Both the position numbers and the translations under genes were made by a program. Source: Microcoleus vaginatus WJT46-NPBG5 (GTDB lineage Bacteria; Cyanobacteriota; Cyanobacteriia; Cyanobacteriales; Oscillatoriaceae). Taken from it: DNA of 64,000 nt. The stretch lies in NCBI GenBank assembly GCA_019359355.1, contig JAHHHM010000015.1:109147-173146 (forward strand). Reading direction: 5' to 3'. The notes below the pieces were generated by a model. The model worked only from the letters and a program-made list of their open reading frames with translations, ran no database searches and had not been told where the DNA came from. Positions 1 to 64,000 of the stretch are shown here, one piece after another; position 1 is the stretch's first letter, and each line of letters begins with the position of its first letter.

Positions 1-744
1 ACCCCAGCGCATTAATAAATGGGCCATGCCATTCATTAAATCGATATCCGTTCCCGGTTGGATGGCAAGGTGTAAATCTGCGGCTTCTGCAGTGGTGGTG
101 CGGCGGGGATCGACCACAATCAGTTTGACGTTGGGGTTCTTTTTGTGGTGTTTCCGCAGCCGGTTGAAGAGAATGGGGTGACACTCTGCGGTGTTGGTGC
201 CAATTAGAAAAGCACAATCTGTCAATTCCAAATCTTCGTAGCAACAGGGGGGGCCATCAGAGCCAAAGCTTTGAATATAGCCAGAAACCGCACTGGACAT
301 ACACAGGCGGGAGTTGGCATCAAAATTATTAGTGCCCAAACACCCTTTCATCAGTTTCTGGGCAATGTAGTAGTCCTCGGTTTGAAACTGGCCGGAACCA
401 TACATACACAGGGCATCTGAACCTTGATTGAGGCGAACGGTTTGGATGCGATTGACGATAGCGTTGAGGGCTTCATCCCAACTGACGCGCTGGAAGGGTT
501 TATCAAGCGAGTCGCGCATCAGAGGATACTTCAGCCGGTCTTTTCCTAAAGATTCGGCAATTGTTGCACCCTTAACACAGACCATTCCCTGACTGGAGGG
601 GTGCGAGCGATCCCCCTGAACTTTCCATGTAGGAATGCCTTGAGTGTCTCGATGCGTGGGCTTACCGGCCACTGCTGGCGGCGAAACTTCTAAGCCACAG
701 CCAACACCACAATAAGGACAGAGGGTTTTAGTTGATTCAGTCAT
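1..744 (-). CDS. narB: Assimilatory nitrate reductase NarB, N-terminal part only; the 3' end runs off the window start
   Basis: Reverse translation from the ATG at 742-744 gives [20 protein letters not shown]..., a molybdopterin-oxidoreductase N-terminal Cys4 [4Fe-4S] motif typical of cyanobacterial NarB. It is the last gene of the nir/nrt cluster on this strand. No ORF is listed because the reading frame continues past the window edge. Confidence 0.85.
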
Positions 745-991
745 AATTCTTTCGACTGAGTTAATAAACAATCGATGCTTGGTGCGAAGTGAAACAAAAG
801 GTTTGGGGTGAAGAATAATAGTGTTCAGGTTTCAGGAAGAGGTTTCTCCTGAGACTTGGCACTTGTTTGCAATTTATAGTTTATCTTTCACGCTTGACCT
901 GTCTCACTTCTGTATCAGGGATCGCATTTGCCGGCACGAATCGTGTATCTTGCAATGTCTTGTTCAGCAAATGCGATTGCTTTTTCTTTGA

Positions 992-2515
992 CTATTCGTT
1001 GTGGTTGTCTATGACAAAGGGCATTGGATCGGCTGCCTCTACCGACGGTTGAGCGGCTTGTCCTTCCTCATAGTGCGCCGCAAACGAGCCTTTCGGTTCT
1101 TTCAGGAAGAAGGCGCACAGGCTGGCGCAGATGAGGGCAGACACACCCATTGTCGTGAACAGCGTCGGGGCGTCTGTCAAGCTGAAAATCGTCAGATAAA
1201 CCACACCGCCGAAGTTTCCGTATGCGCCGACATTTCCAGAAATTTGGCCGGTGGCTTCTTTTTTAATCAAGGGCACAATGCCGTAGGTGGCACCGCAGCC
1301 GGCTTGGGCGAAGTAGGCAGAGAACATCGTCACAGCAACCGCCAGGGGAATCGGCCAGCTTTGATTAATACTGTGTGCCAGCAGATAGCTGAACCCAATG
1401 CCGGCGGTGACGGCGGTCATTGTCCATTTGCGGCTGCCAAATTTATCGGAGATTAAGCCGCCACTGGGACGAGACACCAGGTTTAAGAATGGGTAGCTGG
1501 CTGCAATCATGCCGGCTACAACGTGTTCTAGGGCAAATGTTTGCTCGAAGAAAGCCGGCAGCATAGAAACCGCCGCAAGTTCAGAACCAAAGCTTGTGAC
1601 GTAGCAGAACTCTAGCAGGGCAACTTGACGAAATTCATAGCGTTCGGCTGGCGGGTAGATTTTTTGACCGGCAACGGTTTCGCGGTTTACCTGCCAGGAT
1701 TTGTAGGTTTGGAACGCATATAAACCCGCCAACAGCACCCAGATCACGTACATTTGGCTGGGGCTGAGGAAAGCGATAGCCGGTTGCGCCAAACGCCATG
1801 CCAGTAAACCGAGGGCGAAAATCAGCCCAAAGTTCATGGCGATCATGGCGTAGAAACTTTTGGCGCTCGTTACTTCCAACCCACCGTTGCGCTTAGGTTT
1901 TCTGTAAGTCACACCCGCTGGGGTGTCTTGGACATTTTTGTAATAAATCACGCCGTAGATGGCGGAAACGATGCCGGTGAGGGCAATTGCCAAGCGCCAG
2001 TTTGACGATCCCGCGCCTAGAAAGCCCGCCGCTAATGCAATTGAAGGGAGGGCAAACTCGGCCCCAAATGCGCCAAAGTTGCCCCAGCCGCCATAGATGC
2101 CCTCAGCAATGCCAATTTCTTTGGGGGGGAACCATTCAGACACCATGCGGATACCGACCACAAATCCCGCGCCCACAATGCCCATCAGCAGCCGGCTTAA
2201 CACCAACTGGTTAAAGTCTTGAGATAGTGCAGTGGCTAAACAGGGAACAACCGCAAAAATTAGTAGGGTGGAGAATGTGACTTTTGGCCCAAAGCGATCT
2301 AGGAGCATCCCAATGATGATCCGTGCCGGTATTGTCAGGGCGAGATTGCAAATTGCTATTGTCTTGATTTGCTCTGGGCTTAAACTTAGTTCTTTGCCAA
2401 TAACGGTGGCAAAAGGAGCGAAGTTAAACCAACAAACAAATGTGAGGAAGAACGCAAACCAGGTCAGGTGCAAGATGCGATAGCGTCCCTGAAAAGACCA
2501 TAATCCTTTTAACAT
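992..2515 (-). CDS. nrtP: MFS nitrate/nitrite permease of the NNP family (NrtP/NapA type), 507 aa with multiple predicted TM helices
   Basis: 507-aa ORF made of hydrophobic helices with glycine-rich NNP-type motifs (GGWGNFG, GAYGNFGG). It lies between nrtD and narB on the same strand. Confidence 0.8.
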   Translation of the reverse strand: MLKGLWSFQGRYRILHLTWFAFFLTFVCWFNFAPFATVIGKELSLSPEQIKTIAICNLALTIPARIIIGMLLDRFGPKVTFSTLLIFAVVPCLATALSQDFNQLVLSRLLMGIVGAGFVVGIRMVSEWFPPKEIGIAEGIYGGWGNFGAFGAEFALPSIALAAGFLGAGSSNWRLAIALTGIVSAIYGVIYYKNVQDTPAGVTYRKPKRNGGLEVTSAKSFYAMIAMNFGLIFALGLLAWRLAQPAIAFLSPSQMYVIWVLLAGLYAFQTYKSWQVNRETVAGQKIYPPAERYEFRQVALLEFCYVTSFGSELAAVSMLPAFFEQTFALEHVVAGMIAASYPFLNLVSRPSGGLISDKFGSRKWTMTAVTAGIGFSYLLAHSINQSWPIPLAVAVTMFSAYFAQAGCGATYGIVPLIKKEATGQISGNVGAYGNFGGVVYLTIFSLTDAPTLFTTMGVSALICASLCAFFLKEPKGSFAAHYEEGQAAQPSVEAADPMPFVIDNHNE

Positions 2516-2733
2516 TACACTCCCTTCTTATCTTTAACGATGTTCATTGTTTTGGATTCTTTAAATGTTTGTCCAATTAATTATGACTTTATCTGGTAAT
2601 TTGCAAAGTCTTTTTTTGTCAATTAATTGGTTTTGCAATTCAGGTAATTTACATTTCTATGCTAATTCATCAGCGCCTCTTTGAAAGTCTTGTTCAGCCA
2701 GCTCATCTCTTACAAAAACTATCAGCCCTGTGT

Positions 2734-4131
2734 CTATTGAGAACTTACCTCTAACATTCCCGCCGGGTTCAGCACAACTTTGTACTGAGCGAACGGTTCT
2801 TGGGGAGTGTCACCGGCTTTATTTTCTGTAGACTTGACTAAAGTTGGGAAAGGAGTTTCTTGAAGATAATCCTTTGCAGCTTGATTGACAGATTCGTAGC
2901 TGACAATCTCTCCATCTTTCTTAACCTTGACCGAGTAAACTAAATTTTCTTGAAAGGTCGGAATCTGCTGCCAATTTTGGTCAATTTTGTCGTACAGCTT
3001 TTGCTTCAATTCTGCCAGTTCAGCCGCATCTGTAATGGCTAGATTCTTCACCTCTGGGGTTGTGTTCACAACCGGCTGTGTGGGAGTCGCGGCTGGAGTG
3101 GGAGAGATTGCAACGGGTTGCGCCGGCTGCTGATTCGCAGTTTTTGAGGTAGAAAGCGAGCGCATAAAATACAACCCAGCCACAGCCGCAACCGTCGTCA
3201 GCCCCAAGGCGGCTGAAGCTTTGAGTGCTAGAGCTTTTGAAGCGGGTTTCGAGGCCACTGGCTGCGAATCAGCAGCCGGTTCTTCCTCGGTGTGGGCAAA
3301 CCTGTGGAAAAGGAAATCTAAAGCGTGGTTACGCAAATCGTAGTAGCGCGGGTCTTCCATGATGCTGGCCCGGTTTCTTGGACGATCAAAGGGAATTTCT
3401 AACACTTCGCCAATATTCGCCGCTGGGCCATTGGTCATCATCACGAGCCGGTCAGCCAAAAACAGTGCCTCATCAATATCGTGGGTGATCATCAAGATCG
3501 TTACCCGAAACTCGCGCCAAATTTGCAGCAGTTCTTCTTGCAACTCTTCCTTGGTGATGGCATCTAACGCCCCAAACGGTTCATCCAGAATCAAAACTTG
3601 AGGCCGAATGGCCAGCGCCCGTGCGATTGCCACCCGCTGCTTCATCCCCCCCGACAGTTGACTGGGCCGCTTGTTCGCCGCTTCTGTCAGTCCAACCAGC
3701 GCCAAGTGTTCCTCAACAATAGCCGTTCTTTCAGCTTTAGATTTGTTGGGATACGCCGATTTCACCCCTAAGGCGACATTCTCAAACGCAGTCTTCCAAG
3801 GCAGCAACGAGTAATTTTGAAACACCATCATCCGGTCTGGGCCGGGTTTGGTGATCAGCGATCCCCGCAGTTTCACCTCTCCCTCACTTGGCTTGAGGAA
3901 GCCGGCAACCATATTCAGCAGGGTTGATTTACCACAGCCAGAGTGACCGATCAGGCAGACAAATTCACCCTCATAAACGGTGAGGTTGACATCTTCCACA
4001 ACTGAATACGGCCCTTTGGGCGTTGGGTAAATTTTAGAGACGTTCTCAATAACCAAAAACGGCTCACGGGTAGAGCTTTGAGGTGACAGTTGTGAGGTTT
4101 GAGTTAAAGAGGAGCTAGATAAGGATTGCAT
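2734..4131 (-). CDS. nrtD: Nitrate ABC transporter ATPase NrtD with an atypical C-terminal extension of about 190 aa
   Basis: Walker A GHSGCGKST, ABC signature LSGGMKQR and Walker B LILDEPF. After the ATPase there is a predicted TM helix (LGLTTVAAVAGLYF), a Pro/Thr-rich linker and a roughly 110-aa domain of unknown family. Confidence 0.85.
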   Translation of the reverse strand: MQSLSSSSLTQTSQLSPQSSTREPFLVIENVSKIYPTPKGPYSVVEDVNLTVYEGEFVCLIGHSGCGKSTLLNMVAGFLKPSEGEVKLRGSLITKPGPDRMMVFQNYSLLPWKTAFENVALGVKSAYPNKSKAERTAIVEEHLALVGLTEAANKRPSQLSGGMKQRVAIARALAIRPQVLILDEPFGALDAITKEELQEELLQIWREFRVTILMITHDIDEALFLADRLVMMTNGPAANIGEVLEIPFDRPRNRASIMEDPRYYDLRNHALDFLFHRFAHTEEEPAADSQPVASKPASKALALKASAALGLTTVAAVAGLYFMRSLSTSKTANQQPAQPVAISPTPAATPTQPVVNTTPEVKNLAITDAAELAELKQKLYDKIDQNWQQIPTFQENLVYSVKVKKDGEIVSYESVNQAAKDYLQETPFPTLVKSTENKAGDTPQEPFAQYKVVLNPAGMLEVSSQ

Positions 4132-4136
4132 AATCA

Positions 4137-4164
4137 GGGAATTGGGGATTGGGAATGGGCAGAT
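4137..4164. repeat. STRR1-like heptamer tandem repeat (GGGAATT GGGGATT GGGAATG GGCAGAT) immediately 5' of the nrtD start
   Basis: Direct reading of the sequence. It is the reverse complement of the CCCCA(A/G)T-type heptamers. Confidence 0.6.
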
Positions 4165-4206
4165 GTTTTAACTAAGTGCTGAGCGCGTTGTGTGCTCAGC
4201 ACTGAC

Positions 4207-6219
4207 TCAGGCTGCTTCGGTTGTTGGGGTATCAATATTGACTTCTTCGATGCGAATTTCGCGGTGGATGGTCAGCTTGTTGAGATAGCCGATGGGATCA
4301 TCGGGGTTGAAAACCATACTGTCAAACAGCTGGAAGCAGTGCCGGTCGGGTTCGGTATCGGGCCATCCCAACTGACGGGCGGCTTCACCGTAGAGATCGA
4401 CCCGGCGCACTCGTTCCAGAACTTCGAGCCAGTTTTTGGGGAACGGAGTAATGCCCCAACGCGCAAGCTGGGTTAAAATCCACAACCCTTCGACTCGTCC
4501 GGGGCAGTTGGTTTGTTCAATATGGAATTGGTTAAAGCGGGGGTAGGATTGGGGTTTTTGGCCGGCACCTAAGTTATAGGGATCGATGAAGCCAGGGCGC
4601 GTGTATTCGGCTGCGGAACCCACATATTGGGGCTGACAAAGCCACCCTAAAATTTCTTCCCGGTTGCGCCGGTCATCGCAATACTCGCAAGCTTCTAGCA
4701 AGGCTTTGACGAGGGCGATATGAGATTCTGGATATTGATTAACCCACTCCTCGCGCACGCCCAAAACTTTTTCTGGATGTCCCGGCCAAATATCAAGATC
4801 CGTGGCTATCACGAAGCCCAAATCTTCATAGACAGCGCGAGAGTTCCAGGGTTCGCCTACACAGTAGCCGTCAATATTGCCGGCTTTGAGGTTAGCAACC
4901 ATTTGTGCCGATGGAATAACGGTGAGATTCACGTCTCGGTCGGGATCAATGCCGCCGGCAGCCAGCCAGTAGCGCAACATCAGGTTGTGCATTGAGGCGG
5001 GATTCACGACTCCTAATGTATGAACTTTGTCAACTGATTGGGTAACAACCGCTTTGAGATCAGCGAGGGTGCGAACACCTTGTTGATATAACTGTTTGCT
5101 CAGAGTAATGGCGTTGCCGTTGCGGGCGAGAACGAGGGCCGTAACCATCGGCACCGACCTTGCCAAACCCAACCCCAACGTCATCGATAAGGGCATCGCA
5201 GCGGCCATCTGGGCGGCATCTAAGCGTCCCGTCGCTACCCCTTCGCTAATGGCTTTCCAACTCGGTTCGCGGCTGAGATTAACTTCTTCTAAACCATGCT
5301 TTTTAAAGAAGCCTTTTTCTTTGGCCACCACTAAGGGGGCACAATCTGTGAGGGGAATAAAACCGATGTCTAAATTAACCTTTTCTAAGCCATGACGGGC
5401 AATTGCCACAGATGCCGGTTGCTTGGCTTTGCGGCGCTTGTCGCGTTTCTGCTGGTTTAGGAAGTAGATAATTTCATTCCGCATGGCGTAGTAATTCGGA
5501 TGGTTCACAACCTCCATGCGGTGGCGGGGACGCGGGATAGGAACGTCTAAAATCTGGCCAATGTGAGATTCTGGCCCGTTGGTGAGCATCACGATCCGGT
5601 CAGACAGCAGCAATGCCTCATCCACATCATGGGTGACCATGATGCAGGTGACTTTGCTTTCCTCACAAATTTCCATCAACCGTTCTTGCAGTCCCCCCCG
5701 TGTCAAGGCATCTAAGGCACCAAACGGTTCATCTAATAGCAGCAGTTTGGGGCGAATTGCCAAAGCGCGGGCGATAGCGACACGCTGTTTCATCCCGCCT
5801 GATAGTTCACCAGGTCGCTTATCGGCAGCGTGTCGCAGTCCTACGAGGTCGATATGCTTTTCAATAATGCCCCGGCGTTCTCCTTTGGGAGTGTTCTGAA
5901 ATACTCGATTAACTGCCAGGGCAATGTTTTCGCGCACACTCAGCCAGGGCAACAGGGAGTAATTCTGAAACACAACCATGCGGTCTGGCCCTGGCCCTTT
6001 GACTTCGCGGCCCTCTAAAATAACGCCGCCTTTGCTTGCCCGATCTAAGCCGGCAACGATATTGAGCAAGGTGGATTTCCCGCAGCCGGAGTGGCCGATT
6101 AAGGAAATAAATTCTCCCTTTTTTATTTTCAGTTCAATATTTTTTAGGGCAACGTAGCTGCTTCCATCGGGCAGCGGAAAGGCTTTATCAATGTGATCGA
6201 CTTCTACAAATACGGACAT
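4207..6219 (-). CDS. nrtC: Nitrate ABC transporter ATPase NrtC with a C-terminal NrtA-like solute-binding domain
   Basis: ABC ATPase motifs (GHSGCGKST, LSGGMKQR, LLLDEPF) followed by a roughly 400-aa domain that is paralogous to NrtA (WLAAGGI.PD.DV, CVGEPWN). The start is set at the internal Met (MSVFVEVDH), because the upstream 15 codons of the longest ORF (which runs to 6264) are encoded by the STRR heptamer array. Confidence 0.85.
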   Translation of the reverse strand: MSVFVEVDHIDKAFPLPDGSSYVALKNIELKIKKGEFISLIGHSGCGKSTLLNIVAGLDRASKGGVILEGREVKGPGPDRMVVFQNYSLLPWLSVRENIALAVNRVFQNTPKGERRGIIEKHIDLVGLRHAADKRPGELSGGMKQRVAIARALAIRPKLLLLDEPFGALDALTRGGLQERLMEICEESKVTCIMVTHDVDEALLLSDRIVMLTNGPESHIGQILDVPIPRPRHRMEVVNHPNYYAMRNEIIYFLNQQKRDKRRKAKQPASVAIARHGLEKVNLDIGFIPLTDCAPLVVAKEKGFFKKHGLEEVNLSREPSWKAISEGVATGRLDAAQMAAAMPLSMTLGLGLARSVPMVTALVLARNGNAITLSKQLYQQGVRTLADLKAVVTQSVDKVHTLGVVNPASMHNLMLRYWLAAGGIDPDRDVNLTVIPSAQMVANLKAGNIDGYCVGEPWNSRAVYEDLGFVIATDLDIWPGHPEKVLGVREEWVNQYPESHIALVKALLEACEYCDDRRNREEILGWLCQPQYVGSAAEYTRPGFIDPYNLGAGQKPQSYPRFNQFHIEQTNCPGRVEGLWILTQLARWGITPFPKNWLEVLERVRRVDLYGEAARQLGWPDTEPDRHCFQLFDSMVFNPDDPIGYLNKLTIHREIRIEEVNIDTPTTEAA

Positions 6220-6236
6220 AATATTTTTTGAGGATT

Positions 6237-6336
6237 TGGGAATGGGGCATAGGGCATGGGGCATGGGGAATAGGGCATGGGACTAGAGGCTGGGGGGAAA
6301 GAGAAATGCCCAATCCTCAATCCCCAATGCCCCATT
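6237..6336. repeat. STRR-like heptamer array (GGGGCAT/AGGGCAT/GGGGAAT, 7 copies) followed by an inverted copy (ATGCCCA ATCCTCA ATCCCCA ATGCCCC), forming a potential long hairpin between nrtB and nrtC
   Basis: Direct reading. The two arms are reverse complements of each other. Confidence 0.6.
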
Positions 6337-6340
6337 TCAA

Positions 6341-7189
6341 TTAACCTTGTTTTTGTTCTGCCGGCACGACGATTGAGGCGATGTAGACAATGAGCCGGTC
6401 GAGGAGAAGTCCAACGACTCCGACGTAAATCAGGGCAACGATAATTTGGCTGAGTAAGGTGTTGTTATAGGCGTCCCAGATAAAGAAGCCGATACCCACA
6501 CCCCCGACTAGCATTTCTGCTGCGATAATTGCCAGCCATGATAAGCCGATGCCGATTCTTAAGCCGGTGAATATATAGGGAACTGTGGCGGGGAATAGGA
6601 TATTAAAAAAGTATTGCGGGCCGGATAATTGCAAGACTCTGGAAACATTTCGATAGTCTTGGGGTAATTGCTGAACGCCGACAGTCGTGTTGATAATAAT
6701 CGGCCAAACTGCAGTGATAAATATAACGAAGATCGCGGAGGGATTGCTTTGTTGAAAAGCGGCCAGAGAAATGGGTAGCCAAGCTAAGGGCGGAATGGTT
6801 CGCAAAACTTGAAAAATCGGGTCTAGGGCTTCGTAAAGAAGTTTATTAACGCCGATTAAGATTCCTAAAGCAATTCCCACGATGGCAGATAGGGAGAAGC
6901 CAATGGCAACTCGCTGCAATGAAGCGAAGATTTGCAAGGCTAAACCTTTGTCCGTGCCGCCGTTGTCAAAGAATGGGTTGATAATATACGGGTTCCAAGT
7001 TTCCGCAATCACTTGCATCGGCCCTGGCAATCCTTTTGAGCCGGCGGGGCAAACGATTTGCCAAATTACCAGAATAACGATGATGGCAACCAGGGGTCGA
7101 AGAACTTTTTTAGAGTTTTTTCCCAGATATTTAGTAATGGGATTCTGTGAAGTTGTGAAGCGTCCATTTCTGCTAATGTTGGCGGTCAT
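6341..7189 (-). CDS. nrtB: Nitrate ABC transporter permease NrtB
   Basis: 282-aa polytopic membrane protein with an ABC permease EAA-like loop. It sits between nrtA and nrtC. Confidence 0.9.
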   Translation of the reverse strand: MTANISRNGRFTTSQNPITKYLGKNSKKVLRPLVAIIVILVIWQIVCPAGSKGLPGPMQVIAETWNPYIINPFFDNGGTDKGLALQIFASLQRVAIGFSLSAIVGIALGILIGVNKLLYEALDPIFQVLRTIPPLAWLPISLAAFQQSNPSAIFVIFITAVWPIIINTTVGVQQLPQDYRNVSRVLQLSGPQYFFNILFPATVPYIFTGLRIGIGLSWLAIIAAEMLVGGVGIGFFIWDAYNNTLLSQIIVALIYVGVVGLLLDRLIVYIASIVVPAEQKQG

Positions 7190-7267
7190 TTCGTTTTTTG
7201 GATTGTGCTGGGTGAATGGGAAGCTAGGATTTGGGGATTAGGGAAGTTCCCTTTTCCCCGGCTTTGA

Positions 7268-8602
7268 CTAGACTTTTTTGATTTGGAGACTGCTTAAGTA
7301 TTCTTCGGGTTTTTCGGGATCGAATTTGATGCCGTCAAAGAAAGTTTCAACGCCACGAGATGTGCTGCTAGGAATTTCTGCTTGGGCAACTCCAAGGGCT
7401 TTGGCGGCTTCTTTCCACAAATCTTCCCGGTTAACTTTATCTACAAGTTCTTTAGTTTTTGTGTCAGCCGATATGTTGCCCCAACGAATGTTTTCTGTTA
7501 AAAACCAAAGGTCGTGGCTCTTGTAGGGATAGGAAGCGTTATCTGCCCAATATTTCATCAATAAGGGGCTGGACTGAACGACGGGGCGACCATCGCCATA
7601 ATCAATGTTGCCTTTGGAACGTTCGATAATGTCTTTAGCCGGCACTTTAAACCATTTGGCTTGGGAGACAATTTGGCACATTTCTTCTTTGTTTTCTGCC
7701 TTTTCACACCATTGTTGGGCTTCCAAAATTGCCATTAAGATTGCTTTGGCTGCTTTGGGATTTTTATCGACCCAATCTGCCCGCATGGCAAAGGCTTTTT
7801 CGGGGTGATCTTTCCAGAGTTCTCCAGTCACTAAGGCCGTGTAACCGGCTCCTTGGTTGACCAGTTGGGCGTTCCAGGGTTCACCTACGCAGAAGGCTTC
7901 CATGTTGCCGGTTTTCATGTTTGCCACCATCTGGGGTGGTGGGACGGGAACAACGGAAACATCTTGATCGGGAATAATGCCGCCGGCAGCCAGCCAGTAG
8001 CGCATCCAGAGGTCGTGTGTGCCCCCAGGAAAGGTGACGGCGGCTTTGAGGTCGCCTTTCCCGCTCGATTTGGCTTGTGCGAAAGAATCTTTCAGCCCTT
8101 TGCTGTCTAGACCGACTTTTAATTCTTTGTAGGTATTTGCGATGGAAATTGCTTGACCGTTGGTATTTAATCGCGCCATGAGGTACATGGGCACCGGCTG
8201 TTTGTTTTTGGTTTGTCCCAAGCTCATTAGGTAAGGCATGGGGCTGAGGATGTGCGCCCCATCAATGCCGCCGCCGCCTGAACCGAGTTCTAAGTTGTCG
8301 CGGGTGACGGGCCAAGATGCTTGTTTGACGACTTCCACACCTGTCATGCCGTACTTGGCAAACAAGCCTTTTTCTTGGGCGACAACCAGGGGGGCGGAAT
8401 CTGTGAGGGCGATGAATCCCAGTTTGGCGGTGGTGACTTCCGGGGCGTCGGCTGGGTTGATGTTGGCCGCCGGTGTGGGGGTAGAAGCGGCATTTGTTTT
8501 GCTGGTGTTAGTCGGGCCGGTGCTGCATCCATGAACGAGCAAGGTGCCGGCTGTGGCTGCGCCGGCGGTGAAGATGAATTTGCGTCTGGAAAGTTTCGAC
8601 AT
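7268..8602 (-). CDS. nrtA: Nitrate/nitrite ABC transporter substrate-binding lipoprotein NrtA
   Basis: Tat/lipoprotein-like N-terminus (RRKFIFTAGAATAGTLLVHGCS). Its body is paralogous to the NrtC C-terminal domain (LGFIALTDSAPLVVA, WLAAGGIIPDQDV, CVGEPWN). Confidence 0.9.
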   Translation of the reverse strand: MSKLSRRKFIFTAGAATAGTLLVHGCSTGPTNTSKTNAASTPTPAANINPADAPEVTTAKLGFIALTDSAPLVVAQEKGLFAKYGMTGVEVVKQASWPVTRDNLELGSGGGGIDGAHILSPMPYLMSLGQTKNKQPVPMYLMARLNTNGQAISIANTYKELKVGLDSKGLKDSFAQAKSSGKGDLKAAVTFPGGTHDLWMRYWLAAGGIIPDQDVSVVPVPPPQMVANMKTGNMEAFCVGEPWNAQLVNQGAGYTALVTGELWKDHPEKAFAMRADWVDKNPKAAKAILMAILEAQQWCEKAENKEEMCQIVSQAKWFKVPAKDIIERSKGNIDYGDGRPVVQSSPLLMKYWADNASYPYKSHDLWFLTENIRWGNISADTKTKELVDKVNREDLWKEAAKALGVAQAEIPSSTSRGVETFFDGIKFDPEKPEEYLSSLQIKKV

Positions 8603-8704
8603 CTTGATTTACCCGGTCTTTAGTTAATTTTTTGGTTGTGGTCTTTCAGCAAGCACCGTTTGTTTTCGCATAGCCTTTATGAGGCTCAACACCATAACCG
8701 GCAG

Positions 8705-10585
8705 TTAAGCATCAATGACGACTCGTCCAACAGGGTGAGCGCTACAGGCTAAAATCACGCCTTGAGTGCGCTCACTGTCTTCGAGGGCTTCGGGTGTTCC
8801 GTCATATTTCACTTCTCCTTCTAAAAGAATTTGCTTGCAGGTGCCGCAACTTCCCGACCGGCAACTGCTGGGAAGTTCGACGCCTTCTCGTTCTGCGACA
8901 TCTAAAATCAATTCGGAACTGTCACAGGCAAGTTCTTTGCCAGATTTCGCCAAGACGAGGACTGCCGGCTGGGCGTTAGGGGCTTTTGCACCGTTTGTCT
9001 GGGCCGTGTCGCTTGGTTGTGCCGGTGTTGCCGGTGCTTCGAGGATTTCTCCTTTCAGCTGTGCGCCGAAGTTTTCGATGAGTAGATGCCGCAACACCGG
9101 CTTGAGGTCTTCGCAGGGAACACCTTTGGTAACGCAGGTGCCGAGATGGGCGTCTTTGCCCACTTTGCCGCCCATGTAGATATCGACACCTTCAACAGCT
9201 TTGCCGTTTTTGCGGGCTTTGGTGCCCATGAGTCCGATATCTGCAACTTGCGGTTGACCGCAAGAGTTGGGGCAGCCGGTCCAGTGAATCCGCACAGGCC
9301 GGCTCAGGGACACTTCTTGTTCCAGTTCCGCAATCATTTCCATAGCGCGGTTTTTGGTTTCAATCAGCGCGAAGTTGCAGAATTGTGCGCCGGTGCATGA
9401 AATCAGCGCCCGTGTCAGGGGTGCGGGATTGATGGAGAATTTTTGCAGGATGGGTTCGCTTAAAAAGGCTTCTAAGCGAGAGTCGGGAATGTTGGGAATT
9501 AAGATATTTTGCTCGACGGTGAGGCGAATTTCGCCATTGCCGTAGACTTCCGCAACACGGGCAATGTCAAACATATCTGCGGCAAACAAACGCCCGACGG
9601 GAACGTGCATACCGGCAAAGTTTAAGCCGGCTTGCTTTTGCGGGAAAATGCCGAGGTGGTCGCGTTTTTCCCAGTCGAGTTCATCTTTGAGGGCAGCGGT
9701 TGGCAGTTCTCGCCCGAATTGCTTTTCTACGGCTGCGCGGAAGTTTTCCAAGCCCATTTCATCGATCAGCCACATCAGGCGGGCTTTCTGCCGGTTGGAT
9801 CGCAGTCCCTGATCCCGAAAGACAATTAAGATGGCGCGGCAGAGGTCAACCACGTCGTCGTTGGCGGGAACCCAAGCGTTGAGGGGAATTGCGGCTTCGC
9901 AACGTTTGGCGGAGAAGAAGCCACCGACGACGACGTTAAAGCCGAGTTGACCGTTGTTATAGGCGGGGACAAAGGCGATGTCGTTGATTTCGGCGTGGAC
10001 GGAGTTATCGCGTCCGCCTTCGATGGCAATGTTGAATTTGCGCGGCAGGTTGCTGAATTCTGGGTTGCCTTCGCCGCAGTTGGTGATCATGTCTTGAACT
10101 TTTTGGACAAGATCGCGGGTGTCTATTAATTCGTCTGCGTCGAGATCGGCAACGGGTGAGCCGGTGATGTTGCGAACGTTGTCCATGCCGGACTGGATGC
10201 TGGTGATGCCGGCGGATTTGAGTTTATTGAAGATATCCGGGACATCTTCAATTCTGATGCCGCGCAGTTGCAAATTTTGTCGGGTTGTGATGTCTGCGTA
10301 GCCTTCCCCGCCATAGCGCTGGATGATCTCGGCGAGGACGCGCATTTGCACAGCGTTGAGGATGCCACTGGCAATTCGCATCCGCATCATGAATTTGCCG
10401 GGAGTGACAGGGCGGAAGAAGATCCCTAACCATTTGAGCCGGTGTTCTCGGTCGGTTGCATCCATTGCTTCCCAGCCAATCTCCGCAAAATGATCGAGTT
10501 CAGCTTTGACTGCCAGCCCATCTTTTTCGGCTTTTAATTTTTCAAATTTGTTGAGGCTTGCTGTTGGTGTCTCTGCTACTGTCAT
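8705..10585 (-). CDS. nirA: Ferredoxin-nitrite reductase NirA fused to a C-terminal plant-type [2Fe-2S] ferredoxin domain
   Basis: Sulfite/nitrite reductase siroheme-[4Fe-4S] Cys motifs (CTGAQFCNFA, CPNSCGQP). The last 95 aa or so carry CRSGSCGTC...C, a Cys4 pattern of plant-type ferredoxins. Confidence 0.9.
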   Translation of the reverse strand: MTVAETPTASLNKFEKLKAEKDGLAVKAELDHFAEIGWEAMDATDREHRLKWLGIFFRPVTPGKFMMRMRIASGILNAVQMRVLAEIIQRYGGEGYADITTRQNLQLRGIRIEDVPDIFNKLKSAGITSIQSGMDNVRNITGSPVADLDADELIDTRDLVQKVQDMITNCGEGNPEFSNLPRKFNIAIEGGRDNSVHAEINDIAFVPAYNNGQLGFNVVVGGFFSAKRCEAAIPLNAWVPANDDVVDLCRAILIVFRDQGLRSNRQKARLMWLIDEMGLENFRAAVEKQFGRELPTAALKDELDWEKRDHLGIFPQKQAGLNFAGMHVPVGRLFAADMFDIARVAEVYGNGEIRLTVEQNILIPNIPDSRLEAFLSEPILQKFSINPAPLTRALISCTGAQFCNFALIETKNRAMEMIAELEQEVSLSRPVRIHWTGCPNSCGQPQVADIGLMGTKARKNGKAVEGVDIYMGGKVGKDAHLGTCVTKGVPCEDLKPVLRHLLIENFGAQLKGEILEAPATPAQPSDTAQTNGAKAPNAQPAVLVLAKSGKELACDSSELILDVAEREGVELPSSCRSGSCGTCKQILLEGEVKYDGTPEALEDSERTQGVILACSAHPVGRVVIDA

Positions 10586-10705
10586 GGGTTCTTTCGCTCT
10601 TGATTTTGTGTTTACAGGGAGGCAATTATTCAGCTAAGTCGCTGTTTATCTAGCGTTTAAAAGCTTTTTTGTTTCGCTTATATCTGGGATAGGAAAACTT
10701 TATTT

Positions 10706-10719
10706 GTATATTTCGTTAC
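10706..10719. promoter_or_regulatory. Candidate NtcA binding site GTATATTTCGTTAC (GTA-N8-TAC), 121 bp upstream of the nirA start. A -10-like ATAATA lies about 23 nt downstream on the minus strand.
   Basis: Perfect match to the NtcA consensus GTAN8TAC, found in the nirA operon 5' region. Confidence 0.5.
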
Positions 10720-10896
10720 AGATCGCAGCATTTGTTTATCATTCAGATTTTTGTTAATGGGTTGCAAGGTTATATTCTTTGACGGGCTTGGGTTTGGGTG
10801 AATGACCCTCATGCTCCTATATTGCAAATGATCAGCCTTCAGGCGCTTGTAAAAAGTGCGTTGTAGATAAGTTAAAGGCTGGAAACCGGAAATTTA

Positions 10897-10910
10897 GTAT
10901 AGTGAGTTAC
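10897..10910. promoter_or_regulatory. Second candidate NtcA box GTATAGTGAGTTAC, 312 bp upstream of nirA. A TAACTT (TAN3T) -10-like element lies 22 nt downstream on the minus strand.
   Basis: Perfect GTA-N8-TAC with the spacing to a TAN3T element seen at NtcA-activated promoters. Confidence 0.35.
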
Positions 10911-10955
10911 AAAATATTTCGAGATATGAAATCGATGCATTTCACTGATGCGTTT

Positions 10956-10989
10956 TTTACATCAAGCGTTTGTTTACATCAAGCGTTTG
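10956..10989. repeat. Tandem direct repeat, two copies of TTACATCAAGCGTTTG
   Basis: Direct reading. Confidence 0.6.
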
Positions 10990-11348
10990 ATTGAAGCCGC
11001 TAAACACAAATCTTAATGGTTGAAATTTAAGCAAACCGCTCACAGTGAGCATTCTGGGTAAATTTCAACGACTACTGAGATGAATTGGTGTGGGTGATTG
11101 TACGGAAGGTTGTCAGTGCTGGGACGTTGTGTCGGTGAAATTACTGAGCCGGTTTTTTCCTGGGATTCTCATTTTGAAGCACAGCAGCTCAAGCCCTGGA
11201 AATGTTGGTCTTGTCTGGGCGTCTAGATGGCCCTAGAGAGCTAAAGCGGTTGAAATAGCCAGGATTAGTGGACGGGGAAAGTTGAGGAAATCTATACCTA
11301 GCGCTATCTCCAGGGGATGCGCTTCACAGATATGACCATTCCTTACTG

Positions 11349-11564
11349 GTGAATGGGTGTGGGCTAACTATGACCCAACCCGATAGCAAGGTGGTCTACA
11401 AAAATGCCTTCGCTACTAATTACCCAATTAGCGATGCAAGACCGGCAGACATTATCTTAGGGGGCCGCACTGGTTGGAAGGTGGAAAACGAAAACAACAC
11501 TTTCAAAACCAAGAGCTGTAATCTTGAACACTATTTTGGCCTTGGCTTGCAGCATCTCTGTTGA
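11349..11564 (+). mobile_element. Possible DDE transposase C-terminal remnant, an IS fragment
   Basis: A 71-aa ORF encodes ...GRTGWKVENENNTFKTKSCNLEHYFGLG. This resembles the conserved C-terminal RWxIENxxF..LK...LEHNFGHG block that I recall from cyanobacterial DDE transposases. No intact upstream catalytic region is present. Confidence 0.3.
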
Positions 11565-12251
11565 TGAATCAGAACTGCTCTCTCCCCTGAAGCTTGATAA
11601 ACGATTCGCTCTCTAGACTTATCAGGAATGAGCTTGAGCAGACTGTGGGCCTGAGCCACACTGTCTCGGTCGATGAAACACCCTACAAAAGACTGGTTTA
11701 TCACAACAAAAAGATAACTAGCTAGCATGATGGCTCACTGGAAAGCGTATTCAGCAGATACCCCTACTCACCTATACACTCTATAAACTCCTGCTCTCCC
11801 ACTTCATCCGCTGTGCTCGTGTCTTATAACCACTCCAATTTCTGGGACTAATAAAGAAAATTGATAAGCAAATTTTATAAAAGCGATAAATTTATATACA
11901 AAATCTACGCTTTATTTAAAAACTTAAAAAATACTTTAATGGTACAATGTTAAGAAATCATGACATTAACTTTATCAAGTTGGCTAGGTAGGCATCAATG
12001 TGTCTATGTGTCTATGTAAATCTTGTTATTAAAATGTTGAGAAATGCAGCAGATGTTTTGTCTATCAGACATAAATCTCGTGGAGCTTGCATTACTCTTT
12101 TCAGTCTATGAAAAACAAATTTGAGACACTTATTTTGCTAACAAGCCAGAAATAAATTGGATTTATTTATTCTTATGTTTTAAAGAGACCTAGAGGGAAA
12201 ATGTAAAGATAAATTTTTAAAGATTACTGCTTAGTTACTATTGGGGAGTTT

Positions 12252-12920
12252 ATGAAAGGACATTCGCTCAAAAAGCAAAATAACTACACTTATTACCTAA
12301 GGCTGTTAAGTTTTAAAAAATTTCTACTTAAATGGAAAAAATACTGGTTCAAGATAAGTGGAACGTGGAGTTATAAAAACTTGCAACTGAAATGGGATAA
12401 TTACTGGTTCAAGATAAGTGGAACGTGGAATTCATGTCCTCTAACGTGCCCTATAAATAAACCTCACCACAGACACGTTTTTTGGAGTTGGTTTGGCAGT
12501 TTCCTAGCAATAGCAGCAACGGCTTACCTGTCTATGAAAACCAATACTCCGCTGCTTATGGCTCCATTTGGTGCGACCAGTGTATTGATCTTTGGTGTAC
12601 CAGACAGTCCTTTGGCTCAACCCCGTAATGTAATTGGTGGTAATCTCCTAGCCGCCTTCATCAGTTTAACGATTCTACATCTTTTCGGTTCGTCACCTTG
12701 GACAATGGGAATGGCAGTATCAACAACTATTGCGGTGATGCAGATGACTGGGACGCTACACCCGCCTGCGGGAGCAATTGCATTAGTCGTAATGATGACA
12801 AATGCTCCTTGGGAATTTCTGGTAACACCGGCTCTACAAGGTTCTCTTATTTTGGTACTCTGTGCTGTGGTTTTCAATAATCTTGCAGAAGAGAGGACTT
12901 ATCCTAAACACTGGCTGTAA
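12252..12920 (+). CDS. HPP-family membrane protein, putative nitrite transporter. Its 5' third is repeat-derived and the true start is uncertain.
   Basis: C-terminal 150 aa have 4-5 TM helices and the HPPAGA signature of the HPP family (PF04982). The N-terminal 60 aa or so are Lys/Trp-rich and encoded by two copies of a 30-bp direct repeat. There is no alternative in-frame ATG before TM1, though a TTG at 12381 with an upstream GGAG is possible. Confidence 0.65.
   Translation: MKGHSLKKQNNYTYYLRLLSFKKFLLKWKKYWFKISGTWSYKNLQLKWDNYWFKISGTWNSCPLTCPINKPHHRHVFWSWFGSFLAIAATAYLSMKTNTPLLMAPFGATSVLIFGVPDSPLAQPRNVIGGNLLAAFISLTILHLFGSSPWTMGMAVSTTIAVMQMTGTLHPPAGAIALVVMMTNAPWEFLVTPALQGSLILVLCAVVFNNLAEERTYPKHWL
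12341..12432. repeat. Two copies of a roughly 30-bp direct repeat (TACTGGTTCAAGATAAGTGGAACGTGGA) 60 bp apart, inside the 5' end of the HPP ORF
   Basis: Direct reading. It encodes the duplicated peptide YWFKISGTW. Confidence 0.6.
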
Positions 12921-13002
12921 GAATTTTGGCATTGCTGTTGTCAAAGGATGAGTTTGAGCACGGCTGAAGACATATCTGCAAGCGCTTGCCGGTGCCGGCA
13001 GT

Positions 13003-16000
13003 TTACTGATTGACTGAAGGGATGGAGGGATGCCGGTGCCAAGCCTGATAATAGTCAGGATAAGGCATGACTTGAGCACAATCCAAAAGAATATAATCGT
13101 AACAAATTCGGTACAAATAAAAATTTTGTTGAACTAGCGGGCTAATTAGGTAGTCTTTCAAAACAGAGACTGCTGAACCCAACGGGTATCTTGGGAGAAT
13201 TTGCCCTAATGTTTGAGCTGCTGTATCACGGATGAAATCATAAGAAAGAAGGTAGCGAAACATGTCGCTAAACACCTCGCTAAACACAGAGTCTGGAGCT
13301 GCTGGATAACGGATGAAATCATCAGGAGGAATGGCACGCATTACATCCATCAACGCCCAAATAGCATCTTCATGGCTCGTTTCAGTATGCTCTAAGCCCC
13401 AAATCGCTTCACACCGAATAGACTTTTCTTCGCAGTTGTGAATGAGTTCAATTAGAAACGCAATGACTTCAGGGTTGCTTTTGCCAATTAGCGCCAAAAT
13501 TCTAACGGCTTGCCGACAGATGTACTTATCAGGAATAGTTTTAATAACATCAATAAGTACCTTGATTGCTTCTGAGTTTCCGGGGATTGTACACTCTAAG
13601 TTCTGAACAGCTTGCAAGCACCTTAATTGTAACTTTTGACTATAGATATTTATAAAATTTATTAGAAGAGATTTATACAAATTTGGTTTGAGTTTAACTT
13701 TTGTAAATGTTTCATGGCAGTGCATCATAGTTTTCCCATCTAAGATGCTGTCCAGCAAGATAGCCAAATGGTATAAGTCATCAATACTGGCACGTATGTC
13801 TTCAACTAGCCTCGCGCTCCATTCGGGATCGCTAAGATCGAATTGCTCCAATTTCGTATCCTCTAGAGACAAGGTAGGTTCATCAAACTTGGCTGCTTCG
13901 AGGTAATCTGGAGAAATTTCCCCCAAGCTAATAATCGCGTGAAAATGAGTGCCATCATCTGCAATATTCTCTTTCAGAGCAGTTAGTGTGGCAATTGCTT
14001 GCTCATTGCCTGGATCGATTTTCCCTAAGCTCTCAGCCGCTTTCACACGAGTGTAGCTAGCAGGACTGTTATTCATTAGGTCAATTAGCATCGCCTTCAC
14101 TTCTGGATTGCCTCTGTTAATATCTGCCAAGCTCTTAACCGCTTTATGACGAATATACTCAACGGGAGGAGTGCGGATGAGTGCAATAAGGGCATCAATT
14201 GCCATGCGGCGATCAGTCTCTTTTAATATTGCCTCAGCTTGTATTCCAATTTTAATGGGAGCATAGCGTGGTCGGCTTCCTTTTTTAATAAACTGCTTAT
14301 CAATCTCATCAGCGTAGCTATCCTTCTTTACCTCTGTTCCAAAACCCCACTTAAGGATCTCCGTGATAATCTCCGAGGCCAAACTAGCCTCTTTAAACTC
14401 TGCAATTCCTGCTGCCGCCAGAAAATATGCGCGATAGTCATAAAAGCCTTTGGAGTAACCGGAAAAACCCTCCTTGCATCCATCCCGAAACTCTACTAAT
14501 GCTTGAATAAATGCGTTTTTTTGATTTTTTAAATTTTCGTTACCCTCTCGTCCTAGCCATAGCAAAATCACTTCTTTCCATTGTTCCTCAAAAATACGGT
14601 ATACACAATTGAGGCCGTTATGTTTTAAAAATGGGTTGGGATTTTCGTTGTTGTGGTTTAGGAAAAAGTGCCAATCATCAATCGCATCGGCTGCGAAGTA
14701 TTCCTGAAATGTCGGATGAAAGAAAGCATAAACCTTCTCATCGGGGTCTTTTTCTTCGGCGGTTGCCAACCCGACCCGATTTAGCAACGCCAATCTTAGC
14801 GCCCACCAAAATAGGGAACTCTCTTGCTTAGGTTCGCCTAAAAAACCTTTGACAAAACTTTCTCGTAACCGAAAACGGGAATCTTCACCGGCAATTGCTT
14901 CTTTTGCCAATTCCCCTAATTTTCGATTCAGTTCTTTTTCTTGCTCTGGCGAAATAGCAAATTCTTGCTTATCATCTTTCCATGTGTAGTGTGCTTCAAC
15001 CAGTCGCTGATACAGTCCTGCTTTCGTATCTGGTAATTTGCCTTGACGCAGTTCCCAAGTGCGACACAACAGTGCCAACCGCAAGGGATTTTTGATTAAA
15101 TCTCGAATGCGTTCACTAGATTGCTCTAACTCGCCGCATAAACCCTGAGCTTTGTCTGATTCCTGGGCAAACCATTTATTAATGAACGCTTGCACCTGAG
15201 CTGGATAACTAAAATCCAGATTGCGATAAACATCAAAATTGCCTAAAGCATTTTTATCAGCATCCCATACATTAAGCCGGCAACTCAGTATTACCCGCGT
15301 TTCGGCAACCCAACTCCCGCTGAGTTGCTGCGAAATAAACGTCAATGGGTTTCCCCATCCTGTCGTCATCTCATCCACACCATCCAGCAGTAGCCACACC
15401 CGATTTTTGTAGAATTCTTCGACAAGAGCATCCTTTAACTCTTCTGGAACTTGACGAAGGGATGGTACAGTTGATGGTGAAAACTTCCGAATGATTGGCA
15501 ACGCTTGTTTAAGCCACTTATTAAGTAAATAATCTTCTAAAGTTTCATTGCACCCCAAGTTTGCCAAATCAATCCAAATAGGCAAACCACCGTTTTCTAA
15601 GACCTCAAAAGCAATTTTCTGTAACAGCGTTGTTTTTCCTGCGCCTGGTTCGCCGATATTTGCTATCCGCCGGCCTTTACTTTTAGGACTTTGCCCTTGT
15701 TTGATGACTTGCTCGAAAAATACATTGTGCGAAATTGGAGTAATTTTCTCTAGGTATAACTGCGATCCGATTTCTGGTGAAATAGCAGGTGCCGGTCTAG
15801 GTGGTTGTGCTTGGCGTTCAACCAATCCGAGACGGACGTACATATCAGAAATCGGCCTATCACCACAACCACGTAGCGAATGTGTCGTCAGCCATTGCTT
15901 TTTCTGTTCCTCCAGCATGGCAGTGCAAACTTCTCGCCATTGTTGCCAGTCAAGCGTCTGTCCGAAACAATTACTTTCACTGATCGCAGGTTGTTCGCGA

Positions 16001-16272
16001 ATTTCTTCCCAAGCTAAACCCAAAACTTCACAGAAAGCCTTAAATACATCAGTGTTGACAGGTTCTTTTCCATAGAAGAAACGTTTCCAATTGCCTTCTG
16101 AGCAACCATCCGCATATAGCCCATCTTCTTGCCAAACCTTATCTGGCTCCAAAATTTTACTAGCTTCCACAAGCCATCTGGGGTCATCTACCTTCCACCC
16201 CTTTTCATTTTTTGCCTGCTTAATTTTTGCTACTCCCTGCTTAGAAGCTTTGAGTGTTGGCATCATTACCAC
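13003..16272 (-). CDS. STAND NTPase with, in order, an N-terminal HTH-like domain, a NACHT P-loop NTPase, and C-terminal HEAT/PBS-lyase-like repeats; 1089 aa
   Basis: Walker A GEPGAGKTT, Walker B LLLDGVDEM, and HEAT-like repeats (NPEVKAMLIDLMNN...RVKAAESLG). The N-terminus (KASKQGVAKIKQAKNEKGWKVDDPRWLVEAS) matches the HTH-like N-terminal module common in cyanobacterial STAND proteins. Confidence 0.8.
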   Translation of the reverse strand: MVMMPTLKASKQGVAKIKQAKNEKGWKVDDPRWLVEASKILEPDKVWQEDGLYADGCSEGNWKRFFYGKEPVNTDVFKAFCEVLGLAWEEIREQPAISESNCFGQTLDWQQWREVCTAMLEEQKKQWLTTHSLRGCGDRPISDMYVRLGLVERQAQPPRPAPAISPEIGSQLYLEKITPISHNVFFEQVIKQGQSPKSKGRRIANIGEPGAGKTTLLQKIAFEVLENGGLPIWIDLANLGCNETLEDYLLNKWLKQALPIIRKFSPSTVPSLRQVPEELKDALVEEFYKNRVWLLLDGVDEMTTGWGNPLTFISQQLSGSWVAETRVILSCRLNVWDADKNALGNFDVYRNLDFSYPAQVQAFINKWFAQESDKAQGLCGELEQSSERIRDLIKNPLRLALLCRTWELRQGKLPDTKAGLYQRLVEAHYTWKDDKQEFAISPEQEKELNRKLGELAKEAIAGEDSRFRLRESFVKGFLGEPKQESSLFWWALRLALLNRVGLATAEEKDPDEKVYAFFHPTFQEYFAADAIDDWHFFLNHNNENPNPFLKHNGLNCVYRIFEEQWKEVILLWLGREGNENLKNQKNAFIQALVEFRDGCKEGFSGYSKGFYDYRAYFLAAAGIAEFKEASLASEIITEILKWGFGTEVKKDSYADEIDKQFIKKGSRPRYAPIKIGIQAEAILKETDRRMAIDALIALIRTPPVEYIRHKAVKSLADINRGNPEVKAMLIDLMNNSPASYTRVKAAESLGKIDPGNEQAIATLTALKENIADDGTHFHAIISLGEISPDYLEAAKFDEPTLSLEDTKLEQFDLSDPEWSARLVEDIRASIDDLYHLAILLDSILDGKTMMHCHETFTKVKLKPNLYKSLLINFINIYSQKLQLRCLQAVQNLECTIPGNSEAIKVLIDVIKTIPDKYICRQAVRILALIGKSNPEVIAFLIELIHNCEEKSIRCEAIWGLEHTETSHEDAIWALMDVMRAIPPDDFIRYPAAPDSVFSEVFSDMFRYLLSYDFIRDTAAQTLGQILPRYPLGSAVSVLKDYLISPLVQQNFYLYRICYDYILLDCAQVMPYPDYYQAWHRHPSIPSVNQ

Positions 16273-16402
16273 CTTGCTTTAGCTATTGTCAAGATCGAGT
16301 TTAGATCAAATACTTGCGATCTGAAATCGAGCTAGTGAAATCCTTACAAAGCAGTCATTGTAGAAATGTGGGAAGCAAGGTTGGCCAACTAACTTCTCTT
16401 GA

Positions 16403-16717
16403 ATGCAAACCACAACTCTACATACAAGAAAAATGGCGACTCCCAACGAATACATATTGCCAAAAACCCAATTCCTCACGCCAACTGAAATTGCACAAGA
16501 ATTAGAGAAGCTGACCGGCAAGAGAATGAGTGCGATTAAAATCAATAAACTACTGGCAGACCTAAAGTTGCAGAGGAAAGTTAGCAACCTCTGGGAACCC
16601 ACCATATTAGGCAAGGGATTAAGTGTATTGCTGCCATATATCGGCCAAAATAATCACGCCGGCTTTCAATTGAAGTGGAGTAGCGATGTGATTGATTTGC
16701 TAAAAGCTCGTATTTAG
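16403..16717 (+). CDS. Small protein with a KilAC/Ant-like (phage antirepressor C-terminal) domain
   Basis: 104-aa ORF containing LTPTEIAQELEKLTGKRMSAIKINKLLADLKLQ...WEPTILGKGLS, which resembles the KilAC domain consensus. It is followed by a hairpin terminator. Confidence 0.4.
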   Translation: MQTTTLHTRKMATPNEYILPKTQFLTPTEIAQELEKLTGKRMSAIKINKLLADLKLQRKVSNLWEPTILGKGLSVLLPYIGQNNHAGFQLKWSSDVIDLLKARI

Positions 16718-16728
16718 AAAGACGATTA

Positions 16729-16755
16729 CCGGCCTCTTAAAAAAAAGGAGGCCGG
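16729..16755. terminator. Bidirectional rho-independent terminator hairpin (CCGGCCTC-TTAAAAAAAAG-GAGGCCGG) between the KilAC ORF and cobA
   Basis: Perfect 8-bp GC-rich stem with an A/T-run loop. It sits between convergent genes. Confidence 0.5.
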
Positions 16756-16793
16756 CATTCCTACCAGCCCCTCAAAACAACCAAGTGTTTATT

Positions 16794-17642
16794 TTAGGCA
16801 AACACAACTGGCCGGCAACCTGCTAAAACTTGATGAAGATTAACCACATTTCCAATCACTGCAATTGCCGGCGCTTCAAAACCCGTCGTCTCGACTTGTT
16901 CCACAATCGTTGCTAAAGTGCCAATGAGTTCTTCTTGATCCGGTCGAGTTCCCCAGCGAATTAATGCCACCGGCGTCTCTACACTCAAACCGGCATCGCG
17001 TAACTCACCGATAATATACGGTAAATTGCGAACACCCATATAAATTACAATCGTTTCTGAACCATGAGCGATTGCGTGCCAATTCACATCAGGCCGGTAT
17101 TTTCCAGCCGATTCGTGGCCGGTTACAAATGTCACGGAAGAGCTATAAGATCGGTGAGTTAATGGAATTCCTGCATAAGCCGGCGCGGCAATCCCAGAAG
17201 TCACCCCAGGCACTACTTCCACCGGCACACCGGCAGCTACCAAATCTTCCATTTCCTCGCCGCCGCGTCCGAAGACAAATGGATCGCCTCCCTTCAGCCG
17301 CACGACAACCGCATGACTCTGCGCTTGTTCAATTAACAGTTGTGTCGTTTCTTCCTGTAATAAGGAGTGACGCCCGCTGCGCTTGCCGGCATTAATTTTT
17401 TCCGCATAGGGACTAATCAAAGCTAAAATCTGCGGGCTAACCAAGGCATCGTAAATCACCACATCCGCGCACTCTAACAGTGTCTTGCCCTTGATTGTCA
17501 GTAACCCCGGATCTCCAGGGCCGGCACCCACGAGATAAACTTTACCCAGACGCTTCCTCTCGTTATCGGTTACAGAAGTTTCAGCAGTCATAGAGTTGGC
17601 ATCGAATGAAGACAGAGTTTGAGGGCTTAGCGGCATAGGCAT
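16794..17642 (-). CDS. cobA: Uroporphyrinogen-III C-methyltransferase (SUMT; siroheme/cobalamin branch)
   Basis: [15 protein letters not shown]...[18 protein letters not shown] are the canonical SUMT motifs. An alternative start at the Met at 17591 would give a more typical N-terminus. Confidence 0.9.
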
Positions 17643-18346
17643 TCGGATTTATCTACACTTTCCAATTTAGAATTTCACTCGGCTTAAATCGTATCTTTAA
17701 TTACAAACTATTGCTGTGCTTGGAATTGTTGAATTGCTTCAATCCGCTTTCAGCATATAAGTTTACTTTTTAGCAGCGATTAATTAATCCAATCAAGCGG
17801 TTGCCTATATTTAAATTATGCACCCTCCTGCGAAGTTTCACCATTCTCTACGTGATTTTACTGAATTAAAACTTAGTCAAAAATAATAACAGCTCAGCAC
17901 TTAAATGCTTTCAGATTTTTTAATTCAAAAATGTATCAAAAAGTACGGTTCTCTCGAAATATCCCATAAAGTCAGGATGGCGAGTAAACGATGCCGGCAA
18001 AGAAATAGAGGACACAACCAACCCGATTCGGATATCGCCTGAGCAGTTTCTTTACCCCACCTTGGCAAGTTTTGAGCCGTCTGACTGCGGTTGAAACCGG
18101 CAACTCGGCTCAATTTGAACTCGATGGATACTCACTTAAATTTATTTAATAGTATCCTAAAATCCTATAAAATTTTCTTTTGACCATAAGGAGTTGAGCG
18201 TTACCGGCCCTGTGATCGTAGATTTGCGGTTTTTTTGGCGTGAGCGTAAGCAGATACTAGGCTTGGGGCATCATTCAATGGAACGGGGAACCGACACTCT
18301 GCCAGCCTCAGTCGCCAAAAACATAACCATTAACACCGAAACTCCT

Positions 18347-18814
18347 ATGAATCGTCGTGAATTTTTAACGTGGGTTGGTGCCGGCGCATTAGCCACTTCC
18401 TTGCCGGTAGCGATTGCTGCGTGTTCTCCAGATGCAACAAAGCCATCCCTCCCACCAGCCAACAATTCCACAACCACACCACAATCGACGGCAGGCAGTG
18501 AGGGATTTCAATCCGTCGGCAGCGTAGCCGAATTAGATAAAGCCGGCCAAATCCTCAACAAACAACTCCCCGTTGGCCCAGTTTTGGTGATCCGTAACCC
18601 AGCGGATGCTAGCAGCTTATTAGCAGTCAATGCAACCTGCAGTCACAAAAGCTGTAGTTTGGTGTGGCAAGCCGGTGAAAAAGTCTTGGAATGTCCCTGT
18701 CATGATTCCGATTTCGCACCTGATGGCAAAGTCCTCAAAGGGCCGGCCAAACAACCGCTGAAAACCTATGAAGCTAAAATAGAGGGCGATTCTGTTTTAG
18801 TCAAGGTGAGCTAA
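18347..18814 (+). CDS. Tat-exported Rieske [2Fe-2S] domain lipoprotein
   Basis: Twin-arginine signal with a lipobox (MNRREFLTWVGAGALATSLPVAIAAC) and a Rieske motif (CSH-X15-CPCH). The longest ORF begins at 18194, but the Tat signal argues for a start at 18347. Confidence 0.7.
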   Translation: MNRREFLTWVGAGALATSLPVAIAACSPDATKPSLPPANNSTTTPQSTAGSEGFQSVGSVAELDKAGQILNKQLPVGPVLVIRNPADASSLLAVNATCSHKSCSLVWQAGEKVLECPCHDSDFAPDGKVLKGPAKQPLKTYEAKIEGDSVLVKVS

Positions 18815-19135
18815 CGAAAGCAGCATCCCATCGATCCCTGGGGGGATGTTGCTGTTGACAAAGAACTGCGAAGCTTGAGATTTAAAGGCTCTGAAATTAA
18901 ACTTATTTAAAATAGAAATAAAATTTGTCTGCCTGATAACGCTGCTGGAAATATGAGTATTTTGCATAAAAATTATGAGTGTTTGGCATCAACATCGGCT
19001 CAACCGGATAAATTTAGAGTAACGTGGTTAATTTAAAGGCCGGCAAAATTTTGCAGACATCCCACTCCAGAAAGTCAGCAGCCTAATTTCTGGCAAGCAT
19101 TTTTGTAAAACACCTGGGAACGTTGAACTTTAACG

Positions 19136-20461
19136 ATGTCAAATGTTTTGATTTTAGAGCAAGCGCGTTTAGCGGAGCAGCAAGCAAACTGGTCATTACT
19201 GACCCAGCATTTGCAGCAACTGCTCATGGGGGAAAATCAGAAAAGTGGCCTAGAAAAATCGCAGCCGGCGGAACCAGAAAATTTCAATATTCTGCTGCTT
19301 TGGGCGTTAGAGATTTTGGAAGCTGGGGATTTTCAAGAGCGCTGGGATGTTGCGAAAATTTTCCCAAGTTTAGGGACTGAAGCAATTGAGCCGCTGATTG
19401 AAATTCTCGAAGATGAAGATGCCGATTTGGAACTGCGCTGGTTCGCGGGTCGGATTCTGGGAGAATTTAATCAGCCGGCAGTGATTGACGCCCTGGTAGC
19501 CTTGCTAAAAACCTCTGAAAGTGAAGAGTTAAACGCAATGGCAGCCGGGGCTTTGGCCAACTTAGGGGAGTCGGCAATCGATGCTTTAATTAGCCTTTTA
19601 GCAGAGGAAGAGTCCAGGCTGTTTGCAGTGAAAGCGCTAGCCCAAATTCGTAACGCTCAAACGATTGCGCCCCTGCTGAGTATCGTCAAGGATCGGCAAG
19701 CGCTGGTCAGGGCTGCTGCCATTGAAGCACTGATTGCTTTCCATGATCCGCGCATTGTGCCGGTGCTGGTGGACGCTTTGAACGATTTAGCGGCACCCGT
19801 GAGGCGAGAAGCGGTCATTGGTTTGGGTTTGCGTCCCGATTTGCAAAATGAACTGGATTTGGTCAAGCTGCTGACAGCGCGGTTGTGGGATTTCAATTTT
19901 GAGGTTTGCCAGCAGGCGGCGATTTCACTAGGCCGGCTCAAAACTGCACCGGCATCTGCAGCGCTGTTTGAGGTGCTGCGCTCGTCCGCAACCCCTGTCC
20001 CTTTGCAAATCGAGGCGATCCGGGCTTTAGGGTGGATGGGAACCGCTGAGGCGCTGGAGTATTTGCAACAGGCGCTTGCCGGCCAAACGCAGTGTGCAGT
20101 GGGTCAAGAAATCGTGGCCCTTTTGGGACGCATGGAGCTGCCGGCGCTGACTGTGCGTGCTGCTGAAATTCTGATGGATCTGTTGCACTCTTCCCATCCC
20201 CTAGTTCAGCATCCCAGCATCAGAAAAGCGATTGCATTGGGGTTGGGGCAATTGGGACACCGGCAGGCTTTAGATTCGCTGATTTATCTGCTGGCAGACT
20301 TAGATGTGGGGGTGCGGCTTCATGCCCTTGCGGCGCTGAAGCAGCTGGCCCCTCAAAATGCCCGTGAGCAATTAGAGCTTCTGGCGACTAATGAGCAACT
20401 GACGCCGGCATTAAAAGCAGGGGTTGTTCTGGCGCTGAAGGAGTGGCCGGTGATGGAATAA
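19136..20461 (+). CDS. HEAT-repeat (PBS lyase-like) protein
   Basis: Repeated LxxAL/Ax..LG units (LVDALNDLAAPVRREAVIGLG and similar) along its 441 aa. Confidence 0.7.
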   Translation: MSNVLILEQARLAEQQANWSLLTQHLQQLLMGENQKSGLEKSQPAEPENFNILLLWALEILEAGDFQERWDVAKIFPSLGTEAIEPLIEILEDEDADLELRWFAGRILGEFNQPAVIDALVALLKTSESEELNAMAAGALANLGESAIDALISLLAEEESRLFAVKALAQIRNAQTIAPLLSIVKDRQALVRAAAIEALIAFHDPRIVPVLVDALNDLAAPVRREAVIGLGLRPDLQNELDLVKLLTARLWDFNFEVCQQAAISLGRLKTAPASAALFEVLRSSATPVPLQIEAIRALGWMGTAEALEYLQQALAGQTQCAVGQEIVALLGRMELPALTVRAAEILMDLLHSSHPLVQHPSIRKAIALGLGQLGHRQALDSLIYLLADLDVGVRLHALAALKQLAPQNAREQLELLATNEQLTPALKAGVVLALKEWPVME

Positions 20462-20599
20462 GGCTTGGGTGTGACGTGAGCCGGCAGGCTGGAGCCGGCT
20501 TAATTTCCTAATAATGCTTTATTTGTCTTAAAAATCTTAACTCATGCCAAGTGATTTGCGCTCAAGCGCCAACTTTTGTAAGTTCCATTTTATTATTTT

Positions 20600-22399
20600 T
20601 TAATTGTAAACTTTCAAACGTTTTCCTGATAATAAAAGTTTTTCAAATTCTTCTTTTGGCAGGGGCCGGCTAAATAAATAGCCCTGCATTTCATCACACT
20701 GATTTTGTTTCAAGAACGCGAGTTCAGCTTCAGTTTCTACGCCTTCTGCAATGACTTTCAGATTCAAGCTGTGAGCCATTTGAATCATCGCTGTGGTAAT
20801 TGCTGCGTTTTTAGAATCACTGGCAATGTTGCAGACAAAACAGCGATCAATTTTTAAAGTATCAAAAGGAAATTGCTTCAAGTAATTTAAAGAAGAGTAG
20901 CCAGTGCCGAAATCATCGATAGAAATTTGAATTCCCAAAGCTTTGAGTTGTTTTAAAGTGGTAATATTTTCTTCAACTCTTTGCACAATGATCCGTTCGG
21001 TTAATTCTAAATCCAAATAGCACGGATCGATGCCGGTTTTGGTTAAGATCCGAACAACATTTTCACACAAATTGGAATGATGAAACTGCCGGCCTGACAA
21101 ATTCACCGAAACGCGTAAAGGCGGCAAACTCCGAGATTGCCATTCGGCAAGCTGAGTACAAACACTCTCTAAAACCCACTGGTCAATTTGCACAATCAAG
21201 CCGGATTGTTCTGCTAGGGGAATAAATTCTGCCGGCGACACAAACCCCCACTCCGGATGATCCCAGCGTAAAAGTGCTTCCGCACCAGAGATCAGTCCTG
21301 TCTTGAAATCTACTTGAGGTTGGTAGTAAACCTGAAATTCTGAGCGTTCCAAGGCATAATGCAAACTCGCTTCTAGGGCTAGCGTTTTCGAGAAATAGTC
21401 ATTAATCTGGGGCGTGTAAAACTGAAAGTGATTTCCCCCTTGTTCCTGTGCATGAGAGAGCGCAGCATCTGCGTGCTGCAGCAGCATAGTGAGATCACGC
21501 CCATTGTCTGGATAAACGGAGATACCAATGCAAGCTGTAATAAATATCTCATGACCGTTCAACACGAAACATTGAGAAAGCGCATTTAAAATCAACTGGG
21601 CACTCTCTGCCGCCGCCCTATTTTCCTCGCCAGGAGACAAGACAATCACAAATTGATCCCCGTTCAAACGCGCGATCGTACTACCATCCCCAACGCATTG
21701 AATCAGCCGGTTGGCGACTGCTTTCAGGAGTTGATCGCCGACTGCGTGTCCTAAGGTTTCATTAATGCGATTGAACCGATCTAAATCCAAAGATAAAATC
21801 GGCACCTGCTGTTGATACTGATCGGCTTGAAGCAGCAATTGTTGCAGCCGCTGTTGTAATAATTGCTGATTAGGAAGATTCGTTAAGCTGTCATAATGAA
21901 TCAGATAATTCAGTCTTTCTTCTAACTGCTGAACTGAGGCCATTAAGCGCATTTGCTGCGTCTTATATTGTTGCTGCACTGCAACTTGTTTTTCCAGACG
22001 GGTTGCAACCACCCCCAACAGTTCACTGCGCCGAAAAGGCTTAGTGAGATAATCGTCTGCCCCTAAATTCATCCCTTGACGCAGATCCGTTTTATCCGCC
22101 CTTGCCGTGAGAAAAATGAAGGGAATGGTTGCTGTAGCGGAGTCTGTTTTGAGTTCATTGAGAACACCGTATCCATCGAGTTCTGGCATCATGATGTCGC
22201 ACAGAATTAAATCAGGGAGGTGTTCTTTGGCCAATCGCACGCCGATCTTACCGTTCTCTGCACCGAGGGCATTAAACTCTCCGCCGGCCTCAAGAATTTC
22301 TAGAATGTTAGCGCGGACGAGAGCCTCGTCTTCAATAACCAGAATTTTTCGCATCAGATCTTTAGCGTGCAAAGACTGCGGGAGGTTTGAAAACAGCAT
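20600..22399 (-). CDS. Response regulator with REC, GGDEF and EAL domains (c-di-GMP turnover)
   Basis: The REC domain (ILVIEDE...DLILCDIMMPELDG) is paralogous to the REC of the 22835 gene. GGDEF region (NGDQFVIVL) and EAL region (EALLRW...) are present. Confidence 0.9.
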   Translation of the reverse strand: MLFSNLPQSLHAKDLMRKILVIEDEALVRANILEILEAGGEFNALGAENGKIGVRLAKEHLPDLILCDIMMPELDGYGVLNELKTDSATATIPFIFLTARADKTDLRQGMNLGADDYLTKPFRRSELLGVVATRLEKQVAVQQQYKTQQMRLMASVQQLEERLNYLIHYDSLTNLPNQQLLQQRLQQLLLQADQYQQQVPILSLDLDRFNRINETLGHAVGDQLLKAVANRLIQCVGDGSTIARLNGDQFVIVLSPGEENRAAAESAQLILNALSQCFVLNGHEIFITACIGISVYPDNGRDLTMLLQHADAALSHAQEQGGNHFQFYTPQINDYFSKTLALEASLHYALERSEFQVYYQPQVDFKTGLISGAEALLRWDHPEWGFVSPAEFIPLAEQSGLIVQIDQWVLESVCTQLAEWQSRSLPPLRVSVNLSGRQFHHSNLCENVVRILTKTGIDPCYLDLELTERIIVQRVEENITTLKQLKALGIQISIDDFGTGYSSLNYLKQFPFDTLKIDRCFVCNIASDSKNAAITTAMIQMAHSLNLKVIAEGVETEAELAFLKQNQCDEMQGYLFSRPLPKEEFEKLLLSGKRLKVYN

Positions 22400-22552
22400 A
22401 AAGACTTATCCGCCATATTGATAGATGCAACCTAACAGGTGTTGATATTTTCACCAAATGCCTTAAACACTTGACGATTGGTTGTTAGACAACCAAGATT
22501 AATTTTTTAACAATTTTATACATAATTTGTCATCGTCATATTTTAAATCTCC

Positions 22553-22831
22553 TTAAAGTTTTTCAACAAAAAGTTTATCCGTTATTAAATAAACAAGCTG
22601 TTGAGTTGAGCGACAGAAAGTTAGCCGCTGCTTAAAATACTGAACCCATTGGGGCGCGTAGCTTTCAGCTATCGAAATTCCACCCAACTGGCAACATCCA
22701 AAATTGAGAGAAAAGCTGTCAAGACAATCGTTCTGGATATAGCTTAAGCCAACTGCGGGAAAACAAACATCCCCCTCCCTGAAGTAAAAATCCCACCCGC
22801 CCTCAAACTTTTGCACTTCAACCCGATTCAT
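22553..22831 (-). CDS. Hypothetical 92-aa protein immediately downstream of the response regulator, possibly co-transcribed
   Basis: ORF only. There is a 3-bp gap to the upstream gene on the same strand. Confidence 0.3.
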   Translation of the reverse strand: MNRVEVQKFEGGWDFYFREGDVCFPAVGLSYIQNDCLDSFSLNFGCCQLGGISIAESYAPQWVQYFKQRLTFCRSTQQLVYLITDKLFVEKL

Positions 22832-22834
22832 ACT

Positions 22835-23545
22835 TTAGTCCCTGGTTTTTTGATTGAGCAGGTTGAATTGACGCAGAAGGCGGATATTATCTGGCGTCAG
22901 CAGACTTTGTAGCTCAGAAACCTGATTCAGTAAAGCAATTTCGCGCTCAAATTCTTCTTGCAAAATTTCTAAATAGCGCTCTTTCTGGCCTCCGGGTGGG
23001 GGATTTTTCAGCAGCCGAATTGCCATGTTGATGTTGGAGAGGGGATCGGACAGCTCAGAAATCAGCTTCTTCAACAGTTCCTCTTGGGTGTCGCTCATGT
23101 GCTGAAGTTCTTGCATTTTTTGGTTAAGTGCTTCAGCGCGTTGTCGCTCAGCCGTATATTGCTGCATCAACGCTGCGTGTTTGGCAAGCCGCGAAGCAAT
23201 GGCTTCGAGCAACTCTTTGCGCCGGAAAGGTTTGGTGAGATAGTCGTCTGCGCCTAAGTTCATCCCCTGGCGCAGTTCTGTTTTATCCGCCTTAGCGGTG
23301 AGAAAAATAAAAGGAATCGCTGCCGTAGCCGGCTCGGATCTCAGTTGTGTCAGCACCCCGTAACCGTCCAAGAGCGGCATCATGATGTCGCACAGAATCA
23401 AATCTGGGGTGTTTTCCTTGGCCAACTGCACGCCATGCTCACCATTATCCGCACCGATCGAGTTAAATCCTCCCGATGTGAGAATCTCTAGGATATTGGT
23501 TAAAACAGGTTTCTCGTCCTCAATCACTAGAATCTTCTTCATCAA
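22835..23545 (-). CDS. Response regulator, REC domain plus a C-terminal coiled coil, with no DNA-binding output
   Basis: REC motifs are present. The start overlaps the stop of the upstream histidine kinase by 26 bp. Confidence 0.85.
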   Translation of the reverse strand: MMKKILVIEDEKPVLTNILEILTSGGFNSIGADNGEHGVQLAKENTPDLILCDIMMPLLDGYGVLTQLRSEPATAAIPFIFLTAKADKTELRQGMNLGADDYLTKPFRRKELLEAIASRLAKHAALMQQYTAERQRAEALNQKMQELQHMSDTQEELLKKLISELSDPLSNINMAIRLLKNPPPGGQKERYLEILQEEFEREIALLNQVSELQSLLTPDNIRLLRQFNLLNQKTRD

Positions 23546-26500
23546 AGTTGCTCCGGTTGGTTAATGGCAGCGAGACTGTAAAGGTAGTTCCCATACCAAC
23601 TTCACTTTTAACTGTAATATAGCCGCTGTGCATATCTACTGCTCTTTTTACGATAGCTAACCCTAGGCCGGTTCCTGGGATATCTCCAACATTTTTAGCG
23701 CGGTGGAACGCCTCAAAGAGTCGCTGTTGGTCTTCTGGGGGAATCCCAATCCCGTTGTCTTGGATTTGGAAGATTGCTTGTGCCGGCTGACAAGCGAGTT
23801 TAAATGTGATTTGCCCTTTTTTGGGAGAATATTTCAGCGCGTTTGACAGCAGATTGCTGAGGATTTGCCGCAGCAGTTTTTCATCAGCCATAACTTCAGT
23901 AAATTTACGGTAGACAGGTTCTATATCATCTGAAAATTTTGATCTAACTTGAATAAATTTAATGATGTGGAACTTGCCGGCGCTGATTTGAAACTCTTCA
24001 ATTAAATCGCAGCAGAAGGTAGGAAGATCGACCCAAGTAGGGTGGAAAGGCAACTTACCGGCCTCGTTCCTGCCAATCACTAGCACATCATTTAATAACT
24101 GAGTCATATTAACCGCTGCCGTTTGAATTCGTACCAGATGTTCGAGTTTTTTCTCGGTTTTCTCAAGGGGCCATTCTTGACAATAATATTCCAGTAAATC
24201 TGCTGAAGACAAGATAGTAGACAAGGGTGTGCGAAATTCATGAGAAACCATTGTCACAAACCGAGAGCGCAATTCACTAAGTTCTTTCTCTTTTGCCAAC
24301 GCCTTATGAAGTTCTTCTTCTGCTTGTTTGCGACCTGTAATATCCTTCGCGACACGGCACAGCCGGTAAACCTCACCGGCGGCATTGCGAACCGGAAAGC
24401 TGCGATCCCAAATCCAGCGGATAGATCCGTCAGGTCGAATAATGCGATACTCCTGATTTAAGACGATCTCGCTCGATTGAGAGGACTGAAGTTTAGCCAT
24501 AGAACCGGCAAGCGCGGGCATTAACTGCTCCCGATCTTCTAAATGTACGGCATCTAGCCAGGAGCGGGGTGAGGCGTAAACCTGCTCACAAGACCGGCCC
24601 CAAATTTGTTCATACATGGGACTAACATAGAGCATCTGGCTGAAGTCTGGGGTAACGATCCAAAAGACTTCATCAACATTTTCTGCTAACTGACGGAAAA
24701 ATACTTCGGATTCGCGCAGCGCCGCCTCTACCTGCTTGCGCTCGGTGATGTCTTGGATCTGGGAGACATAATAAAGCGGCTGACCCTCACTATCATACAT
24801 CAGGGACTTTGTCAGTTGCGCCCAAACTGTGTGGCCATCCTTATGGATGTAGCGTTTTTCGACTTGCTGGCAGTAGACTTGGCCGGTCTCAAAGTTGCGG
24901 TGAATCTCCACGCAGAGCGGCACGTCTGCGGGATGGGTCAGCGCGTGGGAAGTTGTTGCCGTTAATTCTAATTCTGAATAACCCAGTATCTGGCACAACG
25001 CGCGGTTAACCTGCAAGTAACCCCCATCGAGTCCCACGAGTGCCATGCCGGTGGCTACATCCTCAAAGGCCCGTCTGAAGCGTTCCTCACTTTCCCGTAG
25101 CGCCGCCTCGGTTTGCTTGCGTTCTGTAATGTCGTTGAGGGTGCCGGTGATGCCGGTGAGTTCGCCAGAATCGTCGGTGCTCAGACGGGCAAACACTTCT
25201 AGCCAGCGGTAGTCACCAGAGGTTTTATTATGTTTCGTGAGGTAGCGAATTTCTTGCCGGCAGTAATCTTTTTCGTTGTTAATTAGCCGTTGAAATAGCT
25301 CGATTTGGCATTGCTGATCGTCAGGATGGACGAAATCCAGAAAAAACTTTCCTAAGCTTTCCTCAACACTAAAGCCGGTGATTTCATACCAAGCCGGATT
25401 GAGAAATGTCCATGATCCCTGTGTGTCTGTTTGGAAAATAACTTCCTTGAGGCTATTAACAACTGAGCGATACTTTTGCTGGCTTTTTTGCGCTTCTGCC
25501 TCTGCCTGAGTCCGCTGTCCAATTTCTTGATGCAATTGTTCGATCACCACACGCAATTCTGTGGTCTGCACCTCAACTTTAATGCCTAAAATTTCATTGG
25601 TTTTTTGCAACGCTTCTTCTGCTTGCTTACGTTCGGTGATGTCGCGCACGACTTTCGCAAAACCCCGCAACTGCCCCGCTTCATCTCGCAAAGCACTGAT
25701 CGTCGCACTCGCCCAAAATCGCGACCCATTTTTGCAAATTCTCCAGCCTTCGCCTTCAAACCGGCCTGTGGCGGCGCAAGTTTCTAGCTGCAAATTCGGT
25801 TTCCCTAACTGCCGGTCTGCAAGTTCGTAAAAGCAAGAAAAATGCTTGCCGACAATTTCCTGAGCATGATATCCTTTGATTCGCTCTGCGCCGGTATTCC
25901 AACTGCTCACATATCCTTGGGCGTCGAGCAGATAAATTGCATAATCTTTCACGCCCTCCACCAATAGACGAAATCGCTCTTCACTCGCCTGCAGCGCTTT
26001 CTCCATCTGTTTGCGTTCGGTTATATCCTCATAAGTGCCTAAAATGCCAATTACCTGCCCTGATGCGTCATGGAGGGGCACTTTATTCGTGTCTATCCAA
26101 GCTTGTTTGCCATCGGCTTCGAGTTGGGTTTCAATGATGTGATACTGCGGGGTATCTGTCTCCATCACTTGCCGGTCCCACTCGCGAAAAAAGTCGGCTT
26201 CTTCTTTTCTCCAAGCCAAGTCGTAATCTGTTTTACCGGCAATGTTTTCTACAGAATCTAGCCCAGCATCTTTGGCAAACAGCCGGTTGCCGCCCAAGTA
26301 AACAGAATTTCTATCTTTCCAGAAAATCGCTTGCGGAATATTATCAAGGACCAAGTGCAACATCTGCCGAGACGAACGCAGATCAAGTTCAGTTTGCTTG
26401 CGTTCGGTAATGTCTTCAGAGATTCCCAACAGCAGATGGGGGCAGCCATCGGCTGTGTGGGCAAAAACGGTATCGCGGCTATAAAACCAGCGCCACTCTC

Positions 26501-27569
26501 CATTGGCGTGTCGCATCCGATACTCGCCTTCTACAATTTCCCCTTCTTTGGCTTTGGCCAAGTTTTCAAAGTTAATCTGTACTTTTGCGAAATCTTCAGG
26601 GTGCATGACTTCGGAAAGAAATGTTGCGCCCATTGCTTGGATCTGTGCCGGTGTGTAGCCCAGTGTTGCAAACATCGCGCGGTTTAAATAGATGTTTTGC
26701 TCCTTGATGAGATCATAGAGATAGACAATACTGGGCGTAGCTTCGGCAATGCGTTCGAGAAGATGTTGTTTCTCCCGCAGCGCGGCTTCGGCTTGCACTT
26801 GTGCGGTCATATCTTCTCCGACTGCCTGGAATTCAACCGGCAGCCCTTCCGAGTTAAAAATACCGCGAATTGTCCACCGTTGACAGCAAGTGTTTCCGTT
26901 TAACTCACTTGCAAAAAAATCTAGGGTTTTATTGGGGTTTTCTAAAGTTATAAATACGAGGTTTTGTTGAATATTTGCTTGTTCTTTTTCTGGAAAAAGA
27001 GAGAAAAAGTTCTCGCCTAGCAGTTGTTCTGGTGTTTTGCCAAAATACTCGCAACAGGCGTGGTTAACGAAGGTGAGGGTGCCGCCGATCAAAAACCGAC
27101 AGATGCTGGCGCTTTGAGTGTCAAGAATAGCGCGGTAGTATTGTACCGTTGAGTTTTCAGGAGCTTTGACTGGTTCTGCTTGCTTGAGGGCTGTAATATC
27201 GCGTTCATAAATGATTAAAGCGTTTAGCTCTACGCCATCCCAGACTGGATCAATGCGATTTTCAAAATAAAGATTGCTGCTTTTGTCTTCAAATTGTAGC
27301 GGTAAAAGGGTGCAAATGGCTTGGTTAAATTTTGTTCTTCTTGTGCCGGCAATGTCGCTTGGCAACAGATCGTAAAGGGCTAATCCAATGAGTTCCCTGG
27401 GTTTTTTTCCGAGTCTTTGAGCTGCTGTTTCATTCAATGCTCTGATCGTGCCGGTGGGATCAACTATGATAGCTGAGCCGGTGGCTGCCTCTAGAAGTGC
27501 TTGGGTTAGGGTTTTTTCTTGGATAAGTTTTGTTTCTGTCGCCCCGCTTTCTGTCGTTTTTTTCTGCAT
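23520..27569 (-). CDS. Multi-PAS/PAC sensor histidine kinase, 1349 aa
   Basis: About 8 PAS/PAC repeats (recurring ...ITERKQ... linkers), HisKA H-box SHEFRTPL and an HATPase_c G-box (GTGLGLAIVK). Confidence 0.9.
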   Translation of the reverse strand: MQKKTTESGATETKLIQEKTLTQALLEAATGSAIIVDPTGTIRALNETAAQRLGKKPRELIGLALYDLLPSDIAGTRRTKFNQAICTLLPLQFEDKSSNLYFENRIDPVWDGVELNALIIYERDITALKQAEPVKAPENSTVQYYRAILDTQSASICRFLIGGTLTFVNHACCEYFGKTPEQLLGENFFSLFPEKEQANIQQNLVFITLENPNKTLDFFASELNGNTCCQRWTIRGIFNSEGLPVEFQAVGEDMTAQVQAEAALREKQHLLERIAEATPSIVYLYDLIKEQNIYLNRAMFATLGYTPAQIQAMGATFLSEVMHPEDFAKVQINFENLAKAKEGEIVEGEYRMRHANGEWRWFYSRDTVFAHTADGCPHLLLGISEDITERKQTELDLRSSRQMLHLVLDNIPQAIFWKDRNSVYLGGNRLFAKDAGLDSVENIAGKTDYDLAWRKEEADFFREWDRQVMETDTPQYHIIETQLEADGKQAWIDTNKVPLHDASGQVIGILGTYEDITERKQMEKALQASEERFRLLVEGVKDYAIYLLDAQGYVSSWNTGAERIKGYHAQEIVGKHFSCFYELADRQLGKPNLQLETCAATGRFEGEGWRICKNGSRFWASATISALRDEAGQLRGFAKVVRDITERKQAEEALQKTNEILGIKVEVQTTELRVVIEQLHQEIGQRTQAEAEAQKSQQKYRSVVNSLKEVIFQTDTQGSWTFLNPAWYEITGFSVEESLGKFFLDFVHPDDQQCQIELFQRLINNEKDYCRQEIRYLTKHNKTSGDYRWLEVFARLSTDDSGELTGITGTLNDITERKQTEAALRESEERFRRAFEDVATGMALVGLDGGYLQVNRALCQILGYSELELTATTSHALTHPADVPLCVEIHRNFETGQVYCQQVEKRYIHKDGHTVWAQLTKSLMYDSEGQPLYYVSQIQDITERKQVEAALRESEVFFRQLAENVDEVFWIVTPDFSQMLYVSPMYEQIWGRSCEQVYASPRSWLDAVHLEDREQLMPALAGSMAKLQSSQSSEIVLNQEYRIIRPDGSIRWIWDRSFPVRNAAGEVYRLCRVAKDITGRKQAEEELHKALAKEKELSELRSRFVTMVSHEFRTPLSTILSSADLLEYYCQEWPLEKTEKKLEHLVRIQTAAVNMTQLLNDVLVIGRNEAGKLPFHPTWVDLPTFCCDLIEEFQISAGKFHIIKFIQVRSKFSDDIEPVYRKFTEVMADEKLLRQILSNLLSNALKYSPKKGQITFKLACQPAQAIFQIQDNGIGIPPEDQQRLFEAFHRAKNVGDIPGTGLGLAIVKRAVDMHSGYITVKSEVGMGTTFTVSLPLTNRSNFDEEDSSD

Positions 27570-28690
27570 CTAATCCTCTCTCTAAGTGAAATATTAATCA
27601 CTGGCTTAGAATTTTATTTAAATATTATTTGAGCTATTATCTTGAGAAAAATTGCACATTTTATCTTCGTAGGATAAATTTAATTTATAATATTTTTTAT
27701 TGTAATCACAGATGCACAGAGATAAATAAGCAGAATTTGTATTTTTTGCTATAGATTTAATCATAACAAGAATATTTAAGTTAAACGGTCAGTTATGAAT
27801 TATAGTGAATTAAAAATTGCTATATATTATTTCCAATTTTTGTCGCAAATTTATAGCTAGGCGAATATTTGCGTTTTTCTTGATCTCTCCCTTTTGTCAA
27901 TTATCACACTTCGTTTTTCACTTTTGAACTATAAAAAAGCCTTGGCGTCAATTTGATGCCGGTTTTGGCTATGCCGGCAGATTCGGATGCAAGGGTTAAG
28001 TATGAGCATTGAAATAAGGAAATGTAATAACCAACACTTTTTTTCGTAATGTAGGCCGGCTTATGCGAAATTCTAAGCTACCCTTTAAATTTTAGACTAA
28101 TTGACTGTTAATTGGTGGCTAGGATTTCTTCACCACAACTTCTACAAGCTCTCTATTCTTCAAAAAATAGCCAAACAATCTTAAGACAGTGATAAAACTG
28201 TGCAAAAATTATTGGGTGGTGCTGCTATGTCAAGTTTGCTAGGAAATCCTATTTGAATTATAAAAATTTGGAGTGCCGGCATCTTGAAAGCGACCCAACG
28301 CGTTCGCCTAGCGACCACACTTCTGAATGATTGAGGATTGCTGTAGATAAAATGCTTGAGATAAGGTCAAGGATTTTTTCAAAGCTCCATCAGATTTTTA
28401 TTTTAATAAAAAAGACTTGATTATAGCGTAGTTTTATTAAGCAAAAATTTTATAAAAATTCAAATAAATTGCGCTAATTTAATTTGTTAAAAATCAAAAT
28501 TTAACTTTTAAATAAGAGGGTACACCTAAACATCATTATTAAAATGAGATTTAGTAGTTACACCGGCAACAGTTTAGTGACGGCTGCGGCATTTTCTAAT
28601 TTGGGCTGCAAAACAGACTGGGAGGCAAAAGAAACGAGTTAAGTTGTCGTGCCTTTCCTTTGCCTTGTCAACCTTAATTTTTGCCGGCTG

Positions 28691-30250
28691 TTACAAGGTT
28701 TCCACCGGCACGTTAGCGCGAATCGGAATTTCAACCACAAATTCAGCTCCCTGATTGGGTTTCGAGACGCACTTCAAAATGCCGCCATGTTTTTCAACAA
28801 TAATTTGGTAGGAAATCGAAAGTCCTAAGCCAGTGCCGGCACCCACAGGTTTCGTCGTAAAAAACGGATCAAACAGCTTATTTTGATGGGACAAAGGAAT
28901 ACCTGGCCCATTGTCAGCAATGCGAATAATAACTGTAGACTTAGAACTAAGTGAAGTAGAAATTGAGATCGTTCGTGGAGACGGCTGCTTTTCCAAAGCA
29001 TCAATCGCGTTAGAGATAAGATTCATAAACACTTGATTAAGCTGGCCGGCATAGCAGTCAACTTTGGGCAATTCACCGAACTCTTTAATCACCGAAATCC
29101 CTGAATGACTGGCAGTGCTTTTGAGCCGGTTTTGCAAAATCATTAACGTACTGTCAATTCCTTCGTGGATATTCACCGGCTTCATTTCCGCTTGATCGAG
29201 GCGAGAGAAGTTACGCAACGATACCACAATTTCACGGATACGCTCAGCGCCGACATTCATTGAATAGATGAGTTTGGGAAAGTCTTGGCTGAGAAAGTCG
29301 ATATCAACCGCTTCACGTTCAGCGACAATTTCCGGGACAGGGTTGGGATAGTGCTCTTCATAGAGATGCAAAAGGCTAAGCAAATCCGAGGCATAGTGTT
29401 GGGCGTGAGCAAGATTGCCGGTGATAAAATTAACCGGGTTATTAATTTCATGAGCCACACCGGCAACCATTTGTCCAAGAGAAGACATCTTCTCACTCTG
29501 AACCAGTTGTGCTTGCGTTTGTTTGAGTTCGCTTAAGGTTTTTTCTAGCTGTTGCGTTTGCTCTCTTAATAGCGCTTCTGATTGGCGCAAGGCTTCCTCT
29601 GCACGGTTGCGTTCTGTAATATCACGCAAGGAAGCCAGAAATGCTCTTTGTCCTTCCCACTCAGTCTCCACAATCCGCATTTCTGCAATCAGATGTTGGC
29701 CATCTGTGCGGATCACATCGACTTGGGTTTGCACAACCCGTGTATCTTTCCTTGTGGTTTTGCCAATCCTGCGGATCGTGCCGGTGTCTATCTCACACGC
29801 TTGCCGTTCTACCACCAGCTTGCCAAAAAAGTCTTGGCCCAACAGTTCAATGGCGGTGCAGTTAAATAGCCATTCTGCTGATGAATTGGCAAAATGAACG
29901 ATGCCGCCGGTATCAACAATCACAATCGCATCTGCATTCTTATCAATAATATTTCTGAAACGAGCTTCACTGGCTCGGATTTGTTGTTTGAGTTGTTCCA
30001 CTTCTACGTGTAACCCTTGCTGTTCTTCGCAAGGCCCAAGTTTGCAAGCCGACATAGGAGGTGCTAATTGATTAATCGCAAAAGGTTGCTTGAGCAAATT
30101 CCACACATAATTGATGGCTTCATGAATTTCAGGAGCAGCATCCCTAGGAATTGTCCGAAGTGAGTCAGCCATGATCTCAGCGTTTCCCTGATGCAGGGTT
30201 GGGTTAACCGCTCTCTCGTTTCTAAATTGGTTACTGTCAGTTATAAACAT
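28691..30250 (-). CDS. PAS sensor histidine kinase, 519 aa
   Basis: PAS domain plus an H-box (VAGVAHEINNP) and an ATPase domain. It is a paralogue of the 34359 gene. Confidence 0.85.
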   Translation of the reverse strand: MFITDSNQFRNERAVNPTLHQGNAEIMADSLRTIPRDAAPEIHEAINYVWNLLKQPFAINQLAPPMSACKLGPCEEQQGLHVEVEQLKQQIRASEARFRNIIDKNADAIVIVDTGGIVHFANSSAEWLFNCTAIELLGQDFFGKLVVERQACEIDTGTIRRIGKTTRKDTRVVQTQVDVIRTDGQHLIAEMRIVETEWEGQRAFLASLRDITERNRAEEALRQSEALLREQTQQLEKTLSELKQTQAQLVQSEKMSSLGQMVAGVAHEINNPVNFITGNLAHAQHYASDLLSLLHLYEEHYPNPVPEIVAEREAVDIDFLSQDFPKLIYSMNVGAERIREIVVSLRNFSRLDQAEMKPVNIHEGIDSTLMILQNRLKSTASHSGISVIKEFGELPKVDCYAGQLNQVFMNLISNAIDALEKQPSPRTISISTSLSSKSTVIIRIADNGPGIPLSHQNKLFDPFFTTKPVGAGTGLGLSISYQIIVEKHGGILKCVSKPNQGAEFVVEIPIRANVPVETL

Positions 30251-30647
30251 ACACCACCATTCCTAGAATTCTTCAAGCTTAAAGAAATATTCTTGACACG
30301 TTTGTGTCTTATTATATATTTTTGTAATATTCAATTTTAGTATACACTTCACAAAATCATTAAGCCAATGTAACATTACTGATTTTGATCAGGTAGAAGA
30401 ATTTTTGTCCTCCAGGCAGAAAATTCTGCCTCCATCGCTGAAATTAGCAATATCTAGATGTTAACGGCTGATGATAAAAGCAGCATCAGTAAAATTTGAC
30501 AAACTTGATTTCCGTACTTGTACGGTTAAATGATTCCGTATAAGTACAGAGTTGTACTGTCAGGGGAAAGGGTGTAGTGATTGAGAAGAATCGATTTAGT
30601 CGCGCTGTCATAAAAAATATTTTAAAGCCTTTTCTCACCGGCTTAAT

Positions 30648-33600
30648 TTACCTGATGCGCTCAGGGGTTGCCTCAAGTTCCGCAACAGTTGGACTGTGCA
30701 GTGGCAGGATCACCGTAAACGTTGTGCCGGCACCCACTTCGCTTTCCAGCAGAACCTGGCCGCTGTGAGCCTCTACAGATTTTTTAACAATTGCCAGCCC
30801 CAAACCTGTGCCCGGTTGGGTGTGCAAATTGCTGCCTCGATAAAACGACTCAAAAACTCGCGGCTGATCTTCAAGGGGAATCCCAATTCCCCCATCTTGA
30901 ATGCGAAAAATAACCACAGGAGCCTTCACCGGCAAACCATAAGAATTGAGAAGTTCTTGCGCCGGCGCTTCCCATATTTCATTCTTTAATATCAATTCTT
31001 CATTCGGACAGCTTAGTTCAAAAAGGATGGGCTGTGAGGGTTCTGAATATTTGATGGCATTAGAAAGCAAGTTACTAAAAATGTGGCGTAATAACTTTTC
31101 ATCCATCCAAGCGTCCGTACAGCAACCGTAACCTCTAAACGTAATGGTGTACTGAGGGGCTACAGCGTTACTACTTTGCACATCTTCAACCATCTGCCGG
31201 CAAAACGCTTCTAGATTCAGCGGCGTAGGATGACACTCCAATTTGCCGGCATCAGATTTATCAATCAGCAGAATGTCGTTTAACATCTGCGTCATGTGTA
31301 CAGCAGCCTGTTGAATCCGTTGGATATGTTCTAAGTATTTCTGCGAAGTCTCTTGTTCCAGGTAAAACTCCAGCAGATCCGCAGATGAAAGGATCGTGCA
31401 TAAAGGCGTGCGGAACTCATGGGATGTGAGGGTGATAAACCGGGATCTCAGTTCAGAAAGTTCTTTTTCTTGCGCCAAGGCTTTATAAATTTCTTCCTCT
31501 GCCGCCTTTTGCGTTGTGATATCCGCCCAGTAACCAACAACTTCAAAAGGATTACCATCGGCATCACAAAACAGCCGCCTTTCATCGCGCATCCAGCGGT
31601 AAGAACCATCTTTACGCAAAAAGCGGTATTCATCGCTGTGATGTTTTTGCTCAAACAGCACCGCTATCGCAGCCAAGGCTGTTCCCACGTCGTCTGGATG
31701 AATGCGCTGCCGCCAAAACTTCGCATCTTCTGTGAACTCACAAGGTTGATAACCCAGCAGCCCCGTCACATTTTCGCTAATAAAGTTCGTGCCCCAGTCA
31801 GAGGAAATATTGGCACTGTAAATCACTGCGGGACTGGAAGCAAGCAAATGCTGTAGGTGCTGCTGAGTGAGCTGTAGTGCTTGCTCCATCTGTTTGCGTT
31901 TGGTGATGTCAAGTTGTGTTGTCCACAGTCGCACGAGAAAGCCATTTTCAATAATGCCGACGGCGCTTGTTAAGAAATATTTGGCATTTCCCCAAGCATC
32001 AACCTCATGGGATTCTAGCTTGTCGAGCCGGTAGCCTGAACGAATCAGGGCACGCAGTTGTTCAATATAGTGGGGGTTTATATAAGGAACGAGGTTAGCG
32101 ATTCGGATGCCTGAAATTTCGGATGCTGAGTTAAAGCCATATATTTGAGCCAGGACATCATTACACTCCGCCAGGTGAGCGTTTTGCAAAATCTGCTGAA
32201 TTTGCTCGTCTTCGCTGATTGCAACCGAGATCGCCGGCTCAAATTCAAAACAGGAAATTGCCTCGGAACTTTGAGCGACAAAGGCACGGTAGCGGTCTTC
32301 ACTTTTTCTCAGTGCTTCTTCTGATTGTTTGCGTTCCGTGATATCCGCACAAGTACCCAAAATCTGTTGGGGCACGCCGGCACTATCTCTTGTAAAAATA
32401 ACCTGCCGGCTACGAAACCAGCGCCATTCGCCATTCGCGTGCTGTAGCCGGTATTCGCCTTCAACCACATCTCCATCTTGAGCATTGATCGTTTGCCGAT
32501 GTAGTGTTTTGATAGCTGGCTGATCGTCGGGATGCAATTTTCCCCTCAGAAATTTCGCTGTCGCTGTTTCCAGGGCGGTGGTCGGATAGCCTAACAGCTC
32601 TGTGAACTGCTGGTTAATATAAATATTGTGATCTTCGATCAAGTCGTAGAGATAAACAATATGCGGTGTGGTGTCGTTAATTCGCTGAATAAAACGCTGG
32701 GAAGATTGCAAGGATGAGACGAGCAATTGACGGGAGGTAATTTCCTGTTTGAGCTGTTCGTTGGTCTTTTGCAATTGAGAGATTACTTTAGTTTTTTCGT
32801 CTGTGCGGAGTTGAACAAGTTCTTCCAGGTGATTTTGATAATTTTTTAATTGCTCTTCATAACGCTTGCGGTCTGTGATATCTGTGAAAACGGAAAAGGC
32901 TCCTTGAAATTGGCCCTCCGTGTCTAGAATCAGTGTTGAAGAGACAAGAGCACATAACTTTTGCCCATCTTTACGGGTCAATTCTAATTCATAAGAACTG
33001 CTCTCACCCCGCTGGCGTTTAGAAATTTCTTCCTGCAAACGTTCTGGATTATTTTTATGGGGAAATTGGAGAACATACCAGCCTAATATTGCAGTTGAGG
33101 AATATCCCAACATGGCTGAAAACTTCTCGTTGACGTAGGTAACGAGACCATTGGCATCGCAGATGATCAAGCCTTCGTTCATGGTTTCAACCAGCCGGCG
33201 AAAGCGTTCTTCACTTTGCCGCAGCGCTTCTTCTGTCTGCTTGCGTTTGGTGATATCAACGGAGATCCCGACGATTCCAATCGCTGCGCCCATCTGGTTT
33301 GTCAGAACGGAATCTCTAACTAATGCGACAAAGCTAGTTCCATCTTTGCGCTGTACACTAAATTCTCCTTCCCACTGGCCGGTTTCAACCAAGGAGTTGA
33401 TAATTTCTTGAGCCAGTGCTTTGTTGGTATCCAGGCATAAGATTTCAAGAACTGATTTACCGATAACTTCTGCTGCCGGCCATTGATAAAGTTGTTCAGC
33501 AAATTTATTCCAATAGATAATGTTGCCGGCATTATCAGTAGCAATAACCGCACTGCTTACTTGATCGAGCAAGGAAGCTTGCAGAAATATCAATTCTTCT

Positions 33601-34319
33601 GCCAGTTCAACTTCCGAAAGTTGTTGAGCGACTTGCGCCGGCTTCTCTTCTTTGGGCAGCGATTTTTGGGTTGCTTGTTCTTCCTCTTTTCGCGCCTTAA
33701 TGATGGCTTGAGTGTCCCAATGAACGATATCTAATAATCTATTTTCAATCAAAGAGCGGAATCGAGCGCCCTCGCTTGCTAATGTGCCGGCATTATGCTG
33801 ATTACGGGTGGGAGGTATTTGCGAGTTGCTGACGAGGCAAATGTTTTTAGGCGAGTCGCTGCGAAGTTTATCAAGGACGCGCAACAAACTTTCTTGAGTA
33901 ATTAATCCGACGAGCCGGCTTTGGACATCGATCACGGGCAAGTGACGAATCTGGTGTTCGCACAATAAGTTATATACACTTAAGTAATCTTCACTTTCTG
34001 CCGGTGAAATGACGATCGGCGAAGCATTCATCACGCGTGTAATTTTGCTGTGCCGACATTTTTCAAGCTGTTCTCTGCTAGCCAGACGCACCACATCTTG
34101 CTCTGTGAAAATCCCTAGCAAAGCCGGTATCTCTGCCGATGTTTCCATCACCAACGCGCAACTACTCTGTGTCTGGTTCATCAGAGCAATTACTTCCCCC
34201 ACTGAGGTTTGGGGATTCACAATTAAAGGGTAACGATCAATGACAGACTCGGAGTCTGACGAATCAAAAGGCGAGTTTTTCACCGGCATGGCTCCAGCTT
34301 GTGGAGTGACTGGCCACAA
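30648..34319 (-). CDS. CBS-pair plus multi-PAS sensor histidine kinase, 1223 aa
   Basis: Tandem N-terminal CBS domains, about 5 PAS domains, and a HisKA/HATPase that is nearly identical to that of the 23520 gene (ELSELRSRFITLTSHEFRTPL). Confidence 0.9.
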   Translation of the reverse strand: MWPVTPQAGAMPVKNSPFDSSDSESVIDRYPLIVNPQTSVGEVIALMNQTQSSCALVMETSAEIPALLGIFTEQDVVRLASREQLEKCRHSKITRVMNASPIVISPAESEDYLSVYNLLCEHQIRHLPVIDVQSRLVGLITQESLLRVLDKLRSDSPKNICLVSNSQIPPTRNQHNAGTLASEGARFRSLIENRLLDIVHWDTQAIIKARKEEEQATQKSLPKEEKPAQVAQQLSEVELAEELIFLQASLLDQVSSAVIATDNAGNIIYWNKFAEQLYQWPAAEVIGKSVLEILCLDTNKALAQEIINSLVETGQWEGEFSVQRKDGTSFVALVRDSVLTNQMGAAIGIVGISVDITKRKQTEEALRQSEERFRRLVETMNEGLIICDANGLVTYVNEKFSAMLGYSSTAILGWYVLQFPHKNNPERLQEEISKRQRGESSSYELELTRKDGQKLCALVSSTLILDTEGQFQGAFSVFTDITDRKRYEEQLKNYQNHLEELVQLRTDEKTKVISQLQKTNEQLKQEITSRQLLVSSLQSSQRFIQRINDTTPHIVYLYDLIEDHNIYINQQFTELLGYPTTALETATAKFLRGKLHPDDQPAIKTLHRQTINAQDGDVVEGEYRLQHANGEWRWFRSRQVIFTRDSAGVPQQILGTCADITERKQSEEALRKSEDRYRAFVAQSSEAISCFEFEPAISVAISEDEQIQQILQNAHLAECNDVLAQIYGFNSASEISGIRIANLVPYINPHYIEQLRALIRSGYRLDKLESHEVDAWGNAKYFLTSAVGIIENGFLVRLWTTQLDITKRKQMEQALQLTQQHLQHLLASSPAVIYSANISSDWGTNFISENVTGLLGYQPCEFTEDAKFWRQRIHPDDVGTALAAIAVLFEQKHHSDEYRFLRKDGSYRWMRDERRLFCDADGNPFEVVGYWADITTQKAAEEEIYKALAQEKELSELRSRFITLTSHEFRTPLCTILSSADLLEFYLEQETSQKYLEHIQRIQQAAVHMTQMLNDILLIDKSDAGKLECHPTPLNLEAFCRQMVEDVQSSNAVAPQYTITFRGYGCCTDAWMDEKLLRHIFSNLLSNAIKYSEPSQPILFELSCPNEELILKNEIWEAPAQELLNSYGLPVKAPVVIFRIQDGGIGIPLEDQPRVFESFYRGSNLHTQPGTGLGLAIVKKSVEAHSGQVLLESEVGAGTTFTVILPLHSPTVAELEATPERIR

Positions 34320-34358
34320 GTATAAAAATTGATAAATTTTACAACATTATAAAGTGGA

Positions 34359-37300
34359 TTAAATTGACGGAATTGCCGATGGGATATTCTGATCAATGGG
34401 AATTTCAATGACAAACTCTGTCCCGCCACCCGGTTGTGAAAAACAGCGTAAAACTCCCCCATGCTTCTCAACAATAATTTGGTAAGCGATGGAAAGTCCT
34501 AACCCGATGCCTTTCCCCACTGGCTTAGTTGTAAAAAAGGGATCGAAGAGTTTGCCTTGGAGTTCAAAAGGAATACCGGCACCATTATCAGCAATGCGAA
34601 TCACGATATTAGTGCTGAGTGGCTTTGAGTCCTTGTTATGAGGTTTTTGAGTTTGTAAAAGTGAGGTGTGAATGCGAATTGTAGGAAGCGAAGAAGTCTT
34701 TGCCGTGAAGCCGGAAGGGGAATTTTCGGGTTCTGCGTTCTCTTCCAAGGCGTCAATCGCATTGGTGAGGATGTTCATAAATACTTGATTTAACTGGCCG
34801 GCATGACAGTCTACGAGTGGCAGTTCACCATATTCTTTCACTATCTGAATTTTGGGTAGGGTTCCCTTTGCTCTGAGCCGGTTTTGCAAAATCATGAGGG
34901 TGCTATCAATTCCCTCATGAATATTCACAGACTTCATTTGCGCTTCATCCAATCGGCTGAAGTTACGCAAGCTCAAAACAAGATCCCGAATGCGCTCTGC
35001 ACCGGCTTTTAAAGAGGACAGCAATTTAGGTAAATCTTCTAGTAGAAAATCTAGATTGATTTCTTCGGCGTATTGGGCAATCTCATCATCTTCTCCCGCT
35101 ATCTGTCCGGCTTGGTAGCGCTGCTGGTAGCGAGACACTAACCCCAGCAAGTCGTGAATATAATCATTGGCATAGGCAACATTCCCGTAGATAAAGCTAA
35201 CGGGGTTATTCAGTTCGTGGGCAATGCCGGCCACCATCTGTCCAAGGCCCGACATTTTTTCTGTTTGAATCAGCTGGGATTGGGTTTGTTTAAGCTCTTG
35301 GAGTGTGCGCTCAAGCTGTTGAGTTTGCTGTCTTAACTGCGCTTCTGACTGGCGCAAGGCGAGTTCTGAGCGCTTACGTTCGGTGATGTCGGTATGAATG
35401 CCCACCACTCCCACCATTTCGCCGGCTTTGTTGAGAATGGCATTGGCCCGTAAGAGAATTTGCATCGTCTTGCCGGTGCGGCTTTGAGCGGTCAATTCCC
35501 CACTCCAGCAAAGACCGGCCTGCACCGCTGAAATCATAAGCTCTGCCTCAGCGAGGTTGGAGTAAATTGCGGATGGCCCACCGGCAGCGATCATTTCTTC
35601 CACTGTGTATTCAAACAGATTTAGAAATGCGCGATTGTGATAGATGGGTGTGCCGGTGGCATCGGTAATGGAGATAGCATCACTGGCACTTTCCACCGCT
35701 TGGGTCACGCGCAGCAAGGTTTCCTCCGCTTGCTTGCGTTCTGTAATATCCATTAACAAACCATCCCAGACAATATCGCCGGTGGGGGTTCGTTCCGGAC
35801 GGGATGCCGCTTGAATCCATTTGTATGAATCTCCGAGGACAAACCGGCCTTCCCACTGCCAAGGCTGTAGGGTTTGGGCGCTGCGTGCAACTGATTCTTC
35901 AAACTGCTGCCGGTCGTCGGGATGTATGCAGGCGATTAGGACAAGCGCATTTTGCTGGATTTGTTCGGGGGTTAATCCGCACAATTCGACACAACCGGCA
36001 CTAATGTAGGGAAAGGCTACAGATCCATCGGTTCGCAGCAGGAATTGGTAAATTGCCCCCGGAAGATTGGTTGCAAGTTTTTGGAACCTTGTCTCGCTGT
36101 GTTGCAAGGCTTGTAGTGCCTGTTTGTGTTCCGTGATGTTTTCAATCACGCCAATGGAAAACTGAGGTTTGCCTTGAGGATCGTGAGCAATGGAAGCATT
36201 TAGCCGGCTCCAAACGACTTGGCCATTTTTGCTGATGTAGCGCTTTTCTAGTTGAAACTGCTCTCGCTTGCCGGCAATCATTTCCCGGTGAAGTGCAAGA
36301 TCGGCGGCGAGATCGTCTGGATGGGTAAAGTCTTGGAACGTCTTGCTGTGCAGTTCTGAGGCGCTGTAACCTAACATCTGCTGCAATGCAGAATTGCTGT
36401 TGAGAATCCGTCCATCTTTGATATCAGCAATGGCAATGCCAACGGCTGCTTTCTCAAAAAGGCTGCGGAACAGTTCTTCACTTTGCTGTAAAGTTTCGGC
36501 TGCCACTGGGTTGGGCTTGCTAATGTCGCGGAAATACCAAATTCTGCCGGCAAATCTGCCATCTGGAATGAATGCCGGTGTAGAACTGCGCTCGAAAATC
36601 CGCCCATCTTTCAGGTAAATTTCATCGTGGCTAGTGTGCTCTGGATGCGCGTCGAGATACTCTAGTTTGGCGATAAATTCTTCGGGTTCTTGTAAGCTTT
36701 CAAATACCCAGTTATACAAAAGTTGGTCTTCACCGGCAGCGAGTGTGCCTTCGGGAATCTGCCACATCTGGCGGAAGCGGGTGTTATGGGAGATCACTTT
36801 GCTATTTGCCCCCACCACTAAAATTCCGTCCGGTGATGCCTCTTGTTGGGCTTTGAGCAATGAGTTACTTTGTTGCAGTGCTTGTTGTGCTTGCTGGTGT
36901 TCTCTGGTGTCCCGCAGGGTTGCCAGGTGGGCAATTTGCCCTTCCCACTCGGTTTCCACAACGCGCAGTTGAGCCAGACAAACGTTGTGCGGGGATGTTT
37001 CTCCCTTGCGGCGAATTTCTACCAATTGTGTTTGCACCATCTGGATTTCTGTGGCGCTGCTTGCGGCTGGGGGAGTGAGAATTTCTGTGGCGATCTCACT
37101 GTTTTTGGGGACAGCAACCAGGTGGTTAAAAAATTGTTCACCCACGAGTTCGGCACTGGTGCGGTTAAACAGCGCTTGTGCAGCCCGGTTGGCAAAGCAG
37201 ACGCTTCCCTGCCGGTCGATAATCACCATGCCATCAGCATTATTGACGATAAGATTGTGGAAACGCGCTTCACTTGCTTGCAATTCCCGCTTCAGCTTTT

Positions 37301-37475
37301 CCACTTCTCCTCGCTTTTGATGCTGTTCTATGACGTGACACAGGGTGAGAGCTAAGGGGTTGTTTTCTGGGGGATTTGTCGCTAGATTGTCTGAGGCTAG
37401 CGGTGCCGGTTGTTCTGGATGATTTTGCCGGCTGCCGGTTTGAGCTACGCCCCTGTCAAGGTTAGGACTTAACAT
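34359..37475 (-). CDS. Multi-PAS sensor histidine kinase, 1038 aa
   Basis: PAS repeats. The HK core is nearly identical to that of the 28691 gene (QTEKMSGLGQMVAGIAHELNNPV). Confidence 0.9.
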   Translation of the reverse strand: MLSPNLDRGVAQTGSRQNHPEQPAPLASDNLATNPPENNPLALTLCHVIEQHQKRGEVEKLKRELQASEARFHNLIVNNADGMVIIDRQGSVCFANRAAQALFNRTSAELVGEQFFNHLVAVPKNSEIATEILTPPAASSATEIQMVQTQLVEIRRKGETSPHNVCLAQLRVVETEWEGQIAHLATLRDTREHQQAQQALQQSNSLLKAQQEASPDGILVVGANSKVISHNTRFRQMWQIPEGTLAAGEDQLLYNWVFESLQEPEEFIAKLEYLDAHPEHTSHDEIYLKDGRIFERSSTPAFIPDGRFAGRIWYFRDISKPNPVAAETLQQSEELFRSLFEKAAVGIAIADIKDGRILNSNSALQQMLGYSASELHSKTFQDFTHPDDLAADLALHREMIAGKREQFQLEKRYISKNGQVVWSRLNASIAHDPQGKPQFSIGVIENITEHKQALQALQHSETRFQKLATNLPGAIYQFLLRTDGSVAFPYISAGCVELCGLTPEQIQQNALVLIACIHPDDRQQFEESVARSAQTLQPWQWEGRFVLGDSYKWIQAASRPERTPTGDIVWDGLLMDITERKQAEETLLRVTQAVESASDAISITDATGTPIYHNRAFLNLFEYTVEEMIAAGGPSAIYSNLAEAELMISAVQAGLCWSGELTAQSRTGKTMQILLRANAILNKAGEMVGVVGIHTDITERKRSELALRQSEAQLRQQTQQLERTLQELKQTQSQLIQTEKMSGLGQMVAGIAHELNNPVSFIYGNVAYANDYIHDLLGLVSRYQQRYQAGQIAGEDDEIAQYAEEINLDFLLEDLPKLLSSLKAGAERIRDLVLSLRNFSRLDEAQMKSVNIHEGIDSTLMILQNRLRAKGTLPKIQIVKEYGELPLVDCHAGQLNQVFMNILTNAIDALEENAEPENSPSGFTAKTSSLPTIRIHTSLLQTQKPHNKDSKPLSTNIVIRIADNGAGIPFELQGKLFDPFFTTKPVGKGIGLGLSIAYQIIVEKHGGVLRCFSQPGGGTEFVIEIPIDQNIPSAIPSI

Positions 37476-38331
37476 ATTTTGCCGCTCCTAGCGAGGTATT
37501 TTTATAAAAAGATTAAGTTATTAATATACTTTAATCTTTCTTTTTAAGATGTAATCTGAAAAACAGTTTAAATCGTAAATTTACTGAGGGCACCATTGAG
37601 CTTAAACTGTTCCTTTCGGAAACTGAGCAGTGTTTAAGGGTTCATAGCTGAAGCTGGCGCACTCTATTGAAATCACAAAAGATTGCCTTTCTGAAGTTTT
37701 TAAGTTGCTCAGCTTGATTCTATCTTGTAGTAGAATCGATTAACATCCGTATTCTTGAAGAGATCTCTCTACGTGAAATCACAGAAAATTTTACCTGTGA
37801 AAATACGCAATTCAAAAATATTTATTTATATCCGCTGAATCAATCAAGGTATGTCAAACCTGAGATTGGCTTGAAGTCATAAGTTGCAGCGTTTAAAACC
37901 GGCTTTGATGAAAATCAAATTCAACAGAGCTTTTCAGATTTTCGGTATTTTTTTAATCGCTCAGATGAATGCCGATAGATTTGAAGTGATTGCCCTAGCT
38001 GCTTCATTCTTTACCATTTGCTAGCCGAGAATTATCAAGTTTACCTATTTTTTTTCTAATTTCAAACAGACTGTGCCGGCTCCGAATACCGATAAGTGCT
38101 AGATAAAGCCTGTTCTAAAAATTGCACCCGCTCACTCACTCCGGCTGTCTTTGTGTTTTCTTAAGTTTGGAGTTTAGCGCTAATATTAAAGCCAGTGCTG
38201 CAAGGGCCAAATTTTTGTGCGGCGGTAATGAGAATGTACCTGTCGCCACTGCCGAGATGGTAAAGCAGATCATACCCGTTTACCTGAACAAGTTGCAGCA
38301 TTTTTTCGACAGATCATATAGAGGCACAACT

Positions 38332-38751
38332 GTGAAACACCTCCTAAAAACTTGCCGGCAAAGGATTTTAACCCGCCTGGTTTTCACCGGCATTTTACTG
38401 TTTTTTGTCGTCGGCTGTGCCGCTGTAACGCCGGAACCGGGCAATTTAGCGGATCGCGCAACCGTTCCGACTGCCCCGCTACAAACACCCAGTGCTCGCA
38501 CTTTACCGAATCCCGTTGCCGAGGCCGTTTTACAAGATGCCTCCAGCCGGTCAAATTTACCTCGTGAGCAGCTTCAAATTGCCGGCACGCAACAGCAGAG
38601 CTGGCCTGATGGCTGTTTGGGACTTGCAGAACCGGAAACTTTCTGTCCTCAGATAGTGGTTTCCGGATGGAAAGTTACGGTACAAGGAAAAGAGAAACGC
38701 TTTATTTACCGCACCGATAATAAAGGTTCTCTCGTTAAGCTAGAAAAGTAA
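38332..38751 (+). CDS. Hypothetical lipoprotein
   Basis: Signal peptide with a lipobox (LLFFVVGC) when translation starts at the GTG at 38332 (GAGG lies 6-7 nt upstream). The longest ORF runs from 38122. Confidence 0.45.
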   Translation: MKHLLKTCRQRILTRLVFTGILLFFVVGCAAVTPEPGNLADRATVPTAPLQTPSARTLPNPVAEAVLQDASSRSNLPREQLQIAGTQQQSWPDGCLGLAEPETFCPQIVVSGWKVTVQGKEKRFIYRTDNKGSLVKLEK

Positions 38752-38753
38752 GA

Positions 38754-39371
38754 ATGCAAATTCTACCGGCTCGAATATCTCAGCAACTTGCAACCGTTAA
38801 AAGACAAAGACTGCCAGTGATCCTGGCATTGCTGGCTTTCACCTTATTGGGGTGCGAGTCGGTTACAGAATGGTTGCCGGCATTACCAGAAGAATGGGGG
38901 GTGCCGGCGAGCAAACCGCAAACACCTCCTCTCGCGCCTCAGTCTGCCAGCACTGATGAAATGGAAACGCAAGTGCGCCAGGAAATTAATGCAGTCCGCG
39001 AGAAACAAGGTTTAAAGCCCTTAGAAAACCAGGAAAAGCTGGCAGAAGTCGCTCGCCAATATAGCCGGCAAATGGCGAAGGAAAACTTTTTCGCTCACGT
39101 CAGTCCTAGTGGCACAACGCTGGCTAACCGTGTCAGTTCTGCCGGTATTTTTTACTGGGTGGTGGGCGAAAATCTCTTCAAAATTACCAATGCTTCTAAA
39201 CCTGTGCCGTATGCGATAAAAGGTTGGATGGAAAGTCCGGGACATCGGGCGAATCTTTTGCGTCCCGAATACACTGAGACGGGTGTAGGAGTTTGGCGCG
39301 AAGGCAATACTTATTACATGACGCAGTTATTTATGCGTTCAGAATTTTCATACACAGATTTCCTCAGATAA
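38754..39371 (+). CDS. CAP/SCP/PR-1 domain lipoprotein
   Basis: Lipobox LLGCES. Conserved CAP-domain blocks (FAHVSPSGTTLANR...GENLF...GWMESPGHRANLL...TGVGVW). Confidence 0.7.
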   Translation: MQILPARISQQLATVKRQRLPVILALLAFTLLGCESVTEWLPALPEEWGVPASKPQTPPLAPQSASTDEMETQVRQEINAVREKQGLKPLENQEKLAEVARQYSRQMAKENFFAHVSPSGTTLANRVSSAGIFYWVVGENLFKITNASKPVPYAIKGWMESPGHRANLLRPEYTETGVGVWREGNTYYMTQLFMRSEFSYTDFLR

Positions 39372-40011
39372 GCGGAGCTATAAAAGTTGCTAAATCATAA
39401 ATTGTTTTATCTTAAAATTAACAATTTGTAATGCACTTATTTCGCCCTCTCACAAAAGTTGTGTAATTTAACTCACACCCAATTAAATAAAAGCTCAAGA
39501 TAGGGGACATCAGCCAAATTGAGCGAGAACCAATGAGAAGCAGCGAACAGATTAATGAGCTGGCTAAACAATTTTCTGGAGTTTCTACTGGGGTAATTCG
39601 TCTCAAACTCTAACAGTTTATCCAAGTCCTCGACAACAACACAGGAGTTACCCGCCTGGAAGTTGACCCGCAAACTCTGACGTTGGGAGATGCGATTGGA
39701 AGTAGTAGAAACGGTGAAACCTACTGTCCTTAAACCCAACCAAGCATTGCGATTAATTGCCCGACAAAACTGCACTGATCGGCATGGAAACAGACGTAGA
39801 GCCGGCGAAGAATGGCTGGTACGTTCTGAAGGTGCGTATTTGCCTGGACTGGATGAAGAAATTTCTGGCATTATTAACGCCTAGATTTTGACTGAACAAA
39901 AGGCACTGCATCGGAAATCGAATTACCCTACAGTGATCACATTATTTTAACTTCTGGAGCCTTATTAATAGATATTGACTCGTTTTACTATTTTTGGGTG
40001 TAACTACTTTA

Positions 40012-41409
40012 TTAGTTATCAACAGTTCTAACAGTTAACACTTGGGGCGGAGTGGCATCGGGGGGATAGAGAAAATCCACTCGCACTAACCGGCTACTCC
40101 CCGCCGGCAGAGTTAGCTGCACTAAAGGTTCACCTTGTTGTCCGCGTCGTTGCACCAGATGCACATAACGAGTTTGAGGTAAACCGGCATCATCGTTGTA
40201 GCGGAGGCGGACGGTGCCTCGGAAGAAGATTTGACGGGCCGGCGGTTCCAGAAAGCGCAACCCGCCTCTAGCCAGTTGTTCTTCTTTAATCGGAGTTTCC
40301 AAGGCAAGCGTGACGGTTTGTGAGGTAGCCGAAGGATTGTATAACGGCAAAGTGAGGCTGTATTCAATGCCGTAATTGCCGTGGGCGCGGTAAGCGGTGT
40401 CTGGGTAACGCACGATCATCGGGGCGCTTTGCACTTGACCTGTGCCCATCTGACCGCGAGGAAGGGTGCTCAGGGCGTAGGAAAAGGCGTCACCGGCTTT
40501 AGGAATCGTGAGATTAGGGCTGCCGGCGCGATCACTGAGTTGGGCTTTCCATGCGGAACCTCGCGAGACACCGGCAACGCGCCCATAGATAATTTGGCCG
40601 GTGGTTTGTTCGGGAGGTGTGGGGGCTTTATCGCGCGCTCCTGCCAGATCGCCGGTTTCTAGTAGCTGCTGCCATTCTTCCCGGCTGGGTGGGCGTTCAC
40701 TGCCATCGGGGTTTTGTTTAGCAAACATCCCCAAACTAGCGGCGTAAACTTGACCAGAACTTTGCAAACGCATCAACGTTGACCGGCCATTAATCGGCGG
40801 TTCTAGGGTGCGAACCGGGATGGGATGATTCAGTAACATCTGGCTTTCCCCAGGCGGAATCACGATTTGAGCCGGCCAATCGGCTTGTCGTTGCCCTCGC
40901 AGCACGTCATTCATCACGCGACTTCCAGGGCCGGCGTAGACAGTGCCAGCAGGATTTTCCACAAATGAGGGCAACTCGATAAATGGGGCATCCGGCTGAC
41001 TTAGATAGCTGGCAGCTTGCAACACCTTGATGGTTACAGGTTGTGTGCCTGGATTGTGCAGAATGACCCCTAAATAAAGGGTGCGTAAATCTTCCGGTGA
41101 TGCGGCTTTGGCGATGTGGTGGGCGAAGAGGTCAAAGCGTCCTTGGAAAGGAAAGTTGAGGTGTGCTGCCGGCACTTGCTTGCCGGTGGGGGGAAAGGTA
41201 GAAAGTAAAATCCCTGGTGTTTGCACAACTTCAGGGCTGTTGCTGTTGAACGTTGGCACCGTGTTAAGTTGGCCCGGTAAGGGGCGTACTTCCTGGGGTC
41301 TGACGATTTCCTGTTGAGTTTCCGGTGCCGGTGGGGGGACTGGCATCCCGCTTGGGGGTGTTGTTTGGGCGAACAGCAGAGTTGACAAAAAGGGAAGTAT
41401 GTGAAGCAC
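40012..41409 (-). CDS. Hypothetical secreted protein, 465 aa
   Basis: N-terminal signal peptide, a Pro-rich stretch, and no recognisable catalytic motif. Confidence 0.55.
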   Translation of the reverse strand: MLHILPFLSTLLFAQTTPPSGMPVPPPAPETQQEIVRPQEVRPLPGQLNTVPTFNSNSPEVVQTPGILLSTFPPTGKQVPAAHLNFPFQGRFDLFAHHIAKAASPEDLRTLYLGVILHNPGTQPVTIKVLQAASYLSQPDAPFIELPSFVENPAGTVYAGPGSRVMNDVLRGQRQADWPAQIVIPPGESQMLLNHPIPVRTLEPPINGRSTLMRLQSSGQVYAASLGMFAKQNPDGSERPPSREEWQQLLETGDLAGARDKAPTPPEQTTGQIIYGRVAGVSRGSAWKAQLSDRAGSPNLTIPKAGDAFSYALSTLPRGQMGTGQVQSAPMIVRYPDTAYRAHGNYGIEYSLTLPLYNPSATSQTVTLALETPIKEEQLARGGLRFLEPPARQIFFRGTVRLRYNDDAGLPQTRYVHLVQRRGQQGEPLVQLTLPAGSSRLVRVDFLYPPDATPPQVLTVRTVDN

Positions 41410-41495
41410 GATCTCGCTAAGTCCTCATTCACGGTAATCCAGTCTATTTCTACCGGCACCTGTTTGAATAATCAGATGCCGGCAGCGATAAACTT

Positions 41496-42320
41496 CTATA
41501 AATTCTCTGGATCTTCTCCCAATTCTCGCAATCGAGCGGCTAAACGCTCAGCCCGTTGGCGTTGTACTTCAGCTTCCTGGCGTTGTTCTTCAGCTTGTTG
41601 GCGTTGTACTTCAGCTTCCTGGCGTTGTTCTTCAGCTTGTTGCTGAGCGGTTTCAGCTTGTTGCGCTGCCGCTTCTTCCGGTAATAAAACCAGATTGCCG
41701 GCCTCGTCATAAAACCGTAACCAAATTGCCGGTTGTCGTTCTACTGTTCCCTCCCAAGTTCCCAACCAAAAACCCAACGTCTCACACCACAGCCAACCTC
41801 GCTCATTCGGTGCCAGAGGCTGATAGCCTTGCGAAATATCCAAATGCCATCCTTGCAAGGAATTCGGATCAAACGGATTAAATACAAAGTAATCGGGTGT
41901 GCGGAAAGTCCGTTCGTAAATGTCTTTTTTGATGCCGGTGTCTATCTCTGCCGTACTTTCTGACATCAACTCGACGATTACATTCGGGTAGCGCCCTTCT
42001 TCATTCCACACCACCCAACCTTCTCTGGAGTAAGAGCCATCAATGTCCAGCACGGCAAAGAAATCTGGCCCTCTAAAGTCGCGGTTTCGGGCTTGGGTGC
42101 TGCTGTAGTAAACGAACATATTGCCGCCGGTGAAGAAGTCTTGCCGGCTTGCCCAAGCTTGTTGCAATGAGCGAATTAAAACATTCATTGCCGTACGGTG
42201 ACGATTCGTTTCCAAGGGGACTCCATCATCAAATATCAAGTCTGTGGGTGGCATTGGGGGTTGCCACTCTGCGGTTAATTCAGTCTGGGCTATTGCTTCT
42301 GTTGTCGCATCAACTGACAT
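41496..42320 (-). CDS. Uma2-family (DUF820) putative endonuclease with a C-terminal repeat-encoded coiled coil
   Basis: Uma2 blocks (DFFAVLDIDG...NVIVELMSEST...DIYERTFRTPDYFVFNP). The C-terminal (QQAEEQRQEAEVQR)n is encoded by a 42-bp tandem repeat. Confidence 0.8.
   Translation of the reverse strand: MSVDATTEAIAQTELTAEWQPPMPPTDLIFDDGVPLETNRHRTAMNVLIRSLQQAWASRQDFFTGGNMFVYYSSTQARNRDFRGPDFFAVLDIDGSYSREGWVVWNEEGRYPNVIVELMSESTAEIDTGIKKDIYERTFRTPDYFVFNPFDPNSLQGWHLDISQGYQPLAPNERGWLWCETLGFWLGTWEGTVERQPAIWLRFYDEAGNLVLLPEEAAAQQAETAQQQAEEQRQEAEVQRQQAEEQRQEAEVQRQRAERLAARLRELGEDPENL
41558..41641. repeat. Perfect 2-copy tandem repeat of a 42-bp unit inside the Uma2 gene
   Basis: Direct reading: GGCGTTGTACTTCAGCTTCCTGGCGTTGTTCTTCAGCTTGTT, twice. 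Confidence 0.7.
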
Positions 42321-42795
42321 CGCACCAGCTCCCTAAATTGGGTTTGTTTATAACTTATAACTGTGTTTTGAATGAGTGAATGGGGCGATTAGTTGCCCGA
42401 CTTTTTGCCGTTCTTGTCGGCCTTTTTGCAAAAAGTTGATTCACTCACCGATATTTCCAAATTCTAACACCGGCTCTACTTTTCAAGAAAGTTAATGGAA
42501 AATATGAGAAACACTTTGGTGCGTTTTTTTGTTTATAGTAACAAAAGCGTGATAAGGACTGTATTTTTCGCTTAACCGCAAATTATTTGATTAGCATAGT
42601 ATATTTAATAAGTCAAGTTACGATGTGTCAAGAAAAACGGTGACAGCCGGCAATCGGCGCGTATGCTATTCAACTAACTGCAATACAGACAAGACTGAAT
42701 GAGCAACCAACCAAGCGAAAAATCGGTCTAGACCCCCTACCGGCAGACCACAATGCCGGTGGTAAAATTAAACAAAATCTAGAGAGACTTATAAT

Positions 42796-44790
42796 ATGGT
42801 AACGACCGGCTCACAATTTTCTGATATTCAAACTCACTGGGCGCGTCCTTTCATTGAAGCTTTACGCTCACGTAATATTATTAGCGGATTCCCTGATGGC
42901 ACGTTTCGACCTGATAAACCCATTAGTCGGGCTGAGTATGCTGCCGTCCTGCAAAGAGCTTTTAAGCAACCTTTGAAGCGGAAATACGTTCCGTTTGTGG
43001 ATGTTCCTCCCAGCTTTTGGGGGGCTTCAGCGATTCAACAAGCCTACGAAAGCGAGTTTCTATCAGGCTATCCCGAACAACGCTTCCGTCCGGGAGATCA
43101 AATCACAAGAGCGCAAGTTTTAATTTCCCTCGTTAGTGGTTTAGGAATTACGGTTGAGAATGCTGCCGGCTTGAAAGCAAAATTACCGCAATTTTATCAA
43201 GATGCTGCCGGCATTCCTGACTATGCAACTGAAAAAGTTGCAATTGCAACCGGCGCGGGAATGGTTGTTAACTACCCTAATTTAAAATCTTTACAGCCAT
43301 TTTATCCAGCAACGCGTGCGGATGTTGTCGCTTTTATCTATCAAGCATTAGTTAAAACCGGCCAAGCTCCGCTCATTGAATCAAACTACATTGTTCCAAC
43401 GGCTCCACTGGCTGCAGTTGGACATACGCGAGAGTTCCGGGGTGCATGGGTAACAACTGTTTGGAGTCGAGATTGGCCTTCACAACCTGGGCTGCCGGTG
43501 GAACAGCAAAAAGCAGAATTGATTGCTATTCTGGATCGGCTAAAATCGCTTAATTTTAATGCCGTTATTTTACAAGTTCGTCCAGAAGGCGATGCAATTT
43601 ATCCTTCTCAATTAGAGCCTTGGAGTTATTGGCTCACCGGCACTCAAGGCAAAGCACCGAATCCTTATTACGATCCCCTAGAATTTGCGATTGAAGAAAG
43701 TCACAAACGCAATCTTGAACTTCATGCTTGGTTCAATCCCTACCGTGCCAAAGGTGTGATTAATGATGAAAAAACGGTCGCGCCTCACATTTCCGTTACC
43801 CATCCCGAATATGTTTACAAATATGGTAACGAGTTGTGGATGGACCCAGGCGCGGCTGTTGTTCAGGATTTAACCTATAACGTAGTGATGGATGTAGTGC
43901 GCCGCTATGATATCGATGGCGTTCACGTTGATGACTACTTTTATCCGTATCCAAAACTCAATGTCCCTTTTCCAGATAACAAAACCTACGCGACCTATCA
44001 AGCTGCCGGCGGGAAAATGAGCCTTGGCGACTGGCGACGGGAAAATGTTAATAAATTGGTTTTCCGCCTCAGCCAAGGCATTCGATCTATCAAATCTCAC
44101 GTTAAATTTGGGGTTAGCCCCTTTGGGATTTTTCGTCCTGGGCAGCCGGCACAAATTCAGGGGCTAGATTCTTATGATCAACTTTATACCGACTCTAAAA
44201 AATGGTTGGTTGAAGGTTGGGTAGATTACTTTGCGCCCCAACTTTATTGGGTGATTGATAGGCCGGCACAAAGTTATCCTGTATTGCTCAATTGGTGGTT
44301 GCAAAATAATCCTAAGCGTAAACATTTCTATGTTGGCAATACTATAGAACGAATCGATGGGACAAGCTGGCCGCTTCGGGAAACCCAAAGGCAAATTGAA
44401 ATTACCCGCAGCTTGAATAGTCAGATGGCTTTAGGAAGTATTTTCTACAGCATGAAGGTTTTGAATGAAAACCGGCACGGAATAGCAGATAAATTCAAGC
44501 AAGAAATTTATGCAATGCCGGCACTCGCACCTACGATGCCTGCGCTGGATTCTACCCCCCCAACTTTGCCAAAGGGAGTGAAGCGTGTAGACAATCAGAT
44601 CGTGTGGAATGCTGCAGCGAACAATGATATTCGTTCTTGGGCGATTTATCGGCAGAATGGTCAGACTTGGACGCTGGTGCGAGTGCTGCCGGCATATAGA
44701 ACCTCGACAGCAATTGAACCGGGAACCTATGCTATATGCGCCGTTGATAGAATGTCTAATGAAAGTTTAGGAGTGATCGTTTCGATTTAG
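42796..44790 (+). CDS. S-layer-homology (SLH) domain protein with a glycoside-hydrolase-like family 10 (GHL10/DUF187) domain
   Basis: Three N-terminal SLH repeats (FPDGTFRPDKPISRAEYAAVL and similar). The central region matches GHL10 blocks (NAVILQVRPEGDAIYPS, ELHAWFNPYRA). Confidence 0.75.
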   Translation: MVTTGSQFSDIQTHWARPFIEALRSRNIISGFPDGTFRPDKPISRAEYAAVLQRAFKQPLKRKYVPFVDVPPSFWGASAIQQAYESEFLSGYPEQRFRPGDQITRAQVLISLVSGLGITVENAAGLKAKLPQFYQDAAGIPDYATEKVAIATGAGMVVNYPNLKSLQPFYPATRADVVAFIYQALVKTGQAPLIESNYIVPTAPLAAVGHTREFRGAWVTTVWSRDWPSQPGLPVEQQKAELIAILDRLKSLNFNAVILQVRPEGDAIYPSQLEPWSYWLTGTQGKAPNPYYDPLEFAIEESHKRNLELHAWFNPYRAKGVINDEKTVAPHISVTHPEYVYKYGNELWMDPGAAVVQDLTYNVVMDVVRRYDIDGVHVDDYFYPYPKLNVPFPDNKTYATYQAAGGKMSLGDWRRENVNKLVFRLSQGIRSIKSHVKFGVSPFGIFRPGQPAQIQGLDSYDQLYTDSKKWLVEGWVDYFAPQLYWVIDRPAQSYPVLLNWWLQNNPKRKHFYVGNTIERIDGTSWPLRETQRQIEITRSLNSQMALGSIFYSMKVLNENRHGIADKFKQEIYAMPALAPTMPALDSTPPTLPKGVKRVDNQIVWNAAANNDIRSWAIYRQNGQTWTLVRVLPAYRTSTAIEPGTYAICAVDRMSNESLGVIVSI

Positions 44791-44845
44791 GTCAAAAGTT
44801 TCAGTAGGGTGTGTGATCCAGACATCCTACTGAAACGGCATAAAT

Positions 44846-45241
44846 TTAACCGCCAATCACGGCAATACACTCAATTTCTACCCGCACATCTTTAGGTAAA
44901 CGGGAAACCTGAACAGTCGCGCGTGCCGGCGCTGTTTCCTCATCAAAATATTTCCCATAAACGGCATTCATCGCCGCAAAATCATTCATATCTAAAAGAA
45001 ATACACCTGTTTTTACCACATCATTAAAAGTCGCTCCAGCCGCTGTTAGAATCGCTTCAATATTTTTCATGACTTGTTCAGTCTGCTTAGCGACATCGTC
45101 GGGGTAGACAATATCATTAATTTTAGGATCAATTGCAATTTGACCGGCAACAAAGATCATCGTGCCGGTTGCTGCGACTGCTTGATTGTACGGGCCAACA
45201 GGTGCCGGTGCTTGTTCAGTACGGATAATTTTTTTCGTCAT
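44846..45241 (-). CDS. ridA: RidA/YjgF family reactive-intermediate deaminase
   Basis: [16 protein letters not shown]...VKTGVFL...[18 protein letters not shown]. The start is chosen at the internal Met. The longest ORF runs to 45304. Confidence 0.8.
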
Positions 45242-45507
45242 TGATATCTCTAATTCTGAGTTTTCCGGAGAGTGTGCTGGTTTGCAGGTTTCTCCATCAG
45301 GCATTATCGCATCTATCAGCGTTAAATCTGCTGTGGAATAGCTCGGAAAACGTTTAAAAATTTCTGGCTTACAGTGAAAATTGGAAAACTTGTCTCAGAT
45401 TATCTTCATGCTCAACTGACTGCCTAATTATTTTGGCAAACGTCAGATGCTCCCCATAACGCGACGATTAGCAGTAAGCTGTTTTAGGGCATTTGTGATG
45501 ATTAAAC

Positions 45508-46743
45508 ATGGCAACGATTAACGATAACTACCTCAAACTAAAAGCCGGCTACCTGTTTCCTGAAATTGGGCGACGAGTGAATGCCTTCGCTGAGGCAAAT
45601 CCTGACGCGAAGATTATCCGGCTAGGCATTGGCGATGTCACCGAACCATTACCGGAAGCCTGCCGCACTGCGATGATTAAAGCCGTCGAAGAAATGGGTG
45701 ATCGCGCCACCTTCAAAGGATATGGCCCAGAGCAGGGTTATGCTTGGTTGCGCGAAAAAATTGCCGGCGATGACTTTCAGGCGCGGGGATGCAATGTTGA
45801 TGCGTCGGAAATCTTCATCTCTGATGGCTCTAAATGCGACACCGGCAACATTCTCGACATCTTTGGTGATGACAACACCATTGCCGTCACTGACCCCGTC
45901 TATCCCGTTTATGTAGACACAAACGTAATGGCGGGACACACCGGCGCTGCTAACGATAAGAGCGAATTTGAGGGTTTAGTTTATTTGCCTATCACCGCAG
46001 AAAATAATTTTACCGCTCAAATTCCTGCTCAAAAAGTCGATTTAATTTATCTTTGCTTTCCCAATAATCCTACCGGCGCAGTTGCTACCAAAGAACACTT
46101 AAAAGCGTGGGTGGATTATGCCAAGGCGAATGGCTCCATCATCTTTTTTGATGCAGCTTACGAAGCCTATATTACCGATCCAAACCTTCCCCATTCTATC
46201 TACGAAATAGAAGGCGCACGAGATTGTGCAATCGAGTTTCGTTCCTTCTCCAAAACAGCAGGATTTACAGGCACTCGCTGTGCGTTTACAGTCGTGCCAA
46301 AAACACTCACAGCAAAAGCGTCTGATGGTTCCGATGTGGAACTATGGAAGCTGTGGAATCGCCGGCAGTCCACTAAATTTAATGGCGTTTCTTACATCGT
46401 GCAACGTGCGGCTGAGGCGGTTTATTCTGAGGCAGGAAAGGCGCAAGTTAAAGCTTTGGTCAGTTTCTATTTAGAAAATGCCAAAATTATCCGCGAGAAA
46501 CTGAGTGAGGCTGGAATCTCTGTTTACGGCGGTGTGAATGCACCTTATGTATGGTTAAAAACGCCCAATAACCTTTCAAGTTGGGATTTCTTCGATAAGC
46601 TGCTGCAAACTTGCAATGTGGTAGGAACACCGGGTTCTGGGTTCGGTGCAGCGGGCGAAGGTTACTTCCGCATTTCGGCATTTAATAGCCGGGAGAATGT
46701 AGAGGAAGCCATGCGACGAATTACTGAGAAGTTTAAGGCATAG
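45508..46743 (+). CDS. dapL: LL-diaminopimelate aminotransferase
   Basis: The N-terminus ([47 protein letters not shown]) is characteristic of DapL. It is a PLP aminotransferase fold. Confidence 0.9.
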
Positions 46744-46764
46744 ATCGCTCGGTTTGAGGGTAGC

Positions 46765-46794
46765 GGTGGGCTTTTGTCCACCCTGCCGGTTTTC
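46765..46794. terminator. Candidate rho-independent terminator after dapL: GGTGGG-CTTTTGT-CCCACC stem-loop followed by a GTTTT run
   Basis: 6-bp GC stem followed by a T-run. Confidence 0.35.
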
Positions 46795-46865
46795 ACAGAT
46801 TCAGGCGCGATCTCGCAGAGAATGAAATGAATATGACAAGATCAAAGAAGTAGCGATTACCATGC

Positions 46866-47285
46866 TTGTCAATGTCTCCAACTAATCCTAGTCTCGATCT
46901 TCCCTTTCACCGCCTACGTGAAGTGCGCGACGCTGTGCTCCACTTGCACAAAGCGCTGCTGCACTCAGAACGAGGAGTCTATGAGCAGTCTCATGGACCC
47001 ATCAAGTCAAAAGGGGAATTTTTCCAGCTTGTTGTCGGTGATGAATGGTTTAGCTGGTTGCGCCCATTGTCTCAGTTTATTGTCCAAATTGATGAAGCTG
47101 TCAGCGCCAAAGAACCGATTACATTGGATAGAGCAAATGAGCTATTAAACGAAGCGCGTAGCTTGCTTCACCCGGCAGAAGAAGGGACCCCGCGAGAGCA
47201 GCGTTACTATCAAGCAATTCAGCGCGACCCTGATATTGCGTTTATGCACGCAGCAGTCTCAAATTTGCTATCGCGTGACCGCTAA
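46866..47285 (+). CDS. Hypothetical protein, 139 aa
   Basis: ORF with native GC content. No recognisable motifs. Confidence 0.4.
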   Translation: MSMSPTNPSLDLPFHRLREVRDAVLHLHKALLHSERGVYEQSHGPIKSKGEFFQLVVGDEWFSWLRPLSQFIVQIDEAVSAKEPITLDRANELLNEARSLLHPAEEGTPREQRYYQAIQRDPDIAFMHAAVSNLLSRDR

Positions 47286-47625
47286 TTCATTGGCAATCGC
47301 TCTTTCAATCCGAATTATGATTGAGCGATTGTCGAGTTTTTTTTATTTTTAATGAACAAGAAAGTAGGGTTATACTAACTAGGTTGTGTTGGCAGAGTTG
47401 CATTTAGTCACACGTTTGGAATTTTTAGATTGTCAGGTGTCGCAGGAGGATTTGCTTAGGAGGTGTGCATAGCAGAGTTAGGAGTGAGATAAGATGTAAC
47501 GCTTTATGGTAAAGTTAAAGGAGCGGTTAGAGGAAAAGATTCGCTTGAATCTGGAGGAGTTGATATATATTGACTAATTCTAGGATTCTACTACTTAATT
47601 AATAGCAATTATTTAATCAAAAAAT

Positions 47626-49014
47626 ATGATTAACCAAAAAATTCAATCCAACTTAGAATCTTTTTCAATATTTGGTCTATTTGGCACACAAAAGGTAGTT
47701 ATACTTTTTAAAGAAAATGCTGTAATCATAATAGGAGAAAATGGATCTGGCAAAACAACTCTTTTGAATGCTATTTACTACACATTATCTTGTAAGTTTT
47801 ATCGATTAATGACTATAGATTTTGAAAGTATCGTTGTAAAATTTAAATCTGGAGATGAAGCTGAAATTGCAAAATCTAATCTAATTTTATCAAAAAATTC
47901 TATTAATAAAGGATCAGTTTTTTCTGGGTTTCTTGATATTATTCCTGAGCCAAAGCTTTATGAATTGCTCAGTTTGCGAGAAACTAACCCTAATTCCTAT
48001 AAGGCATATGTCTCTCGTATTTCTAGGACATATGAGATTTCTTCAAGAATGGTCAAAGAGTACATAGAAAACCTTGGTAAAACTAGTGATAATATTTTTG
48101 CTTATAGTATTAGCACAGCCAAAGAAACCATTGAAAAAAACTTAAAAGAAAAAATATTGTATTTTCCTACTTATAGAAGAATTGAAGAAGACTTAAACAA
48201 ATTAGTGGATGAAGATAAAAACTTTAGTAATGTTCACGACCCTATTCAGTTAGAGCTACTTCAGGAAAGAGATAGCGAACTTATTAGGTTTGGCATGACC
48301 GATGTTGACATAAAATTTAAGGAAATTACCTCAAGCATCAAAAACTCAGCAATTGAGTGGTTTTCAAAAGTTACAGGTGAAATGCTTAGCCAGTTAGTAG
48401 ATGGGATATCTATTGAAGATGATATGAAAACTGTGATCAAGCAACCTGAAGACTTGAAAATTGTTTTAGGCAGAGTCGGGGACAGTATACCTTCTCCTAA
48501 TCAGAAACGTATTATTGAATTAATTGAAACCGATGAGATTTTTCAGAACGAAAAATACAATCCGTTAATATATTTTTTGTCAAATCTCATTAAAATATAT
48601 GAACAACAAAGAGAGAAAGATGAATCTATAAAAAAATTTGCAAAAATTTGCAATGAATATCTTAGAAAGAAAAAAATAGTATACAATGAAAGCACAGTAG
48701 AAATTTCAGTAGTTCAAACCACACCTGATAAAACAATAAACCTTCAAGATTTGTCTTCAGGAGAAAAACAAATAATATCATTGTTCTCTAGAATATATTT
48801 AGATCCTCCCGGCGATTTTATACTTCTTTTTGATGAGCCAGAATTATCACTTTCTATAGAGTGGCAAAGGAAACTACTGCCGGATATTTTAAAGTCAGGT
48901 AAATGTAAATTGTTGTTATCAGTTACACACTCTCCTTTCATTTTTGATAATGAATTAGATGAAAATGCATTTGACCTAGAAACATTGAAAGAAGAGATAG
49001 AAGAGAAAGTATGA
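47626..49014 (+). CDS. ABC-type ATPase of the AAA_15/21 class, AriA-like (PARIS-type defence ATPase)
   Basis: Walker A GENGSGKTT, ABC signature LSSGEKQ, Walker B ILLFDEPE and an H-loop SVTHS, with a long helical insertion between them. The local GC is about 30%. Its stop overlaps the next gene's start (ATGA). Confidence 0.7.
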   Translation: MINQKIQSNLESFSIFGLFGTQKVVILFKENAVIIIGENGSGKTTLLNAIYYTLSCKFYRLMTIDFESIVVKFKSGDEAEIAKSNLILSKNSINKGSVFSGFLDIIPEPKLYELLSLRETNPNSYKAYVSRISRTYEISSRMVKEYIENLGKTSDNIFAYSISTAKETIEKNLKEKILYFPTYRRIEEDLNKLVDEDKNFSNVHDPIQLELLQERDSELIRFGMTDVDIKFKEITSSIKNSAIEWFSKVTGEMLSQLVDGISIEDDMKTVIKQPEDLKIVLGRVGDSIPSPNQKRIIELIETDEIFQNEKYNPLIYFLSNLIKIYEQQREKDESIKKFAKICNEYLRKKKIVYNESTVEISVVQTTPDKTINLQDLSSGEKQIISLFSRIYLDPPGDFILLFDEPELSLSIEWQRKLLPDILKSGKCKLLLSVTHSPFIFDNELDENAFDLETLKEEIEEKV

Positions 49015-49970
49015 CAAGATTAGATGATATCAGACAGGATCGTTTGGTGGCACCTGCTAAATATCTAGATTTCATAAATGATAGACGTCGTAAATTTGGC
49101 TCTAAACCAATATATTGTTTGTTTGAAGGTGCAGACGACTCCAAGTATTATGGGATAAGAATTGACACTATTATTAGCCCTGTTGTCTCTCCTCAAAACT
49201 TAAATTGTGGAGGGAAAAAAGAAGTGTTAAGATTCCATAGAATAATAAAAGCTCATAAGGAATATCAGGATACTAAGTTTGCCTACTTTATTGATAGAGA
49301 TTTTGACGAATCAATTAGGAGAGGTGATATACATGATATTTACGAAACTCCTGTCTATTCGATAGAGAATTTTTATACTTCAATAAATGTTTTTCAAAAA
49401 ATATTAGAAAACGAGTTCAAATTAACACCGTTGGATGACGACTTTAAAAAATGTAGCGAGTTATATCAAGCTCGTCAGAGGGAATTTCATCAAGAAACTA
49501 AATTATTAAATGCTTGGGTATCTTGTCAGAGAAAATATCAACATCACCAAGAATATTCAGGAAAATTTAAAAGAGCAAGCTTAAAAGACTTTAAGCTTGA
49601 TGATCATATATTTGTAAGTTTAGATAAAGTGACATCGAACTATACGCTTGAAACTTTAAATGAGTGTTTTTCAGAAGCTTACCATCCTACAGAAGATGTT
49701 ATACAGCAGAAACTAGCGGAATTTGATAGTGTAGATTGCCAAAAAACTTTTAGAGGAAAATTTGAAATTTTTTTTCTATTTAAGTTTTTTGTAAAATTAA
49801 ATAGAAAAAAAAACTCAAAATATTTCTCACAAAAGCCAAAAAAGAAAAAAGTTTCTTTGAACATCTCAATAGATAATATTATTACAACTTTCTCCGGTTA
49901 TGCTGAGACACCAAATTGTCTTAGAGCTTATCTAGAATCATTCAAAGACATAGAAAATACTTCTATTTAA
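49011..49970 (+). CDS. DUF4435/OLD-type TOPRIM nuclease-like protein, AriB-like
   Basis: TOPRIM-like acidic motifs: CLFEGADDSKYYG (the E-G-x-x-D block) and YFIDRDFDE (DxD). 319 aa. It is translationally coupled to the upstream ATPase. Confidence 0.6.
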   Translation: MTRLDDIRQDRLVAPAKYLDFINDRRRKFGSKPIYCLFEGADDSKYYGIRIDTIISPVVSPQNLNCGGKKEVLRFHRIIKAHKEYQDTKFAYFIDRDFDESIRRGDIHDIYETPVYSIENFYTSINVFQKILENEFKLTPLDDDFKKCSELYQARQREFHQETKLLNAWVSCQRKYQHHQEYSGKFKRASLKDFKLDDHIFVSLDKVTSNYTLETLNECFSEAYHPTEDVIQQKLAEFDSVDCQKTFRGKFEIFFLFKFFVKLNRKKNSKYFSQKPKKKKVSLNISIDNIITTFSGYAETPNCLRAYLESFKDIENTSI

Positions 49971-50159
49971 AAAAGAGAATTACAGCTATGACTTCATAAT
50001 TAGAAAGAGACGGTAGCGACATCACTAAAAAGATGGCAGGCTACCACCAATTCCATGCCGTCAATAAAGCCATTGAGCGCACCATAGCGGCAACCAACCC
50101 ATGATAGGAACTGCTACAAGTCGCTGCCGGTGACGTTGCCTTCACCAAGAGTTATAAAT

Positions 50160-50339
50160 TCACCGTTCTGCGATAACTCTATTGATTGTCCTAACCAACT
50201 TTCTCTGAAGGCGAGAATGGCAAGTTTTTGGCAGGAATGCCTGAATAATTTCACGGTTGATATACTCAGTGGCCGGCTTTGTTTCTGGGAGTTTCAAAAA
50301 TTCTTCTAAGTCTAGAGATTGAGGAAATATTTGTACCAT
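50160..50339 (-). pseudogene. Truncated Uma2-family endonuclease gene; only the N-terminal 59 aa are in frame
   Basis: Reverse translation gives MVQIFPQSLDLEEFLKLPETKPATEYINREIIQAFLPKTCHSRLQ..., a typical Uma2 N-terminus, which then hits a stop. The downstream sequence lacks the catalytic region. Confidence 0.45.
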
Positions 50340-50460
50340 TTGAGGCTGCCTCCGTGAGCAGAATCAGACGGATGATATCTTAGTATTGTAATATTAAAGT
50401 GGATGCCGGCCTCGCTTTGAGTGTAAAATTAAATCATATTTTATATAGCAATTTAAGATA

Positions 50461-50649
50461 ATGAGGATTAAAGAACAGCTCCTTCAGGAACTTGATCAAG
50501 TGCCGGAATCTACCTTGCAGGAAGTGCTTGAATTTGTGCGTTCTCTGAAAGCTGAGAAACAATCTAACATAGAGGATCGGGTATGGCAGGCATACCTGGA
50601 ATCAGAACGGGAGAGAGAGGAGGTTTACCGTCGCCTTGCAAATTCCTGA
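50461..50649 (+). CDS. Putative type II antitoxin (DUF2281/Phd-like small acidic protein)
   Basis: 62-aa ORF, QELDQVPESTLQEVLEFVRSLK. It overlaps the start of the Doc toxin gene by 14 bp. Confidence 0.5.
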   Translation: MRIKEQLLQELDQVPESTLQEVLEFVRSLKAEKQSNIEDRVWQAYLESEREREEVYRRLANS

Positions 50650-51030
50650 GTTTCTCAACAAAACTGCGGTTCTAAAGATTCATGCTAGACAAATTGCTAG
50701 CTTTGGAGGAAGTGAGGGAATCAGAGATAGCGGTTTGCTAGAGTCTGCTCTTGCTCAACCTCAAGCAACATTTGCCGGCAACCTCTACACGCTACAATTC
50801 ACGAACAAGCTGCCGCATATCTTTATCACTTGGCAATGAATCATCCGTTTATAGACGACAATAAACGGACAGCGTTTGCGGTGATGGATACTTTTTTACG
50901 ATTGAATCGCTATTCTCTGAATTTGACGGATGAGCAGGCGTATGACTTGGTGATTCAGGTTGTTCAGAGTCTGATGAGTAAAGCTGAATTAGGGAACTTT
51001 TTAGAACAAGCAATTTCACCGGCACGATAA
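50636..51030 (+). pseudogene. doc: Doc/Fic-family toxin gene disrupted by a frameshift near 50790-50800
   Basis: Frame 2 encodes ...FGGSEGIRDSGLLESALAQPQ...FAGNLYTL, then frame 1 continues ...EQAAAYLYHLAMNHPFIDDNKRTAFAV.... The Doc catalytic motif HPFxDGNKR is present, but the ORF is split into 50636-50839 and 50830-51030. Confidence 0.6.
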
Positions 51031-51160
51031 ATGGCGGGGAAGAAAAGATTGCCGGCATTAACTTTTTTGTCAGATTGCGGAAATAGGATTTTTGATGCTG
51101 TGTCTATATATGCAGAAGGCAATGATCTGAACAATTGAACGTTTAAGTAGAGAAAATCCT

Positions 51161-51865
51161 ATGAAAATTGCACCGTTAAAGTTTAGTGGAATCGCGCTTC
51201 GTTTAGGAATTGCTTCTATCCTGCTGCTCAATACGGTTGGTTGTCAATCGCAAACCTCAGATCGAGCGATCAACGCTCAACCATTAACTACCACACCGAT
51301 TGCTTCCGAGTCACCGGCACCCGCTGGCAACCAAGCTCAGCGCTTCTATTCTGCGAAAGTAACACCGCAGGGGTTTGGTGCAATTCGAGTTGGCATGACG
51401 GTTGAGGAAGCCTCTCAAGCTGCCGGCACTCAACTGGTTGCATTAGATGGCAAAGCTCCCTATATCAACGAAAGTTGTAGCTATGTGAAGTTGCCAGATG
51501 GCCCGAATGGGTTGGAGTTTATGCTTAATGACAATCGCATTGTTCGCGTGGATTTAAGTTCTCAAATTACCAAAGAAATTAATAATCGGCCTCAGTTGGT
51601 TGATATCACTCAAGAGATTCGCACAATTTCAACTCTCAGGGGTGCGAGAATTGGTGATACGGAAGCCCAAATTAAAAGTTTATATGCTGGACAATTGGAA
51701 ATCACCGACCATAAATATATCCCTGGAGGGCATTTTATGACGGTGACTTCCAAAGCGGCGGAGGATAGGAACTATCGCTTAATTTTTGAGACTGACGGGA
51801 ATCGTGTTAAGTATATCCGAGCCGGCCAGGTGCCTGAAATTGATTTGGTTGAGCGTTGTGGTTAA
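51161..51865 (+). CDS. Hypothetical lipoprotein
   Basis: Signal peptide with a lipobox (LLLNTVGCQS). Confidence 0.5.
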   Translation: MKIAPLKFSGIALRLGIASILLLNTVGCQSQTSDRAINAQPLTTTPIASESPAPAGNQAQRFYSAKVTPQGFGAIRVGMTVEEASQAAGTQLVALDGKAPYINESCSYVKLPDGPNGLEFMLNDNRIVRVDLSSQITKEINNRPQLVDITQEIRTISTLRGARIGDTEAQIKSLYAGQLEITDHKYIPGGHFMTVTSKAAEDRNYRLIFETDGNRVKYIRAGQVPEIDLVERCG

Positions 51866-51947
51866 ATCGTAAAAACGCGGCGATTGTAATCGATTGAAGC
51901 AGGAATGCCGGCAGGATATGATAAGGTCAACGGGGGTAAATTGTAAC

Positions 51948-52316
51948 CTACAGTTCTAAAGCATTCTGCTTCAGTTCGTTTAAAGAAGCGTATTCTAAAG
52001 CTGAGGCATGAGTTGCCGGCAGAACCACAGGCGGTGCAACTCCTGCATCCAGCGCTTCCTTCCAGCGAGAGGCGCACAAACACCAGCGATCTCCCGGTTT
52101 CAAGCCTGGAAAATTAAACGCCGGCACAGGGGTACTCAAATCATTTCCCCTCGACTTCGTGTAGTTTAAAAATTCTTCCGTCATTTGGGCACAAACAACG
52201 TGAGCACCCATGTCACCCCCACCCGTGTTGCATTTGCCATCCCGATAAAATCCGGTGATGGGGGATGTGCAGCAAGTTTCCAGTTTTCCACCCAGAACGT
52301 TACTAGCTTCTCTCAC
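51948..52316 (-). CDS. DUF2237-family small Cys-rich protein
   Basis: Conserved Cys pattern CCTSPITGFYRDGKCNTGGGDMGAHVVC...CLC. Confidence 0.55.
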   Translation of the reverse strand: MREASNVLGGKLETCCTSPITGFYRDGKCNTGGGDMGAHVVCAQMTEEFLNYTKSRGNDLSTPVPAFNFPGLKPGDRWCLCASRWKEALDAGVAPPVVLPATHASALEYASLNELKQNALEL

Positions 52317-52407
52317 AATTGCAACTTCTCCACAATAGTTTTTCTTTGGTTAGATTAGCCATATAGATTCATTTTTAGCAAGTGGTATGACGGTGAAGCA
52401 TCGTTCT

Positions 52408-52524
52408 TTACTTTTTGCCGGTTGTAAAGACGCGCCACATAATGAAGCCGGCGAAGGCTATATAGCCCAACACAGTCACCCAATCTTGCCAATTTCCTTG
52501 AATCGTTGTCGCAAAGTCATCCAC
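52408..52524 (-). CDS. Candidate unannotated 38-aa single-TM small protein with a GTG start
   Basis: The minus strand reads AGGA-N6-GTG GAT GAC ..., giving (M)DDFATTIQGNWQDWVTVLGYIAFAGFIMWRVFTTGKK then a stop. It has one hydrophobic helix and an RBS-like AGGA. It is too short for the ORF track. Confidence 0.25.
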   Translation of the reverse strand: MDDFATTIQGNWQDWVTVLGYIAFAGFIMWRVFTTGKK

Positions 52525-52552
52525 GATGAATCCTCACATTAATTTCTGTTGG

Positions 52553-52981
52553 TTAAGAAGCAGAATTTTGGTTAATTCGAGCCATTAACTGAATTCCACC
52601 CACTTCAGATGTAAAACCCCACTGCTCGTAAAAAGGCATCATCTCTGGCAAACAGTACAAACCTAAATATTCCACTGATTGCAATTGAGGATGATTGACA
52701 AGAGAATCGATTAACTTTTTTCCTAAACCTTGATTTCTATGGGTAGACTTAACAATTACATCAAAAATAAATGCCCTATAGACGAAATCTGTTAAAACAC
52801 GAATGAACGCGATCAGATGTTCATTTTTATCGACGAATCCAATCACAATATCTGAAGCCGCTAACATTTTTTCTACATCTTCTTGACTACGATTTTGACT
52901 CCAGAATTCATTTTTGTACAATTCTGTCAATTCTGAAATTTGCTGTTTGTTCAATTCTGAAATCATTCGATAGTTATTCAT
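52553..52981 (-). CDS. GNAT family N-acetyltransferase
   Basis: Motif A-like RNQGLGKKLI and the 142-aa size. Confidence 0.7.
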   Translation of the reverse strand: MNNYRMISELNKQQISELTELYKNEFWSQNRSQEDVEKMLAASDIVIGFVDKNEHLIAFIRVLTDFVYRAFIFDVIVKSTHRNQGLGKKLIDSLVNHPQLQSVEYLGLYCLPEMMPFYEQWGFTSEVGGIQLMARINQNSAS

Positions 52982-53110
52982 GATGATTTAGATAACGTCT
53001 GTGTTTTTCTATTTAATATTGCCATAGTTTCTCCAACACCAGACGATTTAAATATCTAATACTTAAGCAGTAGGGTGCGTGTGGTATACACCCTACTCTA
53101 GGCTGGCAAC

Positions 53111-54838
53111 TTAATATTTCCGTTCCTGCGGTTGAAATAGGGTAATAGCAACAGGCCGGTATTGCAAATCAATGCCGGCCGGCGAATAAAATGCGAGGGT
53201 ATGTTTCAAGAAATTCTCATCATCGCGCTCAGTGAAATCCTCCCGGCAATGAGCGCCCCGACTTTCTTGCCGGCTCAATGCAGAAGTGAGAATCACCTTA
53301 CCGACAATCATTAAGTTCCGCAGTTCAATTGCCTCAAGAATTTCAGTATTCCAGCAACTTCCCTTGTCATCTAAATAGATTTTCTGGTATTGTTGCTCTA
53401 ATACTTCCAGTTGATTTAAACCTTCGCGCATTGTTTCCTCAGTGCGAAACACCCCGCAATGATCCGTCATGCAATCTTGGAAAGATTGACGCAACTGCCC
53501 GATGCGAAGTTTACCGGCTTGATTTAGCAGCGATTGAATTTGTTTAACCGCAGCCGTTAAATAGCGTTGCTCATCCACTTGCGGCAGCTTGCGATTTTGC
53601 ACGTATTGAGCGATCGCCGCACCCGTCAGCTTGCCATAAACCACACATTCCAGCAGGGAATTACTTCCCAGCCGGTTTGCGCCGTGAACCGATACGCAAG
53701 CCGCCTCACCGGCAGCAAATAAGCCTTCGACAAATCCATCAACCCCACTCCGCACCTTGCCATCAATATTGACGGGTATGCCGCCCATCGAGTAGTGAAC
53801 AGTCGGACGGATGGGCATTGGCTTTTCAACCGCATCAATTCCCAGCAGCCGGTGTGCTTCTTCCCAAGCGAAAGGAACGCGAAGCATAATTTTCTCGCGC
53901 CCCATGTGCCGCAAATCCAGATACACAAAAGGGCCACCCGCACTGCCATCCGGATGAATACCTCGTCCTGCGCGAATTTCTTTGGTAATCGCGCGAGAGG
54001 TAATATCACGCGGCGCGAGTTCCATGCGACTGGGGGCGTAAGTTGCCATGAAGCGATCGCCTTCGCTGTTGATTAAATAGGCACCTTCACCGCGCACGGC
54101 TTCCGAAATCAACACACCCACAGGATACAAGCCGGTGGGATGGAATTGCACGAACTCCATATCCTGTAAAGGAATGCCGGCAAGAGCAGACATCGCCAAG
54201 CCGTCGCCGGTGGAGGCAAAATCATTCGAGGTGGTATTATAAGCACGACCATAACCGCCGGTGGCAAACATCACCGCCTTCGCACGCAGCACAGCCAGCT
54301 TGCCATCATCGATGCGGTACATGACAACGCCTTTAGCTTGCCCATCTTCCAAAATCATCTGCAAGACGTACCACTCATCATAGATATGGACACCATACCG
54401 GCGCAGGTTGTTAACCAATTCGTGTAAGATTGCGTGGCCGGTTTTGTCCGCCGCATAGCAAGTGCGGTTGTGAGAATGCCCGCCAAAGGCACGCTGGGCA
54501 ATGCGTCCATCGGGCAACCGGGAGAACAAAACGCCCATGTGTTCCAAATCAATCACCACATCAGGCGCTTCTTTGGCAAGAATTTCCACCGCATCTTGAT
54601 CGGCAAGATAGTCTGAACCCTTGACGGTATCAAACGCGTGGGCTTTCCAATCGTCCTCTGAATCAACGTTTTTGAGTGAGGCAGCCATGCCACCTTGGGC
54701 GGCAACCGAGTGAGAGCGAATCGGGTGGGTTTTCGCCACCACCGCTACTTTTAAATTCGGATCGGTGCGGGCAATTTCGACGGCGGCGCGACAGCCGGCT
54801 AATCCACCGCCAACAATAATCACATCATGCTCTAGCAT
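53111..54838 (-). CDS. sdhA: Succinate dehydrogenase/fumarate reductase flavoprotein subunit
   Basis: FAD-binding N-terminus VIIVGGGLAGCRAA, the H45-type SHSVAAQGG motif, and an RxxGxxS C-terminal domain. Confidence 0.9.
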   Translation of the reverse strand: MLEHDVIIVGGGLAGCRAAVEIARTDPNLKVAVVAKTHPIRSHSVAAQGGMAASLKNVDSEDDWKAHAFDTVKGSDYLADQDAVEILAKEAPDVVIDLEHMGVLFSRLPDGRIAQRAFGGHSHNRTCYAADKTGHAILHELVNNLRRYGVHIYDEWYVLQMILEDGQAKGVVMYRIDDGKLAVLRAKAVMFATGGYGRAYNTTSNDFASTGDGLAMSALAGIPLQDMEFVQFHPTGLYPVGVLISEAVRGEGAYLINSEGDRFMATYAPSRMELAPRDITSRAITKEIRAGRGIHPDGSAGGPFVYLDLRHMGREKIMLRVPFAWEEAHRLLGIDAVEKPMPIRPTVHYSMGGIPVNIDGKVRSGVDGFVEGLFAAGEAACVSVHGANRLGSNSLLECVVYGKLTGAAIAQYVQNRKLPQVDEQRYLTAAVKQIQSLLNQAGKLRIGQLRQSFQDCMTDHCGVFRTEETMREGLNQLEVLEQQYQKIYLDDKGSCWNTEILEAIELRNLMIVGKVILTSALSRQESRGAHCREDFTERDDENFLKHTLAFYSPAGIDLQYRPVAITLFQPQERKY

Positions 54839-54924
54839 ATTTTGCTTAATATCTGCGAATTTTGTCTATTGAGGCTTACCTACTGAAAAAAACTCCCCAC
54901 CAAAAGGCAGGGAAACTTTTAGAA

Positions 54925-54952
54925 AGGGCATAGGGCATGGGCAATAGGGCAT
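54925..54952. repeat. STRR-like heptamers (AGGGCAT AGGGCAT GGGCAAT AGGGCAT) upstream of sdhA
   Basis: Direct reading. It is the same heptamer family as at 6237. Confidence 0.5.
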
Positions 54953-54994
54953 CGAGGACACCTTCCAGTCTGCCCCTCTTACTCGCGCCGCTAT

Positions 54995-55303
54995 TCAGCT
55001 TGTGGCTTGGACGGTTTTCTGAGTGGGTACGTTGCCCTGCGGCTGTGGGTTTTTTCCGGTTTCTACCGGCGCAAACTCGATATGATTCAGCAGGGTGGTA
55101 ACGAAGGCAAATAGGAGGAAGGGGAGAGAGAGGACAAGGATGAGTCCAACGGTTGCCAGTGCGTAGATTTGGCGAGTGGTACTCCACAGCGCGAGTGCAG
55201 TGGCAAGGCTAATGAAGATGACCATTAACCAAACGATGATTTGACCGTAAATATCACCAAAGGTCAGGGTGCAGACTAAACGATATCCATTCGGGTTATT
55301 CAT
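54995..55303 (-). CDS. Hypothetical small membrane protein with 2-3 TM helices
   Basis: 102-aa hydrophobic ORF upstream of sdhA. Confidence 0.35.
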   Translation of the reverse strand: MNNPNGYRLVCTLTFGDIYGQIIVWLMVIFISLATALALWSTTRQIYALATVGLILVLSLPFLLFAFVTTLLNHIEFAPVETGKNPQPQGNVPTQKTVQATS

Positions 55304-56288
55304 AACGTCCCTCGCAACATTCGTTTAATTTTCTAGTGTAAAGCTCTGATTCAGTTGTAGAGGATTTTTAAAGATTTTTAAAATCCTTGCAATATGATTT
55401 TACATTTCGCTACGTTTGCTTGCGGTAATTCACACTGCCGGCATTGCGTCAAGTAAAATCCCAATTCCCCATACTGATTGTGTCTAATTTCCCTAATTCA
55501 GAAGAGTTCGCTTGAGATGTTGGTAGATTTTATTCACGAGTGCCGGTGTGATTTATTTTCATTTTAATCTATGAACGTACAGCAACAATTTTAACCTGTG
55601 CCTCACTCTCAAAAATTTGCGAGTGCTTTGGTCATAAAACATTGAATTATTCTATTTTTTTAAGATTTTTTTAAGATTTTTCAATGAATACAGTTAACGA
55701 ATGGCGGACGAACTCAGACATGAATTATTTCTGGATATTTTTTCCTGTGTACAATTAAAAAAGAATCATAGGTTATTGTTCTAGAAGCATAATTCATGAA
55801 AAAATAATCTCTAATTTAATTAAATAGTTTTTAGTTAAAAATCATACTTTTATTGAATTCAATCAAGCTTGATAGAAATTTGAGGCTATTGCCTAAAAAA
55901 ATATTCTGAAATGAATGGCAGTTATGACTGGAACCTCCTTGCTGTGCAAAGCTACGTGTAATCGTCATAAGTCTGAAGGTGCGGCAGATTCGCAAGATGT
56001 GCCGGCATCCAAAAAAGCAGATATTTAAGCAAATAACTGGGATTGCCATAAAATTTTGAATTTATACCATTCGCTAGCCGGCTTATCTAACGTAAATGAT
56101 GATGACAGTTACCCCCAAGTGTGAAACTTATGAAGAAGCCCATGCAATTTATAAGTGAGCCTTGCTAGTTAATTCACCCGTGTGGGCTTTCCTGAACCAA
56201 TTGAATAATTAACATGGATTAATTAGATTTGATATCATAGATTAGAAGTGCAAAAATTATTTTTCCTTAAAAATGGAGTTACTTTTCG

Positions 56289-57266
56289 ATGGTACTAATC
56301 CGCATTCCTAAAATTTGGGAAATTCCAGAACGAGAAGTGACCGCTGAAGATGTATTTTTCAACCGACGTCGCTTTGTCAAAACCCTAATTGGTGCCGGCA
56401 TCGGTGCCACAATTCTGCCCCTAGTCGGCTGCGAGAGCAAAACCAAAGCGAAAATCAATCCGGCTGCCGGCACCGAGGATCTGAGTTCCGTTCAACGCAA
56501 TCCCAAATTTGACAAAGTTGAACGACCGCTCACTGAAGAATCTCTGGCCTCTACCTACAATAACTTTTACGAATTTGGCGGCACCAAAGCCATTTGGGAA
56601 AACGCCCAAGCTTTGCCAACCGAACAGTGGAAAGTTGAAGTCAAAGGTTTGGTGAAAAACCCCCGCACTTATGATTTAGACGATCTCCAGAAAAAATTTC
56701 CCTTTGAAGAACGCATCTACCGATTTCGCTGCGTAGAAGCTTGGGCAATGGTGGTGCCGTGGATTGGGTTCCCCATGAAACAGCTAATTGCAGATGTAGA
56801 ACCGGCTTCTGCTGCTAAATTTGTTCGCTTCACCTCTTTCTACGACCCAAAAATAACTCCTGGCCCGTTACATTTTGGCGAGTTACCTTGGCCCTACACC
56901 GAAGGACTGCGGATCGAAGAGATGGCGAACGATCTAGCCTTCTTTGCCACCGGCATCTATGGCCACACCCTCCCCAAACAACACGGTGCGCCCATCCGCA
57001 TGGTTACACCCTGGAAATATGGCTTTAAAGGAGCCAAATCTATCGTTAAAATCGAATTTCTCGACCGACAACCGGCCACGTTTTGGAATAGCCTCATCCC
57101 CAGCGAATATGACTTTGAGGCCAACGTTAACCCCAGCAAACCCCACCCCCGCTGGTCACAGGCAACAGAACGAATCGTTGGGCCAGGGCCGGCCTTAACT
57201 TGGGAAAAACGCCCGACCCTGCCTTATAACGGTTACGGGGAGTACGTTGCGTCGCTATACACCTAA
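56289..57266 (+). CDS. msrP: Protein-methionine-sulfoxide reductase catalytic subunit MsrP (YedY-like molybdopterin oxidoreductase)
   Basis: Tat signal (RRRFVKTLIGAGIGA). Conserved YedY blocks (YEFGGTK, RFRCVEAWAMVVPWIGFPM, GAPIRMV). Confidence 0.85.
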   Translation: MVLIRIPKIWEIPEREVTAEDVFFNRRRFVKTLIGAGIGATILPLVGCESKTKAKINPAAGTEDLSSVQRNPKFDKVERPLTEESLASTYNNFYEFGGTKAIWENAQALPTEQWKVEVKGLVKNPRTYDLDDLQKKFPFEERIYRFRCVEAWAMVVPWIGFPMKQLIADVEPASAAKFVRFTSFYDPKITPGPLHFGELPWPYTEGLRIEEMANDLAFFATGIYGHTLPKQHGAPIRMVTPWKYGFKGAKSIVKIEFLDRQPATFWNSLIPSEYDFEANVNPSKPHPRWSQATERIVGPGPALTWEKRPTLPYNGYGEYVASLYT

Positions 57267-58261
57267 CGCAACGTGACAGCTACAGACCCAGCCGGACACT
57301 GACCCTGGCCGGTTGCACTGCTAGGGGCGGTTGGCATCGGGGGAGACGAGGTGGAAGGTTGCTCGGTTTCGCATAAAACGGGAATGGTGAGTTCTTCAGC
57401 ATTATTTGTCATCACAAAGACGGCAGCGCTGTAGCTTTTCAATTCCTCACTTTTTGCTTGGGCAGTCATCAGTACACTTTTAGTTGCATCGCCTTGCGGA
57501 ACAATCTGGTAGCGATAAAACTCGGTTTCTGGCTTAATTCCCAGACCTAGTTCTCCAATTGCCGCTGCGAATTTGTTGTTTTCTAAGAAATAAGCCTGCT
57601 GTGCTCTATTCAGCGCACTCATAAACAGTCTGGCTTCGCTTTGCTGTGCCATCCCTTTTTGCTCTTCAAACCCCACCACTTCAGTGTCCGCCGGCACCGT
57701 TGTGGCATCAGAAACCTTCTCGAATACGGTCGCCGCGTCAGTGAGTGCTGTAGGTCTGGGGACTCCAGGATTGGTGCCGTCGAGTTGCAAACGCATCTTG
57801 CCATCTGGGCCGACCTCAAACACGGTCATCACCGTATCATCACTATTAATTTGCACATCCAGGTGCATGGGGTTCTTGCCGGCATCAATGCGATAGCGCA
57901 TCTCAACTGCCGGGGCCGGCTTTTCAGGAGAGGGCAGTACAATGTAGAGTTTGTTTTCTGGCGCAAAGACAAACATCAGCAGTTCTTGCCCTGATGGATC
58001 TTTTGCCTGCCATTGCCCCAGTATTTGTTGAGCAACAGGGTTCGTTGCGGGGGCCGGCTGAGATTGGGCCACCACCGGCGCGATAGATGGCTGTGCGCTG
58101 ACTGACATACCCAAGTTGCCGGCAAGACCCAAAAACAGGCTGGATACGATTAATTGACTGGCAACTGAGAGTTTAGTCAGGCAGTTGCGCCGGTTCAGGA
58201 GGATGTTATTCATGAGAACCCAGATAAGGCGTTTTCTGGATTTTAGCGGAAACGCCGGCAA
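57263..58261 (-). CDS. Secreted protein with a type IV pilin-like G/H-family conserved block in its C-terminal half
   Basis: Signal peptide. LFMSALNRAQQAYFLENNKFAAAIGELGLG matches the block I recall from cyanobacterial pilin-like G/H-family proteins. It is preceded by an N-terminal domain of roughly 200 aa of unknown function. Confidence 0.45.
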   Translation of the reverse strand: MPAFPLKSRKRLIWVLMNNILLNRRNCLTKLSVASQLIVSSLFLGLAGNLGMSVSAQPSIAPVVAQSQPAPATNPVAQQILGQWQAKDPSGQELLMFVFAPENKLYIVLPSPEKPAPAVEMRYRIDAGKNPMHLDVQINSDDTVMTVFEVGPDGKMRLQLDGTNPGVPRPTALTDAATVFEKVSDATTVPADTEVVGFEEQKGMAQQSEARLFMSALNRAQQAYFLENNKFAAAIGELGLGIKPETEFYRYQIVPQGDATKSVLMTAQAKSEELKSYSAAVFVMTNNAEELTIPVLCETEQPSTSSPPMPTAPSSATGQGQCPAGSVAVTLR

Positions 58262-58472
58262 CCCGCCTCTGATACAAAGTTCTGAGCCGGCGAGTTTTGA
58301 GTCCTCTTTTGTTCCATAAATAACGACAAAAGTTAATAAAAAAAGGTAAAAGAAAATTTTTTTCTTTTACCTTTCGTTAACTTAGACTTCTTGCAAAAAA
58401 CGGTTTGATGCGTTTATTTAGAGATTTTTAATATTTTTGCAAGAAGTTTACCTTGGCATCAGGGTTTGGAGA

Positions 58473-59759
58473 TTAGCTATTGATGTAATAATCTCTTGTT
58501 CCTTTGGCGCTTAAGGCTTCACCCAGCCGGTTTAATGCATGGACATAAGCGGCTGTTCGCATGGAAATAGAAAGTTCTTGGGAGATTTTCCAAATTTGCT
58601 GGGTTTCCTCCACCATTTTGACTTTCAAGCGCTGATTAACTTCGTCCAGTGTCCAGTAAAATCCGCTGCGATTTTGTACCCACTCGAAATAGCTAACTGT
58701 GACGCCGCCGGCATTGACTAAAATATCTGGAAAGACGTAAACGCCTTTTTCTTCTAGAATTTTATCGGCAGCAGAAGTGGTCGGGCCGTTCGCAACTTCA
58801 AAGATATACTTAGCCTTGATGTTATTGACATTCGCCTCAGTAATTTGATTTTCTAAAGCAGCGGGAATCAAAATATCTACGTCTAAGCCTAAAAGTTCCT
58901 CATTAGTGATCACTTCATGTTCAATAACATTGCAAACGGTATCTTCGCAGTAAATCGCTTGGATACCTTTATGAGACTCTTTGAACCGGCGGATGCTGGG
59001 AATATCTAAGCCTTTTTTGGCATAAACTCCCCCTTGGGAATCACTCACCGCCACGACTTTATAACCGGCTTTGGAAAGCAGTTGTGCCAAATGTGCGCCG
59101 GCATTTCCAAAACCCTGTACGGCAACGGTTGTGGCTTCCGGGGGCTGCTCAAATTTCGGCATCAGCGCTTCAATTGTATAGAATGCGCCGACTGCGGTTG
59201 CCGTATCGCGCCCCAAGCTTCCTCCGATGGCAAGTGGCTTGCCGGTGACAACGGCTGGAGAAAGTTGACGGCGAATAATACTGTACTGATCCATATACCA
59301 ACCCATAATCATCGGGTTTGTATAAACATCTGGGGCAGGAATATCGACATCAGGGCCGATAAAGTCTGCGATCGCATCAATATAACCCCGACTCAAACGT
59401 TCCAATTCCAGTTTGGAAAGTTCTTTAGGATTAACCGTTACCCCACCTTTTGCCCCGCCAAACGGTAAGTTTAAGACTGCACATTTAAATGTCATCCAAA
59501 AGGCTAAAGATTGCACTTCATCCATACAAACATTTGGATGATATCGCACCCCGCCTTTCCCCGGCCCGCGTGTATCGTCATAGCGAACCCGATAGCCTTG
59601 AAAAATTCGCAAAGAACCATTATCCATGCGTACAGGAATCGAGACGCTTAAACTGGTTTTCGGATATTTTAAGCGTTCGATCGCATCTTCTGAAACTGAT
59701 GCGTATTTTAAGGCTTTTTCTAGTCTCTTACTAGCATCTGCAAATAGTGATTCTGACAT
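58473..59759 (-). CDS. gdhA: NADP-specific glutamate dehydrogenase (Glu/Leu/Phe/Val dehydrogenase family)
   Basis: Catalytic motif GGAKGG and the Rossmann motif VQGFGNAG. Length is 428 aa. Confidence 0.9.
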   Translation of the reverse strand: MSESLFADASKRLEKALKYASVSEDAIERLKYPKTSLSVSIPVRMDNGSLRIFQGYRVRYDDTRGPGKGGVRYHPNVCMDEVQSLAFWMTFKCAVLNLPFGGAKGGVTVNPKELSKLELERLSRGYIDAIADFIGPDVDIPAPDVYTNPMIMGWYMDQYSIIRRQLSPAVVTGKPLAIGGSLGRDTATAVGAFYTIEALMPKFEQPPEATTVAVQGFGNAGAHLAQLLSKAGYKVVAVSDSQGGVYAKKGLDIPSIRRFKESHKGIQAIYCEDTVCNVIEHEVITNEELLGLDVDILIPAALENQITEANVNNIKAKYIFEVANGPTTSAADKILEEKGVYVFPDILVNAGGVTVSYFEWVQNRSGFYWTLDEVNQRLKVKMVEETQQIWKISQELSISMRTAAYVHALNRLGEALSAKGTRDYYINS

Positions 59760-60431
59760 TTAAGTATTTGCTCCTTTTAGCAGTTGCAATCCGCACATTA
59801 GTTTCTTGCAGGGACTTTGTGCGAGGATGACCCTACAATTTTTTCACTTATATTTGCACCACAATTCAGAGGCTTTCGCTGATCCCGGTTAATCTAAACC
59901 GAACAAACAAGAAAGCCGGTGACTCGCAAATTTCCCCATCCAAACATCCAACAGTGGGGCTTGTTGAATCGATACTTATAACAAAACCTAATTAGAGAGA
60001 AAAGATTTTTAAACCTCTCTATTTCAATTATTGTATCGATTTACACAAAATGTCAAATAATATCAGGCTATGCTGATTCGTTTGTTTATTTACGATTTAT
60101 GACGGCTTCAGGGAGCCGGGAATCATAACCGCCTGCCCGTCCTAGCCGACTTGCCAACCCCAATGGGCTACAGATAATGGCCAAAAGAATGTGAGGAAAC
60201 CCCTGAACGAACGAGCATCCCGCACGAAAATATCTGTTAGGGTGAGGAAATCCTGTCTGGGAACAATCATATTGTTGCTGCACAACAGAAAGCGAAGCTA
60301 TAAACTAAAAGTAAGGGTTTGGCATCAATCCCAGCTTTGTTTTCAAAGGCAGTTGTTCAATCAACCCAAACTGGCAGGGTGATCGAAGGTCGCTGAGCTT
60401 CAAGCAATGTTTAATTTAGGCTGAAATCATT

Positions 60432-61034
60432 ATGCTAGAACTCCTAGCCGCGCTCTCTGCGTCTGCGGCAGGGGGAATGAGGATCGCCCTGCCCCTCCTG
60501 TTAATTGGCTTATTGGAAAGTGATAAGCTGTGGTCTCGCGTGCCGTTGCTGTCTCGCATCTCGCCGCCGGTGGTTCTGGGAGTCCTAGTTAGTTGGTCGC
60601 TGTTTGAGCTATTTGCGTCTAAAAAGTTTTTGGGGCAGCGCGTCCTGCAAATTGTCCAACTGTTATTTAGCCCAATTGTGGGTGCGATTATGGGCATGGC
60701 AATTGCTGAGGCAACCTTCGCCCAACCAAATGCCCCACCGCCTCTATTTGTGTGGATTATTGGGCTAGTCGGGGGTTTGTTGGCATTGGTGTTGCAACTG
60801 GTTCAAGCCGGCTGGTTTTACCGGCTGCGCGGATTACCCTTGCCGGTGATTTTAGCGCAGGATATCCTCTGCATTTGCCTCGTTCTGTTTGCCTTTGATG
60901 CCCCTACACAGGGAGGCTTAATTGCTTTAATACTGCTGTGGCTGGCGATTCGCAGTTCTAAGGAGTGGTATAACTGGTATGTCAAACAAGGGCCGGCTAA
61001 AAACCCCCGTCGCTATAAAAGAAATCCCGATTGA
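60432..61034 (+). CDS. Hypothetical polytopic membrane protein, DUF4126-like
   Basis: 200-aa ORF with 4-5 hydrophobic helices. Confidence 0.5.
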   Translation: MLELLAALSASAAGGMRIALPLLLIGLLESDKLWSRVPLLSRISPPVVLGVLVSWSLFELFASKKFLGQRVLQIVQLLFSPIVGAIMGMAIAEATFAQPNAPPPLFVWIIGLVGGLLALVLQLVQAGWFYRLRGLPLPVILAQDILCICLVLFAFDAPTQGGLIALILLWLAIRSSKEWYNWYVKQGPAKNPRRYKRNPD

Positions 61035-61260
61035 GTCTGGATTGCATTCACCGGCTTACCCCTCACCGGATGCGACAAATAAGATTTGCAACCAAATTAT
61101 TAAAAAAAAGACCGAATAGCCGCAAAATCACTACAATTTGATCCGTAAAGTGAGCGGTTTTCGCTATTTACCTTAAAGAAGCGCTTCGTTACGGTCGCCC
61201 TTGGTGCACTACTAGCTGTCAAAAACGCTCACAACAGACAACTAGAAGAACACAGATATT

Positions 61261-63261
61261 ATGACCAATATTTTTTGGGTGGCTTTGAAACTTTGTCCAC
61301 CGATTGTGGGATGTACTTTGCTTGCTACCACTGGCGTTTTTGCGGCTGAGCCGATGCTGCCATCTTGCTGTAATCTTGCAAGTTTAGTAAAAAAAATAGA
61401 AACCTGTGCCGGTGAAATGAATTGTGGCACAAGCGAACAAAGTCTTCAGAATCCAGGAATCTTGGCCCCACGAGGACAGAAACACGAGGGCGTTGAGAAG
61501 AAATTAGTTGCACAAATTACGCAACCTGAGCCAAAAACTCACACTCTGCCGGCTTCTTCCTTGCCTTCTACACCGGCTGTCTCACAACAATTGAATTTGA
61601 ATTCCCTCAGTGTGATGGCAGTGCCTCGCATTGCGCCGAAAAAAGCGCTGAGGGCAATAGACGCTTCCCAGATCAATGCCGGCACAGAGGAATTGAGCGA
61701 TCCACTCGCTCAGGTAACTTCGGTTTCTCAACTATCGGATGTGCAGCCGACAGATTGGGCATTCCAAGCTTTGCAAAACTTAGTTGAGCGCTACGGTGCG
61801 ATATCGGGCTATCCAGACGGAACCTTTCGTGGCAACCGGGCGATGACGCGCTACGAATTCGCTGCCGGTTTGAATGCAGCCCTCGAAGCCATCAATCAAC
61901 TACTCAGCACAAGTGAGCCAGAGGGGGTGCGTCAGGAAGATTTGGCGACACTGCAACGTTTAAGCGCAGATTTTGGCACAGAATTAGCACAAGTACGGGC
62001 GCGAATTGATACGCTACAAGCACGCGGAGATGAACTAGAGGCGAATCAGTTTTCTACAACAACCAAGCTTAACGGTTTGGTTAGTTTCAATGTGGCGAAA
62101 GCAAACGCCGGCGGAGATGTCAGAGTTGAAAGAACTGATCCCAATGACATTTTTAGTACGGCGGCGCGAGGGGCTGATGGCAAGCCAATCGTTACCACAG
62201 TCGAGGAAGATGCCAACCTCACCTTTAGTGAGAGCATTGTCTTGTTTCTCACCACATCCTTCACCGGCAAGGATAATTTGTTTATAACTTTGCAGGCCGG
62301 CAATGGCAATACTTCTGCAAATCACTATACGTCTGCCGGTTTTTATGGCACTTTTGGGGCACCAGTTTTAGACTTAACGCCTAGTGCGGTTGCCAATGAT
62401 TTGGTTTTGTCGGAAGCTGCCTACTCGTTTCCCGTAAACGATTCGTTGCAAGTCGTGGTGGCTCCCCGGATCTTGTGGCTACGCTATTTTGACACAAACT
62501 CGTTTACCTCTGGCGCTGGCAAGGGCGCGACTGGCAACAATACGTTTGGCAGTCCTCTTGTCCAAGATCCTGGAAGGGGAGCCGGTGCTTTCGTGCTTTG
62601 GCGTTTGAATGAACAGTTGAATCTGAATTTGGGCTATGTGGCAAGCCCTGCTGCCGGTAGCCCCAGCACAGGGTTATTTAATGGCACCCGTGCTTTTACG
62701 GCTCAACTGACTTATTCTCCCATTCGCACGATTAATCTCAGGTTCCTCTATGATCGCTCAACCATTCAGCCGGTTGATGGACAAATTAGAACTCGACCGA
62801 TTATGGGGGCAGCAGATGACGGTTTTGGTGGGGCGCTTGAGGATGCCACCGCTGACACTTTTGGATTTAATTTTGATTGGTTAGCCACGCCTCGCTTGGG
62901 CTTTTTTGGGCGATATACTTACGCAAAGACCCATTTAGAACCGGCAACTAGAGGTGTGGCAAGTGGCGACATTCGGGCGCAGTCGGTGCAATTGGGCGTT
63001 GCTTTCCCCGATCTCGGTAAACGGGGGGCAATGGCGACACTGGCGTATGTAGTGCCGTTTAGTGTTTTGGATGGCCGGCAATTTCTAGTTTCAGGTGCCG
63101 GTGATGGGGGGATCGAGTATGAGGTTGAGCTGACTTATTATTTGCCGGTGACGGATAATATTGCAATTCTTCCGGCCTTTTATTTTGTCGGCAATGCCAA
63201 TAATTTTGACGACAACCCAAATATCTATGTAGGGACTGTGCAAACACAATTTTCGTTCTAA
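61261..63261 (+). CDS. Outer-membrane porin with an N-terminal SLH domain and a C-terminal OprB-family beta-barrel (SomA/SomB-like)
   Basis: Signal peptide. SLH motif (QPTDWAFQALQNLVERYGAISGYPDGTFRGNRAMTRYEFAAGLN), a coiled-coil linker, and a long barrel with alternating hydrophobic residues that ends in ...QTQFSF. Confidence 0.8.
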   Translation: MTNIFWVALKLCPPIVGCTLLATTGVFAAEPMLPSCCNLASLVKKIETCAGEMNCGTSEQSLQNPGILAPRGQKHEGVEKKLVAQITQPEPKTHTLPASSLPSTPAVSQQLNLNSLSVMAVPRIAPKKALRAIDASQINAGTEELSDPLAQVTSVSQLSDVQPTDWAFQALQNLVERYGAISGYPDGTFRGNRAMTRYEFAAGLNAALEAINQLLSTSEPEGVRQEDLATLQRLSADFGTELAQVRARIDTLQARGDELEANQFSTTTKLNGLVSFNVAKANAGGDVRVERTDPNDIFSTAARGADGKPIVTTVEEDANLTFSESIVLFLTTSFTGKDNLFITLQAGNGNTSANHYTSAGFYGTFGAPVLDLTPSAVANDLVLSEAAYSFPVNDSLQVVVAPRILWLRYFDTNSFTSGAGKGATGNNTFGSPLVQDPGRGAGAFVLWRLNEQLNLNLGYVASPAAGSPSTGLFNGTRAFTAQLTYSPIRTINLRFLYDRSTIQPVDGQIRTRPIMGAADDGFGGALEDATADTFGFNFDWLATPRLGFFGRYTYAKTHLEPATRGVASGDIRAQSVQLGVAFPDLGKRGAMATLAYVVPFSVLDGRQFLVSGAGDGGIEYEVELTYYLPVTDNIAILPAFYFVGNANNFDDNPNIYVGTVQTQFSF

Positions 63262-64000
63262 CTGAGTTCTTGGCGCTGTAGTAACACCTGATATCCGGTT
63301 GAACGACTCATCCGAGGTTTTTGAACGCTTGCCGGCATCACAACAGTGCCGGTGTCTTGATCTGGCTGCGCTGAAATCTCCACAGAAATATGAATTTCTT
63401 GTAAAGAGATTTGAGAAGATAGTGTAAAGCCGTAGATATTGAGATTTTGCATCATCTATCTTAGGAGGTATATTTACGGAGTAATAATCCCTAGTTCAGC
63501 TAAACAGACTGAGCGTGAGACCCGGATTTCTCACCACGATTTCCAAAGGCTCATAAAACCTAGATTGACGGTCAAATACGGCGTTCAACACTCCGTCAAA
63601 ATTTTTGGTCTGTCAAAAATATCCAAAACCCCTTCTAGGTAAAGGTTTTGAGGAATGTAATCGCGAACTTGTGAGAAATTAGGGTCAGAGCCATTAGCTC
63701 ATAAGATTACTGAAATCAGGTTTTCGTCTAACCACTCGTCCCGGCTGTGGATACAGCCTCTACTAGATCAAGCATATGCTTTAACCAGTTCCTTGTGAGC
63801 TAAAAGATTCTTGCTCCCATTGAGAAGGCGCGATAATTGACCTTGCTGCTCTAATTGCTGCTGCCGTTCCCTTATACCAAATCCGGTTATGCTAGACTAC
63901 TTATGTTTTCTCAAAATAAATTTGATAACAATTATGCCGAGAAAAGCCTACTTAGCCGATTATCTCACGCCAAGTGAACTGAAAGAAAAGTATCTAAAAG

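Follow-up and report, generated by a model that had tools for sequence, protein, structure and literature searches.

Why cyanobacteria carry thousands of copies of the palindrome HIP1 has been an open question for 30 years, and lineages that have swapped HIP1 for another palindrome targeted by a methyltransferase are the best natural experiments on HIP function. Canonical HIP1 (GCGATCGC) goes with the methyltransferases DmtA (GATC) and DmtC (CGATCG). In Oscillatoria PCC 10802, where HIP1 is low, an "alternative HIP rCCGGy" has been described (Elhai 2015, Life 5:921, PMC4390886). The observed/expected (O/E) ratios of GCCGGC, GCCGGT, ACCGGC and ACCGGT in that genome are 4.93, 5.98, 5.98 and 0.59, its top 8-mer is CACCGGCA, the preferred flanks are cACCGGCa/tGCCGGTg, and a DmtD orthologue is present (OSC10802-RS19505). 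In cyanobacteria RCCGGY serves as an m5C target, methyltransferase plus repair is the published interpretation of the PCC 10802 signature, and exceptional HIPs of this kind have been viewed as sporadic, not clade-wide (Elhai 2015, PMC4390886). The signature reported here was already described in 2015 for one related strain; its wider sharing among relatives is the new part.

The DNA analysed is a stretch of 64,000 nucleotides (the window). A first-pass annotation had proposed that it carries a HIP-like signature distinct from HIP1, with several hundred RCCGGY-type instances and about three copies of HIP1, and this proposal is borne out. Between positions 1 and 64000 RCCGGY occurs 335 times (5.2 per kb), compared with 46.6 +/- 7.1 in shuffles, and HIP1 exactly three times (53610 to 53617, 54053 and 59368; 0.5 per 10 kb). 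GCCGGC, GCCGGT, ACCGGC and ACCGGT are present in 146, 108, 81 and 0 copies, with order-0 O/E ratios of 16, 8.7 and 0, and 78% of the 430 CCGG tetramers lie inside the first three of these forms. Neither Rfam families nor tRNAs turned up when the window was scanned for them.

The palindromic octamer TGCCGGCA had been put forward as the repeated unit, at some 35 to 40 copies where about one would be expected. The estimate was accurate: there are exactly 39 copies, the first of them intergenic (929 to 936), whereas dinucleotide-preserving shuffles give 1.41 +/- 1.19 (maximum 5 in 100 shuffles). All 18 coordinates given for it correspond to real sites, five exactly (929, 6359, 38875, 44516 and 44687), two displaced by 1 to 2 nt and the rest by 4 to 14 nt. 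As the unit, the octamer is ruled out by higher-order Markov expectations and by the independence of its flanks. An order-0 Markov model expects 0.67 copies, whereas models of orders 4 and 6 expect 28.7 and 34; the maximal-order O/E is 1.15, and the independent-flank expectation is also 34, which places the excess in the core hexamer. The commonest 8-mer in the window is the nonpalindromic CACCGGCA/TGCCGGTG, with 52 sites. The repeated unit is thus the degenerate hexamer RCCGGY without ACCGGT, that is, three forms, and TGCCGGCA is the commoner half-site (T-GCC) paired symmetrically. T precedes GCC in 49% of cases and C precedes ACC in 47%, weak preferences that spacers and all codon positions share. 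The flanking positions at +/-1 carry 0.08 bit and those further out at most 0.02 bit, which rules out a repeat element or uptake sequence with conserved flanks or at least 9 conserved base pairs. Site spacing is near exponential and the scatter essentially random; the sites in the window show neither regular spacing nor a set-point, and two sites abut directly at 12988 to 13000 (GCCGGT at 12988 and GCCGGC at 12994, the latter within TGCCGGCA at 12993 to 13000). A literature search for TGCCGGCA returned only incidental matches, for example in primers and phage termini.

The signature had been called lineage-specific and ascribed to a strain-specific methyltransferase and repair bias. It is not confined to one strain, being common to at least six related genomes of 41 to 55% GC, and it is shared by a related group. 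Relatives were sought with sdhA (53111 to 54838, minus strand), and orthologues were compared over nirA-nrtABCD (2734 to 10585, minus strand). Of the relatives found, Ancylothrix sp. C2 is the closest (SdhA 91% identical); PCC 10802 is 76% identical in NirA and 86% in SdhA, and NirA is 76 to 79% identical to those of the best species-representative genomes. An identical NirA protein turned up solely in a Logan assembly of SRR35147778. Among 80 nirA loci, only the window, L002 and L003 (PCC 10802) carry the signature, and among eight sdhA loci it is found in L082, L083, L084 and L086. Each signature locus has 0 to 3 copies of HIP1, whereas in more than 80 other cyanobacterial loci HIP1 stands at 2 to 22 copies per 10 kb and RCCGGY never exceeds 1.5 sites per kb. 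Over about 2000 amino acids, the three nirA-nrt loci group together as a clade (bootstrap values of 100/100); in a tree of NirA only the values are 19/50, and a tree of SdhA only places PCC 10802 beside a HIP1-type genome. Among the relatives the share of GCCGGC ranges from 14 to 44% of sites, density also varies widely, and ACCGGT is present in all of them at 1 to 9 copies per 21 to 44 kb. Positional conservation between orthologues (27 shared sites versus 21.8 expected, and 13 versus 11.4) is mostly saturation and is no demonstration of selection.

Coding positions are here called permissive if a choice among synonymous codons can create one of the three forms; a site is present in 284 of 487 such positions (58%), including 40 of 66 in nirA-nrtABCD and 15 of 20 in sdhA. 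Occupancy stays at 0.62 to 0.71 even with another site 30 to 400 nt away. There is no footprint at the amino acid level, permissive positions per 100 codons being equal to those in other cyanobacteria. Among Ala-Gly pairs, GCC-GGC (59 versus 13.3 expected) and GCC-GGT (34 versus 8.1) are in excess, and all synonymous one-step neighbours are depleted, transition or transversion alike (GCA-GGC 1 versus 13.5, GCG-GGC 2 versus 10.3, GCT-GGC 3 versus 11.7, GCC-GGA 1 versus 8.6, and GCC-GGG 1 versus 7.4), while two-step neighbours are close to expectation. Sequences at distance 0 stand at 3.8 times expectation, those at distance 1 at 0.30 and those at distance 2 at 0.74; the distance-1 depletion is repeated in relatives (0.31 to 0.53) and missing in HIP1-type controls (0.96). 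In spacers, unlike at synonymous sites, one-step neighbours are not depleted (55 versus 58).

The cause is probably a bias in mismatch repair that is tied to an m5C methyltransferase of the DmtD type. An orphan enzyme of this type would methylate the first C of RCCGGY, and a methylation-linked bias in mismatch correction would favor the strand with the complete site bearing G-m5C. With such a bias, sequences one substitution away would be converted to sites more often than sites are lost, and the outcome would be a neutral molecular drive or ratchet acting mainly at synonymous and noncoding positions. The Elhai ratchet predicts conversion of one-step neighbours whatever the substitution, with no advantage for forms that lack G-C, and this pattern is seen at synonymous sites in the window and its relatives, although not in spacers. 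The ceiling in the same model, about one site per kb because a nearby site cancels the advantage, does not fit, since the density is 5.2 per kb and occupancy is high beside neighbouring sites; the drive looks autonomous at each site. No DNA methyltransferase gene and no repair gene were seen in the window, and a motif search of the window and about 1.7 Mb of compared loci, run without a reference DmtD or M.Cfr10I sequence, found no m5C methyltransferase. Taken as a whole, the best explanation, which we regard as reasonably probable, is that the source of the window is a filamentous cyanobacterium in the Ancylothrix/'Oscillatoria' PCC 10802 group, where the alternative HIP rCCGGy has taken the place of HIP1, and that a repair drive centred on G-m5C accounts for the abundance of the sites. 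More tentatively, and with rather less confidence, rCCGGy may be a stable inherited replacement for HIP1 across this group, upheld by a site-autonomous, methylation-linked repair drive that fills about 60% of the synonymous opportunities and is not capped near one site per kb.

It is scarcely credible that codon, dipeptide or GC bias, or a dispersed repeat or uptake sequence containing CCGG, accounts for the excess. Phase 0 (Ala-Gly, Thr-Gly) is the commonest phase, with 144 of 285 coding sites, and site density correlates with GC (r = 0.60). However, all three frames are used (144/57/84), as are intergenic regions (50 sites in DNA of 39% GC, or 3.8 per kb), just as the first-pass annotation had held in arguing against a codon-usage artefact, and each codon phase is enriched 3.4- to 6.9-fold, so that the enrichment is not restricted to a single frame. 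Shuffling that preserves codon usage and protein leaves a 3.2- to 4.1-fold excess in every frame (z = 10 to 19), with ratios of 3.8, 3.2, 4.1 and 0 for the forms counted 146, 108, 81 and 0 times. Spacers hold 49 sites versus 3.0 expected, a 16-fold excess over composition that is larger than in coding DNA. The nirA-nrtABCD orthologues in 77 other cyanobacteria offer equal permissive positions and fill 0 to 0.18 of them, compared with 0.50 in L002 and 0.63 in PCC 10802. Synonymous shuffling, spacer excess and orthologue occupancy together refute codon or dipeptide bias, and the low information beyond +/-1 counts against a repeat. A less improbable, though still unlikely, alternative to the repair drive is that the sites are kept by direct selection, RCCGGY having taken over a HIP1-like role as a protein-binding site for chromosome organization, recombination or transformation. 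Conservation of HIP1 itself reportedly exceeds what neutrality predicts (Xu et al. 2018, PMC5861425), in the loci examined the loss of HIP1 and the gain of RCCGGY are always coupled, the signature persists in diverged genomes of differing GC, and the sites shared by the window and PCC 10802 show a slight excess over saturation (P = 0.002). Set against this are the limited extent of the informative sequence (about 6 bp, with 0.08 bit per flank), the irregular spacing, the widely differing density and mix of forms among relatives, sharing with L002 that is at expectation, and the lack of any amino-acid-level adjustment. Repair bias and direct selection predict near-identical sequence patterns, which sequence alone cannot separate.

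Very-short-patch (VSP) repair of the Dcm/Vsr type is the classical route to over-representation of a methylated site (CCWGG in Escherichia coli). Coupled with an RCCGGY m5C methyltransferase, it would correct T:G to C:G and so over-produce the methylated site, and, as noted above, RCCGGY is an m5C target (Elhai 2015). Vsr-type repair is limited to T:G mismatches, and therefore only transition neighbours should drain; yet transversion neighbours are at least as strongly depleted, both among Ala-Gly pairs (GCA-GGC and GCG-GGC compared with GCT-GGC) and by class (ratios of 0.16 to 0.26 for transversions and 0.47 to 0.93 for transitions). GCTGGC/GCCAGC stands at 1.2 times the control-genome level and so is not depleted, and a 9- to 16-fold excess is far beyond known VSP effects. 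We therefore reject VSP repair as the only process and consider this reading very improbable. The footprint of m5C deamination that the methylation-linked drive would lead one to expect was inconsistent between the two genomes compared: the class RTCGGY/RCCGAY shows no depletion in the window (13 versus 14) and a strong one in PCC 10802 (1 versus 10.9). Under the repair drive that we favor, ACCGGT, lacking G-m5C, would gain no advantage and would be converted to ACCGGC or GCCGGT, and avoidance of restriction sites may have helped to remove it from this organism. That its absence reflects an AgeI-like restriction system and not the ratchet is a serious possibility, if not the one toward which we lean. 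In the window, 18 of 64 palindromic hexamers have no copies, compared with 5 of 2016 nonpalindromic pairs, which indicates very strong restriction-site avoidance, and ACCGGT, present in all relatives, fills none of 174 permissive positions. On the other hand, ACCGGT is a one-step neighbour of two favored forms, and part of its loss is expected anyway because other one-step classes are depleted to 0.16 to 0.47; no restriction gene was seen.

The motif had also been suggested as a marker of foreign DNA, and here the window supports the idea. The low-GC island at 47.3 to 50.0 kb had been described as lacking the motif, and there is indeed no site in the 3.3 kb from 46785 to 50126 (34% GC; expected number of such gaps, 8.5e-6). 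This interval contains an AriA/AriB (PARIS-like) defence gene pair (47626 to 49014 and 49011 to 49970; AriB 6.6e-39, AriA 7e-31), none of its nine permissive positions is filled, and it is probably recently acquired DNA, on which the drive would need time to act. A second motif-free stretch at 13032 to 14887 (expected number of such gaps, 0.02), with a GC content of 42%, near the window average, lies within a gene for a NACHT-HEAT STAND NTPase (13003 to 16272, minus strand) in which 5 of 19 permissive positions are filled, compared with 0.58 overall (P = 0.005). The AT-rich spacer upstream of nirA (10586 to 12251), described as nearly motif-free, does contain only two sites (11148 and 11441), but this is not statistically significant (expected number of such gaps, 0.24). 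Motif density is a usable, composition-independent flag for recent DNA gain in these genomes, one that picks out the NACHT gene despite its ordinary GC content.

Previously only one genome was known to carry the rCCGGy swap; this organism and four or more other relatives can now be added, and the wider group provides replicate genomes, graded divergence and differing GC. The window shows the reach of the process, with 58% of permissive codon positions filled and no ceiling at one site per kb, and the dmtD orthologue and heteroduplex repair are concrete targets for methylome and repair work. If a group-wide autonomous drive proves true, it would run counter to the only published model on two points, the lack of clade persistence and the set-point near one site per kb, and would offer a natural comparison for what HIPs are for.

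Overall, among known HIP systems the signature of the window most closely resembles that of PCC 10802. In both, HIP1 is nearly absent, GCCGGC, GCCGGT and ACCGGC, but not ACCGGT, are strongly over-represented, CACCGGCA/TGCCGGTG tops the 8-mers, flank preferences are equal, and the density of GCCGGC is similar (2.3 per kb in the window and about 1.9 per kb in PCC 10802). The two are distinct organisms and differ in GC content (46% in the window versus 54%), in ACCGGT, which is wholly missing from the window and has an O/E of 0.59 in PCC 10802, and in the T/A flank, which in the window also extends to GCCGGC, making TGCCGGCA prominent there (0.61 versus 0.3 to 0.46 per kb). Unlike in the sporadic view of Elhai, the signature recurs here in at least six related genomes. 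Like HIP1, RCCGGY has a short GC-rich palindromic core with an orphan-methyltransferase target inside (published, for RCCGGY, in PCC 10802), is hyperabundant in all frames and in spacers, is lineage-specific and is missing from foreign DNA. Unlike HIP1, its unit is a degenerate 6-mer and not a strict 8-mer, the octamer adding almost nothing beyond the core, and it occurs at about 5 and not about 1 per kb, with no periodicity seen. Other alternative HIPs, GGCGCC in Calothrix PCC 7103 and GCsGC in Cyanothece PCC 7822 (Elhai 2015) and GGGATCCC in Synechococcus JA strains (Xu 2018), likewise swap HIP1 for a palindrome targeted by a methyltransferase, although the motifs differ; GGCGCC has no copies in the window. 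As with CCWGG in the Dcm/Vsr system of enterobacteria, RCCGGY is an m5C target whose frequency would have been raised by biased repair, but the window shows an effect greater by an order of magnitude, one that extends beyond T:G (transition) neighbours.

Exact counting in the window (GC content, 45.7%) gave 39 copies of the palindromic octamer TGCCGGCA, 335 copies of RCCGGY (146 GCCGGC, 108 GCCGGT, 81 ACCGGC, and no ACCGGT), 430 copies of CCGG (the remaining twelve NCCGGN forms summing to 95), and 3 copies of the canonical HIP1 sequence, GCGATCGC. The first-pass annotation had described the octamer as hyper-abundant and HIP1 as present about three times, and both observations hold: dinucleotide-preserving shuffling yielded 1.41 ± 1.19 octamers (maximum, 5) and 46.6 ± 7.1 RCCGGY sites, and all of the octamer positions it listed lie no more than 14 nt from a real site, five of them exactly. 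It had also taken the palindromic octamer as the unit, and this view has to be abandoned. The Markov expectation for TGCCGGCA climbs with order, from 0.67 (order 0) through 11.6 (order 3) and 28.7 (order 4) to 34 (order 6), which places the excess in the core. A weak yet real flank preference is present, with T before 49% of GCC half-sites (61% in spacers) and C before 47% of ACC half-sites (44% in spacers), both at every codon position. Two independent flanks already account for the 39 octamers (34 predicted), and the commonest 8-mer in the window is the non-palindromic CACCGGCA/TGCCGGTG (52 sites). The positions adjoining the hexamer carry 0.08 bit of information and those beyond at most 0.02 bit, ruling out a longer repeat element as the unit.

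The signature is strongly non-random and real. We took 40 open reading frames, covering 80% of the window, as genes; their content is cyanobacterial (nirA-nrtABCD, PBS-lyase HEAT proteins, DUF3370, SLH-OprB porins, and Uma2). The three favored forms were observed 144, 57, and 84 times in phases 0, 1, and 2, versus 43, 8, and 25 under within-gene shuffling of synonymous codons, a 3.2- to 4.1-fold excess (z = 10 to 19), and spacers contain 49 sites versus 3.0 expected from their composition, bearing out the earlier assertion that codon usage is not responsible. Overall, 284 of the 487 coding positions that permit any of the three forms are filled (58%). ACCGGT occupies none of the 174 positions that permit it and is absent from coding DNA, where synonymous shuffling predicts 13.5 copies. 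Gly is encoded after Thr by GGC 51 times and never by GGT, versus 59 GGC and 34 GGT after Ala (GCC) (P = 5e-8).

The signature had been put down to a strain-specific methyltransferase and repair bias, but the trait is common to at least six genomes. The exact NirA sequence of the window turned up only in a Logan assembly; its identity is 79% with NirA of a metagenome-assembled genome labeled Halomicronema sp. (L002) and 76% with that of Oscillatoria PCC 10802 (L003). For SdhA, identity to the window protein is 91% in Ancylothrix sp. C2 (GCA_025370775), 90% in an ENA metagenome scaffold, 87% in a 7.25-Mb contig from JGI (3300058848), and 86% in PCC 10802, which is a different organism from the window's. 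In a set of 80 nirA loci, 3 to 6.5 RCCGGY sites/kb and zero HIP1 coincide only in the window's own copy, L002, and L003; the remaining 77 carry HIP1 at 2 to 22 sites per 10 kb, with RCCGGY never above 1.5 sites/kb and often missing. Occupancy of permissive positions in orthologous nirA-nrtABCD is 0.61 in the window, 0.50 in L002, 0.63 in L003, and 0 to 0.18 elsewhere. The number of such positions is alike across all cyanobacteria compared, and therefore the protein sequences show no adjustment toward the motif. The eight sdhA loci fall into two sets: four (Ancylothrix C2, ENA scaffold, JGI contig, PCC 10802) with 4.5 to 5.8 RCCGGY sites/kb and 0 to 3 HIP1 sites, and four from ordinary HIP1 genomes with SdhA 84 to 87% identical. 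In a NirA-NrtABC tree (about 2,000 amino acids), the window, L002, and L003 form one group (bootstrap, 100/100), with Floridaenema and Phormidium R1S1, which have HIP1 and wholly lack RCCGGY, as sister group; GCA_964405435 is a further HIP1-type neighbor. Trees built from single genes do not discriminate between a single and a repeated origin.

The nirA loci of seven other cyanobacteria (L032, L037, L038, L039, L041, L047, and L063) contain 0 or 1 RCCGGY site in 5 to 22 kb, with zero in all but L047, and are rich in HIP1 or its CGATCG core. These loci, among them those of the sister lineage of the NirA-NrtABC tree, show total avoidance of a motif present in great excess in the window and its relatives.

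The RCCGGY-type genomes also differ among themselves. GCCGGC makes up 44% of sites in the window, 35 to 43% in PCC 10802 and the JGI contig, and 14 to 26% in L002, C2, and the ENA scaffold; TGCCGGCA reaches 0.61/kb in the window versus 0 to 0.46/kb in relatives; and ACCGGT, with 1 to 9 copies in relatives, is absent only in the window. RTCGGY/RCCGAY, one outer C/G transition away from the motif, occurs at 13 coding positions in the window versus 14 expected and is strongly depleted in PCC 10802 (1 versus 10.9 in L003 plus the sdhA locus L086). A difference in GC pressure (46% against 54%) may be the source of this contrast.

Motif density informs on acquired DNA beyond GC content, in line with its suggested use as a marker. 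A 3.3-kb site-free stretch (46785 to 50126; GC, 34%) contains a two-gene island (47626 to 49970, forward strand; GC, 30%) with zero RCCGGY sites, whose AAA_15/AAA_21 ATPase matches AriA (7e-31) and whose DUF4435 protein matches AriB (6.6e-39); from these matches, the island looks like a PARIS-type antiphage system. A second gap lies in a gene for a 1,089-amino-acid NACHT, HEAT-repeat, and NCC-H STAND NTPase (13003 to 16272, reverse strand), which has ordinary GC and no PADLOC match. Only 5 of its 19 permissive positions are filled (P = 0.005), and the gene may have been acquired more recently.

Palindromes of other kinds are strikingly scarce. Of the 64 palindromic hexamers, 27 have two copies or fewer and 18 have none (each expected 9 to 18 times), among them AGGCCT, AGTACT, CACGTG, CCATGG, CCCGGG, CCGCGG, CTCGAG, GAGCTC, GCATGC, GGATCC, GGCGCC, GGGCCC, GGTACC, GTCGAC, TACGTA, TGCGCA, and TTCGAA. 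Only 5 of 2,016 non-palindromic hexamer pairs are absent, and these resemble degenerate restriction sites (AvaI CYCGRG, AvaII GGWCC, NspI RCATGY, and BanII GRGCYC). The relatives' loci likewise lack many of the missing hexamers. This extreme avoidance suggests a very large restriction-modification load. Near sdhA in two HIP1-type relatives (L087, 13410 to 17160; L089, 12752 to 16457), N6_Mtase/MmeI-like and Type_ISP_C parts are called as separate genes, with HicA/HicB toxin-antitoxin genes between and beside them; together the parts look like one Type ISP restriction-modification enzyme. Within the window, NirA (626 amino acids; 8705 to 10585, reverse strand) carries a C-terminally fused 2Fe-2S ferredoxin domain (PF00111); Oscillatoriales relatives match residues 1 to 626, and matches in Microcystis, Moorena, Crocosphaera, and others are limited to residues 1 to about 511. 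Signaling genes form a run (20600 to 37475, reverse strand) that comprises four large histidine kinases rich in PAS domains (519 to 1,349 amino acids), a response regulator, and a response-regulator GGDEF-EAL protein; comparable stretches of kinase genes border sdhA in the loci of Ancylothrix C2 and the ENA scaffold.

The motif acts as a one-step sink at synonymous sites. Among Ala-Gly pairs, the eight one-step neighbors pooled were observed 14 times versus 73 expected and the six two-step neighbors 30 times versus 43; over all permissive positions, observed/expected ratios were 3.8, 0.30, and 0.74 at distances 0, 1, and 2. The same pattern is found in PCC 10802, the Ancylothrix group, and L002 and in none of the HIP1-type controls. 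It fits a ratchet of the kind proposed by Elhai, in which methyl-directed repair would resolve any mismatch toward the strand bearing the complete site, and ACCGGT, lacking G-m5C, would drain into its neighbors. In Ala-Gly pairs, transversion neighbors are depleted as much as transition neighbors, which argues against a Vsr-type mechanism acting on T:G mismatches only. Direct selection for the sites is a possible alternative to such a ratchet; sequence by itself does not separate selection from repair drive. Site sharing between orthologues is mostly as saturation predicts (window/L003, 27 versus 21.8; window/L002, 13 versus 11.4; L002/L003, 16 versus 13.0). No methyltransferase was found in the window or the compared loci, and the methylation step draws on the literature for PCC 10802; a reading based on a methyltransferase and repair is plausible, with a precedent in the literature.

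The published ratchet model does not fit the window in every respect. It has a set-point near 1 site per kb, but the window shows none: density is 5.2/kb, and occupancy is still 0.62 to 0.71 with a neighboring site 30 to 400 nt away. One-step neighbors are undepleted in spacers (55 against 58), where, we conjecture, they may be refilled from the much larger two-step pool. The class RTCGGY/RCCGAY, which deamination of the methylated C would produce, is likewise a misfit, being depleted in PCC 10802 and undepleted in the window.

The closest precedent comes from a survey of 97 cyanobacterial genomes, three of which, including PCC 10802 (HIP1 observed/expected, 5), combined low HIP1 with hyper-abundance of some other palindrome (Elhai 2015, PMC4390886). 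PCC 10802 had CACCGGCA as its top 8-mer and was reported with an "alternative rCCGGy (DmtD)," with GCCGGC (observed/expected, 4.93), GCCGGT (5.98), and ACCGGC (5.98) over-represented, ACCGGT (0.59) not, and flanks of the form cACCGGCa/tGCCGGTg; the genome has one m5C methyltransferase of the DmtD type (OSC10802-RS19505), and its homologue in Anabaena methylates the first C (Elhai 2015, PMC4390886). No CCGG-type HIP is mentioned in later work on HIP1 (Xu 2018; a 2026 preprint on 389 genomes). Elhai remarked that exceptional HIPs occur sporadically, without persisting in clades (Elhai 2015, PMC4390886); a trait shared by at least six genomes runs against that view. Each reported sequence feature of the PCC 10802 alternative HIP recurs in the window. 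The kind of signature is therefore known already, and the organism and group that carry it here are new.

Follow-up and report, generated by a model that had tools for sequence, protein, structure and literature searches.

The PARIS system of Escherichia coli is among the known systems closest to the locus reported here. In E. coli PARIS, an AriA hexamer holds AriB in a propeller-shaped complex, and activation by Ocr or a similar phage anti-restriction protein leads to AriB release, tRNA cleavage, and abortive infection. AriB is toxic in E. coli when free (PMC11464382), and the system functions without any type I restriction-modification (R-M) or BREX system (PMC9122126). Mutation of AriA residue K39 or E393 blocks function, and AriA pore residues are reported to vary, recognizing different triggers. 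In E. coli AriB, the α2 arginines R28 and R31 form salt bridges to AriA, and the lysines K60/K64 hold the tRNA. The MacSyFinder rule for PARIS, from Rousset et al. 2022, calls for an adjacent, co-oriented pair in which one protein matches AAA_15 (at least 32 bits) or AAA_21 (at least 27 bits) and the other matches DUF4435 (at least 27 bits) (PMC9122126).

In this study, we analyzed a 64,000-nucleotide stretch of DNA (hereafter the window) from a metagenome-assembled genome labeled Microcoleus vaginatus WJT46-NPBG5. The window contains two co-oriented genes of 462 and 319 codons, which an earlier note on this DNA had proposed as a PARIS candidate with its two genes overlapping at ATGA (Table 1). 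The 4-nt overlap is present, and the junction suggests that the two genes are translationally coupled. The first product scored 55.0 bits against AAA_15 (cut-off 32.1) and 59.6 bits against AAA_21 (cut-off 27), and the second scored 158.8 bits against DUF4435 (cut-off 27), its sole Pfam match at E ≤ 1. The best PADLOC models were AriA (7e-31) for the first protein and AriB (6.6e-39) for the second, which matched AriB/AriAB models only, whereas no NCBIfam model exceeded its cut-off for either protein. Together with the fold comparisons described below, these results bear out the proposed identity, and we estimate a probability of roughly 85% that the pair is a functional-looking PARIS cassette, assigned to class 4 of the OLD family and carried on the chromosome of a filamentous cyanobacterium.

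Table 1. Features of the PARIS locus and its flanks, numbered from the first nucleotide of the window
Feature	Position	Strand	Basis
Low-GC block without GCCGGC, carrying the ariA-ariB cassette and leader	47346..49999	.	Composition, motif count
Leader 5' of ariA, conserved in the closest relatives	47445..47625	+	Nucleotide conservation
Possible degraded hsdM 3' end with in-frame stops, within the leader	47488..47577	+	Likeness to L089 and HsdM C-terminus
ariA, 462-aa ABC-type ATPase (AAA_15/AAA_21) with helical/coiled-coil insertions	47626..49014	+	ORF, HMM, structure
ATGA overlap, ariB start on ariA stop	49011..49014	+	Junction ...gtATGAca...
ariB, 319-aa DUF4435/TOPRIM predicted nuclease	49011..49970	+	ORF, HMM, invariant acidic residues
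hsdR remnant (type I R subunit, about aa 257-286), then two stop codons	50000..50101	+	Plasmid matches, HsdR identity
Uma2-family N-terminal remnant, 59 aa versus 172-position profile	50160..50339	-	Profile match
Small antitoxin-like gene, intact, weak DUF2281 match, upstream of doc	50461..50649	+	Profile, conservation
doc (Fic/Doc toxin) pseudogene, 1-nt frameshift after ...ATFAGNL	50636..51030	+	Profile, relatives

AriA is similar in sequence to the E. coli protein; phmmer matched it to AriA 8ux9_B with an E value of 8.1e-12, and the aligned block lfDEPElsLsieWQ corresponds to liDEPEisLhidWQ in E. coli. The ATPase motifs listed in the earlier note are all present and were invariant in an alignment of 39 AriA family sequences: Walker A (G40/G42/K43/T44/T45), the LSSGEKQ signature at residues 376-382 (S377-Q382 invariant), Walker B (D403/E404), and the H-loop (H435). 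The counterparts of K43 and E404 in the E. coli protein are K39 and E393. An AlphaFold2 single-chain model (pLDDT 75.4) places long helices between the two ATPase lobes (residues 98-172 and 224-343), in agreement with the proposed helical insert. When this model was compared with the PDB, the top 14 matches were all AriA chains (E values of 3.5e-15 to 2e-12, TM scores of 0.5-0.67), followed by retron PtuA at 3e-8 or worse. Conservation was lowest at residues 81-160 and 201-220, which fits the reported variation of pore residues that recognize different triggers.

AriB retains the acidic motifs that had been noticed in its sequence, namely E39 and D43 in FEGADD and D95 and D97 in IDRDFD; these residues, E119, and the R248-G249-K250 stretch were invariant across 39 homologs. 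The five acidic residues parallel E26, D30, D88, E90, and E122 of E. coli AriB, with identical order and comparable spacing; this correspondence was set by motif register and not by residue-level superposition. By the same register, A41 and S44 occupy the places of the AriA-contacting R28 and R31, which are not conserved. The nearly invariant K69 and also K70/R74, all on the helix following strand 2, could be the equivalents of K60/K64. Sequence searches of solved structures with AriB, using either the single sequence or the 39-sequence profile, found no AriB, so that fold comparison alone links it to the solved proteins. In comparisons with the PDB, the single-chain models of AriA and AriB matched the E. 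coli proteins far better than any other PDB entry, with approximately 15% identity in the structural alignments.

The window cassette resembles the PARIS system of the E. coli B185 P4 satellite (PDB 8UX9, 8V45-8V49) in gene order (ariA followed by ariB), protein sizes (462 versus 464 aa and 319 versus about 305 aa), AAA_15/21 and DUF4435 domains, best-matching folds, the Walker A lysine, the Walker B glutamate, the five TOPRIM acidic residues, and a variable AriA pore/insertion region. It differs in being chromosomal and cyanobacterial rather than carried on a P4-like satellite or a prophage, and, by motif register, in lacking the AriA-contacting arginines of AriB. Other systems that combine an OLD-family ABC ATPase with a TOPRIM nuclease, such as P2 Old, Gabija GajA, AbiL, and MADS3-4, have a Toprim_OLD or RloB nuclease instead of DUF4435. 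In the window the ATPase and nuclease are separate, unfused proteins, and the known PARIS target is tRNA rather than DNA.

Across the family, an AriA homolog lies directly upstream of AriB on the same strand in all 74 homologous loci, indicating that ariA-ariB is an obligate unit. Relative to the closest relative, dN/dS was 0.27 for ariA and 0.52 for ariB; both genes are under purifying selection, although that on ariB is fairly relaxed, and all catalytic motifs are intact. The stretch at approximately 47445-49992 shares about 82% nucleotide identity with contigs L088-L090, and the window clade, comprising these and L180-L182 (58-77% identity), forms a distinct branch. The earlier note expected a divergent, probably unannotated homolog; the pair is neither deeply divergent nor difficult to detect, because the published rule already captures it and relatives with about 50% identity occur in many cyanobacteria. 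AAA_15/21 and DUF4435 pairs of the same subfamily occur in Nostoc, Anabaena, Calothrix, Sphaerospermopsis, and other Microcoleus (AriA about 50% and AriB about 40-50% identical to the window proteins). Their genes abut or overlap, have approximately 30-33% GC, and, as here, stand alone amid housekeeping or toxin-antitoxin (TA) genes. The window clade is set apart by its 4-nt overlap and hsd remnants on the flanks, whereas the other cyanobacterial pairs abut and have no hsd remnants. A metagenome scan with AriB alone gave no matches, whereas a profile scan gave 80 loci. Exact-protein look-ups for strain variants of AriB and DapL returned only contigs of this strain. The cassette had no match among GenBank phages and matched only six loci in IMG/VR, and a phage origin was therefore rejected.

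The sharp drop in GC reported for about 47.3-50.0 kb is real: the block contains 30.6% GC versus 46.4% in the remaining window and is the lowest-GC 2.6-kb stretch of the 64 kb (sliding mean 45.6%, SD 3.9). The GCCGGC palindrome occurs 146 times in the window versus approximately 9.5 expected from base composition (about 16-fold over-representation), and its longest gap, 3,911 bp from 46361 to 50272, spans the block. Likewise, [AG]CCGGC (227 sites in the window) and TGCCGGCA (39 sites) have no site in the block. The motif loss described previously thus stands as an observation, but not as independent evidence, because only 0.03 GCCGGC sites are expected at the composition of the block itself (about 0.5 with host enrichment) and its absence largely follows from low GC. 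Furthermore, homologous cassettes are richer in AT than their own flanks at 39 of 40 loci, so that the GC drop, being a trait of the family across almost all hosts, says little in favor of a recent arrival here.

Horizontal acquisition had been proposed, with conservation of the pair at the same locus and with native GC content in all relatives as a counterargument. None of the 80 other cyanobacterial loci has the pair within 10 kb of dapL; among them are L015 and L042, the only two sharing the dapL-orf139 synteny. The best relatives in the DapL genome scan were 91% identical. This absence and the contrast in GC and motifs support the proposal, although the low GC content, as a family trait, is weak evidence for a recent event; we regard the cassette as an AT-rich module that circulates horizontally. 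We rejected a discrete integrative element: no direct or inverted repeats bracket the block, no tRNA genes occur in the window, and no integrase, transposase, or att repeats were found near the cassette. Promoter and terminator signals in the block did not exceed the shuffled background.

Both degraded genes claimed for the flank, a Uma2 remnant and a frameshifted doc, were found. A full-length 187-aa Uma2 homolog is present in L015. The doc halves (50636-50839 and 50830-51030) cover Fic profile positions 2-46 and 72-93, whereas L032 and L071 have doc as one uninterrupted frame; the antitoxin-like gene is conserved beside intact Doc genes in L032, L071, L021, and L030. Rather than a multi-system defense island, the locus is a lone two-gene cassette amid housekeeping and sensor-kinase genes.

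The earlier reading of the immediate flanks also overlooked relics of a type I R-M system. The hsdR remnant matches 129 plasmid records with a best E value of 2e-5, and each of the 12 listed bears the annotation type I restriction endonuclease subunit R; the remnant shows 60% identity to residues 257-286 of V. europaeus HsdR (E value 1e-9) and a weak match to TIGR00348 (hsdR). Upstream of ariA, a 3' end of hsdM is possible from sequence likeness: in L089, a peptide (AKLEKEIRLNLEELGYIG before the stop) is identical at 10 of 16 positions to an HsdM C-terminus (ATLEAEIKKNLAGLGYEL before the stop). The window copy is weaker (E value 2.3), with no match in the plasmid database and no HMM match. Fragments of hsdR lie 3' of ariB in the window, L088, L090, and L182, and the hsd decay is older than the split from L088. 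The remnants flanking the window cassette and its closest relatives suggest a former place inside a type I R-M operon. By contrast, tblastn with HsdM, HsdS, and HsdR against approximately 170 homologous loci detected fragments only in L088 and L090, and with so few such loci hsd linkage is not a general feature of the family. We therefore consider it conceivable, though doubtful, that this PARIS lineage was once embedded in a type I R-M operon (hsdM ... ariA-ariB ... hsdR) and then outlived the R-M system; nothing specific on such embedding was found in the literature searched.

The relics raise the question of whether the cassette still works. If it had functioned only with the surrounding R-M system, it would now be a functionless or mis-regulated leftover, as the hsdR remnants directly downstream and the possible hsdM end upstream might imply. 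A precedent is PrrC, which apparently lies between hsd genes, as the window cassette may once have done, and is kept latent by EcoprrI (PMC12707154). PrrC is likewise a tRNA-targeting abortive-infection effector tied to anti-restriction sensing; however, it is an unrelated single protein that joins an ABC-like ATPase to an anticodon nuclease domain, and the R-M complex itself keeps it latent, whereas E. coli PARIS is autonomous (PMC9122126). Approximately 90 more distant homologous loci have no nearby hsd genes. Moreover, the hsd genes decayed before the L088 split, yet both reading frames remain intact and have dN/dS values below 1, so we find such dependence quite improbable. We judge it improbable, too, that the genes are open but no longer expressed or functional. 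The adjoining accessory genes (hsdR, Uma2, and doc) are all pseudogenes and the cassette could decay next, a reading that the dN/dS of ariB and the lack of a convincing promoter would also fit. Against it, the 781 codons contain neither a stop nor a frameshift, even though chance stops are common at 30% GC, and every catalytic residue, the coupled ATGA junction, and dN/dS below 1 in both genes have been kept.

Two further readings concern the identity of the cassette rather than its state. PDB depositors named AriA an "antitoxin"; this name, the toxicity of free AriB in E. coli (PMC11464382), and the gathering of TA modules at such loci (here the doc pseudogene and the antitoxin-like gene beside it; in L083, PIN/RelB and HEPN/NTase adjoining the homolog) would suit an addiction module that stabilizes itself or its locus rather than acting against phages. 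We hold this to be very unlikely, since an ATPase of 462 residues that includes a variable sensor region exceeds the needs of an antitoxin and the E. coli family members are demonstrated phage-defense systems. Hardly credible is a mislabeled ABC-ATPase and TOPRIM system of another kind, such as AbiL/RloB, Gabija, class 1 OLD, MADS3-4, or Septu/retron PtuA, even with weaker PADLOC matches of the ATPase to PtuA (6e-16) and mad3 (7e-14) and the structural matches to PtuA. AbiL, Gabija, class 1 OLD, and MADS3-4 were rejected because the nuclease matches DUF4435 rather than RloB (PF13707) or Toprim_OLD (PF20469), and Septu/retron PtuA-PtuB was rejected because PtuA models lie 15 orders of magnitude below the best AriA model and the partner is a TOPRIM rather than an HNH protein.

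If the PARIS cassette operates as in E. coli, ATP-bound AriA would form a hexameric scaffold that sequesters AriB (PMC11464382, PMC12409363). A phage protein would bind AriA at its pore/insertion region, which is poorly conserved (residues ~81-160 and 201-220 here), and ATP-dependent release would allow AriB to dimerize and to cleave specific tRNAs of the host within or close to the anticodon stem-loop, so that translation would halt and infection abort. The trigger may be some cyanophage protein and need not be an Ocr-like DNA mimic. Homology, at only ~15% structural-alignment identity, is the basis for expecting a complex, a trigger, cleavage of tRNA, and protection against phages. In this lineage, the cassette seems to have traveled inside a type I R-M operon, with the hsd genes decaying since.

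The window pair is a routine additional member of a known, widespread defense family, one further locus in a family known from about 5% of prokaryotic genomes, and its value lies mostly in annotation. We found no characterized cyanobacterial PARIS in the literature searched, and phage triggers and tRNA targets of a new kind might come to light from such a member. The hsd relics flanking the window clade hint at a physical linkage between PARIS and type I R-M, fitting the "guardian of restriction" idea. If the embedded origin were true, the cassette would be a natural linked "anti-anti-restriction" back-up that persisted autonomously after the first-line defense decayed, and the variable AriA sensor would be tuned to cyanophage anti-restriction proteins targeting that R-M type. 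In the sequence records, the two proteins carry the generic names "AAA family ATPase" and "DUF4435 domain-containing protein".

The earlier note on this DNA had described a sharp drop in GC content over two overlapping genes, and exact measurement agreed, with 30.6% GC at 47346–49999 versus 46.4% in the remainder of the window. The composition profile falls from approximately 44–51% to 27–35% across ~47.3–50.0 kb, and this block is the lowest-GC 2.6-kb stretch of the 64 kb (sliding mean, 45.6%; SD, 3.9). It is occupied by two ORFs, ariA (protein 1) and ariB (protein 2), which do overlap at an ATGA.

Features of the low-GC block and its flanks (window positions)
Feature	Position	Strand	Remarks
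Intact Uma2-family gene	41496–42320	-	274 aa
dapL	45508–46743		Upstream of the cassette
orf139	46866–47285	+	139 aa; no Pfam match; conserved downstream neighbour of dapL
Possible terminator of orf139	~47293–47345		9-bp stem and T-run, read from sequence
HsdM C-terminus-like peptide	47488–47577	+	In ariA leader; ~45–119 in metagenomic contig L089
ariA (protein 1)	47626–49014	+	ORF, 462 aa
ariB (protein 2)	49011–49970	+	ORF, 319 aa
hsdR fragment	50000–50101	+	34 aa; type I restriction R subunit; plasmid matches
Uma2 N-terminal remnant	50160–50339	-	59 aa; 3' of hsdR fragment
Antitoxin-like gene, then Doc/Fic toxin gene	50461–51030	+	Small antitoxin-like gene first

The same note read the pair as PARIS (for phage anti-restriction induced system), in which AriA is an ABC-type ATPase and AriB a DUF4435/TOPRIM nuclease, and family HMMs, PADLOC models, folds, and catalytic residues all supported this assignment. 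Protein 1 matched AAA_21 (59.6 bits) and AAA_15 (55.0 bits), both above the Pfam gathering scores, and the sole Pfam match of protein 2 was DUF4435 (158.8 bits, E = 2.5e-46). The top PADLOC-DB models were AriA (7e-31) for protein 1 and AriB (6.6e-39) for protein 2; PtuA, mad3, and others scored far below AriA for the ATPase, and NCBIfam held no specific model for either protein. Among solved structures searched by sequence, protein 1 matched Escherichia coli AriA (8ux9_B, E = 8e-12), which is of similar length (464 versus 462 aa) and has a near-identical Walker B/D-loop block. Sequence searches with protein 2, including one that used a 39-sequence profile, did not find solved AriB; this link is supplied by comparison of the predicted fold, since the AlphaFold model (pLDDT 91.7) had significant Foldseek hits only to AriB chains 8ux9_A and 8v46_D (probability 1.0). 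For the protein 1 model (pLDDT 75.4), the top 14 PDB hits were all AriA chains (E = 3.5e-15 to 2e-12), followed by retron PtuA ATPases (E = 3e-8 or worse). The pair agrees with PARIS in every feature of sequence and structure open to in silico testing. It did not correspond to the neighbouring ABC-ATPase/TOPRIM systems AbiL, Gabija, OLD, MADS, or Septu.

Alignment of 39 AriB homologues showed that E39, D43, D95, D97, and E119 are invariant and match the E. coli TOPRIM metal ligands E26, D30, D88, E90, and E122 in order and roughly in spacing; R248-G249-K250 is also invariant. In E. coli, defence is lost with AriB E26A (PMC11464382). Judged by motif register, AriB here lacks the arginines with which the E. 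coli protein contacts AriA, as would be expected if the AriA–AriB interface co-evolves within clades. A lysine-rich stretch of AriB at residues ~265–282 (NRKKN...SQKPKKKKV; window 49800–49850) has a three-residue insertion relative to the closest homologues and falls in the internal region where model confidence is lowest (pLDDT 64); the A-runs encoding it could be slippage-prone.

In 39 AriA homologues, Walker A residues G40, G42, K43, T44, and T45, signature S377–Q382, Walker B D403/E404, and H435 are invariant. The equivalents of E. coli K39 and E393, needed for trigger binding and ATP hydrolysis (PMC11464382), are conserved. Conservation was 0.73–0.95 per 20-residue block outside two segments, residues 81–160 (0.34–0.51) and 201–220 (0.44), the latter falling inside residues 190–221, the one extended region modelled with low confidence. 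Published work describes the pore residues of AriA as having low conservation and probably being adapted to different triggers, and the variable segments fit this description.

Architecture, folds, catalytic residues, obligate pairing, and selection are what the analysis shows, and the mode of action would be that of E. coli PARIS, where an AriA hexamer keeps AriB inactive (PMC11464382, PMC12409363). By this analogy, a phage protein would bind the variable pore region of AriA, ATP-dependent release would allow AriB to dimerise and nick specific tRNAs (in E. coli, Lys-UUU, Thr-UGU, and Asn-GUU; PMC11464382, PMC12409363), and translation would halt, aborting the infection.

Identical proteins are recorded solely for the MAG Microcoleus vaginatus WJT46-NPBG5, where their annotations read "AAA family ATPase" and "DUF4435 domain-containing protein." The nearest relatives lie on 2–2.6-kb metagenomic contigs, with 74–77% amino acid identity and 82% nucleotide identity across ~47445–49992. 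A large set with ~40–52% identity follows in Nostoc, Anabaena, Calothrix, Sphaerospermopsis, other Microcoleus, and some Bacillota and Bacteroidota. PARIS was reported in 5.2% of genomes (PMC9122126), with 11 clades described, and a DefenseFinder or PADLOC run should call this locus as PARIS; the suggestion that the homologue was novel was overstated. What is of interest is the type I restriction–modification (R-M) relic context of this clade.

All 74 homologous loci whose upstream sequence is long enough have an AriA homologue immediately before the AriB homologue, in the same orientation. The dN/dS values against the closest relative were 0.27 (ariA) and 0.52 (ariB). The subfamily is rare in viral collections, with six IMG/VR loci and none in GenBank phages. 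Where at least 5 kb of flank was present, the cassette was AT-richer than its surroundings in 39 of 40 loci (mean difference, 10 GC points), indicating that low GC is a trait of the cassette in any host. This is consistent with a horizontally circulating module but gives no evidence of recent arrival here.

The pair was found within 10 kb of dapL at none of 80 cyanobacterial dapL loci. Two of these, L015 and L042, share the dapL–orf139 synteny (orf139 homologues 76% and 65% identical, respectively) and have other genes next; searches around the cassette for an integrase, a tRNA gene, or bracketing repeats found none. In both, a Uma2 homologue, full-length (187 aa) in L015, lies between dapL and the orf139 homologue, so Uma2 genes have moved about at this locus. 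The degraded flanks previously described were borne out by the Uma2 remnant and the Doc/Fic gene, which carries a 1-nt frameshift past ...ATFAGNL and is intact in a single frame in the Scytonema and Desmonostoc loci L032 and L071. Past Doc lie a 234-aa ORF, DUF2237, a GNAT gene, and housekeeping genes. On our best reading, the site downstream of dapL–orf139 is a small variable spot collecting accessory genes, of which the PARIS pair is the only intact one.

The cassette probably entered this lineage within a type I R-M operon. The 12 plasmid matches listed for the hsdR fragment all carry an hsdR annotation, and the fragment shares 60% identity with residues 257–286 of a Vibrio HsdR. In the closest relatives, too, ariB is immediately followed by an hsdR fragment (metagenomic contigs L088, 2498–2644, and L182, ~1705–1765), corresponding to residues ~544–592, unlike the ~257–286 of the window. 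In these relatives, the conserved leader 5' of ariA closes with a peptide similar to the extreme HsdM C terminus (10/16 identical; ...LEKEIRLNLEELGY-x-x-stop, with the stop two codons past GY); the copy in the window has decayed further, and stops interrupt its frame farther upstream. The similarity behind this possible hsdM reading is short, and HMM and database searches did not support it. More distant homologous loci had no hsd genes nearby.

The earlier note had also reported that a ubiquitous motif disappears in the block. The longest GCCGGC-free gap in the window is indeed 46361–50272, but this mostly restates the GC drop because <1 site is expected at the island's own composition. Across the window GCCGGC, a marked signature of this genome, occurs 146 times against 9.1 expected, a 16-fold excess far above every other 6-mer palindrome, and looks like a lineage-specific highly iterated palindrome. 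The 8-mer TGCCGGCA is present 39 times, and the classical cyanobacterial HIP1 palindrome GCGATCGC has only three copies. CCCGGG, CCATGG, CACGTG, AGTACT, AGGCCT, and ACCGGT are each absent from the 64 kb versus 9–18 expected copies, a lack that suggests avoidance of the sites of several type II R-M systems.
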